DNA of 64,000 nt, taken from assembly GCF_964204645.1 (NCBI RefSeq), contig NC_134036.1, positions 7,850,812 to 7,914,811 of the forward strand, in the 5' to 3' direction. Both the position numbers and the translations under genes were made by a program. This document shows positions 1 to 64,000 of the stretch, piece after piece; the first letter of the stretch is position 1, and each line of letters begins with the position of its first letter. Source of the stretch: Tubulanus polymorphus (taxonomy: Eukaryota > Animalia > Nemertea). Below the pieces are notes generated by a model. That model saw nothing but the letters and a program-made list of their open reading frames with translations. It was not told where the DNA came from and ran no database searches.

Positions 1-479
1 ACGTGTATCTACCCTAGACACATCTTCAGCCAAAAAACTGGCCCTGTCAGAATCAAGATGGCTGACTGGCAGCCATTGTTGTTCGCCAAAATCGGCACTT
101 TTTACACATTTTTGAACTTTTTGAGGGAAATTTTGAAGACGCTTCGATCAATTACCTTGATCTTTCGGATATATATGAATCCCCCCAGGGCCCGTCAACG
201 AAACAAAAATTGGGTCGGTCGGACTCAAGATGGTCGTCCTATGACCTTTTTAGTGCCCAAAAATGTTAATTTTTGCCCGAATTCTGAGTCCTGTAGCTTC
301 CTACTGGTTTACCATTTCTCATTGCAATTTGTGATGGGTATTCTTTGGAAAGGGATGTTTTATACCTCAGACAGGTATTTTTCATCAGCCAATTATGACG
401 CAATTGGCGGTCATCTTGGTGTCACCAGTACTCATTCGTAAGTGGGAAAAAGTTTTTCCACATTATCTTGATACCTAAG

Positions 480-1045
480 CGTATTTTTTGCTACCACAAT
501 CAATTAGAAAGTTGTAGCTCATAACGTTTTATATGATTGTGGTGAGTTTCAAGGTAATTGGATTTCGTATATGGCCACCAGGGGGCGTTGAATAATACAA
601 TATCTTAGCAATTCTTTATTGTATTCGTACCTATGCATATTTTGTAACCACAATCAATTGGAAAGTTGTAGCTCATGACATCATCTATGATTGTTGTGAG
701 TTTTAAGGACATTAGTTTTTCTATATTACAATAACTTAGTATTTCCTTATTATATTGGTACCTAGGCATATTTTGTTACCATGATCAATTGCAAAGTTGT
801 AGTGCATGACATGTTCTATGATTGTGGTGAGTTTCGAGGTCATTGGGTTTTGAATATGGTCACCAGGGGGCGTTGAATAGTAGAATGACTTAGTATTTCC
901 ATATTAAATTGGTAACGAGGCATATTTTGTTATCACAATCAATAACAAAATCGTAGCTGCTGACATGTTCTATGATTTTGGTGAGTTTCAAGGTCGTTGG
1001 TTTTTATAAATGGTCACCAGGGCGCGTTAAATATTGAAATTGTTA
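480..1045 (+). repeat. Degenerate 120-160-bp tandem repeat
   Basis: AAAGTTGTAGCTCAT..TATGATTGTGGTGAGTTTCAAGG..CACCAGGGGGCGTTGAA occurs about four times. Confidence 0.75.
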
Positions 1046-1566
1046 GATTGTTGAGCATTTGAAACCATTTCCCAGGTGGGCATGGTGTCCCTGGACCCCT
1101 AGTTTTAATAACATTGTATAACCAACAGTTCCAACTGATAGTAATGCGCCGTTATATCACACATTTATTATCCACTTCTAATCCGCCATTTATTAAACAA
1201 AGAAATTACCATCTTCAAAATATTTAGTTATCTTATTCATAATTATTTCAACATGTATTTCATTACTACTTTTATGATTATGATATATTTCAGTTATTAT
1301 TTTCTTAATATCATCAATAATGAAATCTTCATCCAATTCATAAAATCTTAAAGACTCTCTTACTAAATCAGTGATCTTTTCTACATTAAAAGTTTCTTAA
1401 TTTATTGTTTTTTTCATGTTCAAATGTTATTTCATTAGTAAATACAATATTTTTAATATGTGTTACTACATCATTAATGTTAAATTTCATTTCTTTCTCG
1501 CGTTTCAAATCAAATCCAAAACATATACTCGGTCCAACAGTTATATTCATTTATATACTGAAAAAA

Positions 1567-2320
1567 TTATTCTTTACATCTTATAACTAATTCATAAATT
1601 ACAGGAAAGTTATTCAAATCAATTAAGTATCCATTATGATTTCTTATTTCTGATTTAAAATTATTGAAATGTGGAATGCATGGTTTGAAATTACATTCTG
1701 TTAAATTATAATTCATTTGGGTTCCAAATTGTTTAACATTTTTAATGGTAAAATATTTAATATACTAGAATTACAAATTGTATCTTTAGTTGCTTCAAAT
1801 GTTTTTGTCGGATCAATTAAATTTCAATAAATATAAAAGTGTGTTAAAGGCATTAAATTTGAATTACCGTCTACGTTTCCTGTAACAGTATATGGTTTAA
1901 TTCATAACATTTTAGCTATTGGTTTCTGTACCATAAATGCGTGTTTGGTTTCATCATCTAACTTTATTTTAATTTTATCAGAACTATCACTTTTTATAAA
2001 TCTAATTGAAAATTTATCTTCACTTCTAAGTTTTAATCGTGCTCTTCTGTTAATTTCTAGAGCTAATGTTTCTAAATTATATAATCATGGTTTTAAAAAT
2101 AGATGAAACCATTTATTTATATTTCTAACATGAATCATAAACAGTCTATGATCAATAGTTTTATCCGATATATTGAAAAATAAGTTACATAAACTAATAT
2201 TTACTAATTCTAAATCAACACAATTCTTAAATTCCCTATCTAATTGTACTAGTAAATTATGTGATTTAGTAACAATTTTCTAGAATCAACAAATATTCTG
2301 TATTCTTTTAATTCTACCAT
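1567..2320 (-). pseudogene. Minor capsid pseudogene
   Basis: High nucleotide similarity to 55584-56342; no intact ORF. Confidence 0.8.
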
Positions 2321-2845
2321 TTATTTTACATATTTTTATAATATTCGAAATCTATTTCATGGTGCCCTTTTTCATTCTTACCCTTATATATGAAATAGAA
2401 ATCACCAAAACATAATTCTTCTAAATCTTCACTTGATAATCTATGAAATCTATCTGGTAAATATGTTCTGAATTTGTATTCATTTCCTTTTAATCCTTCA
2501 TATTCTAAGTGGATAACTAATTTATCTCCATATTTGTTAGTAGCAGTATCAATATTTGTAATGAAATATATTGTGAATTGTTAATTCTGTTAACTTCTTA
2601 GATTTATAATCTACTGATTTGACATTTTTAGTATCTTTAATTCTATCTAAGAATTCACTGTGTATTTGTTTACTCTCCATTTTAATATCAAATTTTTTAT
2701 TAAAATTGAACATAACACTTACCTCTCAACGCGTCCCGCCACGTATGAGTACCCCACAAACACCCGCCTATTTATACTATTCAACAGTGGGGAATCCCCA
2801 GCTGCGTGTTGAGACTTGTAAATTATGAGGCTTGTGATTGGATAG

Positions 2846-2967
2846 AGTAATAGGGGATAAGTTGTTTCAAGTCAAAGGTTGAAAGGTCGGAAAATAAATT
2901 CGAGTGTGCGAGAATTTATTTTTCGACCTATCGACCTTTGGCTTGAAACAACATATCCCCTATAACT
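2846..2967. repeat. Terminal ~120-bp hairpin of fragment D
   Basis: AGTAATAGGGGATAAGTTGTTTCAAG...CTTGAAACAACATATCCCCTATAACT arms; loop GAGTGTGCGA. Confidence 0.9.
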
Positions 2968-3654
2968 GGAGCTTAATCCAGGCGTTTTATCACTTCATCT
3001 GTTGTGTTGTTCAGTGGCTGCTGTGATTTGGTCTGTAAAATGATGGTTTTGCAAATTTTTTATGTTGATAAAGCACGAGATATTTTTCGAACAAGGATAA
3101 TATGTACTCCATTGAACTTGGTCTTCCTTTAGCTAATAGGTAGTTTTATCAAGACACCTTATCATTCGTCGGCTCGTACCTTCACTCCTCTTTCTCTCCA
3201 ATGGTTGAGAAGAAAAGGACTAATTGAAACTATATCCATTGTTCTTCACTTGTGCCTCCATTCATCCTTCTGTGCAATGGTACATTTGAGGGCCTGCCTG
3301 TTAAGATGAAAATTATTTTGCACGTTATCAACACGGACTAGTTTAACTCAATATGAAAGAGAATAGATACGTACGCCTTATGTAGATTCATCCAGGCTCT
3401 GCATTCTCCTAGGCTAGTGCCTACATCCTTCATACTGTGCAGCGATTCGTGTGTGGGTAAACCTGCAAATATAGAATGAAGAAATTACTATTAAGTTTAG
3501 AAAAATCAATATCAGAGTTAAACAAGCAACGCCTGGGATTGTCTCTTTTCACTTGTGCCATCATACATCCTGCTCTCTGATGTTCCTTTTGAGAAGGCCT
3601 GTAAAAATGAAAATTAATTTGCAGTGTATGGAAACTGAATGTTAGAAATTAGGG

Positions 3655-4250
3655 TAATGCGCTCCATTTTGGAATTGGCCACTTCTTAGCTTTTAAATCT
3701 TAAGTTATCATATAACAATCATTTTGAAGCGAGACCTAACATTGCAATGCGCGCCATTTTGCAGAGCTTCTCGGGACCTGTGGTGACAGGTATGCATTGA
3801 AAATGACGAAATTAATAAAAACTTTACTTTTTATGACATGTATGTAGTATTGGGTATGATATCAATTGCTAAGCATAGATTAAGTTAATATTAAGTTCAT
3901 ATAAAACAATTATTATTATGACGCAAGACCTCACACGGCAGCTCGCGCCATTTTGCAGAGCTACTCGGGACCTAGCTGTGGACAGGTCTGAGTTTAAACT
4001 GATGAAATGTATAAAAAATTGACTTTTTATTAATTTCTATGAGCTCTTTATAATAATGAATATAATATCAATTGCTAACTATAGATATAGTTAATCTTAA
4101 GTTACTATAAAACAATTATTATGACGCAAGACCTCATACTGCAACGCGCACCAATTTGCAGAGCTACTGGTGTGCATTTAAACTGAATAAAAACTTTACT
4201 TTTTATATACTCTTTATAGTAATGAGTATAATATCAATTGCTAACCGTTC
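3655..4250 (-). repeat. Diverged inverted copies of the ~182-bp satellite
   Basis: GCGCCATTTTGCAGAGCT..CGGGACCT at ~3750, 3945 and 4147 is the reverse complement of the 6040-7075 unit. Confidence 0.85.
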
Positions 4251-6039
4251 TAACTAAATTCTTCAAATTACCTCTTTTTCACCAGTCATGGTGCACGGCT
4301 AGTTGTATATCTGTACAATTCGTATCGTCGTGCGCTGGACTCTGTTCCAGCAATCTGATAATCCTAATCCAGGTGAAATAGTGGAAGATCTAGCGATTTT
4401 AAACAATCCTGACGCACACACGGGTGGCTCTGCGTAGTAAATTGTCTACGTCCCCAAAAGGATACACCTCTATATAGTCATCGTCGCAGAAATCAATTGT
4501 TTCATTTTAGGGTTCAATTTAGATTAAGGGCAAATTTCACTAACTTCTCATGAATTGTAACTCTCAATGAATGAATGCAGTTTTACAACACTAACTTAAT
4601 TTATTTATTAATTTTCATAAATAATGGTACATAATGCACTAGGGCTTAAGTGGTATATGTCTGGTGATCGACAATCCTCAATTATCACGGCCGACTCCCA
4701 AACGATATTTAATCACACTGGCGCCCTACCCGATGTTTATTCAAGGGCGTCGCCAATACTACGTATGGTACGGTACTTGAGATGCCGTTATCGTTAACAA
4801 TTTACCTGACGAGGAATTCGTAAAGAAATGTATACCGATCAACAACAGAGTAAGAGCATAATATTAGAAACAGGATTTTTATTGAAAAGTTATAAAACCA
4901 AGGAACAAAAAAGAAATCTACAGCAATCAAGTCCAAAATAATGGCTCCATTCCCGGTTAAACCCTTGCTTTAGGTCCGGGAGGTATTTTGTACGAATGTA
5001 AAATGAAAACAAATAAATATTTTCTTCCTTATCAACTTGAATCATTTTCGAGATTTACGACGGTTCAGAATATGTATTCAGAGACATTCTGTCTCTACAT
5101 AGTTTATATTAACTGTTGCATGTTCTTTGTCTTAAGTACTGTCCTGAATGGATGTTGATATTTCATTGCATATAACTTTTGTAATCATTTGGAGCAATCG
5201 GATAAAGTTAAAGTTAAAGTCTATCTAACTCGATATTTGTCCACAAATGTTTTTCCATTCGTCTAGCACATGCCAAGACATTCCGCCGTTTCGTCAAATA
5301 TAGTCGTGAGTTTGGTCCTTTTTGGGACCTGACATGACAGGTCAGACCTATCATGTCAGGTCTCGAGACCTGACATGACAGGTTCTCGAAACTCTGCAGA
5401 CAGTCTACATCAATCCGAGAAGTGGTCCTCTAGAAGTATACTCCACACATACTGTCCATGCATGTCTCTGTAACCGAAGGTAGAGACTAAAACACGGTTC
5501 AGACTCGGCAGCGGACACCAGCCAGGAAAATATTTTAAAACGTGTATTGTGGGTACCTAGCACGATTTCAGTGTTTTTCAGGAATTCCCTGATATTTCGG
5601 CGTTTTTCGGAAATTCCCTGAAATTTTAGCGTTTTCATTTCAGCGTTTCAGCCTTTTCAGCGAAGTTCAGGAACCGCTACCCGAGTGCGGTCGACCCAGG
5701 CAGACTAGACAACGACTACGCTACCTATGGACGACTACATTCACTACCAGAATTATTATTTTATATATTTACACGAACCGCTACATTACTAAGACCGATC
5801 GAAAATGGCATGGTCACTGTTCGACCGAGTTTAACGTTGCTGATGATGTCAGCCGAGTGGTCTACATGTGTCCAAGTTAAACGGTCGATAGTTAAACGGT
5901 GCAGAGTTTCTATATCAGTCGAAAGAAACTTGGCCTGTTACATATCCTGTCGCGCATCCGGTGGAAGATGATCGTCAAAAAGGTGTGAATAAAACGACTG
6001 GGTACTCAATGCTACATACATATTCATTTTGTCATTTTT

Positions 6040-7075
6040 AATGCAGACCTGTCACCACAGGTCCCGAAAAGCTCTGCAAAATGGCGCGCGTTGCAATGTT
6101 AGGTCTCGCTTCAAAATAATTGTTTTATAGTATTTAATCTATCTATGGTTAGCAATTGATGTTATACTCATTACTATATATAGGTTATAAAAAGAAAAGT
6201 TTTTTCCATTTCATCAGTTTACATGCAGACCTGTCACCACAGGTCTCGAGAAGCTCTGCAAAATGGCGCGTTGCCGTGTGAGGTCACGCTTCATGATTAT
6301 TGTATGATAGTAACTTAAGATTAACTATATCCATGGTTATCAATTGATATTATACTCATAACAATATATGGGTTATAAAAAGTAAAGTTTTTTTCCATTT
6401 CATCAGTTTAAATGCAGACCTGTCACCACAGGTCTCGAGAAGCTCTGCAAAATGGCGCGCGTTGCAATGTTAGGTCTCGCTTCAAAATAATTGTTTTATA
6501 GTATTTAATCTATCTATGGTTAGCAATTGATGTTATACTCATTACTATATATAGGTTATAAAAAGAAAAGTTTTTTCCATTTCATCAGTTTACATGCAGA
6601 CCTGTCACCACAGGTCTCGAGAAGCTCTGCAAAATGGCGCGCGTTGCAATGTTAGGTCTCGCTTCAAAATAATTGTTTTATAGTATTTAGTCTATCTATG
6701 GTTAGCAATTGATGTTATACTCATTACTATATATAGGTTATAAAAAGAAAAGTTTTTTCCATTTCATCAGTTTACATGCAGACCTGTCACCACAGGTCTC
6801 GAGAAGCTCTGCAAAATGGCGCGCGTTGCAATGTTAGGTCTCGCTTCAAAATTATTGTTTTATAGTAACTTAAGATTTAATCTATCTATGGTTAGCAAAT
6901 GATGTTATACTCATTACTTTAAATGGGTAATAAAAAAGTAAAGTTTTCTTCCATTTCATCAGTTTTCAAGCAGACCTGTCACCGCAGGTCTCGAGAAGCT
7001 CTGCGAAATAACGCGAGCTGCCGTGTGAGGTCTCACTTCATAATCATTGTTTAATAGTACACAGGTCTCGAGAAG
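6040..7075 (+). repeat. ~182-bp tandem satellite, about 5.5 units
   Basis: ATGCAGACCTGTCACCACAGGTC...GCTCTGCAAAATGGCGCG recurs at ~6041, 6223, 6412, 6595, 6777 and 6968. Confidence 0.92.
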
Positions 7076-7740
7076 ATAATATTCATTACTATAATTTTGT
7101 AGGAAGTGCATCCGTCGATAGTGAAATCTATCAACACTTATCTTGAAAACTTGCCTCACCAAAGCACACACAGCTGCCCAGCTTGTCCGACGGAAAATTT
7201 AAACCGGCTCGAAAATCGAAGTTGAAAATCCACCTAAAAGTCATCAGAAGTCTGCTGTATTGTTCCATGGTTTGTCATTAAAAAAGCTGTTGGAAATATT
7301 TTCTTCTACATAATTGCCTCATTATAAATAACGACTTCGGTAACTTCATCTTTATATAAAAAACAATTATTAGTCGGAGAGAGTTTTTCGAAGCACATGT
7401 GAAAACTCATGCGCAGCGGCAAAAAAACTATATCGGCAATCTGTAGAAAACTATTGGTCAATCGTTACCACCAGAACTACCTGCTCAGACAGCAACCTCA
7501 ATTGACGTTCCACCGATACGGCGAGCAGAACCAGAATCAGTAACAACAGGAATCGCGTATACTGAACCCCAGTTGAATAACAGTCCGTTGTCAACTGTTC
7601 ATAGTGAAAGGATCGTCGAGTGCCGATCGAAAGCAATTGGAAAAACTAGTTCGAATAGCGTAAGCGTTACTTGTTAACAATGTTGTAAAACGATCAAACA
7701 TAAACGCAATCGGAATACTCACCTGAAAACGCACAAAATT

Positions 7741-10700
7741 ATGAAAATCGACGAAAACCGACATCATCAGGGAATTTGCGTTGATGCACAAAGTGGGATT
7801 TTATTAATTGCAAATGCCAATCGTGGCGCCGGGCATCCGATACATGTAGCAGCAAAAACTGGCCCGAATTCGAAATTTTTGTGTGAAAATTACTCGTGTT
7901 ATGTAACCACCTCCGCAGTATCGAGAGGCGGGAATGTTACTTACCAGTGTCCGCATATACGCAGCACTTATCACGCATCAGCATATGTGGAAACCGCGAT
8001 GGAACATTCTTGCTTAGACCGAATGGTGGAAGGCAAATTGATTACCGAATCAAACAAGTCCGATTGCAAGAAGCTCGCCAAATGCTCTTATAAGGAAGCG
8101 CGTCCGTTAGTCACTCCGTGGCACATTAGTGAAAGATTTTTATTTTTATCTGTTTTTTTGCGAAGATGAACGGTCGTGGTGTCGACTACAAAGATATGTT
8201 GTTACATACGATAAAACTGCTAATCAACTGAATTGTAGGAGCTCAAAGGGTAGTCGCGGGTGTATACATAAGTTGATTGCGAAGTGGTTTTTGTTCCAAC
8301 GCGAAATAGCGTACTCCGAGAGTAAGGAAACATTAGCCGATGACACTGTGAATTTAGAATCTGAATCCAACAATGAGACGTTTAGTGGTAGGTGCCCTAT
8401 CAACTAATTATTATCACGTTTGAACAGAAACTGCGTCAATGCGCTGTTACATCCTCTACCCTATCTATCTAATACAGGTGATAACACATACCCGCTAACT
8501 GGAGATAGATTGATAAAGATGACACAGTACAACAAACAAAATAAATCTATACCAGCAAAGCCACCACAAATCTATTCAATTTCGGTACCAACCGAAATTA
8601 GACCGATCGAGGAGAAATGCTCTATCTGTCGTTACGGCGATCTATGCGAACTTCGCTACGCGTGTCGCGGAAAACTGATTGATACACACACAGTTTATAC
8701 AGGTAATTATTGTAAAAAATATTCAATTTACTGCGAATTTGACTTTGTCTTATAGACCGGGTACACCAGAAAATACGGTAAGCATTTTTTGATTATTAGA
8801 TTCGAAACTTTGATCAATAACTTGATTTTTTTTTCGGACATCCTATTTTTCGTCAAGTTGTGCACGAAATGTGGCCAATGGTACAGATATCAAGAACACA
8901 CTGACGGGATACACAATTTTGATAACAGCACGTTTCTTTCTATCCTCCTCTGCCTATGGCTTTAATCCGGATTGACGGTAGGTTATGCGCCGTAGTTTCG
9001 TCATCGTTTTTCTCGTTTTGTTTTAGCAGCTGTTGTCGTTTTTAGTCATAACATGTATATTCTTTTTAACAGAATCACACTGCAATAAATCGAATGCATT
9101 CCATAATCGAAGAAGCAAATGATGTAAAGATAAATCACGATACAGTATTAAATGGGTATCTGCATTTCGAGAGCATGATACAACACACATCATTCAATGC
9201 GGCTACCATCCGCCCGTTCTTATGTTTGATGTCTACCGTAAAGTTGCATTTCGTCTGAATGGTAACTGTTCCTCATATATCAAGGATTTTACACACCGAT
9301 TTTTTACATATAACATAATGAACCGATTATTTCGATGATAAAATTCCTAACAAATTTGTTTCTAGTTGGAGACTTGAAAGTTTTAAATCCGAATGACTGT
9401 TCAGATACAGTGGATACGATGGAGATAATAAATTTTGGCAAATCAAAAGTTGAGTGCAATAACCTATAATAGATCATTACTGAATAGCGATCACAAAATA
9501 ATGAAATATATTTATTCTTAAGGCTACACGGAAGACCGATTGCAGCCGAACCTATGCAACTGGGCCCCTTGGTTTGTCGACGGGGTGAAATTGTTGTCAA
9601 TACTGAGTACAAGAAGTCTCAACAACATGCCTCCGACGTCGATGAAGATACTGCGGAAAATCTACAGATAACTGCAGAGGAAATATTGCAATTCATGTAT
9701 GACAAAGAGGAACGTAAAACCGTAAAGAAAACGTTAAGAAAATTACGCGATATATTCAATCTATGTATAACTGCAATTCCTTTTCTATTTTGGCAATAGT
9801 ATACATTGAATGACGTGAAAAAAGTATGCCGGAGTTTCGGGATCAAACCGAATGGTTCAAATGTCGACCTCTTGCGAAATATCCGAGACACGGTCTTTGC
9901 CTAAGATGTGACGATAAAAAAATTCGTTAAGCTTTGGGGAGCCTCAGGAAATTTCTTTCAACCCACTCAAGTGCATACACCCTCTTGTATTTCATCCACT
10001 AAAGATTACACTAAAATACATTTGTACTGGCACTGTCAATTTTTAGGTGGATGGCATGCTGCAACTTGTCTGCACGGAGTTGCGTATGCAGTAAAGACAA
10101 TGTTAGAATGAGAGAGTGCGCTAGACCACGTGGCCATACTAATGTCCATGAAACAAATACCGACAATAACAGTAAGCAACATGGCGGGTGCCTTGGTTAA
10201 GCACGGAATCAAGAGAGATCCGAATATGTTTCCTCCGTATGATGGCCGGCTTCTTGAGCCAACCGAGGATAATATTCGAAGGGCGAAAGAAAACAAGCTC
10301 GACATTAACTTTAAATTTTTGGAAGATGCAGCTTTTGAGGCAAGTCGGTATACAACGCCAAATAACGACCACATGTATGCGAACAATGGTTATCCAATAA
10401 CCAAAACGTCAAATCGCTACGTGTTATTGGATAGATTCCACGAGTCGAACAGCAGTTCAGAAGCCGAAAATTTGCGTCGGATTAATCATGTCCGACAATT
10501 ACGTGGCTGGCTAAACAGTCAGCCACAAGAACAAATCAACAACCGAATTCGTCGTGATATTTATTTTCTGGACGTAAGGAGCCCAGTAAAACACGTGTTT
10601 GTCATGCGACTGATCGTCCACTCGTGGAACCAGAAGATATATCGGCAGCTGATTTCCGAAATAGAAAAGTGCAGCGATTTGCCGACATCTTTCGATGATT

Positions 10701-10744
10701 TTGGTCGGATTAAATTAAATGGTAATGTAAACTATGATATATAA
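7741..10744 (+). pseudogene. Decayed KDZ/Zisupton-like transposase-related gene with introns
   Basis: SWIM-like C..CIH, Cys clusters, SAP-like TLNDVKKVCRSFGIKPNGSNVDLL (~9800-9890), GGW..TCLHGV.YAVK, DRFH and NSQ..EQ.N motifs; many stops. Confidence 0.6.
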
Positions 10745-10879
10745 GCCCTTAGACGATAGATATCAATGCCATTTCTATAATCCAGACCATAATCAATTTT
10801 GCAGCTTATACCGAACCAGCCGAAAACGACGTGAACGCCGAAAACGATGATTAGCAACAAAGAGACGTCACCAACGACA

Positions 10880-11240
10880 TGGCAAACGAGGCTCATTTCT
10901 AATTCCTATTATTTGACGTACACTGACCCTATATTCAAACAGTTAAATGTCCTCAAGCTCAAAGATATTGATAACCCCTAACTAGGTACTTTTATCGAAT
11001 AATTAGTCCACTCTGAATTATCGGAATCATTCGAAAATTATTGAAGCCAAATTTTTCAAATCTACAGTCATAATACTCCGTGACGTCAAGATTTACACAC
11101 ACTTTCTCACAATAGCAAAAGAAGAACAACTTCTGTTAAAATATCCGGCCCTTTACTTCGGAATAACATCAGTCACATCAGTCACAATCTAAAAAATCTG
11201 GAAAATTCTAAACTGTTTCTGAGAATTTATAGAAAAAAAA
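10880..11240 (+). mobile_element. LINE (CR1/L2-like) 3' ORF2 remnant
   Basis: Translates to HTDPIFKQLNVLKLKDI and SVKISGPLL.NNI. Confidence 0.6.
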
Positions 11241-12644
11241 ATACTTTGCTCTTGATTACATTATATATTTATCCTCTGATTAAAACTCAAATTATAGTTG
11301 TAATGAAAAAATACAATTACACGTCAATCTAACTGTTAATGATCTGTGTAATTGTGTGTGTTGAGGGTTGACTGTGACCGTGTTTTTTGTTATCTTTCCC
11401 GTTTTTCTTTTCCACTTTTATCTTTTGAGGGACTTTTTTATATAAACTCTTTCTTAGTTTTTACGGAGCCATTCGAGTCTAATTTACAGTATTTTGTGTA
11501 ACGCTTTGCTGCATTCTGCTGCATATTATATTTGAAAAATGGAGCGTTCATTCATTCTTTCCAGGTGACACTTTCATTTCGTGTGCCGTATCTATTCCTG
11601 TTAAAGGAAAATTCACTTTGTCGATTGCTAGCTTTATATTTAGTCATTATTTATATTTTGTCTGAATGCAGAATGAAAGCAGTTCTGAGAAATAGTTGAG
11701 GTATGTTCTGAAGGCTGTCCTCTTATTAAGAGCTTAAAAAAGCTTCGAGCTGGAACTGGATACAATGCTTTTAAAAAAGCAGAGTTAATAAAACTGAATT
11801 TAATGGGATTAAATGATGTATTCCAAGAATGAACTGAAATTATTAAGTAAATTCCTAACATTACGCCCAGTTAAGTCTGGTATAATACTAAAACGCACGG
11901 AGAGCCTCGAATCTGCGGTAGAACGGCAGCAACATTTCAGCTCGTAGAGTTACTACGAAAGATTTCTACCGGCGTTGCTGTTCCACGGCCGTAGTTTTAA
12001 GCAAAAAAAAACTGTCTGACGAATGCCCGTCCATGCAGCAGCAAAACGTCGACTATGTTCTCTTCTACCCCCACGATCATGTACCTATTTCCCTGGCTGG
12101 AATTTACGATAACAAGTCCAATCACGCCGTATGACTTGCTCTGTCTTCATTTGCATTATTATAAGCACCATGTGTGTAATGTTTGTTCGTTAGATGCTTC
12201 ACCGCATGTATGTATTCTTGCGAAGTGTACACTCGAATGGCTGACCGCCTCTGTGGCTCCTGCTATGCTGAACCTAGCGACTTCTTTGCATGGAAGCCTC
12301 GCTGCACATTTCACGAGAAAAAGTCATGCTTGCCTTGTCCGTTTTTCGTTGGATTCTGAACTATTAGCCTGAAAACAATTATGTTCAAATTTATTCAGAT
12401 TCATAACATACAACCGAGCTAGTACCTTCTCCCGTAACCCCCACACACGTACGGGCGGTCTTCACTGTAGCATTTTTTGGTGGTCGGTAAGTCTCTTTTC
12501 GTTAATTTTCTTACACCCCAGAATGCAATAGAATATGCTTTGCATTTCAGACAGTATCGAACTTCACAATATTAAGTAACATATTCCACACCAAAAGGAT
12601 AGTGTTAAGTAATTAGTTATGTGGCTTTCGTGTTATCTCTTACT

Positions 12645-12960
12645 CCCCAGTGGGCACGACAACGTCGTTTCAACGTTGAAACAACGTTGTGTAAAGACGT
12701 CGGATATTGATCGATAATGAAAATTGAAACAACGTCATTTTCTGACTAAATTACAATGTCATGTATACGACGTTAATACAACGTGGTTTCAACGTTGAAA
12801 CAACGTTATTCAAACACGTCGTTATCCAAACACGTTGAATTTTGATAAATAACGAAAATTAAATCGACGTCGTTTTCCGACCAGTTATAGACGTCATGTA
12901 TGCGATGGATACAACATCATTTCAACCAAATACCAACGTAATCTTTTATCATTAAACGAC
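12645..12960 (+). repeat. AACGTT-rich MITE-like repeat
   Basis: CCCAGTGGGCAC start followed by repeated TTTCAACGTTGAAACAACGTT units. Confidence 0.55.
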
Positions 12961-12997
12961 ATGATAACAGCTCCGTATTTACGTTGAACCTTCAATT

Positions 12998-14035
12998 ACT
13001 GGCCGCTCCAAGAAACTGGCTAGGCGTTGGATCGGCGCATGTGAGGTCACCGCCCGCGTAAACGATGTGACCTATGAATTAGTAACACCTAACGGATTAT
13101 CCCGCGTAGTCCATTTCGATCGACTTAAAGCATTTCTCGACCCCCGGCGTTGATGTGGAATCCGATCCTGAAACTGACGTTCCTCCTAGAACGAAGTCCG
13201 GACTGGCCGTCCGCCCACCGACTCGCTATCTGGAGACGTGTTAATGATCATTTGCGTTTCTATATATTTTTCAGCTAACTCGAACAATGAAGATCACAAG
13301 CAAGAAGATCTCCGAAACCAGCCGATCAGCGTTTAGATACGCTCCTGGTAAAATCAAGTCAGGTGTGGCACGTATGTGACCGGTTCTTCCAACTTACAAC
13401 GAGTAAACGACGACACGTCAGGACGTGTCGACGCAAGGCCGCTGCCCGTTTAGAGACACAATCGGTATACCAATGCTTACAATGCGGTTTCGAAACGACC
13501 ACCGACGCGACGGTTCGCCGCTATGTAACGTCAGCACATTTATCGCGACGTCACCGCCAACCGCGATTCGCTATTGGGACTGATTAGACGCCGGTCCAGA
13601 CCGGCATCCGTCAGATGAACTTCCTCCCTGCACAATCGTGCGGAGGCTGTCCGTGCTGGAAAAACGTCTCTTATTTATTTTATTTAATTTTATACGATAC
13701 TATCTAGTGAGGATCAAATTCTAACCTTTTGTTGTCGCCTGTCACCCTCTTTTAGAACCTGTTCGACCCTATTACCTGTTTTTGTATGTAAATAATCCTG
13801 TCTTTTTCCGTATTGTATTTTCCGTGTTCCGTAATGATTTAGCGTTCGCGGCCATATGTATTATTTTTCGGGCTTCCCCCGCAAGGTGTCACTCGCAAGG
13901 GGAGTCTCCGGTATCTATTGTTGAGATTTCTTGACTCCGGGCCGGTTGCGGTGCACGTTGCCGGGCCGGTCGGTGAACTCGTTTGCCGGTTCGTTAATTA
14001 ACGTTGGTAATTGTTGGTCAAGGGGGGACAGTCTT
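12998..14035 (+). mobile_element. Ty3/Gypsy LTR-retrotransposon 3' remnant
   Basis: SKKLARRWIGACEV..RVNDVTYEL..RVVHFDRLK (GPY/F-type integrase tail) at 12998-13140; polypurine-tract-like AAGGGGGGA at ~14020. Confidence 0.6.
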
Positions 14036-15819
14036 ATTCACGATTCCGTCGGAAATTAATTCATTTGAAATAGCAGAGAATCATTTGAAATCTCCGAAGC
14101 GTTTGTCTCAGTAATTAGTACGCGAAAATATGGTGATAGAGCTAGAGTGAAAAATAAAGTAAAGTTTATGATATAATAGTTATCTTTCAGTAAATTTAAA
14201 GCAATTCCTTCTCCTATGCATTTTTCATGCCGGTGATTTGCGAAGTTGAAAATAATCGTAAAATTGGTATAAAAACAATGTATTTATCTTTTACCGAACC
14301 TTTATTTTCAATACAATTTTCATGGTACAACCAATCATCCTGGGTTTGATTGTCACCCGCTTGGGCTCACGACAATACACACCCTCGCCGCAAACCCTTC
14401 ATTGGTCTTTTGCATCGCTTTTTGCATCGCCCATGAGTTCATGTGCGGACAGGTTCCCGCTCAGCACCCACCAGATTGGCTAGATATATTGAATCTATAG
14501 TTATACTGCATATGTAATAGTGTAATGTGTAATCAATAAACAACACGTCATAATATACACAATAAATCTATGAACACAATTTCAGCTAAATCTTTAGAAT
14601 TTTCATATCACACGTATAGTCACTTGTTGCACTATATCACACGTATAGTCACTTGTTGCACTAAGATGCCAGTTACTGAGATATATGCATCATGAATACT
14701 CACCGTGAATAGATGAGCACAAGTGGACTCCATATCGAATGGCTCTACTGACAATCAGTAGAAGATGGAATGTTAAACCGCTAATAATGAGGGAAGCATT
14801 AATCCATAGTGGCTATATACAGACGGAGGTACTCTAAATGACAAAATTTCACATGAATTCAGCAAACAATAGCAACTATGATTAATTACTACTGAATGTT
14901 AGGCGAATGTATATGTAATCAGCTAGATCAAGTTCCACAGAAGTGAGTTAAGATTTTACTTGGAGTTAACACATTAAAAATACACTGATTTTAACTCAAG
15001 AGTTTTAGCTCTAACTCAACTGTAGAACCAGGCCCGGAATAACTTTTGCGCACGGCAGTGTGTAAAATTTTTAGGCATGCAGTGACCTTCCAATTAACAA
15101 GCATCAAGCATCGATCAAGAGACACATTAGTCCTAGTAGATATTGTATATGCGTGGTTTATTTTTAATTGTCGGTGATTTAATTGACAATCATATAATGA
15201 CTCTTAGATTTTTATTTATATAATGGTTGTCATTTACACCTTTATTTCTTACAAAAAGTTTCTTTGAAGGTTCGTTAAATCGTTATCCTAACATCTGCTA
15301 AAATCACAAATCCGTTTCCTTTTTTAACCCTAGCATCATGCCTCCGATTAGCAGATCGAACTAGAGCAGTGTTGTAACTATAATTATAACAGAAATATTT
15401 ATTGATTTGAAAAAAAATGATATTCAATCATACAAAAGAAACTGATTCGACGCATTTAACTTGACACTATACCGTTTCGACCTCAGTTTGATAGGTTTAA
15501 GAACTGCAGTTAGATGTGTTGTCTGTAATAAGAACTTTGAAGAAAACGTCAATATAAACCATTATGGATTTGATATTGATACACCGGTCACAATCCTCTC
15601 TTTTATCGTTATCTATAAAATACTTGAGTAAGGCCCTGGCGAGAGAACGTGTCCGTGCACGAATCCGAATGAATAAATTGAGATACCGGATGATAATATT
15701 GAAGATAATATATTTTATTTACCTTGAACAAAGAATGATTTTCCTAATCCATATTGTATATGAATCCCTATCGTTCCGAAGCTTCTCCTGTCCTGCTGTC
15801 GACACTCGTCTTACTAAGG

Positions 15820-16810
15820 TACAGATTCTCCCCTCTCTCTCGATAGCGGCCCCCTTTTGTAGAAAGAACCGGCATTCTCAGAATTCCGATTCTCCCACGC
15901 AGGGTCTTCCGCTTTTTGGCAAGGAGCAGCTACCCAACTGTCATGACCGTTTTTAATTACGGAAAATTTAGCCCTACTGATTTGCTGATCTAAAGGTTTT
16001 TTAGAAACTGATTTGCTGATATAAACTTTTCTTCCAACCCTCCTGTCATGACGCGTTGTGATTTACTCACTCCTTGCTAGTCGTTGTTGAGAGAGCAGCT
16101 ATTGTCTGTGAATTACCAACGAGCGCATACAGACAACAGAAACTTCAGACAGCTAGTTTTAACATTGAACACAAATTAATTTTTCTAAAACATTAGCGAT
16201 TATTAACAATTTGTTCTTAAACAACATCTAGATTACTCAAATTAAATATCTTTTCAAAACTTTGTTTTCTTTTCTAATTACAGTACAAATTCATTGTTTC
16301 TTTTTTAATTATTATAATTAACTACGATTCGGAATACATTGTGATTGATTATCAATTCTTAAATTATTTGAAATACTTATATTAATTATTTTATCTACAA
16401 TTTAACTAATTCTATTTTAATACAGGATAAGCAAAACAACCACATCTTCCTAAACTTCCGGTTTTTCCTTTTACGGAAAGTAGCCGGGAATATCATCAAG
16501 TATCAGCGTGATCCCTTCACGAGCCTCATTATAAATACACTCCATTGTTCCGACCCAACCAAATATGGTTCCAACTATTTAAAAGTTTTATATAAAGATT
16601 TTCTGAATGTTTGCCATATCTCAAAGCAGAAGAACCGAGAAAGAATTGTCTTTTATAGACTGATTTATGGTTTGCGTAATTCTTACTACTAGTACGTTCT
16701 TGTCTGACGGCTTTAACGTAACCCCCACGCATACGGAAACAACATTAAGAACATTTCTAAATACTACGAAAAATTTTCAAATACTACGAAAATCTAGCTG
16801 TGGATCAATA
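15820..16810 (+). repeat. Dispersed ~1-kb repeat, copy 1
   Basis: Shares GCAAAACAAC, AGAAGAACCGAGAAA and TACTACGAAA..GCTG.GGATC blocks with 23560-24140 and 32570-33425. Confidence 0.75.
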
Positions 16811-19800
16811 TCAATATATATTGACATCCATTTTAATTCTGCTGAATTAACATCTTAATCCACCAATTTAGATTCATCTCCTAAATAACGGTTCAGCTTT
16901 ACTTGCTACTGATTATTAAAAAAACATGATCTATACCATATGTGTTCATCAATTCGGGATGATGCTGTTGTAATCCGAATCTTAAAAGGGAACAGGTGAG
17001 TTCATACAGTGGGAATTATTAAAATTGAGCTGAAATTGTATTCAACAGTTTATCGATTAGGGAGGTGTCATTCCGTATTAAATATCATTAGATACCGTAC
17101 ATAGTACCGGGGTATTTCTAGTTTTTACTATGAAGATTCATTGATATTTATTCTCGATAGTATTAGAACTTCCAAGGTGTTATCGGCTTCTCAAATAGCG
17201 AGTTATTTATAGTTTCATTCAATCGCCCGCTAAAGGTGTATTCACAAATTTCAAATTTTAGAGGTGCAATGGTTGTCGCGTGATATTTGAAGATTAAATC
17301 TTTGCGTCGGGAGTTAATAGTTGTCAACGGTGGCAGCCTTCTACGCCCGATCGTTTGCACGCTGGGGAGTAAAAATCTACATTTGGGGATTCCGATTCAA
17401 GATGATTGAAAATCCTTAACCGGAATATTCGAGACTTAGAGACTTATTTTTTTTTTGCTAAAGAATAAACTAACTGCCAAAAATCATTTTCAACCCTGAA
17501 TGATGTAATGGGCAGAATAGGAAGGCCTAACCAGTTCTAATCTGACTCCTCATCATGCAATATCCTAATTATTAGAAGGGGAACAACGATAATTCGACTC
17601 GCCTAACACACTCGCCAGATAACATGTTGATGTTTGGCCTACACGCAGGCAAAAATTATTATGAAGATGTCACACGCTTATTTTTCTGTGGAAACCTTAC
17701 TGCTTTTTCAAAAACAATTATAGCTGTAAGTAATTCGATACCTATCGATCAAAACTTAATCTTGAATATGTACACGTATATAAAACCTTCAACGTGTTTG
17801 TTTGGATGAAGTGCGGAAAAGCCTTTATCGGGTTTGCTTTCAGAACATATGTTCCATCCATTATCGATTTCACACATGCATCTGATATTTTGAAATAATT
17901 TCCTTTTTATTTTATGTTTCAAATATCACATTTCATCGTATAATAACGGAAGACTATTAATACCTGTAGACCAGTTTAATTTGTGAGCCCGTCGACAACT
18001 TCTCAGACATCATAAGTGTGAAATATTAACGACCAATCCCTGAAATCATCTGCAAATGTTATTTGATATATTGTGTGGTACTTGTAGTTCATTTTTTCGC
18101 ATTTTTAAAGCAAAATTACTATAGGCGATGCCCTGTTTAATGTGAAATGTAACGTCAAACAGTCTTTTTTGAAAGTGCAAGAATGAATATCGTTTGTCCC
18201 GATTTTGTAGATCATTGCTCATAAAAAACGTATCAGGTGAAGTGAGGATTTTCACATATAAAAATATCCGGATAAAATGTTAAATGACTTGTGATTTTAG
18301 TTCAATCAAAAAGTTACCAGCTGAAATACTGACGATGAGATCAATCAATTGTTGTAACTGTTGTTTTTAATCAACACATTTTAGGGAAAAGACATTTTGA
18401 TAAATCGATTTGAGAATGCTTTTTGATAATCTCCAATGCCTGGTCTTCATCTTCAGTTACGAATGTCTCAACTTAAGTATCGGGTCTTTCTATATTTTTT
18501 TGCACTAAATATCTTAAAAAATTGGAATAATTTTTATGGTATTCCACAGAATTTCACCTGCACTGATTATGGTAATAAAGACACAATGCCAAAATGTCTT
18601 TTCTTGGTAATGTCCATACAAATATATGGCAAGACCCTCAGATCCTATCCGTGGAAACTCCCTTAACTAATATAGTCAGGTTTTTAAATTCGGACATGAC
18701 TTACACGTTGAATTATTGTTACGAAATTTTAAATTGTTCTGATGCAAATTTATCGACTTTCGAACCAGATATTTATTTGGCGCAATTGATCCTAACGGTA
18801 TGCTTTTATCATTTCTACGCTTGGTGCTGTGATTGTTTTAGACAGTTTGGCTGAATAATTTAGGCATCATCGAATTCGCTCCAGACCGTGTTAAAAGAAG
18901 CAACTGTGAACAACACCTCGAAAACAAGATCTGCGGTGATCAAAATCATCAACTACAATTTCTCTTTGAAAGAAAATTAAATATCCGTCTTAGATATGTT
19001 CCTTGAATTCAATTTCGAGAAAGAATTTAGGAAGAGAATAAATGTTGTCGTCACCTAGATTCGAACCCGTGTCGTGTTATCACGACCACAGCGAATAGAA
19101 GTAGTTGTTAAAGTGACGGATCGATTTATCCATATCAAGAGCTGTACTCGAATTATGTTTGCTTTCAAAACGTATGTTTTTGGGCAAAATCGATTTAACG
19201 CCTATATATTGCTGGCTAAATTATCATTGCATGCTGTGAAATTCGCTGACGAAACTAGTGAGTAGAATTATATGTTACATGGTAAGCATAATTATTATGA
19301 CATGATTTTTCATCGGTGTTTTTAATTAGATATGTCTTACTATCATGTGCATACATGTTTATTATCACGTGGATGCGTCCCGAGAAAATCATTTAGAAAT
19401 GAAATCAAAATTTCGTTTGACGTCGCGAGTTTTTATCTCAACATTAATTCGTTTACGCTAAAGGGGATGTTTCCGTAATCACTGTCTGATTTCATGAATT
19501 TAACGCAGCTTTGGAAGACGTCCTTTTTAGCGAAAAGATTATTAATTTTTCAAATCAAATCAGGTGATTCATCTAAATCATTCTTTTTCTGTAATCCTTA
19601 GGTCGAAACAGTGCGCGCACATACACATTTACTAAAACTATAAAAGCATGATATACGACATGAAAAATTGTCCATTTTATCCTTTTAGGTGTTTTTGATT
19701 GAGAGATCATCAGTTAAAGAATAGGTATTATGAACTATTCAAAATTCATCTATTATAAGTATAATACTACATTGAATTGTTATTTCAAATGTCTTCCTGC

Positions 19801-20128
19801 CATTTCATATGCAATGTTTTCAGGATATTGCGTCCAACGGCTGATTACAAATACTCTCAGAATGTGATGTTAAAATCAGTTTATCAATTAATAGAAAACA
19901 ATTAATAAAAGACTGCATAAAAAGAAAATACATTACATTGTCAAAAAATCTAAAGATAACGAAAATATTGATTACCACCATGATAAGCAACAAAATGGCA
20001 TTCAACCATATAAAAGCTTAAAACGAATTTTTGGTTTTTTAGGAATAAGGAAATTCGTCGTCAATCGAATTAATCGTATAATCCATTGAAATCTAAATTC
20101 ATCAAAATGTGTATATTTTACTTTCAGA

Positions 20129-21064
20129 ATGTTCACTAAATTCTTGTCCCTCGCCTTGATCTTGTTTATTGTCATCGGAGCTATTGAAGGTATATAACCT
20201 ACTTATTATTAGAGAGAAGTTTTGTGTACTCGGACGTAGAAATAGTATTACTTGTCAGTTCATATATTTGAGTTGACCATGTTAGCTTATTGGAAGTCGT
20301 TGATTATCAATTATGTAGTAATGGCATTCCTCATTAATTCCGATTATACTTGCATTGATTGAAAACGGTGAATTTTCTAAGTTTTGATGACACCGCCGTT
20401 TTTTATCTCATCAGGGTGTGGGAACTATCTCGGATGTTATAAGGACGGCCCTCAAAGAGATTTGACTAGTCGTGCAGCCGATACAAAGAAAAGAACAATC
20501 CAATCATGCGTGCAAACATGTAAGGATAAAGGTAATGACAATTCTACTTGTGTATTAGACCAAAAGACTAAGAGAGGTAAAATGACGAGATTTTGAATTT
20601 GAAGTTCGCCATGGATCACAGCCTTAAGCTCTGCAATGTACCACAAATTGAACAAAAGTCATTTATGATTCGTGTCTTTCTTGAAATGCGGCGACACAGA
20701 CAATAGCAACTACTTTTTCAACTATATCTACAATAAAAACTCCGAGAGGAGGACCGCGTTAACAAAGTTTCCCCAGAATGTGCTTCATAACAGTGTTAAA
20801 CTAATAACTATAAATAGACTTTTCACGAACCTTTAGACCCTCACACCTTTGTTTTTCCGATGAATAATCGTCAAATTTACCTTTTTTTCAGGATATAAAT
20901 TCGCTGGACTTCAGGCTGGTTGGCAATGTTTCTGTGGTAATCGTGTCGGCAAGTATGGACCAGCACCAGAATCTCAATGTAACATGAAATGTTTAGCAAA
21001 CCCAAATGAAACATGTGGAGGCGGCTATTGGAAGAATTCCGTATACGTTACTTCAATCATGTAA
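20129..21064 (+). CDS. Host secreted single-WSC-domain protein (116 aa; exons 20129-20189, 20415-20531, 20892-21064)
   Basis: GT-AG phase-1 introns; signal peptide [21 protein letters not shown]; WSC pattern [50 protein letters not shown]; AATAAA at ~21103. Confidence 0.9.
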
Positions 21065-21224
21065 ATATAAGATGAATTCGATGTTCGTCGATTTAGAACC
21101 TCAATAAAAATTGATTAAAAATGCATGTATTATGTTTTCTTTAATCAACTTCAATTGACGTCAGAGACGGAGATGAGTCCGTTGTGCTGGATCTAAACAG
21201 GGCTACCCAATCACCGATAAAACA

Positions 21225-21425
21225 GTAAAAAAATCCAGCAGCAGATGAACCAGAAATTTCCGTTTAGAAATCCGTTTTATATCAGGCCGTTTTGTAATCA
21301 TAATCCGATAGTCAAACAATCTGAAAAACGGATTTTATCCGTTAAAAAAATGCAACGGAAAATCTGTTGAATTACAGATTTCTAAACGGAATTTTCTGGT
21401 TCATCTGCTGTCGGTTTTTTTAAAT
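21225..21425. repeat. Fold-back/MITE-like inverted repeat
   Basis: CAGCAGATGAACCAGAAATTTCCGTTTAGAAATC versus GATTTCTAAACGGAATTTTCTGGTTCATCTGCTG. Confidence 0.75.
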
Positions 21426-22299
21426 GTTTTCATCCGATGTGTCCATGACTTTTCCGTACTAAGCGAGCAAAAATCCATTGAACAGACAGAATATAATTCA
21501 ATAATACAGGTTTTAATACGATCTAAAAATGGTACAAAATTTTGACTGACTTTAAGTATATGTAATAACAAAACCGTTGCAAAATGCGTGATCTATCTAG
21601 CATCGCTTTTACACATTTACTGTAATGATTAAAGAAAATAACTAAATATCCCTTTCTGTTAGAATGGCTACGATGATGTTCCTTGAGTGGTGATTTGAAT
21701 TAACATACGTACATACAGAAAAATCCTAACAAATTAACATAAAAGAGTATTCAATTAAAACTTATCAACTCTTGACTCACTTAAAAAAATTCACTTTCCT
21801 AAAAGCCTGTTACATTATTTCAAGGAATTACTGCACTTGTGAATGTGATTCTAATAATATGTGTACTAGAACAATTGGTCCACGTACGATTAAGCTACTG
21901 ACGTAAAAAACAACCGAAAAAGCGTCTCAATTGATCGTTTCTACAAAATTATACCCTCAAAACGATAATGACTTGAAAGCGTACATTACTCGTGATAAAA
22001 TTCCATTCTTAACACAGAGTAACATGAGACACATCTACATAGTCTAATGTAAAACTAGTAAGATATGCATATGCATAAGAATCGGTAAAGGCTGAATTAT
22101 TTCATACAATTTCTATATATGCATCCGGATTTTGGATGTACTGGTGCAATATGTTGCCAAAAATAAAATCTGATCACCATTCTTTTTAATTCACATGAAT
22201 TAAAAAGATTTCTAGTACAACGAAAGTCTTCTATAACCTTCATTTGCTTTGCAGCACATTTTCCCCTATTATCTGTTGATCTCTTTTTCTGCTGGTGTA

Positions 22300-22678
22300 G
22301 TTTTCTCTTTGAAAGCAAAGACTGAGGGAACAGCGTCTGGTTTCAAGATTTTCCTTTCCCCTGAAATTGAAATTTGGACAACACGTTTAAAGATAAAAGC
22401 CTTTAAAAGTTAAAAAGAGCTTAGTGGTAGATTTTCAGCATATAGATTTCTCATGCAAATTTAAACTAACCTTAAAGTTCAGTTTCTCTGTGATCATCCG
22501 ATTTAAAGTGCTTGTGACAAACAAAGCTACGTTGACCAGGCGACCATAACTTTCTTTTGTCAGTATTATCGGCTCTTTTTATTGCTACACACCATTCCTT
22601 ACACAGGTTTTTCTTGGTAGGGAACTTATGTCCCCCTTTGTTATTGCGACCAACCACAACACAATAGGCCTAGTCATA
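22300..22678 (-). pseudogene. THAP-domain gene remnant (two exons)
   Basis: HKFP..W..AIKR..W.P..FVCHKHF followed after an intron by LKPDAVPSVF. Confidence 0.7.
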
Positions 22679-22789
22679 CATTGTGAAATCTCCGATAATA
22701 GCACGAATAACAACATTTGACTTGGATTTTACTTCCGGGTTGTCTCGCAAATCTCGCAAAAATGGCTCGTGAGAATGGTGCTGAATTTA

Positions 22790-23525
22790 ACCCGGAAATG
22801 AATTCAAAGTATAACCGAAATACCTTATGTTCTATTTCATTTGCAATTAAAATCTCTCGCTTCAAGTTTTTAGTCAGCGATATTTCACTTATCATACATC
22901 GGCACGCATATGCCTTTAAATATGATATCCTGACAATGTGATGAATTCGATAAAACCTCACTTCGAACGCTAAAGATCACTAGAAATGTCAAAGAACCAC
23001 CAAAAATAACAAATTCAGCGATAACGCTGGAAGCAGCTAATGCAAGTGATGACTGGTGCAGGGTGTCATCACTTTGTTGTTGAGTTCAAGACTCTAAGGT
23101 GAATTTTTTTGCAGGCTACACTGATTATTATGAAAATATATTATGAAATAAAATTGATTTTAGAAGGACTACACTCGTACTAGATTCATAATAAAAATAT
23201 GAAAAGTACTGGACTCGAATCAACAATTAAAATTGGGCTGTCAAGTGCTGCCACCATGTGATACCTGGCAACCAGTCATTACATCGTAAGCCATGGCAAA
23301 ATGTTTTTTTTGGATAATTTTAGGACATTTATAGTGATTTCTAGCCTTTGCAGTGAGGTTTTGTTATCATATCCAACGTAACGGTAGGATAACATATTTA
23401 AAGGATTACACGTAACGATATAGGCCTAGAGTAAATAAAATATCGCTCATTGAACACTTGAAGCGAGAGATTTTCATTGCAAATGAACTAGAGCATGGCG
23501 GATTCAGGTTCAAATTTCCGGTTTA
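22790..23525. mobile_element. MITE-like element with long imperfect inverted arms
   Basis: TTCATTTGCAAT..AAATCTCTCGCTTCAAGT (~22836) versus ACTTGAAGCGAGAGATTT..ATTGCAAATGAA (~23456). Confidence 0.6.
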
Positions 23526-23559
23526 GCGCCATCAAACGAGTATTTCAAGAACTTGAATT

Positions 23560-24140
23560 TGTCGATATCCCGTATTAACATCCAGGATACTCAAATTAAA
23601 TATATTTTCAAAACTTTAGTATTCGTCTCAAATTACGGTAATGCTCATTGTTTCTTTTTGAATTTTTAGAAATACTTTTGATTCGGACCTTCATTATGAT
23701 CAATTATCATTCTTAAAATCACTCAATAACTGGTATACTAATTTTATTACAATACGGGATAGAGCAAAACAACAATGTCTCCCCAAACTTCCGTTTTTCT
23801 TTTTATAGAAAGTACTCGGGAGTGTCATGAAGTAACAGCGTGATCATTTCACCAGCCAAATTATTAATGCACCCCATTGTTTCGACCTAACCGAACACGG
23901 TCTATACTTAAGTTTAATAAAAAGATTCTGAATGTTTGCCAGATATCGCAGCAGAAGAACCGAGAAAGAATTATTTTAACACCAGGCTAATTTATGGTCA
24001 GCGCCGATAGATTAAAGCATCAAACAACGACCTGCTTACTCCATCGTTTGTTGTCTGACACCCATTAATAACCACCAATGCATTCAGGAAATCAACATTA
24101 CAAACATTTTCTAGCTACTACGAAATCTTGCTGCGGATCT
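23560..24140 (+). repeat. Dispersed repeat, copy 2 (partial)
   Basis: Same blocks as 16200-16810. Confidence 0.75.
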
Positions 24141-25766
24141 ATCAGTATGAACCCCGCGCCGACGGAATTTCTGTTTTTCTGGTTCTCAGACCGTCTTAGT
24201 GATCTCCTTTTTAGGCGAAAAAGGATGTCCCCAATGGTTTCATATGCTTTTAAATTCTTGGGTCCCTTAGGCTATGTAAAAAGTCTAACGTTAGTTTAGG
24301 CTACAGCACACTAATCTGCCGTGTATTGAGCGTTCACGCTCAATACACGGCAGATTAGACAAGGTGACCTTGATTAAGCAGACAAAGAGTGACATGAACT
24401 GAATCGATTTCCTTACTATACCGCTGCCGGTGAACTCGGAACAAACGCGTTTGCCTCGGGTTGCCAAGGCTACCGAGGCAGGCTGCAAACAAGCCGTAGC
24501 CTATAGGCCTAGGCCCTTAGCCTCGTTGAAAGCCAGTTAGATGGCATATGATAGGCCTATGAGTAGGCCTATATTAACCCCCACGACCGGAGGTCACAGT
24601 CCACCGAATCCAACGAAATGAATTCTGTGGCAACTGGTCACATTCCGCACGGATTTTGACCAATGGATTTTAATTGGTTGGGTATATTTGAGAAAGAGCG
24701 AGACCACCTTCTGCATAATGAGCATTTTCCGATGACGTCACGTATACGTAGGCTAATCGATGTCCATAGGCCTATGTCTGTAAACAAACAAGGGCACGTG
24801 CTTCATAGCAAAATAGAATAAAACAGAATTCCGTTCTATTAATCGCTGAGGTAATCGCAAAATGAGCGAGACACCTAAACGACTTTCCAGGCCTCGATGA
24901 GCCCAATAGGAACATAGAAAACAATTAGGCCTAAGCCTAGATTAGGCCTATATTACATTTACACAACAGAAATTTATTGAACCAATCCATTTAACATTGT
25001 CAACCAAGTGAAAGCCCTCCGATAACTCATCCCATTCATTTATATTTTCCTTAAAGGTCAACTGCCCTCCGATTCCTACATTTTGAGATTGACCTTCCAA
25101 ATTATACTTTAGTACATAAATAACGACCTGGGATCAGCCTTAAAGGCTAGAAAAAAAATCACTTATTTGTCTTGGATCAGTAAAATTAGATAACTGGATC
25201 ATTGACCTAGCCTATAGGCCTAATCCTATAGGCAATAATCCCGTGCTGTTTCGATAAAGCATAAACTTCGATGGCGAGTTTATCTGCTTCCACCGCCATT
25301 CATCTCGCCTGCAAATCACTGTTCTTTTTCATTTGTTCAATTTCCAAATGCAATTTCTCATTTAATAGGGTTAGTATATTGCAACTCCAGTACATCAGAT
25401 TGTCGTATCTTTTTCGCTGCTCGTTTTGGTGGTGGAATTATTGGAGATGGTGGGCGTTCTGTAGATTGTACGCCTATTGGCTGTGGTGGAATTGGTGCAT
25501 CTTGCAATTCAAGCAGTTCATCCGAAAAAAAAATGAAATGAAAATAACTTATCAATCAGTTTTGTTTTAAGTCAAAACATTTCGTTGATGTGGGCCTACA
25601 TTGTAAACCATCAAGACTTATAATCTCCGGTCAAAAGAAAATTCAGCTTTCCTTCAAAAAAGCTGCGTTTATTGATTTATGTATATTATTTAATGTAAAG
25701 TCGCGAAACAATAAGCGTATTCGACAGTGCGCTAGCGCCGTGGCTGCACACACCAGACTGGATTTA

Positions 25767-25955
25767 AGTAATAGGGGTAATGGGCTTTCAGATCAAAGGT
25801 CGAAGGGTCGAGCTCGTAAAAAAATGAAAATAACAATAATTTACAGTTGAATTAGTCGCGCACACTCCTAATTCAACTGTAAATTATTGTTATTTTCATT
25901 TTTTACTCACTCGCCCCTTCAACCTTTAACCCGAAAGCCCATTACCCCTATTACT
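25767..25955. repeat. Terminal ~190-bp hairpin of copy C
   Basis: AGTAATAGGGGTAATGGGCTTTC...GAAAGCCCATTACCCCTATTACT arms; loop TCGCGCACACTC. Confidence 0.9.
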
Positions 25956-26205
25956 CTTAAGATATTCACATATACATGAATAAAATATAAATGAATAACA
26001 TTTAAATTGACAGATTATTCAATATAAAAGTGTAAGCTGTTATAGAATAGATATATAGATATATTTACAACATTATTTCAATATTCATATTTGTGTGAGT
26101 TAGATTTTTAAACATTAAAAGTGTTAGTAATGTGTGATTGAAATAATACATGATATAAATCATTGAACTTCTAAAATCAATTTAAAAAAAAAATTTGATA
26201 TTAAA

Positions 26206-29200
26206 ATGGAAACAAATAAGTACTACTGTCCGACTTGTAAAATCAATATAGATAAATCTCAAAAAGCAAGACACAATAAAACTAAAACACATTTAGAGAA
26301 TAAATTAAAGTTAAAATATAAAGATGATATATTAGAAACTAAATTAGATGAATTAAAGAATGAAAAAAAAATATATAAATGTGATACATGTAATCAATCA
26401 TTCACTGATAAAAGATATTATAAAGAACATTTAAAATCTACAAGTCATATTAGAAATAAGAATAATGATATTTTAGGTGAGGATTATTTTGATAAAGATA
26501 ATGATAAGAAACGGAAGACAATTAAAAGAATAAAGAATAAATTATATTAATTCATTAGATAATAAAAAAGAAATAGAGATAACCGAAGCATTTAAAAGTG
26601 ATATTGGACCAGCAGCTATCGAGTTTAAATTTCATACAGGAAAAACATTAGAAGAAAATAAAAATCATTAAGAAAATATGAAAAGTATTATAAAAATAAT
26701 TACTGATGTTGAATACCCAAAAATTAGTATATCTTCTAAAGTAAAGTTTATAAAATCTGAAGATAAACCAATATATAATATAAATTCTCATTCACAACAT
26801 ATTTTTTCAAAACAACATATAGATGAAAAATTAGATAAATGTTATAATGAAGTAAAAACTAAAATAGAAGAGAAATATTTTGAAGGATCAGGTTCAATAT
26901 TTGATGAAATAATATTTATGACTTTACATGTGTATAACACAAAATATAATAAGTTAACTAAATCAAAACCAATTGATGAAAATAATTTATCATATTATAA
27001 AGATGATAATATAAATGCAGCAAGTTATATTAAACTACTATTTAAAACTAATGCTGTAATAAATGTACAAAATTTTGATGATAAATGTTTTCTATGAACA
27101 ATAATTAGTTGCTTAGATCCAACAAAAGATATTACACATAGTCTTAACAAATTATAAACCATTTGAAAATGATTATGAGATAGATAATTACCCAGTTAGA
27201 ATTAAAAATATCCCAAAAATAGAAAGAGATAATAATATAAAGATAAATGTGTTTGATTTACTCAAATTACAAAAAACAAAAGGTAACAATATAAAACATT
27301 ATACATTAGAACCTTTATACCTATCAAAAGATTATGATTCAAATGATGCTATAGATATATTATATTATGAGAATCATTATATGTGGATTAAAAGAATAGA
27401 TTTTTTTTTTAAATAAGAAAATGATTTTGATGATAAAATATATCTATGTAGAAAATGTTTACATAAATTCAGAACTGAAAGTGCATAATTAAATCATAAA
27501 CAATTACGTGATAATCATGATTATTGTAAAATAGTTTTACCAAATGAAAAGGATAAAGTATTAGAATTCAAAAAATATGATAACAAGAATAAAATACCAT
27601 TTGTAATATATGGAGATTTTGAATCATTAAATAAAGAATTAACTGATCAAGATAGAAAAGAAATATATTATAAAAGAAAGAAATTAAATTCTAATGAAAA
27701 TGATATAATTGATTAATCAGATCCTCTAATAACAAATACTATTAAAAAGATTCCTCAATCAGCTGCAGCTTTCGGATTATATATTAAATCTGATTATCTA
27801 TAACTAATTGAAAGTGAATATTATCGTTATAGAAATGAAAATGTTATCAATCATTTTTGTGACTTATTAATTGAATATGAAATCAAATTAAGTAAACTAT
27901 TAGATACAAACATAGAAATTATAATGACAGAAGAAGATAAAGAAGCATTTGTGTTTGCAGATAAATGTTATTATTGTGAAAAACTATTTAATTTTAGAGA
28001 TAAAAAAGTAAGAGACCATGATCATTTAAATGGAAAGTTAAGAGGCGCAGCGCATGAGAATTGTAACTTACAAGCTAAGAAAATTAACTTTGTTCCAGTA
28101 ATATTTCATAATTTATCAGGATATGACGCTCATTTATTCACCGAACAGTTGTGTCATGAAATAGAAAGATTAAATTCAAATAGATTAAAAAATAAAATAC
28201 CAACTTATAAATTTAAAATGTTAGCTAAAACATCTGAGAATTACATATCATTCCAATTCGGGTGTCTAAGATTTATAGATTCATATAGGTTTCTAGGTAG
28301 TTCATTAGATAATTTGTCAAAATCATTAGTTGATGATGAATTAAGAATATTAAAACAACACTATCCAAATAATGATGATTTTCAATTAATAAGATATAAA
28401 GGCGCAATTCAATATTCATTTTATAAATCACATAATGATTTTAACATAACTGAATTATTAAAAGAACAATTCTATGATGAATTAAAAAATTAATATGTTA
28501 AAGATGAAGTCTATAATAGAAAATTGAATATTTGGAATCATTTTAGAATGAAAAATCATGGACAGTTAGTAGATTTATATTTAAAATCAGATATATTATT
28601 ATTATTATCGGATATATTTGAAAGGTTTAGAGATGTAAATCTAAAGTATTTTAATATTGATCCATGTCATTGTTATTTTAGCTCAGGATTAACTTGGGAT
28701 TGTGGTTTAAAATTTACAGATATAAAAATGGATTTGTTAACAAATATAGATCAATTATTATTATTTGAAAAATCTATAAGAGGAGGAATTTCAGGTGTAT
28801 TAGGTGATAGATATTTCAATGTAAATGATAATCCTGGATATAAATTTTTATATATAGATGCAAATAATTTGTATGGTTGGGCAATGATGGAACCACAACC
28901 TTATGGAGTATTTGAAATAAGTGAAGTTTTACAACATGAAAATAATGATAAATTTGATTGGAAGAAAAGATTTCTAGATATTGCAGATGATTCAGAGACT
29001 GGTTACTTCTTTGTTGTAGACTTGGGATATCCTGAACATATTAAATTTGAATCTAGAAATCTAGCATACTGTCCCGAACATAAAACTGTAACTCATAAAG
29101 AATTATCAAATTACCAATAAAGAATTAAACCCGAAAATCATATTCATACAGAAAAGTTAATGGTAACTCAAGAAGATAAATATAATTATGTAGTACATTA

Positions 29201-30214
29201 TAGAATGTTAAAGTTTTATCTAAAACAAGGAATGATCCTAAAAAAAAGTACGTAGATATATTTCATTTAGTCAATCTAAATGGTTAGAAAAATATATAGA
29301 TTTTAACACCAAACAGAGAACTAAAGCTAAAACTGATTTTGAGAAAGATTTATTCAAGTTAATGAATAATGCATTCTATGGAAAAACTTGTGAAAATATT
29401 AGAAATAGAAATGATATTGAGTTAGTTAGTAATGGTAAAAGAATTAGACATTTACAAACATATCCTAAATTTATGGGTAACAGAATATTTGATGAAAATT
29501 TAGCCGCTGTTAAAATGAGAAGAACATCAATGAAATTTAATAAACCAATTTATGTTGGTGCTTCAGTTTTAGAATTATCAAAGCTATTAATGTATGAATT
29601 CTATTATAATGTATTACAACCTCATTTTGGAGAAAAACATATAGAAATCTTATATTTTTATACAGATTCTTACATATTAAAGATAAAAACTAATAACATA
29701 ACTGATGATTTAAAAACATTAAAACATCATTTTGATTTCAGTAATTATCCTAAAGATCATGAATTGTTCAACAATGATAATAAAAAAGTTCCCGGGAAGT
29801 TTAAGGATGAATTAGGTGGTGAAGAAATGATAGAGTTCATTGGTATTAGATCTAAAATGTATTCATATAAAACTAAAGAACTTGAAGCTAAAAAGTTGAA
29901 AGGAATAACCAAAAGTGTAGTAGAAAAGAATATTCATTTCAAGGATTACATCAATTGTATATTCAATGAAGAAGTTAGAAAACACAAGATGAGATGTTTA
30001 AGATCTGAAGATAATGAAATGTTTATTGAAGATAAAAAAGAGTATTCTTTCTATTATAGAAAAGATAAGTCTAAACCCATTTGATGATAAAAGATATATT
30101 TTAGATGATGGAATTAATACAGTTGCATATGGTTGTAATTTAGATGAATACTTAAGATTTAAAAGAGAAGAAACAAAAGAGAAGGAAATAATGAAAAGGA
30201 TTATAACGTGTTAA
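26206..30214 (+). pseudogene. polB: pPolB pseudogene (intein-free allele)
   Basis: Multiple stops and frameshifts; FHNLSGYD, YIDANNLYGWAM, MNNAFYGK; motif C reads YFYTDSY. Confidence 0.92.
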
Positions 30215-30243
30215 TCAAATTTTAATAAAAATATGAATTATAA

Positions 30244-30597
30244 ATGGACAGTAAACAAGCACACAATGAGAACAACAAATTATTTCTAGATAGAATAAAA
30301 GATACTTCAAATGTCAAATCAGTAGATTATAAGTTTAAGAAGTTAAAAGAATTAACAATCCATAAGAAATATCTAATTACATATATTGATACAGTTACTA
30401 ACAAATATGGAGATAAATTATTTGTACACTTAGAATATGAAGGAATAAAAGAAAATACATATAAATACAGCACATATTTACCAGATAGATTTCATAGATT
30501 ATCAAGTGAAGATTTAGAAGAATTATGTTCTGGAGATTTCTATTTCATATACAAAGGTAAGAATGAAAAAGGGCACCATGAAATAGATTTCGAATAA
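30244..30597 (+). CDS. Small Polinton protein (117 aa), possibly OB-fold/SSB-like
   Basis: Intact ORF with TAAATG start; homologs at 2342-2680 and 46658-46903; the fold assignment is a guess. Confidence 0.65.
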   Translation: MDSKQAHNENNKLFLDRIKDTSNVKSVDYKFKKLKELTIHKKYLITYIDTVTNKYGDKLFVHLEYEGIKENTYKYSTYLPDRFHRLSSEDLEELCSGDFYFIYKGKNEKGHHEIDFE

Positions 30598-30615
30598 AAA
30601 AAATATGTAAAATAA

Positions 30616-31050
30616 ATGGTAGAATTAAAAGAATACAGAATATTTGTTGATTCTTGAAGACTTACAAATTATAAATCACATAATTTACTAGTACAATTAG
30701 ATAGAGAATTTAAGAATTGTGTAGATTTAAAATTAGTTAATATAAGTTTATGTAATTCTTTTTATAATATATCGAATAGAACTATTGAACATAGAGCCTT
30801 TTTAATTTTTGATAAAGGTAAAAATGAATGGTTTTATATATATTTAAAACCGGGGTTATATAATCTAGATACATTGGCACAAGAAATTAATAGAAAATCC
30901 TGGCACAAATTAGGTAGTAATTCCGGGTTTAGTATTAGATTTTTAAAAAGTGATAGTTCTGATAGAATAAAGATAAGGTTGTCTAATAGTGAAAAACATA
31001 AATTTATGGTAAAAAACATATAGCTAAACTGTTAGGAATTCTTCCAGATA
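30616..31050 (+). pseudogene. 5' part of minor capsid gene
   Basis: MVELKEYRIFVDS start identical to the 56342 gene; internal stop; truncated. Confidence 0.8.
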
Positions 31051-32001
31051 GATCTTTTAAAAATATTGATGATACTACACCAAACTTAATACGGCAGATT
31101 TTCATACAGAAATATTCACGAATTTCTCGTCCAAGTAAAAGATATATGTAGAAATTTACCACATAGTTACACATAAAAAAATTGTGTCAAAATATCATAT
31201 AGAAATTCTTTCTGTTCCGTAAGGATTGGTAAAAATGCAGCAATAGTGGTTGGAAGTGTGAATATTGCAAATGCGAGTGAAACTGTTACAAGCATCATCG
31301 TCGTACGTTTCGATTTTGTAGTTTTCTTATCAGGCGAAAGCATTTTTGTACCTCTGAATAACTTAATAATTATGATAGAATTTGATATTAGAATCAACGA
31401 TAAAGGCAAAACAAAAGCGTAGAAACCGAGTGGAGTAAGAAATTTAATTCATAGTAACTGGTCGGTAAAATGTATCGATAAAACAGCGGGAAGTTGAACC
31501 AGTACAGTCACTGTAGTAATTATCAATATAGCAAATCTAGCGAATCTAGGTGTACATATCAAACGAGAAGTGAACGGAAAGAGAACAACTGCCGCACGTT
31601 CTAGAGATATAGCTACCAATAACCAGGAACTGTTAGAATTGACAACTGCCATCAATATTTCATACATCTTACAACTGATCAGTGAATTCATGATGAATAT
31701 AAGACTACTAGTGTTTAGATTCAAGAGAACAAACTGTAAAACAGGCATCAGTGTAAAATGTATACAGAACAAGAAATCACAGACTGACAAAATGACAAGA
31801 TAGTTAGCTTCAGATGAATTGCGGAATTTGCGACTTGTCATTATGAAAAATGTAGCTGAATTGCCAAAGACTCCAAACAGAAACACGATAGGCAGAATGA
31901 CCAACGACACAGTACGGTAGATTCCAGACCGGTTCTCCATTAGACATTAGAACGACGTAACTGCTATAGGTTCGACCAATTCGAATCTTAGTTGAATTCA
32001 T
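31050..32001 (-). pseudogene. Intronless rhodopsin-class GPCR pseudogene
   Basis: TM1 GVFGN, TM2 LSVCD, TM3 SSWLLVAISLERAAVVLFPF, TM6 TMMLVTVSLAFAIFTLP, TM7 NFYIY in a shifted frame; several frameshifts. Confidence 0.85.
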
Positions 32002-32569
32002 GATTCACAAGAATTAACTCAGTTCGGTACACGCATTATAGCAATGTAACTGTTAAACTGCATCTGCTGAGTTGAATTCATGATTCGATTAAGTGTCAGA
32101 TGTATGTGGATTGATTGTATCAATAGACTGACGCGTCGTGCAAGCTATTTATTGTTCGCATCAAATGAAAAATAAATACTCAGAAATCTGACTCAATTTA
32201 CTCAGATCCAGTAAAAGATTATTAACCCATTAGCACTCAAGGCGCCCGTATGCGCCCTGCCTATTACTCAAGCCGTCCGAATCCGCCCGGCACTTTTTTC
32301 GTATGCTGCATGAAAACGGTTATAGTGGGATTCAAACCCAATAGTAAACTAGACACCTAAGTCCTCGAAATACCAAACAGAAATCAACATCCTCCTATTT
32401 CAATTTCTCGAGTATTTCGAATTTAAAAATGACACATCTGAGCGCTCACTTCAAATCCAAGTAAATGGATGAATTTCGGGGCCCAAAAATCATACATCAT
32501 ATGAAAGGCTTGATTATTTACTATAAAATAACGCTTACTTGAAATCCATGGAAATCGAGATCTCGAATA

Positions 32570-33425
32570 GAACTCTGCTCCCCCAAGACTGCGATCCCCT
32601 TTTGTAGACAGAAGCGGCTTTCTTAAAATTCCGATTCTCCCACTCAACTTTTGGCAAGGAGCAGCGACCTAACTGTCATGATTGTTTTGGTAAAGTATTT
32701 AGCCCTAATGATCTTAAATCATACCGAATACTTCAGAGAGCTAGTATTTACATTTAACACAAATTAATTTTCCTTAAACTTTAGCGATTATTAACATTTT
32801 GTTCTTAAATAAGATCTAGGTTACTCAAATTAAATATATTTTCAAAACTTTGGATTCATCACAAATTACGATACAAAACTAATTGTTTCTTTTTGAATTA
32901 TTATAAACACTTTTGATTCGGAAATAAATTGTGATTAATTATCAATCCTAAAATCGTTCTATTACGGTTATACTAATTTTTATCTATAATTTATCTTATT
33001 CTATTATAATACAGGAAAAGGCAAAACAACAATGTCTCCCTATACTAACGTTTTTTCCATTCATAAAAAGTAGCCGGGAGAATCGGTTAGTAACAGCGAG
33101 ATCCCTTCATGGGCCACACTACTAATACACTGCTTTGTTCCGACCCAACCAAATATAATTCTGTCCATTCCAAAGTTTTATATAAAAATTTCTGAATGTT
33201 TTTCAGATGTCGCAGCGGAAGAACCGAGAAAAATTTATTTTAAAACCAGGCTGATACATTATGGTCAGCGCTGATAGATTAAAACATCAAACAGCATTAA
33301 ACAACAACTTGCGTTATTCTCACTTCATCGTTTGTTGTCTGACACCCATAAAGAAACACCAACGCATACAAGAAACCAACATTACGAACTTTTCTTAGCT
33401 ACTACGAAATCTTGCTGCGGATCAC
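32570..33425 (+). repeat. Dispersed repeat, copy 3
   Basis: Same blocks as 15820-16810, including TTTTGGCAAGGAGCAGC. Confidence 0.75.
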
Positions 33426-36400
33426 TTTGGTACAAAAGGAGGCTCCAGGGCCCGGTTCGACAGTTGTGAGTTAGAGTTAACTCTGAGTTAACATCAGTTC
33501 ATTTTCAAAGTTTTAACTCTAGGGTTAAATTTAACTCAGAACTATGGAACTGGATCCAGAGTACCAATGATTGATTTTGATGCTGATTAAACATACACTC
33601 ATGTTAATTAAGGAAAGTCCATTTTTAAAATTTCGTTACTTGTAATTTCGTATTTGACATTATGGTGAAAATAGGGACGTGATCAGAAATCTTATGAAGG
33701 ACACCTATATTACTCATTAAGGTCCACCTGTTTTATCATCCAATTTGTTAAACTTTGTTATCATTTGAATACCCCTGCAAGTATTCAAAAAATAAACATT
33801 TGCAGCAAGATTCCGCATGTGTTGCATTAAGAATACCATCTAAAATGGCAGAATATCATTCTGTATACTCTGAGTTGGTTGCTCAGCATTAGAGTAAAAA
33901 CCGTAACAGGAATATTTTCCTCACGGCTGACTCACATCTCTTATATTGATGATTTCGAAAATCTTCACCGACGGATAATTTTTGGTAACAACCCGATCAT
34001 TGGTTTATTTTTCACTCTTAGTTCATTTTTAAATCTAGTTAAAACACATAATTTGACGCCTGAGTTACAACGGAATACGAAAATTCAATTCGAGCTTTTT
34101 CTTAAAGCAAACGAGTCAGTCGGTAAGCTGTGGTTAAGTTTCGATATTTCCCAATTCCCCAGAAGTTTATCCCATAATAAACCAACACTACGAATGATTA
34201 GGAACATACTGTTACTACAATTGTTACTGCAACATTCACTACTGGAACTTGTCTACTGTGGCCATCGGTATGTTCTGTATCATGTCTTATTACCCCGATG
34301 ATATGTAATTAGCTGGATCACCCTCGTGAAGCCTGTATCTTATTTTTTTGCACGTAGCATGCTTGCTATAAATATGTACTGCTTCTAGATATGTGAAATG
34401 GATATTGCCTGAATAATCCCTGTTATGCGGAAATGTGATTTCCCGTCATTCAAGGTAAACTTACTCATGACATATGTTTCCATTATAGGCGCCACTTACT
34501 TTTCGTGTGCTGTATCTTTTTTCTGTTAAAGGCAATCAACATCTTGCCGTAGTTGTAATTTTCGGGGCATCAAGAACCAATAACAATCATTAGCCATATT
34601 ATATCTTAACTTCAATGAGTAGAACCCCCGTGTAAATACACCCTTGAATAAACACGCGCGGTAGTGCGTGTTGATTGCTGCTCACCTTAGAGGTGACTCG
34701 TACCGTGTGCTCACTCTACAGCACCTGTCCACTGCCTCCATCTGGTGGCCACCATGCAAACTACTGATGTACTAATGGAATAAATATATGATCAGCTTAT
34801 TAGCGTGCGATGACGCATCGGACACATTCACAAATGTAGTAAAATTATCGAGCTGTTGATACAAAATGTCAACATTGCGACTGAACTATTATGAATTAGA
34901 ATTTAACCTAGGTATCGATTGAATCGAATTTAAAAACACAATCCAGCATTCGGCGCATTCTAGGCTACCATGTTTCTGGGAAATATCCAAGAACCAATAG
35001 TGCAAAGGTCAAGCAACGATATTAGAGAGAAAGGTGCGAGTGGGAACCCTGCGTTTAGACAGGCCGGAAAGAAAATCTAGACTTTTTAGGCCAGCCGTAG
35101 GCTGAGCCTATTACTATACAAGTGGAGCGAATTTAAATGACATGGTTTCCAGAGCAAAGGCTCTTTGTCTGTGCAACTGAAAATATATTCGTACAAATCA
35201 TTCACTACGACATTATCCATTCTCCAGACTATACGTAGCTGAATTTTGAAAGAGGCCCTCGTTAAGATTTATATGAGATTTTCGCGAATATCTGATCGCA
35301 AAAATATTGGTTTTGAAAAGCCAATCAGAAAGCAGAGACTCCTCTATGATTGGCTTAGCCGCAGCAATCAGCAGGTGTTGACGTGAACCCGACTTCCTGT
35401 TTATTTATAGATCTAAGATAGTATTTCAAGATCGATTTCTGTGAAAGCTTTAGTTGATTTGGTTTGTGGGAGTAATATTTTATTTTATTTAATATTTTAT
35501 TATCACTACAGAAAATATCATTGACCATTGTGCAAAGTCCGGAAAAATAGCTTTTTCTTAAATCGGAGAGATCACCTTGATATGCTAATTAGCCATGTGC
35601 TCAAACTAAAAATTCATTCAAATTTCATTCTGCAAAAAATATCAAATCCAATTCAATTTTGTTTTATTGAGCAAACTTCAGAAAATTCAATTCTATTCCG
35701 CTTTAAAATCAATAAGACCAAGGGAAAAGATTTATCTGAGGTATTTTTTTCCTGACAGGTCCAGTCGCTGTCTTTGCTTCTTTTGTATTCTACGATTGTA
35801 TTGTGTAAATTATTTTATGTGTTTAAACAACACGCACAACTTCATAGTACTTCATAGTTATTTCACACGTTCGATATTTTCAGATCGTAAAATCGAGACT
35901 TTACGACACCTCTGATGAGAAATCAGATCTAGGGACCATCTAAATAAAAAGTCTTCCTCCATTTAAATGGAAATTTTTCACGAGAGGCTAATCATGGAAA
36001 GCACATTTTAACGACATAGATTTTTTTCTTATCTTTATCGTTTTGGGATCTAGCTCTTAAAAATGATGAAGAAACTCCGATTAGATATAACCACAGAAAT
36101 CCATCTAATCGTTTTTAATGTTTCTCTCGGAGGGATCAAGAATGTTGGACTTGGGTCTCCCTGAGACTTAAGTAGCCCATGGCTTCACCCTCCAAACTTT
36201 GTGACAGGTGGGCTGTGATTGGTAAAAAAACAAAGTAACCAAAGTTTTTGACAGTGTTTAGTCCTAGCTGAGATGGCAGTTTGTTAATTACTCACATTTA
36301 TACACACATTACTCCATGCTTTAGCAACGGACTTTTGCGCGTTGCCAATTTCACAAAACTGAAAATTTGAACGATTGAATTAATCTATTAATACCAGTTC

Positions 36401-38337
36401 ATTTGACGTCTTAACCAGTTGGATAGCAGGCACAGAGTGCAAATAATTTGTTATAAGTATACACAGAATAGAATTGAATATTATATAACTTGATTTATCA
36501 TACTACATCAAATCGTAATTGAGATTGCCCTAAAAGTGACTTTTCTCTAACATACTTAATATAAAAGCCTATTGCTACAAAAAAAAAATAATCATAAGCC
36601 GTCATTTTAGATTGAATACCTAATCTATAAAAATTTGACTCCCAGTACCTAATTTACTTCAAGGTTTGATTTCTCAGCTAAGCCAAGGTACACATTTTTG
36701 CCAAAACATATATAAGATTTAACTATGAAAAACGGAGGTAACTCACCTGATAATTTGGACGATTGAATTAAATCTATTTAAATACCAGTTTATTTGACGT
36801 CTTAATCAGTTGGATAGCAGGCACAGAGTGATTAAATCTCTGCTGCCAAAAACCAAGTTGATTAAGACACTCTCATCAAGTAATTAGTGACCAAAACTTC
36901 TAGCGATTGGAACATCCAAATCTTAATGACATATTAAGACACTAATTACTTGATGAGAGCTAAACGAGTTGCGAGGGCAGGTGAGTTGAGAGTTGTTATT
37001 ATTGCTATTACATCACTTATTTAAAAATAGTGCCAGTTCGCTGAGCGTACATAATACTCAGTAAACAAGACAGCCTACTTGAGCTGCCAAAACTGTATCC
37101 GGATAAAAGTGACAAAGACTAAGGGTTAGATCCATTAATGGACATAGGAAAAATCTACAGATATGTTTTCTTAGCCACAAATGACCCGGCAGAACATTGA
37201 TAACAATGTTGAAACATAAAAACACAATGCGCTGTCCCAGATAAAAATACTCCTTGCTAAACTGCTATTGTTCTAATAGTGCTGAATGAGCAGTTTTATG
37301 AAAACCGAGTAGTAGGTACTGGAACAGTTTGTGAATGTGCAAACAAACAAACTTTTGAAATGTAAAATTCTCCTATTTGAGTTATTTAAATCGATGCCCA
37401 ATATGTTGTGATAATCATAATGCATCATATAGATAAGAAAGACATAATACAAAATATGAGCGTTAAAAGATCATCAGCTAGTGATAACAAACGCGAACCA
37501 TAGGTTTGAAAATACAAAATTATGTGAACGTTAACTGAACTGACTGTCAGTATCGGTCGCCACAGACAGTTTACCTTTTAGTCTCATTGTGTATATAGAG
37601 CAGTAAAAATAACAGAGTGTAGTGGTAGTGTTGTGCCAGCGAATTATTTAAAAGTAAATTGTATACGTTATATTTCATAGTTGCTTATTAGTCGGCGTCT
37701 GTTTCGTTAATCATTTTCTAATATATTTTGCAGTTAGCACATACTACCCTAATTATAAATACGATGTTTTCAAGGCAGTCTCGAGCGGAGTTAATGCGTC
37801 GATCGCTCGAAATTGCTTCGTGAAGTTACCACCTCAGCCAAAAGTGGCGTGCGTATTATCGGTCCGACTGATTCGACCGCGCGCAGCCGTCTGGCGCATA
37901 TCAGTCCCCATATCAACGGATACTGTTTGGCGTTAAATTCTGAAAAAAACTTCTCCCGAGTCGCTCCGAATTTTCGAGGCCGTACCACAAGTTGATCGAT
38001 TTTTTTCCTTAAAAAAATTATTGTTCAGTGCTCACCGATGTATTTTTATAGAACCGTTGCGGATATACAGCATGAATTCAGGTAAGCCGACACAAGACTA
38101 TTAAACTATTCAAAACATGATAATTGAAATGTGGTGTGAATTCAAGCTTGCAGTGGGCCAAAAAAGCGAATTGAAATTCTGCTAGCTAAAACTGATGCTG
38201 ATCGGTGTCTAATCATGCGTGATAGGTCGATGTTTCAGGTGGTATTTCGTTGCCAACTTGCAGAATGGTGACGTATATAAATGTCAAAATCGTAGATGAA
38301 AGAGACATTAAACAACAACGACTTACCTTAAAATACC

Positions 38338-38447
38338 GGATGAATGAATGGATGAATTGGATGAATTGGATGAATGGATAAATGGATGAATGGATGAGTC
38401 ATCCAATTCTTCCAATTCATCCAATTCATCCACTCATCTATTCATAC
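38338..38447. repeat. Palindromic (GGATGAAT)n / (ATTCATCC)n microsatellite
   Basis: A run of GGATGAAT(T) units is followed directly by complementary CATCCAATT units. Confidence 0.8.
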
Positions 38448-38546
38448 ACAATTCAAAATTCGATAATATCTCAAATTTTAAGTATTAAGGTATCTAATAC
38501 GTATCTAATACGTATCTAATACAGAAATGCTTAAAGGTTATACCCC

Positions 38547-39158
38547 TTATTTTATAAATTTATCTCCATAGGGAAATTGTAGTCTCAGTAATAATTTTGA
38601 ACCTTTATTACTTTTTAATTCATTCATATATTCATCATGTAATTCAGTAGGTATAATTTGATTTTCTTCCAATGATTGTTGCATTGATTTTCTATCTTTG
38701 TTATAAAATAAAACTAAGAATATAATATTCTCTCTAAAATCTTTAACAATTGAATTATATTTTTGATTTAAAAACCAAGTTGTTATCCCAAAATGTCTCC
38801 CAGAGAAAGCTAAATAACATAACTCACTTTCTCTAACTTTTGAATCATGTAAATTTGCACAATCATCTAAAATGAATAATGTATTTGTTCCTTTGTAAAT
38901 ATCAATTGCTATTTTAATACAATTATCTAAATTTTCATTTACTATTTTAGAATCTAATATAATAAACGTTTTTATCTTAACTACATCCTTATTATATGTT
39001 TTATTCATTTAATAAGTAGGGCAAAATAATATTATATTATCAAAATGATTTTTATAAATAGTTTCTAATAAATCTAATACAAAATGTGTTTTACCACAAT
39101 TTGTTACTCCAGTAACTAACATATTATGTGGTTCAAATATAAATAAATCTTTATTCAT
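38547..39158 (-). pseudogene. Packaging ATPase pseudogene
   Basis: GVTNCGKT region upstream of a frameshift; LFILDDCANLHDSK...GRHFG nearly identical to the element A ATPase. Confidence 0.88.
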
Positions 39159-40222
39159 TTATTTTTTTAACTTTACTAGATAAAATCCATTCATTAAATT
39201 TATCATCATACCCTTTATATTTAAACAAAGAATACTTTTTTCCGTTAATAGTTTTTGTTTTCAATACCTTCTCTATTTTATATTCTATATCATCTTGATT
39301 TGGTACCAGTGATAATTCTTGTTCATAAAAATAACCTAATATTTCTTCATCTTTTAGATCTTCTAATTTTTAAACAAAAGGTTTAGTTAATATTATCATT
39401 TTAATCTTAAATATTTCTTCAGTAAAATTTGGAGTATAACCTTTATAAAATGTTTTTCGATATTTAGATATTCTAACAATTTTTTCCTATTTTAAATTTA
39501 GGTTCTCCAAAATCATGTGTAACAAACGCACCATATAAATTATTCCAAACTATTCATGAATTATCTTCTTTTCTAGCTTGTATAGGTTTCACACCAATAC
39601 TTGAATGTTTAGAATTATATTAACCTTTCAATAAATCATCTAACACATCGATATATTTATATGTTTCTTTTGCAGTGAAATATTTCCACATTCTAGTAGA
39701 ATCTTTCTATAATAGATGCTTTTTTATCTGAGTATGTAGAAAAATATTCTACATCGTTATTAAATAATATTTTTTTAAAATGTTTATTATAAATTTCTTT
39801 ACCTTTATCAAATCGTATCTAATCTGGAATAGGTTCTTTATATATTGATTTAAAAGTATTAGTAACTTCTATACCAGTTTTTTTTTAATTAGAATTGACC
39901 ATGCGTATCTACTGAATATGTCTATACCATTTAATATCCAGGAATATCCTTTGTTGTATTCTTCTAAGTTCTTCATATCAATTAAATCAGCTTGCCATTG
40001 TTGATCATTATATGAAACGATAACTTTTCTTGTTAAATAATTTTTATCCATTTTCTTATGTATTTGATATGTTGGTTGATTTTGTAACCATAATCTCAGT
40101 TCACTATATTTCATATTTTCTTTATCAGATTTAATTTCATCCCTTAATTCTGTAACGCTAGAATATGATACGTCACTCTCTGGGTTATAATATAAATCTC
40201 TTTAATATTGTTCTTTTTTCAT
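39159..40222 (-). pseudogene. RVE-chromodomain integrase pseudogene
   Basis: QQWQADLIDMKN...IDIFSRYAWS fragment (39869-40114) and nucleotide similarity to 48917-50044. Confidence 0.88.
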
Positions 40223-40581
40223 CTTATTTTAATCCATTAATAATAATCTTGGTTTATTTTCAATTACTTAATGATTTTACTAATTTTCAGGTATAATATG
40301 TTTATCATCGGAATCATTATTGTTATCATCAGATTTATACATATATTTATATATTACGCCGGAATACAATAACTGCGATTAACCCAATTGTAATATATAA
40401 GTAATTATTTCTTCCAGTATTAGAAGAATTAAATGATTATTATTCGAATCAATATCAGATAATTTCTGTGATTCATTTAAATCAGTTAATTTCTTTTTCT
40501 TAGCTTTTTTAATTCTGAAGATCTTTAACCTAATTCCCTAGCCCATTTAATTTGTTTTCAGGCTTCTTCTTAACATCATCA

Positions 40582-41203
40582 CTAATTTGGTTTAGTTAAT
40601 TTTTGTTCTGTTTCGATATTATCATCTGATTTATTTTTATCTTTACATACTATAGGTTTGATATAAGAAAATGTTATCACGCCAGTAGAAATTAATGTCA
40701 TTATTCCACCTAATTGAAATGAAGCGTACCCAACCCATTTTTGCAGTTCTGTCATAACTAAGTAGTCATTTTTTAAAATCTTTATGTAATTTATTTTCAT
40801 CATCAATTGGTATTACCCGGTTACATTATTTAGAATAACATTTAACTATTCCATCACTAATAGAGTCATTTATTCTAGCTAATCTAGCTTCTTCATATAT
40901 TTTGAAATGTTTGATTACTTTATCTGGTTTCATGGCATCTAATTTTTGATAAGTTATAATTTTTCCCAAGAAATCCTTAGATTTTCCACCAGCAATTAAT
41001 AACTCAAGATGGTGCTTACAATATAAGTAGTATTCAAAATCAATATTATTATTATTTTGAGCACAATTAGAAACAACTGTATCTTTATTATCTGTAATAC
41101 CTAAATCCTCAATTGTCTTTTCAATATTAATATTATTCTTATTAGATTTCTTTGAAATTTTTTTAGCAAAAAAAGCGGAAAAAATATTATACTTATTCTT
41201 CAA
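40582..41203 (-). pseudogene. Homolog of element A gene 47405-48011
   Basis: Shared YYLYCKH.LE.LIA.GK, KIYE.AR.A.IND.IS, LKNDYLVMTEL.KW.GY. Confidence 0.8.
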
Positions 41204-41354
41204 ATGATACTAGCCATTTGAAGTTAAAGAATTTTAAATACTAGCTAGTTGAAGATTTGAGATATATTAATATTTAACCACTCAATAAAGATTCAACATA
41301 TTCTTCATTATCTGGATCACTATTCCATAATTCAATGAATTTCTTTGCTTTATC

Positions 41355-42047
41355 TTATTGATCCAAATATAATTTCATATCAAGTTTGTTAGACTTAATT
41401 TTTTTTTTCTTTTCAATGGGTCTTAGATTATTCCAATTCCAAATTAGTTTTTTTATTGTATTCATCACTCATGTTAAAATTAAGATATTGGTAACACGTG
41501 ATCAATATGAAAATAATTCCCATAATTATCTTTATTCATTTCATCATCGAACTGATATATAATCCATGATTTGAGAAATTCATCTGAACAATCCAAGGAA
41601 TTTTGTTAGCGTTTCTAAATGCGTTTCTTTACTGAATAATTTTGATGATCTATTTCTCAAACATTGTTTCATTTTAAAATTAAGATCTGTTTGACGCCTT
41701 TCTTTTTGATCATTATTACTGTAATCATAATAATGTTCACGATTATCTTTTTTCCAATCTCTAATATATTCTGGATTATTTTTTCTCCATTGTTTTTTCG
41801 TTTCATTACATTTTTCTAGATTATTTAGAAAATATTGTTTACTTTTTTCTTTACATTTTTCAATATTATCTATATAATATTGTTTATAATATAGTTTATT
41901 CTTCTGTTTCCAACATGTTTTACAATTATTTCTTAAACCATCTTTCTTAGTTTTTTGTGTGTAATATTCTGTAAATGGCACATTCAATTCACATTTTGAA
42001 CATTTCTTATGGTGAATATTGATAGTTTGTGACTGTTTACTCTCCAT
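41355..42047 (-). pseudogene. Zn-ribbon/HNH-like endonuclease of the type common in large DNA viruses
   Basis: KKCSKC...DGLRNNCKTC, basic helical repeats, RRQTDLNFKMKQCLRNR, and after a frameshift WIIYQFDDEMNKDNYGNYFHIDHVLP...NWNNLRPI. Confidence 0.72.
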
Positions 42048-42074
42048 TTATAATATATATATTTTTTTTTATTG

Positions 42075-45000
42075 ATTAACGTGCTAGAATCCTTTTCTAA
42101 TTCTCTTTTGTTTCTTCTCTTATTAATTTTAAGCATTCGTCTATATTACAACCATGAGGAACTGTGTGTATACCATCATCTAAAATATATCTTTTATCAT
42201 CGAATGGGTTTAAACTTATCTTCTCTATCTCTTCAATAAACATTTCATGATCTTCGGATCCTAAACTTTTCATCTTAAGTTTTCCAACTTCTTCATTGAA
42301 TATACAATTGATGTAATCTTCGAAATGAATGTAACTGTCAGTATCAAAATATAAGAGTTCTATATGCTTTTCTCCAAAATGAGGTTGTAATACGTTATAG
42401 TAAAATTCATACATTAATAACTTTGATATTTCTAAAACTGAAGCACCAACATAAATTGGTTTATTAAATTTCATAGAAATTCTCCTCATTTTAACTGCAG
42501 CTAAATTTTATCAAATATTCTGTTACCCATAAATTTAGGATATGTTTGTAAATGTCTAATTCTTTTTCCATTACTAACTAACTCAATATCATTTCTATTT
42601 CTGATGTTTTCACAAGTCTTACCATAGAATGCATTATTCATTAGTTTGAAGAAATCTTTCTCAAAATCAGTTTTAGCTTTAGTTCTCTGTTTGGTGTTAA
42701 AATCTATATATTTCCATAACCATTTAGATTGACTGAATGAAATACATCTATATATAAATGTACTTTTTTTAGGATCATTCCTTGATTCAAATAGAACTTT
42801 AACATTCTATAATGTATTACGTAATTACATTTATCTTCCTGAGTTACCATTAATTTTTCTGTAGATTATCGGGTTTAATTCTTTTTTGATAATTTGATAA
42901 TTCTTCATGCGTTACAGTTTTATGTTCGGGACAGTATGCTAGATTTCTAGATTTAAATTTAATGTTTTCAGGATATTCTAAATCTACAACAAAAAGTAAC
43001 CAGTCTCTCAATCATCCGAAATATCTTTCTTCCAATCAAATTTATCATTATTTTCATACTGTAAAACTTCAATTACTTCAAATACTCCATAAGGCTGAGG
43101 TTCCATCATTGCCCAACCATATATATTATTTCCATCTTTATATAATAACTTATATCCAGGGTTATCATTTACATTGAACTATCTATCACCTAATACACCT
43201 GAAACTCCTCATCTTATAGATTTTTCAAATAACAATAATTGGTCTAAATTTGTTAACAAATCCATTTTTATATCTGTAAATTTTAAACCACGATCCCAAG
43301 TTAAACCTGGACTAGAATAACAATGACATGGATCAATATTAAAATATTTTAGATTTACATCTCTAAACCTTTCAAATATATCAGTTAATAAAAATACATC
43401 TGATTTTAAATATAAATCTACTAATTGTCCATGATTTTCCATTCCGAAATGATTCCAAATATTCAATGTTCTATTATAGACTTCATATTTAACATATTCA
43501 TTTTTCATCATAGAATTGTTCTTTTAATAATTCAGTTATATTAAAATCCTTATGCGATTCATAGATCTATATGGAATTGCGCCTTTATATCTCATTGATT
43601 GAAAATCATCATTATTTGGATAGTGATGCTTTAATATTTTTAATTCATCATCAACTAATGATTTTGATAAATTAACTAATGAAGTACTTAAAAATTTATA
43701 TGAGTCTATAAATCTTAGACACCCGAATTGGAAAGATATATAATTCTCAGATGTTTAAGCTAACATTTTAAATTTATAAGTTGTTATTTTATCTTTTGAT
43801 CTATTTGAATTTAATCTTTCTATTTCATTATTGATTTCTTTTATTATATAACAGAACTGTTTTATGAATAAATGTGCATCATATCCTGATAAATTATGAA
43901 ATATTACTGGAACAAAATTGATTTTCATAGCTTATAAGTTACAATTCTCATGCACTGCACCTCTAAACTTTCCATTCAAATGATCATGATCTCTAACTTT
44001 TTTATCTTTAAAATTAAATATCTTTTCACAATAATAACATTTATGAGCAAACACATTTCTTCTTTATCTTCTTCTGTCATAATTATTTCTTTATTTGTAT
44101 CATTTTCATTTCTATAATGATAATATTCACTTTCAATTAGTTATAGATAATCAGATTTTTATATATAATCTAAAAGCTGCAGCACTTTGATGAATCTTTT
44201 TAATTTTATTTGTTATTAGAGGATCTGAATAATCAATTATATCATTTTCAGAATTCAATTTATTTCTTTTATAATATATTTCTTTTCTATCTTGATCAGT
44301 TATTTCTTTATTGAGTGACTCAGTCACAATATATTACAAATGGCACTTTATTCTTGTAATCGTATTTTTTGAATTCTAATATTTTATCCTTTTCATTTGG
44401 TAAAACTATTTTACAATAATCATGATTTTCACATAATTGCTTATGATTTAATAATGCACTTTCTGTTCTGAATTTAGTTATACATTTTCTACATAGATAT
44501 ATTTTAATATCAAAATCATTTTCTGATTTGAAAAATAAATCAATACGTTTTATCCACATATAATGATTCTCATATTATGATATATCTATAACATCATTTG
44601 AATCATAATCTTTTGATAAATACAAAGGTTCTAATGTAAAATGTTTAATATTGTTACCTTATGTTTTTGGTAATTTGATTAAATGAAAAACATTTATCTC
44701 TTGTCATCATTGTTATTATCTCTTTCTATTTTTGGGATATTTCTAATTCTAACAGGATAACTGTCTATATTATAATTATTTTCAAATGGTTTATAATGTG
44801 TTTATCTAAAACTATGTTGTTTATAATCTTCAACTGGGTGTATGCAGCTTATAATTGTCCATAGAAAACATTTATCATCAAAATTGTGTACATTTATTAC
44901 AGCATTAGTTTTATGGTAATTTGATATAACTTGATCCATTTATATTATCATCTTTATAATATGATAAATTATTTTCATCAATTGGTTTTGATTTAGTTAA

Positions 45001-45782
45001 CTTATTATATTTTGTGTTATAAACATGTAAAGTCATAAATATTAATTCATCAAATATTAAACCCGATCCTTCAAAATATTTCTCTTCTATTTTGTTTTTT
45101 ATTTCATTATAACATTGATCTAATCTATCATCTATATGCTGTTTTGAAATGATATGTTGTGAATGGGAATTTATATTATATATTGGTTTATCTTCAGATT
45201 TTAAAAATTTAACTTAAGAAGATATACTAACTTCAGGGTATTCAACTTCAGTAATTATTTTTATAATATTTTTCATATTTTCTAAATGCTTTTTATTTTC
45301 TTCTAATGTTTTGCCTTTATGAAATTTAAACTCAATAGCAGCTGGAACAATATCACGGTCAAATATTGGTTATTTCTATTTCTTTTTTATTATCTAATGA
45401 ATTTATATAATTTCTTACATCTTCCATGTATGGTCTTTTATTGTTTAATTTATTTTTTATTCTTTTTATTGTCTTCTGTTTCTTATCATCATCTTTATCA
45501 AATATTCTGTACCTAAAATATCATTATTGATATTTGTAATATGACTTTTAGATTTTAAATGTTATTCATAATATCTTTTTTCACTGAATGATTGATTACA
45601 TCATATTTGTATGTTTCTTTTTCATTCTTCAATTCCTCTAATTTATTTTCTAATATATCATCTCTATATTCTAAGTTTAATCTATCTTCTAAGTGAGATT
45701 TAGTTTTATTATGTCTTGCTTTTTGAGATTTATCTAAACTTATTTTACATGTTGGACCGTAGTACTTCTTGTTTGCTTCCAT
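42075..45782 (-). pseudogene. polB: pPolB pseudogene (intein-free allele, internal deletion)
   Basis: Fragments at 45555-45815, 44320-44559, 43209-43511 and 42097-42489; motif C reads YFDTDSY without an insert. Confidence 0.9.
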
Positions 45783-46541
45783 TTTAATACCAAATTTTTT
45801 ATTAAAATTGAACATAACACTTACCTCTCAACGCGTCCCGCCACGTATGAGTATCCCAGAAACACCCGCCTATTTATACTACTCAACAGTGGGGGATCCC
45901 CAGCTGCGTGTTGAGACTTGTAAATTATGAGGCTTGTGATTGGCTAGAGTAATAGGGGATAAGTTGTTTGAAGTCAAAGGTTGAAAGGTCGGAAAATAAA
46001 TTCGAGTGTGCGAGCTCCATATCAGCCATGAAGTATCCCAATTCCGAAGAAGTACGCATTATCCTAGCACACGGCATCGATTCAGCACCTGAATGAATCA
46101 ACATACTTGCTAAAATTAGGGATGCACCGAAAAGTACGTGTTTCTACATCCAATTAGTTTTTCAAATCCTATTAAGTAGATAGCATTTCTATAGATAGTT
46201 TTGTATTCTACAGGCCAACCCACATAGCAGCCACTGAACAACAGTGCGAATGAAAAACACAACAGCGATAAAGTGCCTGGTTAAAGCTACATACCAGTTG
46301 ACAAGTATCCAACATCCGAAATAGTACGTATCATCCTGAAATGATTATTTTCAAAGATTTGCATCGCAAGTCTATAGGTAAATTTGATTTTTACAGGACA
46401 TCACACATAGGAGGCATTGGACCACAGTAGGCCTACGAATATTGTCAGTACAGTGTTGAAGAAGATTCCATAGGACGAGGGAAAGCTGAAGAACGTCCTA
46501 GCCGCCACTGAACACATCAATCTTAAAGTTACGTTGATGTA

Positions 46542-46662
46542 AGTAATTAGAATATGTGGCTTTCAGGCCAGAGGACGAGAGGACGAGACACCACTCATCA
46601 CCACAAGTAATTTTTTTCCTAACACTCATCACCACAAGTAATTTTTTTTCCTAATAAATGGG
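46542..46662 (+). repeat. Left TIR of element A (121 bp)
   Basis: Matches the reverse complement of 62341-62453 apart from one extra 8-bp unit (GAGGACGA); contains a tandem CACTCATCACCACAAGTAATTTTTTT(T)CCTAA duplication; ends in TAAATGGG. Confidence 0.95.
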
Positions 46663-46903
46663 AGATAGAAAAGCATTCTTAGCAACAATAAATAACAGAA
46701 TAAAACCAGCAAAAAAACAATTTGAAATAAAAAAGTTAGTTGATGTTACAAAAGAAATTGAACATAAGATATTGAAATTAGAAAAGATAAAAACTAAATA
46801 TGGAGAGAAAGTATCAGCTAATTTAAGCTACTGTAATGTTAGTACATCGCGAGAATTTAAAGTGTTTTTACCCGATAAATGGGTTTCATTGAGTACATCA
46901 TGA
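46658..46903 (+). CDS. Small Polinton protein homologous to 30244-30597 (possibly truncated)
   Basis: KTKYGEKV...VFLPDKW aligns with TNKYGDKL...TYLPDRF; start codon lies inside the left TIR. Confidence 0.6.
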   Translation: MGDRKAFLATINNRIKPAKKQFEIKKLVDVTKEIEHKILKLEKIKTKYGEKVSANLSYCNVSTSREFKVFLPDKWVSLSTS

Positions 46904-47103
46904 TTTAGAAATTGTTGATTAAATTTAAAAAAAAATAAATTAATAGAAATAATGAATATCTAGAATCCGAAATGACTTATCTGGACAATTTAATTGCTCC
47001 ACATAGATGGTGCCATAAACAGCACCCACACAGTGATAGACAAAAGTAGTGAGATATTCAATTAATTAAAAAAAATTATTTTTTTTGCTTTTTTTCTAAA
47101 ATA

Positions 47104-47472
47104 TTAATCCATTTTTTTTATTATCAATTTTGGAATTTCAGAAGTACTTTCAATTTTGATAGCAGTTGGTTCAGAATTACTAATATCATGAATTTTATTT
47201 GATTTCTTATACCAATTACACCCAATCAAAATGAATACAATTACAAATCCAACTGTAAAATATAGATATTTATCAAATATTCTACTATCAGAAGGAGTAG
47301 AAATAACAATATTTTCACCATTTTTATTAACATTTTTATTACTTATTTTTTCTTTTACAGCTTTTTTATATTCTTGTGATTTAATTCCTAATTGTCGAGA
47401 CCATTCAATTTGTTTCTGAGTTCTCGGTTTTTTCTTCACAGTTAATTCCTTCACTTCTTTCACTTCGCTCAT
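47104..47472 (-). CDS. Basic single-TM protein (122 aa)
   Basis: KKPRTQKQIEWSRQLG N-terminus, TM YLYFTVGFVIVFILIG; decayed homolog at ~40229-40600. Confidence 0.7.
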   Translation of the reverse strand: MSEVKEVKELTVKKKPRTQKQIEWSRQLGIKSQEYKKAVKEKISNKNVNKNGENIVISTPSDSRIFDKYLYFTVGFVIVFILIGCNWYKKSNKIHDISNSEPTAIKIESTSEIPKLIIKKMD

Positions 47473-48011
47473 TTATTATAGAAATATTTTTACTTTCAAT
47501 ATTTGAAAATGTTATAACCCCGGTTGATAATAATGTCATAAATCCACCTAATTGAAATGATAAATATCCAATCCACTTATTTAATTCAGTCATAACTAAA
47601 TAATCATTTTTTAAATCGGAATATAATCTATTTTCATCTTCAATTGGTAGTATATAATTACATAATTTACTATAACCTTTTACTACATTTTCTGATATCG
47701 CGTCATTGATTTTAGCTGTTCTCGCGGCTTCATAAATCTTAAATAATCTAATTATTTCATCTGATTTCATTGTGTCTAATTCATTATAAGTTAAATTTTT
47801 ACCAACAAAATTTTTTACATTTTCCAGATGCTATTAATATTTCTAATTGATGTTTACAATAAAGATAATATTTATAATTATTATTTGTTGTAACAATATT
47901 TAAAGCACCATCATCTGGAGTTAATTTTGTTTCTGTTATTCCTAAATCATCTAAAGTTTTTTCAATTGGAACATCACCATTTTTAGATTTTATTTTCTTT
48001 TCACCTCCCAT
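47405..48011 (-). pseudogene. Polinton hypothetical protein, frameshifted near 47810
   Basis: The 70-aa and 121-aa ORFs align end to end with the sister-copy ORFs 40826-41203 and 40582-40806. Confidence 0.75.
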
Positions 48012-48043
48012 TTATATAACAAAAAAATTAATTGTGTGATGTT

Positions 48044-48307
48044 GCAACTAGAATTCAACTAGAATGTAACTAGAATTCAACTAGATTAACAAGCTAGTTG
48101 AAATATTGTTGTTTTTTGTTTATTTCTTGTTAAATCTAGTTGATTTTTGTTTCAACTACTAACAACTAGAATTCAACTAGAATATAACTAGAATTAAACT
48201 AGATTAACAAGCTAGTTAAAATATTGTTAAATCTAGTTGATTTTTGTTACAACTACCAATAACTAGAATTCAACTAGAATTCAATTAGATTAACAAGCTA
48301 GTTGAAT
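48044..48307. repeat. Internal non-coding repeat array of element A (CAACTAGAATT units in three blocks)
   Basis: Blocks at ~48044, 48163 and 48260 each end in ATTAACAAGCTAGTT; CAACTAG and CTAGTTG occur in both orientations. Confidence 0.85.
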
Positions 48308-48916
48308 TTAAATAAATTCATATTTAAATGGGTGTTGTAATCTAAATAGTAATTTTGATCTTTTAATATTTTTCAACTTATCCATATATTCATTATGTAA
48401 ATCATGTGGAATAATATCATTTTCCTCAAGTGCATTTTTCATCGATTTTCTATCTTTATTGTAGAATAAAACTAGAAATCTAATGTTTTCTCTAAAATCT
48501 TTAATAATTTAATTATATTTTTGATTTAAAACCCAAGTTGTTATCCCAAAATGTCTTCCAGAGAAAGCTAAATAACATAACTCGCTTTCTCTAATTTTAG
48601 AATCATGTAAATTTGCGCAATCATCTATGATAAATAATGTATTTGATCCTTTATAAATATCAATTGCTATTTTTATACAATTATCTAAATTTTCTTTTAC
48701 TGTTTTAGGATCTAATATAATAAATTTATTATTTCTAGTAATATTTCTATCATAAGTTTGATTAAATTCATATGTTGGACAAAATAATACTATATTATCA
48801 AAATAGTTTTCATAAACAGTTTCTAATAAATTTAATATAAAATAAGTTTTTCCACAATTTGTTACACCAGAAATTAACATATTATGAGGCTCAAATATGA
48901 ATAATTCCTTATTCAT
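48308..48916 (-). pseudogene. A32/FtsK-like packaging ATPase with one in-frame TAA (48509-48511)
   Basis: Walker A GVTNCGKT, Walker B LFIIDD, GRH motif; frame continues after TAA (the sister copy has Ser there) to a stop at 48308. Confidence 0.88.
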
Positions 48917-50044
48917 TTATATATTTTTAATTTTACTTGATAATATCCATTCATTGAATTTATCTGGCCATCCAACCCATTTTACTAAAGAATATTTTTT
49001 TCTTTTAACAGTTTTTGTTTTTAGTACTTTTTCAATTTTATATTCTTGTTCTAGATTTTCAGTAGTTAAACTTAATTCTTCTTCATAAAAATATCCATCA
49101 ACTTCTTCACCATCTAAATCTTCTAATTTATAGACATATGGTTTTGTTGTTATTACCTTTTTTATTTTATATATTTCTCTAGTAAAATTTCGATCGTATC
49201 CTTTGTCAAATATCTTTTTATACTTAGAAATTCTAACATTTTGACCAACTTTAAATTTAGGTTCACCAAAATCATCAACAAGAAATGCTCCATATAAATT
49301 ATTCCAAACAATTTCAGCATTTTCAGGTTTTCTAGCATCAATAGGTTTCATTCCAATAGAAGAATGATAAGAATTATTATATCCTTCTATAAATTTTGGT
49401 AAAACATCAATCCATTTATAAGTATTATTTGCTGTGAAATATTTTGACATTCTTGTTCTCAATGTTCTATTAAATCGTTCAACAACTGCTGCTTTTTTAT
49501 CTGATTTTGTTGAAAAATATTTAATATTATGAAAATCTAAAAGTCCATGAACTAATGAATTATCAAATTCTTTTCCATCATCAAATTGAATTTTTTCTGG
49601 TTTTAGTTTACCACCTGAAAGAAATTTTCTTAAAACATTTGATGTTTGTACAGCATCTTTTCTATAAAGTGGGAAACTCCATACATAACGACTAAAAATA
49701 TCAATTATATTCAATAACCACCAATAATCATCATTATCTTTCTTAACATTTTTCATATCAATTAAATCTCCTTGCCACTGTTGATCTACATAACTTACCA
49801 TAGTTTTACGAGTTTTATATTTTCTAACAATTTTTTTATGTGTTGTATATGTTGGTTGTTCTAACATAAATTCATTTATATCTTTATATTTAACTAAATT
49901 TTGTGGGATTATCTTATCTAATTTATCTTGTTTTACTTTACGCCATATATTTTTAGTAGAAGAATAAGCAACCGAACTCTCAGGGTTGTAATATAAATTT
50001 CTTAAATATTGTTCTTTAGTATTAGGAGTTTTTTTACCACTCAT
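48917..50044 (-). CDS. Retroviral-type (RVE, DDE) integrase with C-terminal chromodomain
   Basis: WQGDLID, IQFDDGKEF and AAVVERFNRTL catalytic motifs; YNNSYHSSIGMKP; chromodomain YKIEKVL...SLVKWVGWPDKFNEW; intact 375 aa. Confidence 0.95.
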   Translation of the reverse strand: MSGKKTPNTKEQYLRNLYYNPESSVAYSSTKNIWRKVKQDKLDKIIPQNLVKYKDINEFMLEQPTYTTHKKIVRKYKTRKTMVSYVDQQWQGDLIDMKNVKKDNDDYWWLLNIIDIFSRYVWSFPLYRKDAVQTSNVLRKFLSGGKLKPEKIQFDDGKEFDNSLVHGLLDFHNIKYFSTKSDKKAAVVERFNRTLRTRMSKYFTANNTYKWIDVLPKFIEGYNNSYHSSIGMKPIDARKPENAEIVWNNLYGAFLVDDFGEPKFKVGQNVRISKYKKIFDKGYDRNFTREIYKIKKVITTKPYVYKLEDLDGEEVDGYFYEEELSLTTENLEQEYKIEKVLKTKTVKRKKYSLVKWVGWPDKFNEWILSSKIKNI

Positions 50045-50074
50045 TTATATATCCTTAATTTTAACTTTATATTT

Positions 50075-51321
50075 CTAATATTGAATACTATCTAATTGTG
50101 AATTTACAATATTTAATTGTGCGTCAGATATAATATAAATGTGCATTTTAAAATTTTTGATTCCTTTATTCTTTTTCATGAATAATTGTATTCCATCGTT
50201 AGTGTTCTGTAGTTTTTTTCCAGAACCATGTAATAAGTTATCTTCAGTTGTTCTAAAATCTAACCATAATGCATATTTATTACCGGTATAATAATCAATT
50301 TGATTAATGTTACAATTTTCAGATGATTTCACTTTTTCATTCATAAAATGTTTTCTAATTTCTGGCCATTGATCAATCATTCTCATTCCTTGACAAAATA
50401 TTTTATTCGCTATTCCTTCGATAGTTATTTCTACTTTTGTTATTTCAGGATTATAATAATTATCAACATTTATTGCACCATTAGAATATGTTGCAATAGT
50501 AAAAAATATTAATATACCTTTAATAGATCTTCTAGGAAAGTTAATATTCTCATTAATTATTTCATCATTTGCATTAATAGTTACAGTTTTAAATTTATCA
50601 ATATAATCATATAATAATGAAAATCCTTGATTGTATTGAGTTTGAATTGTGCTAGCAATATTTTCATTAGTTATTGTGTTATATTCTAAACATATATTCG
50701 ATAATTTATAACTCATATCTTTAACAACGCTAGATAAAAAATTTCATTTACAGGAGCAAATGTTATCTCAAATATAATATCTTCTTGAATTGCGTATTTA
50801 TATAAAGGTGCATTATTATTTATCAATTCAAAGTCTAATGGAATTTTATATTTGCTTCCATAAATCTTTTTAATCAAATTATCTGTGGCACGAGTTACTA
50901 CTGCATTATTGGCTTCAGATCTTAATTTATTATGGTTTTCCGATTGGATGCCTTGAAATATCATATTATTTCTATTTTCTTTAGTTAACCATAAATCTTT
51001 ATAATGCATAAATAAATTATAATCATCTAATGAGAAAACTGTTTCTGGACCAATCTTTATAGTTAACTTTTTAATCAAATATCTTCCAACATTATCAACA
51101 ACATAATTGTTATCATGGCCAGTTACTTTTATATCGGCTGATAAATAAATACTGTTTGGAACATAAAAAGTATTTTGTGTTAATCGAGGGATTCTAACAT
51201 ATAAAGTTTCATCGGGATTAATATTTGAAGGGTTATGAGTAATTATATGATGTGATCTTTCTGCTTTAATAGCATTAGATATTCTATGATTCTTCGAAGG
51301 ACTTATATAACTCCCACTCAT
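50075..51321 (-). pseudogene. Probable major capsid protein (double jelly-roll), split by a 1-nt frameshift in a T run at ~50736
   Basis: The 202-aa and 213-aa ORFs join to ~415 aa by adding one T to a T6 run; beta-rich; THNPSNI...LYVRIP, YKIPLDF, LSNICLEY, YALWLDFR; position in the structural module. Confidence 0.7.
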
Positions 51322-51364
51322 TTATTTAACAAAAAATTAATTATTTATTTTTTGATATCATGGT

Positions 51365-52802
51365 TTACTTGATATTTTTTGATATCATATTTACTAAACC
51401 AAAAATAATAGCACTTACAACTGTAATTAAAAATAAAATAATATGTTCAGCAGCAAAGTTAATAATGTTTCCTGTAGATTTCAATATAAAACCAACAATT
51501 GAAGCAATAACTCCTGGTAAAGCTGCAGCAGATTTCTTTGATAGTTCCCATAAATATTTTGCTAATTTCTTTAAACCATCCTTAACTTTATCTTGTATAG
51601 AATTATTACCTGGAGGTTTATCTGGTTTGTTAGGAGTGGGAGTAGGAGTAGATTTCAAAGCATTTGATATAGCTAAACCTATTGTTGTAAATAACATAGT
51701 AACAGATGTTAGAATTGAAAGAATTGTTATTCCTTCTAATTTAAATAATAATTTTATTCTGTCTTTCAATGATATTTTAGAATCTGGTTTTATCAACAAA
51801 TCTTTAAAAATAACTTTTAATCTATTAATATTATAATCATATGATTTTAACAATAATTTAATTTCTTCTTTTTGTAATTCTATGTTATATTCTAAATCAT
51901 CTTTTTCTTTTTCTAAACGTAATTCTTTTTGCCTATATTCTATTTCATCAATTACTTGATGATCTAAATCAGACTTTAGTTGTTCTATTTCTTTATTTTT
52001 ATCAGTTAATTCTTTTTCTAAAGTTCTAATTTTAAAATCTCTTATACTTTTATTATGTGCAATTTTATCAGATGCAAGTCTTATACTAATAATTTCTCTA
52101 ATTGCTTTATCAGAAAATATATTTAAATCTTTTAATTGTTGATTTGTTGCATCAAGTAATCCATTTGGTAAAAGTTTTACAGTTTGAACTTTATTTGATT
52201 TAAGTTTACTATTTTTGGAAGTTATATTCTGTTCAGAAGTTGTTTCTGTTTCTAAATTTTCATTAATTAACTTAAAAAATTTAGCATTTCTTTGTTTAAA
52301 TTCTTTTATATTATAATCTCTTTCTTCTTGTGTAACATCAATTATAGCATCATTTTTTATTTTCTTAATTCTAGATTGTTCTAATAAATTAAAAGTTGAT
52401 TGTGTTATTATTTTGTCACTATTTTTAAGATTTGAAATCTTAAAATAATAGTCGCCTTTCAATTTCCAATAATATTCACCATTTAAAAATTTTAAATCTT
52501 CTACTAAATGATCCATACCTTTATTTGTTATATTGAAACCAGATTTTTCTAATATTGGTTTAAATTTATGAATAATTTCATTATAATTGTATTCTTTTTC
52601 TGTTATTTCTGGTACTTCATTTTCAATACTTATCTTTGAACGTGCTTTGTCAATAAATTGGGGTGTAGTTAAATTAGAATATATATGCTGATTCATTACC
52701 ATCATTAAAACTTGTTTCATCAAAATCAGGTGGTTGTTCATCAGTTATACCAGGTTCATCAAAAGGATCCATTCCAATATCTTCTACACCTTCTACATCC
52801 AT
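51365..52802 (-). pseudogene. Coiled-coil protein with C-terminal TM segments; frameshift near 52680
   Basis: TAAATG start at 52802 (acidic MDVEGVEDIGMDPFDEP...) shifts frame in a (TA)n tract into the 458-aa ORF; long coiled coil, TM, PT-rich linker, C-terminal hydrophobic helices. Confidence 0.7.
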
Positions 52803-52818
52803 TTATATGATAAAAAAA

Positions 52819-53055
52819 TTAAAATTTAAAATATAATATTCCTCCGATTACAATTCCTATACAAGTTATAGCTAATTTAGTATTTTCATGGGATTTATTA
52901 TCATCATTTAGTTTAATTATATCATGTTGAATTTTATTAGTTTTTATATTTTCTGTAGTATTGTAATCTTTTATTTTAGAATCATTAACCAATTTAATAT
53001 TCTTAGTTTTAGTTTCTGTTGATTGAATATGTTTTTTATTTTTTTCACCTTCCAT
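52819..53055 (-). CDS. Small C-terminally anchored membrane protein (78 aa)
   Basis: C-terminal hydrophobic segment LAITCIGIVIGGILYF; TAA-ATG junction with the upstream gene. Confidence 0.65.
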   Translation of the reverse strand: MEGEKNKKHIQSTETKTKNIKLVNDSKIKDYNTTENIKTNKIQHDIIKLNDDNKSHENTKLAITCIGIVIGGILYFKF

Positions 53056-54120
53056 TTATTTTGGAGCAGTAATAATCTTTTTATTTATATCATTCAATCC
53101 AAATGAATTATTTATTGTTGCAGTTTTAATTAGATTATTATAACCAATTATATTTCCCATCTTCAATACTAAATCATTAGAAATAATTAATAGATTAGAG
53201 CCTATACAATAATTAAGTCTTACATGAGATTTATCTAAATAATTTTGATATCTTATAATGTTTTCTGGAATCGATCTATTTTTATCATTATGAATTGAAT
53301 CTTCAAATAAAACTTTAAACTGTTTCTGCGCATCGAATGAAGTGTTATCATTTCCAATTATTGGGGATCTTGTTTCAACTTGAGCGCCTAAAATACATAT
53401 CAAATAAATTCTAATAGATTGATTTATTCTTTGTATACCTGATTTTGTAAAACCTTCACCATTTTCTAAAATGAAATTAACCCAACCATTATTATTATCA
53501 ATTTTATAATTATGATAAGCTGAAATTCTATGCATATAATCAATTCTTTTTATTTCATACTCTTCACCAACACCTTGCAATTTACCATGCGCTCTGAAAT
53601 CGGAATTAATATTTATATTAAATTCATTACATATTTTATAAAACTTGGATATATTAATATTATTATCCAATTCTTTAAAATATTTAGACTCGGGTAAAGG
53701 ACATTCTAATTCATTTAATATTATTCTGATTTGAAAATATGTGTGAAATCTAAATATTGTGTGAATTAATTTTAAATCAGAATACTTCAAATTTTTATCT
53801 AAGTTATTTAAATGATCATTCCAACTAATTCCACATCCTGTTGTTGCACAATAAACAGCAAAATTTAATTGATTCTGCCAATATTTCATATTAGATTTTA
53901 CTTTATATATATGATATTCATCTCGAGTAAAAGTAACTTCATATGTATTAAATATATTTTCCATTTTAGAAATAAAAAACTGTGATTCATTAACATAAAT
54001 TTCTAAATTAGTTAATGAATTTAAAACTATATTTTTATATGTAATATTTTTCTGAAAATCTATTGCTGGAATATTATATTTAATTGATTTATTATATTGG
54101 AAAGCTTTTGGAAACCCCAT
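53056..54120 (-). CDS. Polinton-like hypothetical protein (354 aa)
   Basis: Long intact ORF with WQNQLNFAVYCATTGCGIS motif; TAAATG start. Confidence 0.75.
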   Translation of the reverse strand: MGFPKAFQYNKSIKYNIPAIDFQKNITYKNIVLNSLTNLEIYVNESQFFISKMENIFNTYEVTFTRDEYHIYKVKSNMKYWQNQLNFAVYCATTGCGISWNDHLNNLDKNLKYSDLKLIHTIFRFHTYFQIRIILNELECPLPESKYFKELDNNINISKFYKICNEFNININSDFRAHGKLQGVGEEYEIKRIDYMHRISAYHNYKIDNNNGWVNFILENGEGFTKSGIQRINQSIRIYLICILGAQVETRSPIIGNDNTSFDAQKQFKVLFEDSIHNDKNRSIPENIIRYQNYLDKSHVRLNYCIGSNLLIISNDLVLKMGNIIGYNNLIKTATINNSFGLNDINKKIITAPK

Positions 54121-54136
54121 TTATATAACTAAAAAA

Positions 54137-54571
54137 TTAATAATTTATTAATTCTTTTAATAATTTATCTTGTTCTTCAACTGTTATATGACCATTTAAA
54201 CTTATTATATAATCTAGTGTGTTCTTTAATTTATTAATTTCTTTTATATTAGTTTTAATTTTTTCTTTATTACTTTTTATATTTAATTTTGAACTTATAC
54301 CAGTTAAAACACTTGAACTTAATCCTAACACACCAATTGATATAGCTAAAGGTGTTAATGGACTGAATATTGCTAGAAATGTTATTACAGAACTAATTGT
54401 AACCGAACCACTTATAATCAAATAATATATAATTTTACTTTTTAAATATTTTTTCTTTTTTATCTTTAAGTCACTTTCAAATTCTAATATTTGTTTTTCG
54501 AAATATGTTTTTAATTTAGTTTTATTTATATCATGAGGAATAATATCAATACTATCAACTTTATCTTCCAT
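54137..54571 (-). CDS. Two-TM membrane protein (144 aa)
   Basis: Hydrophobic hairpin IIYYLIISGSVTISSVITFLAIF...LAISIGVLGLSSSVL flanked by coiled coils; TAAATG start. Confidence 0.7.
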   Translation of the reverse strand: MEDKVDSIDIIPHDINKTKLKTYFEKQILEFESDLKIKKKKYLKSKIIYYLIISGSVTISSVITFLAIFSPLTPLAISIGVLGLSSSVLTGISSKLNIKSNKEKIKTNIKEINKLKNTLDYIISLNGHITVEEQDKLLKELINY

Positions 54572-54590
54572 TTATTTAGAATAAAAATTA

Positions 54591-54961
54591 CTAATTAGTA
54601 AACTTATAAGCAACAAATATAACAATAACAGTTCCACCTAAAATCCAAATTATTTCATATTTCTGTTGTTCTTTACTCGGGGTATAATAATCTGATAATT
54701 TAGGTTTGTATAGATGTAATTTTTCTTTATTTGTTACTGCGTTATATAAACTCATTGCATCATCAACTGATTGAAAATCTCTATGTGAAATCTTCTGATC
54801 ATATAATTCTTTATTGATGTAATCCATATAGTTTTGTCTCTTTTCTCTATATTCTTCTGCAGCTTTATTGTATTTCTCTAACGCTAAGTTATGTCTTCTT
54901 TGTTCTCCTAATGAACTATTTTTATTGCCGATCCTATAATAGTTATAATTGCAGAAGCCAT
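54591..54961 (-). pseudogene. Small coiled-coil/C-terminal TM protein, frameshifted near the 5' end
   Basis: TAAATG start at 54961 (MASAIITIIGSAI) is out of frame with the downstream EQRRHNLALEK...DYINKEL...IWILGGTVIVIFVAY reading frame. Confidence 0.6.
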
Positions 54962-54985
54962 TTATTTAACAAAAAAATTATGTAT

Positions 54986-55207
54986 TTATATGGGAGGAAT
55001 ATATTTTTGTTTTTCCAAGTAATCAATAGTTAAATTAGATAAAGTAACTGCTAATGTTAATTTTAAAATATCATTTATATCAAATCTATCAACATTAACA
55101 CTTCCCATTTTGAATACTTTTTTTAATACCATTGAATAACCAACAGTTCCAACTGATAGTAATGCGCCATTATATAATCCAGTTATTATCCACTTATTAT
55201 CACTCAT
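54986..55207 (-). CDS. Small hydrophobic protein (73 aa)
   Basis: Two hydrophobic segments; start abuts the upstream stop (TAA-ATG); homolog fragment at 1112-1189. Confidence 0.7.
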   Translation of the reverse strand: MSDNKWIITGLYNGALLSVGTVGYSMVLKKVFKMGSVNVDRFDINDILKLTLAVTLSNLTIDYLEKQKYIPPI

Positions 55208-55567
55208 TTATTTATCAAAAAAATTACTATCATCAAAATATTTAGTTAACTTATTTATGATTAATTCAACATTTATTTCATTACTAGTTTTATGATTATC
55301 ATATATTTCGGTTAATATGTTTTTAATATCATCGATGATAAAATCTTCATCTAATTCATAAAATCTTAAAGATTCTCTAATTAAATTAGTAATCTTTTCT
55401 ACATTTAAAATTTCTTTATCTATTGTTGTTTCATACTCAAATGTTGTTTCATTAGAAAATGTAATATTTTTGATATGTGTTATTACATCATTAATGTTAA
55501 ATTTCATTTCTTTCTCACGTTTAAAATCAAATCCAAAACATATACTCGGTCCAACAGTTATATTCAT
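55208..55567 (-). CDS. Polinton hypothetical protein (119 aa)
   Basis: Intact ORF, TAAATG start, homolog at ~1190-1550. Confidence 0.7.
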   Translation of the reverse strand: MNITVGPSICFGFDFKREKEMKFNINDVITHIKNITFSNETTFEYETTIDKEILNVEKITNLIRESLRFYELDEDFIIDDIKNILTEIYDNHKTSNEINVELIINKLTKYFDDSNFFDK

Positions 55568-55583
55568 TTATAAAGGTGAAAAA

Positions 55584-56342
55584 TTACTCTTTACATCTTA
55601 TAACTAATTCATAAATTACAGGAAAGTTATTCAAATCAATTAAATAACCATTATGATTTCTTATTTCTAATTTAAAATTATTGAAATGTGGAATACAAGG
55701 TTTGAAATCACATTCGGTTAAATTATAATTTATTTGCGTTCCAAATTGTTTGACATTTTTTAATGGTAAAATATTTAATAAACCAGAATTACAAATTGTA
55801 TCTTTAGTTGCTTCAAATGTTTTTGTAGGATCGATTAAATTGCAATAAATATAAAAGTGTGTAAAAGGTATTATATTTGAGTTACCTTCTGCGTATGCTG
55901 TAACGGTATCTGGTGCAATTCCTAACAGTTTAGCTAAAGGTTTTCTTATTGTAAATTTAAATTGTTCGTCATTAGCTAACCTAATCTTTATTTTATTAGA
56001 ACTAGCACTTTTTAAAATTCTAATACTAAATCCGGAATCACTTCCTAATTTAGCTCGAGCTTTTCTATTAATTTCTTGTGTTAATGTATCTAAATTATAT
56101 AATCCTGGTTTTAAATATATAAAAAACCATTTATTCCTTTTTTTGTAAAAGATTGAAAAAATTAAATGTTCTAGACTTTTATCCGATATATTATAAAAAG
56201 AATTACATAAACTTATATTAACTAATTTTAAATCTACACAATTCTTGAATTCTCTATCTAATTGTACTAGTAAATTATGAGATTTATAATTTGTAAGTTT
56301 TCTAGAATCAACAAATATTCTGTATTCTTTTAATTCTACCAT
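55584..56342 (-). CDS. Probable minor capsid (penton, single jelly-roll) protein
   Basis: 252 aa; FYIYCNLI...LLNILP and C-terminal KLEIRNHNGYLIDLNN pattern typical of Polinton minor capsid proteins; homologous copies at 1567-2320 and 30616-31050. Confidence 0.65.
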   Translation of the reverse strand: MVELKEYRIFVDSRKLTNYKSHNLLVQLDREFKNCVDLKLVNISLCNSFYNISDKSLEHLIFSIFYKKRNKWFFIYLKPGLYNLDTLTQEINRKARAKLGSDSGFSIRILKSASSNKIKIRLANDEQFKFTIRKPLAKLLGIAPDTVTAYAEGNSNIIPFTHFYIYCNLIDPTKTFEATKDTICNSGLLNILPLKNVKQFGTQINYNLTECDFKPCIPHFNNFKLEIRNHNGYLIDLNNFPVIYELVIRCKE

Positions 56343-56410
56343 TATTTATAACATAAAAAAATTACCGCTCATCACTAAAAATTAATTTTAATAAAATTTT
56401 TCCTTAATAA

Positions 56411-57274
56411 ATGGATGAGAAGATAGCATGCGAAATTTGTGGTGAACTTCTAAGAAAAAGTAATAAGGCTCGACATATGAAAAAACATGATGAAAATTAT
56501 AAACCCCCTAAAATAAACTGTCCAAAATGTAATAAATTATTCTCAAGAAATTATGTTAAAAAACATTCAGAGAAGTGTAGAATTAATGGTGCAACGGCTA
56601 ATGTTGATAGTAATTCTGCTGAAGTTGAACCTGAAGTTATTTGGAAAAGACCTTTCTTATTCTAGGATAATATAAAAGATCATTTCTGTGAGCCTTGTCA
56701 AGTAAAATATAACCCTGAAAATATAGAAGATTGGGAGAATCATCAATTTCGTAAAGCACATATAGATAAAATTTCTAATAAATTTGAAACTGAATTCAAT
56801 GAAAGAAAAAATAATTTATTAGAAAAAATAAAATATGAGAAAACGTTACCAGATAATGAAGAAACAGTTGAAAAGTTAGAAAAACAATATAATGAATTAA
56901 CAAGAAAAACATATTATTGTAAATATTGTAAATTGATTATTACAACAAGTAATTCAAATCTACATAATAGAACAATAAAACATAAAGAAAACGTAAGAAA
57001 ATACCAAGAGCTTAATGAAGATCTATTACCAATAAATTATAAACGAAAATGCCCACAATGTAGTTATGCGACCTTAAGACAAGAAGGTACTGTGTTATTT
57101 TGTGTTGAATGTGGATGGCAAAAGAATTTATGGGGTGAAGAAAAAACTAGAGATTTTCTCATAGAACCAAAATTAAATTATCTAGATGAAATTTTTAAAA
57201 TATTTTCTATAGAAGATCATACACCAGAATATATGCAATATAAGCCAATAGTGATTTCGAGTTTGATGATATAG
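56411..57274 (+). pseudogene. Multi-zinc-finger protein with one in-frame TAG (56663-56665)
   Basis: The 84-aa and 113-aa ORFs join in frame through an open 89-codon stretch (FCEPCQ...H...H, YCKYCK...H...H); also CEIC...H...H, CPKC and a C-terminal CPQC...CVEC ribbon; TAAATG start. Confidence 0.75.
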
Positions 57275-57281
57275 ATCCATT

Positions 57282-60200
57282 TTAATAACCATAAGGTAAT
57301 GTTTTTATACCATCATCTGAAATATGCCTTTTATCATCAAATGGATTTAAACTAGTTTTTTCAACTTCATTAATGTACATCTCATGATCTTCTGATCTTA
57401 AACAATTCATCTTGTGTTTCATTACAATTGATTTATATAAACACTTTATATAATCTTGAAATTCTATATGTTTATCAACCACATGTTTTGTTATTCCTTT
57501 TAACTTTTTAGCTTCATGATCTTTTGTTCTATAACTATACATTTTACTTCTTATCCCAACAAATTCAATCATTTCATCACCTCCTAATTCATCTTTAAAT
57601 TTACCAGGAATCTTTTTATTATCATTGCTAAATAGTTCATGATCTTTAGGATAATTGCTAAAATCAAAATAATGTTTTAATGTTTTTAAGTCTTTTGTTA
57701 TATCATTTGTCTTGATTTTTAGTATGTACGCATCCGTATTTTTTTGGATTAATGGGAACCCAGAATTGAATGTTCCATCATCTGTTGATAAATCATAAAC
57801 ATAGTCAGTAGGGTTATATATTTCAAATAAATCTTTAATTTCTTCTATTAATTCTTTTTCTACATGCCTTAAATTAAAACAATTTGGTTTAGATTTAATT
57901 AATTCTATATTCATATTAAATCCTAATGAACTACATAACACATTTAACCCACTTATTGCACATTTTCCTTTCTGTGCAAAGGTTATCGTTTTATCCCTTA
58001 TAAATTTTTTAGTACCATCGGCTGCGTAGAACCCAATGAAGAACCATTTTCTAAGATTATATTCTGAATTTAATATATAATCTGGTACTATTTTTTCTTT
58101 AGTTGAAGTATTACTTTTCACTATTGCATGAATATAGAATTCATCATTATATTTTATAGCAAAATCTTTAGGATTATTTACAAGTATTCTATAAACTGCT
58201 GATGATTTCATAACATCCATGATTTTAAAAGTTTTATGTGAATAAACTTCTTCACAGAATTTCTTAATTCTTTCTAATAATTTTAAGTCTTGATTGCATA
58301 AATACCAACAATATTTATTACCCCAAACATATTTATACACACCTGCTGAACCATCACCCATGAAAAATCCTTTGATAAAATATTCTTTTTCTTCTAATGT
58401 TTCAGGTTCTATATTATAAATATTATCAATTATTTCATCAAATGACATATGATTCATTCTTGGGAAAAATCTTTTATGTAATAATTCATCTCCAATTTTT
58501 ATATCGGTTGGTTTTATTTCATCACCATTTCGTTTAATTATACTGTGGTCTTCAGTAACATCTACAAACCCTAATTTAGTTCTAACTCTATAGATTTTCT
58601 TATTTGTTTTATGCCTAATAATATTCTTTAATTTTTTCCATCCATTTCTTGTCCAAACATCCATTAATCCATTTATTTGTATTAATTCTTTTTCACCATA
58701 TGAAATATAACATTCATTTTGTTTTGGAATTATTTCTGAAATTCTTCTTACTAATATTTTATTATTACATTTTAATAATATTGGGGTGTCGGCCGTTACA
58801 GAATCGAAGTACAGAATTTCTATATGTTTTTCCCCAAACAATGGTTGTAATACATTGTAATAAAAATCATACATTAATAATTTTGATATTTCTAAAACTG
58901 TTGAACCAATGAAAATGGGTTTATTAAATTTCATTGACGTTCTTTTTAATTTTACTGCTGTTAAATAATCTTCAAATCTTTTATTTCCTAAATGTCTAGG
59001 ACTTGATTGTAGGTGTCTCAATCGTTCAGAATTATTTACTAATTCAATATCATTTCTATTTCTAATATTTTCACATGTTTTACCATAAAAACTATTGTTC
59101 ATTAATTTGAAGAAATCTTTTTCAAAATCTGTTTTTGATATGGTTCTCTGTTGAGTATTGAAATCTATATATTTTTCTAACCACTTCGATTGATTAAATT
59201 CAATATATCTATGTACTTTCTTTAATTTCATTCCTTGTTTTAGATAAAATTTTAACATTCTATAATGAACAATATAATTGTATTTATTATTTTGAGTAAG
59301 TATTAATTTTTCTGTAAAAACATGATCTTTCGGTTTTATTTTCTTCTGGTATTCACTTAAATAACTATCATCTACAGTTAAATGTTCTGGGCAATAAGGT
59401 AAGTTTCTTGTTTTAAACTTTATATTTTCAGGATATTCTAAATCAACTACAAAGAAATAACCAATTGGTGCTTCATCTTCTAAACTCATAATTGCGATTT
59501 CGCAATTAGTTTTATCATCATTTTCAACTTCTATTAATATAAAATTTTTATATGGTTGAGGTTGCATCATTGCCCAACCATATAAATTATTGGCATCAAT
59601 ATATAATAATTTATATTCATCATTTGCTTTAAAATACCTATCTCCCATAACACCACTAATTCCACCTCTAATTGATTTTTCAAATAATAAAACCATATCT
59701 GGTTCTTTTAATAAATCTAATTCTACATTTGTATATTTTAAACCACATTGCCAGGTTAAACCAGGACTAGAATAACAATAACAAGGATCAACATTAAAAT
59801 GATTCAAATTAACTTCTCTAAATTTTTCAAATATGTCAGCCAATATCATAACATCTGATTTTAAATATAAATCAACTAATTCGCCATGATTTTTCATCTT
59901 AAAATGGTTCTAAATATTTAATGTTCTATTAAACACTTCGTCTTTCACATACTCCTCTTTTAATTTATTATAAAATTGATCTTTTAATAATTCTGTTACA
60001 TTAAAATCATTATGTGTTTTATAAAATGAATAAGGAATTGCGCCTTTATATCTCAATAATTTAAAATCTTGTTCATTTGGATAATAATATCGAGTTATAA
60101 CAAAATCATTATCAACTAAACTTTTTGATAAATTATCTAATGAACTTGCTAGAAATCTATAAGAATCTAAAAATCTAATGCAACCAAATTGAAATGAAAT

Positions 60201-62345
60201 ATAATTTTCAGATGTTTTAGCTAATAGTTTAAAATCATATTTTCTTACATTTACACCATTCATAGCATTATATTCTTCTATTTCTTGATTAATTGCACCC
60301 AATTTTCCCGATAATTGTTTTATAAATAGATGGGTATCATATCCTGATAAATTATGAAATAATATTGGTACGAAATTTACTTTTTTAGCTTGTAAATTAC
60401 AATCTTCATGAGCAGCTCCACGATATTTTGAATTTAAATGATTATGATCTCTAACTCTTTTATCAAATGAATAAAAACGTTTTTCACAATAACAACAATG
60501 AGTTGCATAATTAAAATCAATTTCATCTTCTTTTGTCATAACTATTCTTTTATTTTTGTTTAATAATTTTACAAAATCACTTTCTAATTCAATCATTTTA
60601 TCACAAAAATCATTAACTACATTTTCACCTCTAAAAGAAATATATTGACTTTCATATAATTCGGGATAATTTGATTTTATATAAATTCCATAAGCAGCAG
60701 CTCTTTGATGAACTTTTTTAATTGTATTTATAATTGGTGGGTCTTGTATTGTGTCTTCATTTAATTCATTTCCTTTATCCATTGATTTTAATAATTGCTT
60801 TTTGTTATATATTTCTTTTCTATCTTGATCAGTTAATTCTTTATTCAACGATTCAAAATCCCCATAAATTACAAATGGAACAATATTCTTAAATTTATGA
60901 TTAGTAAATTTCAATTTATAATCTTTTTCTGTTGGCATTATTAATTTACAAAAATCTTTATTATCACATAATTCTTTATGTTTTAATAATGTATTCTCAG
61001 TCATAAATTTAGATAAACATTTTCTACATAGATAAATTTTACGATGATGATCACTTTCCGTTCTAAAGAATAAATCAATTTGTTTTAACCACATATAATG
61101 TTCATTTTCATCTTTTTTATAATATAACAAATCTATAGCATTTTCATCATCATAATATTCTGTTAAATATAAAGCTTCCAATGTATAATCTTTAATATTT
61201 TCACCTTTTGTCTTTGGTAATTGCATTAATTCGAATACATTTATTTTTAAATTATTAACTTTTTCTATTTTAGGAATCATTTTTATAGTTACTGGATATT
61301 GATCAATTTTATATAATGTTTCATATTTCCGATAATCTGTTATTCTACAAACATTTTCCTGTGTTGGATGTAAGCAACTAATAATTGACCATAGAAAACA
61401 TTTATTATCTTCATTTTGAACATTTATTACTGCTTTTGTTGTAAATGGTAATTTAATATAAGATGATGCTTTAATATCCTTTTCTGTTGTAAAGTTTGAA
61501 TCATTTTTAAACATTTTATTACTTTTTGATGTTTTATTCCTTTTTGTATTATAAACATTTAAATCTAAATATATAATTTCATTCAATGTTAAGCCAGAAC
61601 CCTCAAAATATCTTTCTTCAATATGACGTTTAAATTCATTTAATATTTTTTCTAACTTCTCTTTTATTTGTGTTTTTGAAATTATTTCTTCAGAGAGTGT
61701 TTGAATATTATAATTCATTTTTTCTTCTGACTTTATAAAACTTACTTTCCCAGAGATACTAATTTTTGGATATTCAACATCTGTTATCAAATCTAGTATT
61801 ATTTCTATTATTTCATTAAATTTACTATAATCTTCTATTGTTGTACCTTTAAAAAATCTAAATATAATAGCTGCAGGACCAATTTTACTATGTAATGTTT
61901 CTAAGATTTCAATTGTATCTTTTATTTCTGGTGAATCAATATAATTTCTAACATTTTCCATGTAAGGTTTATTTGAAATGGATTTAGTTTTTGAAGTTGA
62001 TTCTTTTACTTGTTGAGGTTTATCATCAAAATAATCTATTCCTAAAACATTATTTCTCAAATTTTGATGGTGTTTTTCTGTTTCGAGATGTCTATTATAA
62101 TTCCTTTTTGTTATAAATTCATCACAAACTTCACATTTTATTTCATTCACATTCATATTTTCTAATCGTTCTTTTCTTTCATTGGAATTTTCTGGAGTTT
62201 CAAAATCTATTACATTTTTTATATGATTTGCAGTTTTTTCATGTCGTGTTTTATTAGATGTATCGATGTATTTTTTACAATATTGACAATAATATTGATT
62301 TTTATTGACATTATTGTTTTCTAGTTGGTGTTCATTCTCCCCCAT
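57282..62345 (-). pseudogene. polB: Protein-primed family B DNA polymerase (pPolB), intein-containing, one in-frame TAG at 59910-59912
   Basis: The 811-aa and 871-aa ORFs are in the same frame, separated by TAG where sister copies encode W (NIWNHF). Motifs: N-terminal Zn fingers, ExoI VIYGDFES, endonuclease-VII-like insert VRDHNHLNSKYRGAAHEDCNL, ExoII FHNLSGYD, ExoIII YLKSD, PolA YIDANNLYGWAM, PolB KLMNNSFYGK, PolC YFD/TD. Confidence 0.95.
57738..58802 (-). mobile_element. Intein (355 aa) with dodecapeptide (LAGLIDADG) homing endonuclease in pPolB motif C
   Basis: In-frame insert between YFD and TDAY, absent from sister copies. Block A SVTADTPILL, block B VDVTEDHS, LAGLIDADG-like FIKGFFMGDGS and FFIGFYAADGT, block F YVYDLST, block G LIQKN followed by +1 Thr. 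Confidence 0.93.
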
Positions 62346-62453
62346 TTATTAGGAAAAAAAATTACTTGTGGTGATGAGTGTTAGGAAAAAAATTACTTGT
62401 GGTGATGAGTGGTGTCTCGTCCTCTGGCCTGAAAGCCACATATTCTAATTACT
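62341..62453 (-). repeat. Right TIR of element A (113 bp)
   Basis: Reverse complement of the left TIR; includes the pPolB start codon. Confidence 0.95.
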
Positions 62454-64000
62454 GATGTACATGTAAATTACAATGTATGATACCGAAAGACCAAACACGA
62501 TTGCTTTAATATTCACAATATTTGACGAAATGAATGAGTGAAGTCACTTATGAATATCTTTTGGCTGATATATAAGATGTATATTAGTCGGTTATTATAT
62601 TAACGATTTTTTAAGTATGTAAAAGCAAGGTTAATTCAATATTTTATGTAATATGTGAAAATTTTCTGAAGTTTGAAATTTTTCGAATGTAGATATTTCC
62701 GGGCCTCATATCACTATTGATTAACTAACAATCAAGAAATAGATCGGTCAATTTACTAATTACGGCAACTAATCGCTTTGATATTAGCAAACATTCGATA
62801 TCTTGTAATGTTTGATGAGAAATTCTTCCGGTGTAGCTATTTCAGGGCCCTATAAACAAGTAGGCTGGTTTTACTTGTAAAAGTATGTCAATATATAAAC
62901 CTTACCGTCGGTGTATAGGTTTTTTGACGCCTTATAAAAAGATTACCATATGAAACCTAAACAATGTTAACCATTCAGCGTCATTTTACAAACGACAGCC
63001 GTAAATCGATGTACAAAACATCACAGGTCTATGTGCACACATACAAGCTATTTGGCAAAATATTATTGACTAAGATGTAGAATGGCTTCCTGTGATTATG
63101 TAATGACCTCTATTTGAACGTAGAAATGTTATAATGCATTGAATATCATTAGAAGACGTATTGTAATAGTAAAGGATGTAATATCAGAAGCGGCAGGCAT
63201 AAATAGAAATGATAAGTAAATCGGATCATTCGGTTGAATGGCGGATGTATACACGATTAGGAAGTCTGATATAAAAATCAGACCCTGACATGGGGATGCT
63301 GGTGGAATGACGAAGCTATCTCCAATCTGTGTAGGGCCAGCGCGAATTTCATCAGCGCGACATACGGTCCATATAAAAATGTGTAAATATATAATTTCAA
63401 TATTCAAATGTTTTAGAAAATATGTTCGATATTAGGGTTATGCGGGTTTCATGAGATTAGCAATGTAAACTAGCATAGCTGTCATATACGGCTCCGCATC
63501 CTCTGATGGCATGTGTATTAGGTGATAATTCAATTCAATTCTTTATTGATCCTTATTATATTGAAATTCCGGGATAAAATTCCCAAATTCAATAAAGTTA
63601 CACATTTTAAAATAAGAAAATACAACATACAAGACACACGGGTAATTCATACGGAATAACATAAACAATTTATTTTAGATGACAATGTCTACTTCAACCC
63701 AGAATCAAGATAGGATATCGGGTGACAGCCAAACCGGACCCGCGGGACCGGGCCGGCTGGCTAGGCCACACGATATGCTTGAAGTCATGGTGAAGCAGAC
63801 ATCAGAAGAGGTATTTCATCAACCATGGAGGCAATGAAGTTGCATTGCCAATTTTCAATAAAAAAAATTAAACCACTAATCAGTACAGTCGAAGACCTGT
63901 ATCATCATTCTACCCAATCGCCAAATCTCATAATTGCCCAAATTTCTTAAAACTTCGATTTCAAATTTGCAATTCCACATTAGATTATACCAGAAATTCT

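What the first reader, a model, noticed from the sequence alone, without database searches (positions are those of the whole stretch)
29641..58820. Intein-positive and intein-free alleles of the same polymerase sit in one locus
Seen: copy C (29650-29675, YFYTDSY) and copy B (~42330-42355, YFDTDSY) lack the insert that A carries, while the surrounding protein is closely similar. This fixes the intein boundaries and shows the family is polymorphic for it. Inference: a homing cycle operating among endogenous virus copies, with targets available in the host chromosome.
Basis: partly seen in the sequence, partly recalled or inferred. Interest (0 to 1): 0.75.

Follow-up and report, generated by a model that had tools for sequence, protein, structure and literature searches.

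The report
Homing intein in animal Polinton polymerase
A virus-like Polinton transposon in an animal chromosome carries an intein (an insert predicted to cut itself out of the protein) with an intact-looking DNA-cutting domain in its polymerase's active-site motif; the two insert-free neighbours belong to a different Polinton family, but near-identical with/without pairs in other records suggest the intein likely still spreads by homing.

Summary
Copy A, a 15.9-kb Polinton/Maverick with terminal inverted repeats and a 6-bp target duplication, has a 355-residue intein (57738-58802, minus strand) at the D|T of polymerase motif C; copies B and C lack it. They are not alleles of A. They form another family (about 72-77% nucleotide identity, different termini) and both are decayed. 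In another individual's reads the A family looks mostly intein-positive and B/C-type genes empty; no within-family polymorphism was seen in this host. The homing idea is supported elsewhere. Intein presence changes at least 6 times on the polymerase tree. Two other Polinton families hold with/without copies at 94-99% identity; in one, all 10 fixed differences crowd around the site. The endonuclease is as conserved as the splicing domain. Polinton inteins form one clade among giant-virus-type PolB inteins, and one sits in a polymerase only about 20% identical to the rest. Splicing and cutting are untested. Nine paper searches found no description of a true intein in a Polinton polymerase or in animal nuclear DNA.

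The parts
46542..62453 (-). Copy A: full-length Polinton/Maverick, 15.9 kb
   Evidence: Inverted termini that differ by one 8-bp indel over about 115 bp; GATGTA on both sides; 21-26% GC in its inner bins against about 35% in flanks
57282..62345 (-). Copy A protein-primed DNA polymerase gene with intein; one in-frame stop at 59910-59912
   Evidence: ORFs of 811 and 875 aa in one frame; 58% identical over 1110 columns to P0001, which carries PF03175
57738..58802 (-). Intein, 355 aa: Ser1, block B T83-x-x-H86, LAGLIDADG motifs with D150 and D262, block F D337, Lys354-Asn355, followed by extein Thr
   Evidence: PF14528 29.9 bits (cut-off 22.5); TIGR01445 30.3 bits (cut-off 24.5); model pLDDT 87.7, best folds are endonuclease-bearing inteins
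48917..50044 (-). Copy A retroviral-type integrase with chromodomain
   Evidence: PF00665 above cut-off, PF00385 E 2e-4
48509..48916 (-). Copy A A32-like packaging ATPase (ORF ends early)
   Evidence: PF04665 E 4.5e-11
50075..51321 (-). Copy A probable major capsid gene, in two frames
   Evidence: PF16903 Capsid_N E 0.0013, below cut-off, on the first piece
25767..31050 (+). Copy C: truncated, decayed Polinton of a second family; polymerase about 26170-30134, empty site at 29661/29662
38554..46014 (-). Copy B: decayed Polinton of the same family as C; polymerase about 42150-45780, empty site at 42343/42342, deletion just after it
   Evidence: 91% identical to C upstream of the site
31449..31946 (-). 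Host rhodopsin-class GPCR fragment (broken); marks the host as an animal
   Evidence: PF00001 above cut-off and PF10324 Srw; stops in the frame. That class A GPCRs are animal genes is recalled knowledge

Best explanation
Copy A is a Polinton whose protein-primed polymerase carries a full intein in catalytic motif C; the intein is predicted to splice out to restore the motif and likely spreads by endonuclease homing between closely related Polinton genomes, not from A into the distant B/C family. Steps: (1) shown: in-frame insert at D|T with splicing residues and two LAGLIDADG motifs; (2) inferred: splicing through Ser1, Asn355 and extein Thr; (3) inferred: the lineage entered Polinton polymerases once from giant-virus-type PolB inteins at the equivalent motif, and jumped at least once between very distant Polinton polymerases; (4) inferred: it persists by cycles of invasion, near-fixation and loss within families, copying short flanking tracts and leaving empty copies with altered sites; (5) in this host the A family appears near fixation and B/C empty, probably because B/C are too diverged to be cut or repaired from A, or because the integrated copies are silent.
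For: Extein tree of 33 rows, intein and flanking columns removed: A(+) is sister to empty P0212 (100/99), nested with the empty C clade (100/100); P0001(+) is sister to empty P0221; at least 6 changes; one intein-positive clade rejected, p-AU 3e-85. P0002 cluster: of 15 listed members (136 in all) 13 span the site, 7 with and 6 without the intein, the empty ones 94-98% identical to P0002; all 10 extein positions with no residue shared between the groups lie from -7 to +44 in 1191 residues (Fisher p 1e-11, window chosen after seeing the data); the six empty copies show three site sequences, the seven full ones one. P0138(+) and P0141(-) differ at 0 of 169 downstream and 6 of 577 upstream residues, 4 of them at the ragged N-end. 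Endonuclease identity matches splicing-domain identity (A versus P0001 64% and 67%); D150 is kept in 73 of 73 aligned inteins, D262 in 95%. Seven Polinton inteins form one group, 100/100, among PolB inteins; the best IMG/VR matches are giant-virus MAG contigs at 42-43% with YGD|...|TDS ends. P0004: exteins 20-23% but intein 45-49% identical to the other five.
Against: No splicing, cutting or expression data. In this host no empty A-type and no full B/C-type copy was seen (only the best-supported rows are listed). Apart from P0004, intein identity tracks extein identity (40-68% against 45-66%), which also fits one old gain with many losses. The AU test does not reject P0004 lying outside the other Polinton inteins (p 0.26). 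Site-clustered differences between empty alleles were seen in 1 of 14 further pairs. The with/without pairs are predicted proteins from unnamed assemblies; host, DNA and whether they share one genome are unknown. A shows no rise in DNA identity to B or C at the site. No dN/dS was computed.
Confidence: 0.7

Rival explanations
1. One reading: A, B and C are alleles of one family, and A-type copies home into B/C-type chromosomal targets in this host.
For: The protein around the site is nearly the same in A, B and C. LAGLIDADG enzymes often tolerate silent changes (recalled). The families have exchanged or shared modules: a neighbouring gene is 85% identical between A and C/D while the polymerase is 74%. 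Homing between paralogues is reported in Anaeramoeba (PMC10710043, passages).
Against: 72-77% DNA identity and different termini; A's nearest relatives are other records, not B/C; no identity peak at the site. About 14 locus-equivalents of A polymerase coexist with a similar or larger number of B/C-type copies, yet no intein joined to a B-type flank is among 15 of 316 joints listed, while 85 reads show the empty B/C-type junction.
Confidence: 0.12
2. Old single acquisition, vertical inheritance and repeated precise loss or overwriting by empty alleles; no current homing.
For: Intein and extein identities are congruent for 5 of 6 compared polymerases; the A family looks nearly fixed here; the tract in the P0002 family could come from empty donors overwriting full alleles.
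Against: The endonuclease should decay without homing, yet its catalytic residues are invariant and it is as conserved as the splicing domain; P0004 needs a horizontal step; 119 of the 120 listed relatives of C have no intein, so many exact losses would be needed.
Confidence: 0.15
3. The insert is a non-splicing nuclease domain fused into the polymerase, like the HNH and VSR inserts known from other Polinton polymerases.
For: PF14890 scores 28.3 bits, below its cut-off of 35.8; the penultimate residue is Lys, not His.
Against: All other splicing residues are invariant, the model has the two-part intein fold, the insert splits the catalytic motif, and Lys-Asn ends are common in this intein family.
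Confidence: 0.03

Closest known systems
Mimivirus PolB intein and other Nucleocytoviricota PolB inteins (PMC549080, part 1 of 3 read; PMC5784728, passages)
   Same: About 350 aa, Ser first, Asn last, Thr after, LAGLIDADG domain, in a family B polymerase; 33-43% identical to full-length matches in giant-virus contigs at YGD|TDS. That the Mimivirus intein sits at this same motif is recalled, not read.
   Different: The host protein is a protein-primed polymerase of an integrating Polinton, and the copy lies in an animal chromosome. I did not compare with the Mimivirus sequence itself.
Inteins in endogenous viral DNA polymerases of Klebsormidium, Tetrabaena and Honda fermentalgiana; inter-paralogue homing in Anaeramoeba (PMC10710043, passages and section 8)
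   Same: Intein in a viral-like polymerase on nuclear scaffolds; spread among copies within a genome proposed.
   Different: Those hosts are algae and protists; 'animal' and 'metazoa' occur 0 times in that text, and it was not among the hits for intein + Polinton.
HNH, GIY-YIG and other nuclease inserts in Polinton polymerases (PMC11071308, one passage)
   Same: Nuclease domain inside a Polinton polymerase; the authors suggest such inserts result from intein invasions.
   Different: That is one speculative sentence with no splicing domain described in the passage; here a complete splicing domain with LAGLIDADG sits in the catalytic motif, with exact empty alleles.
Endonuclease-bearing inteins with solved structures (TliVMA 7qsu, PI-PkoII 2cw7, PI-PfuI, PI-SceI)
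   Same: Fold of splicing domain plus two LAGLIDADG halves (Foldseek E 7e-18 to 3e-11).
   Different: 11-18% identity; other host proteins and organisms.

Membership tests
Canonical intein with LAGLIDADG endonuclease | In-frame insert at a conserved site with empty homologues | tested here: met
Canonical intein with LAGLIDADG endonuclease | Ser/Cys first, Asn last, Ser/Thr/Cys after | tested here: met
   S1, N355, Thr; S1 and N355 kept in 73 of 73
Canonical intein with LAGLIDADG endonuclease | Block B TxxH and block F Asp | tested here: met
   T83, H86, D337 kept in 99-100% of 73; block names recalled
Canonical intein with LAGLIDADG endonuclease | Penultimate His (usual, not universal) | tested here: not met
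   Lys354; Lys, His and Ser all occur there in relatives
Canonical intein with LAGLIDADG endonuclease | Profile match to the splicing domain | tested here: inconclusive
   TIGR01445 above cut-off; PF14890 E 1.8e-6 but below cut-off
Canonical intein with LAGLIDADG endonuclease | Two LAGLIDADG helices ending in acidic residues, intein fold | tested here: met
   D150, D262; PF14528 above cut-off; model and fold search
Canonical intein with LAGLIDADG endonuclease | Protein splicing and cleavage of the empty allele | not testable with these tools
   Needs bench assays
Polinton/Maverick (copy A) | Terminal inverted repeats and 6-bp target duplication, 15-25 kb | tested here: met
   15.9 kb (feature list recalled)
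Polinton/Maverick (copy A) | Protein-primed polymerase, retroviral-type integrase, A32 ATPase | tested here: met
   Integrase and ATPase by Pfam. Polymerase by homology to P0001 (PF03175) and named arthropod and echinoderm proteins; Pfam gave no polymerase hit on A itself
Polinton/Maverick (copy A) | Double jelly-roll capsid and cysteine protease | tested here: inconclusive
   Weak Capsid_N hit; no protease among 15 A ORFs scanned
Allelic pair (A versus B/C) | Same element family: near-identical DNA and termini | tested here: not met
   72-77% DNA identity, different termini, separate branches
Giant-virus PolB motif C inteins | Insertion at D|T of motif C and sequence kinship | tested here: met
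Giant-virus PolB motif C inteins | Host protein is a PF00136-type PolB of a giant virus | tested here: not met
   Host is a Polinton protein-primed polymerase; Polinton inteins form their own branch

The most novel reading that the evidence does not exclude
Animal Polintons run a live intein homing cycle: a giant-virus-derived meganuclease intein invaded their polymerase, jumps between distant Polinton lineages, and selects for escape variants right at the catalytic motif, with integrated chromosomal copies serving as targets and as a reservoir of resistant sites. This would put a working intein and homing endonuclease in animal nuclei.
Probability: 0.4. Interest if true: 0.85.

Novelty: new variant of a known kind. 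Interest (0 to 1): 0.68.

Why it matters
A 2018 survey places eukaryotic inteins in fungal and some protist nuclear genes, algal chloroplasts and giant viruses, and lists no animal nuclear case in the passages read. An intact-looking one inside an animal-integrated Polinton extends that range. It is a molecular trace of contact between Polintons and giant viruses, since the intein must have met both polymerases in one cell. A conserved homing endonuclease also implies that Polinton genomes meet and recombine, which bears on whether they are active viruses. Multi-copy families with full and empty copies let the homing cycle (invasion, co-conversion, escape, loss) be read from genomes, and the endonuclease is a candidate natural meganuclease from an animal setting.

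Tried and rejected
No whole genome is held, so the genome-wide census was replaced by reads. No RNA holder was listed; this says nothing on expression. The marine metagenome X5 gave only short pieces and was not used. Scans of viral and metagenome contigs gave 37 and 80 loci, best identity over the whole intein 43%, so no DNA of a close Polinton intein and no dN/dS. A local identity peak between A and B/C at the site was sought and not found. Site-clustered variation among empty alleles: 13 of 14 pairs negative. P0004 nested among the Polinton inteins: not established (p-AU 0.26). P0082 and P0120 carry a PF03175 tag but also PF00136/PF03104 and group with PolB inteins, so they were not counted as Polinton. 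The Atlas look-up of P0002 gave only scores under 0.9 and is not used. Rows left out: 16 of 69 aligned rows (mis-aligned fragments such as P0172 and P0175, and near-duplicates); 33 of 69 kept; P0004 was left out of extein trees as too distant. Earlier scan notes held nothing on this intein.
Full report
Observation. C reads YFYTDSY (29653-29673, +), B reads YFDTDSY (42351-42331, -), and A reads YFD, a 355-residue insert (57738-58802, -), then TDAY. The insert has the GC and third-position GC of its flanks (25% and 15%), so composition gives no sign of recent foreign origin.

What A is. A spans 46542-62453, with inverted termini differing by one 8-bp indel and GATGTA on both sides, which suggests a young insertion. 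It encodes an integrase with chromodomain, an A32 ATPase, a probable capsid and a long polymerase: a Polinton/Maverick. This copy is broken: an in-frame stop at 59910-59912 and a capsid gene in two frames. That stop is not seen in the reads of either run laid there. A broken class A GPCR at 31449-31946 marks the host as an animal (inference from recalled knowledge).

What the insert is. It starts with Ser, ends Lys-Asn and is followed by Thr. T83, H86, D337, D150 and D262 are kept in 95-100% of 73 aligned inteins. It passes PF14528 and TIGR01445 and misses the PF14890 cut-off. The model (pLDDT 87.7, pTM 0.90, 49 sequences) best matches endonuclease-bearing inteins. It splits motif C, so an active polymerase would need splicing (inferred).

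B and C are not alleles of A. B and C are 91% identical upstream of the site; A is 72-73% to them upstream and 77% to C downstream, with no peak at the site. Termini differ. On the extein tree A is sister to an empty polymerase from another record (P0212, 86%), and C groups with empty P0209, P0211 and P0468. Both B and C are decayed: stops and frameshifts, Tyr for the first motif Asp in C, a deletion after the site in B.

Population in the host. About 12% of one raw-read run (X6, same species label, another sample) was laid on the window. On A, depth was about 228 over the first half of the intein, 279 over neighbouring extein and 20 in one flank bin: ratio 0.82, roughly 14 and 12 locus-equivalents, resting on a single flank bin. 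No joint skipping the intein is among the 15 of 64 listed, so a common empty A allele is unlikely; one or two cannot be excluded. Reads leaving A's terminus run into varied flanks (436 reads, agreement 0.37), so A has many insertion sites. 85 reads join a B-type empty site to an undeleted downstream part, and no joint from intein to B flank is among the 15 of 316 listed. The picture is one family mostly full and another empty.

The intein across Polintons. Six of the 120 listed longer hits (330 in all) are Polinton-type polymerases with the intein at the same position (P0001-P0005, P0087); nearly all the rest carry PolB domains. The 21 best of 40 shorter hits are 44-74% identical, many with Polinton extein pieces. 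Of 120 listed relatives of C (1327 in all), 119 have no intein. With intein and flanking columns removed, presence changes at least 6 times among 33 rows and one positive clade is rejected (p-AU 3e-85). Positive and empty rows came from different searches, so frequencies mean nothing, but the sister pairs do not depend on that.

True with/without alleles. In the P0002 cluster (136 members, 15 listed, 13 spanning the site) 7 have the intein and 6 lack exactly its 346 residues, at 94-98% identity. The 10 positions with no residue shared between the groups all lie from -7 to +44; none lies in the other 1140 or so. The empty copies show three site sequences, one with Cys for the motif Thr; 5 of 43 variable positions among five of them (the most divergent left out) fall in 11 residues at the site (p 2e-5), against 0 of 30 among the full copies. 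This is what co-conversion or escape from cutting predicts; the direction cannot be told. In a second family P0138(+) and P0141(-) are almost identical. In the family nearest B/C, empty P0211 and P0468 differ at 7 of 1241 residues, 5 within 15 of the site, but 13 other pairs show no such cluster. Cluster 2 members lie on contigs up to 1 Mb; their hosts are unknown.

Origin. Seven Polinton inteins form one branch (100/100) among PolB inteins, including giant-virus MAG loci at YGD|TDS; the root is not inferred, so giant virus to Polinton rests on the greater diversity on the PolB side. Among five polymerases intein identity tracks extein identity, so spread is mostly within lineages. P0004 breaks this: 20-23% in exteins, 45-49% in the intein, best explained by a horizontal jump, though its exact place is unresolved.

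Mechanism. Most likely (0.7) the intein splices out, and its endonuclease cuts empty motif C sites of close relatives, which are repaired from the full copy. Families go to near-fixation, lose the intein or keep altered sites, and are re-invaded. Shown: anatomy, distribution, conservation, tracts. Inferred: splicing, cutting, direction, and whether homing happens between integrated copies or only between free viral genomes. B/C are probably out of reach.

What is known. Nine searches (intein with Polinton, Maverick, pPolB, adintovirus, protein-primed, metazoan, Preplasmiviricota and related terms) found no description of a true intein in a Polinton polymerase. PMC11071308 (one passage) only suggests that nuclease inserts came from intein invasions. 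PMC12220804 (passages) treats GIY-YIG and HNH genes. PMC5784728 (passages) and PMC7765530 (passages) place inteins in fungi, algae, unicellular eukaryotes and giant viruses. PMC549080 (first third) describes the Mimivirus PolB intein. PMC10710043 (passages, section 8) reports inteins in endogenous viral polymerases of algae and a labyrinthulid. The nematode Polinton preprint has 0 occurrences of 'intein' (listing only). No supplements were read; those of PMC10710043 and PMC11071308 could list such inteins, and subscription journals, Repbase and InBase are outside the library.

Verdict. Real and unusual: a new host class and setting for a known intein family, with good comparative evidence of homing. 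The title claim of alleles in one locus is wrong, and the evidence for homing comes from other records. Interest 0.68.

Noticed in passing
window 57803-58003: Read depth falls to 68 against about 230 in the rest of the intein with no deletion joint listed: most A-family copies seem more than 12% diverged from this copy in the second half of the endonuclease, which suggests mosaic intein variants.
   Followed up: partly
window 25767-25955 and 2846-2967: The ends of copies C and D are fold-back palindromes: the terminus is followed at once by its inverted copy.
   Followed up: no
window 1103-2967: A fourth piece, D, shares its end with B (96%) and goes straight to the genes that follow the polymerase in C and A; it lacks the polymerase and looks like a deletion derivative.
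   Followed up: partly
window 55121-56347, 30610-31050, 1103-2326: A DUF5901-like gene is 85% identical between A and C/D while their polymerases are 74% identical, pointing to module exchange between the families.
   Followed up: no
P0022, P0093, P0101, P0199: Relatives of this intein also occur in proteins tagged as DHFR-thymidylate synthase, topoisomerase II and ClpP: possible non-allelic spread.
   Followed up: no
window 3693-4246 and 6021-7059: Arrays of a repeat of about 185 bp in both orientations.
   Followed up: no
window 41580-42047 and 30244-30597: B and C, though 91% identical in the polymerase, carry different genes right after it.
   Followed up: no
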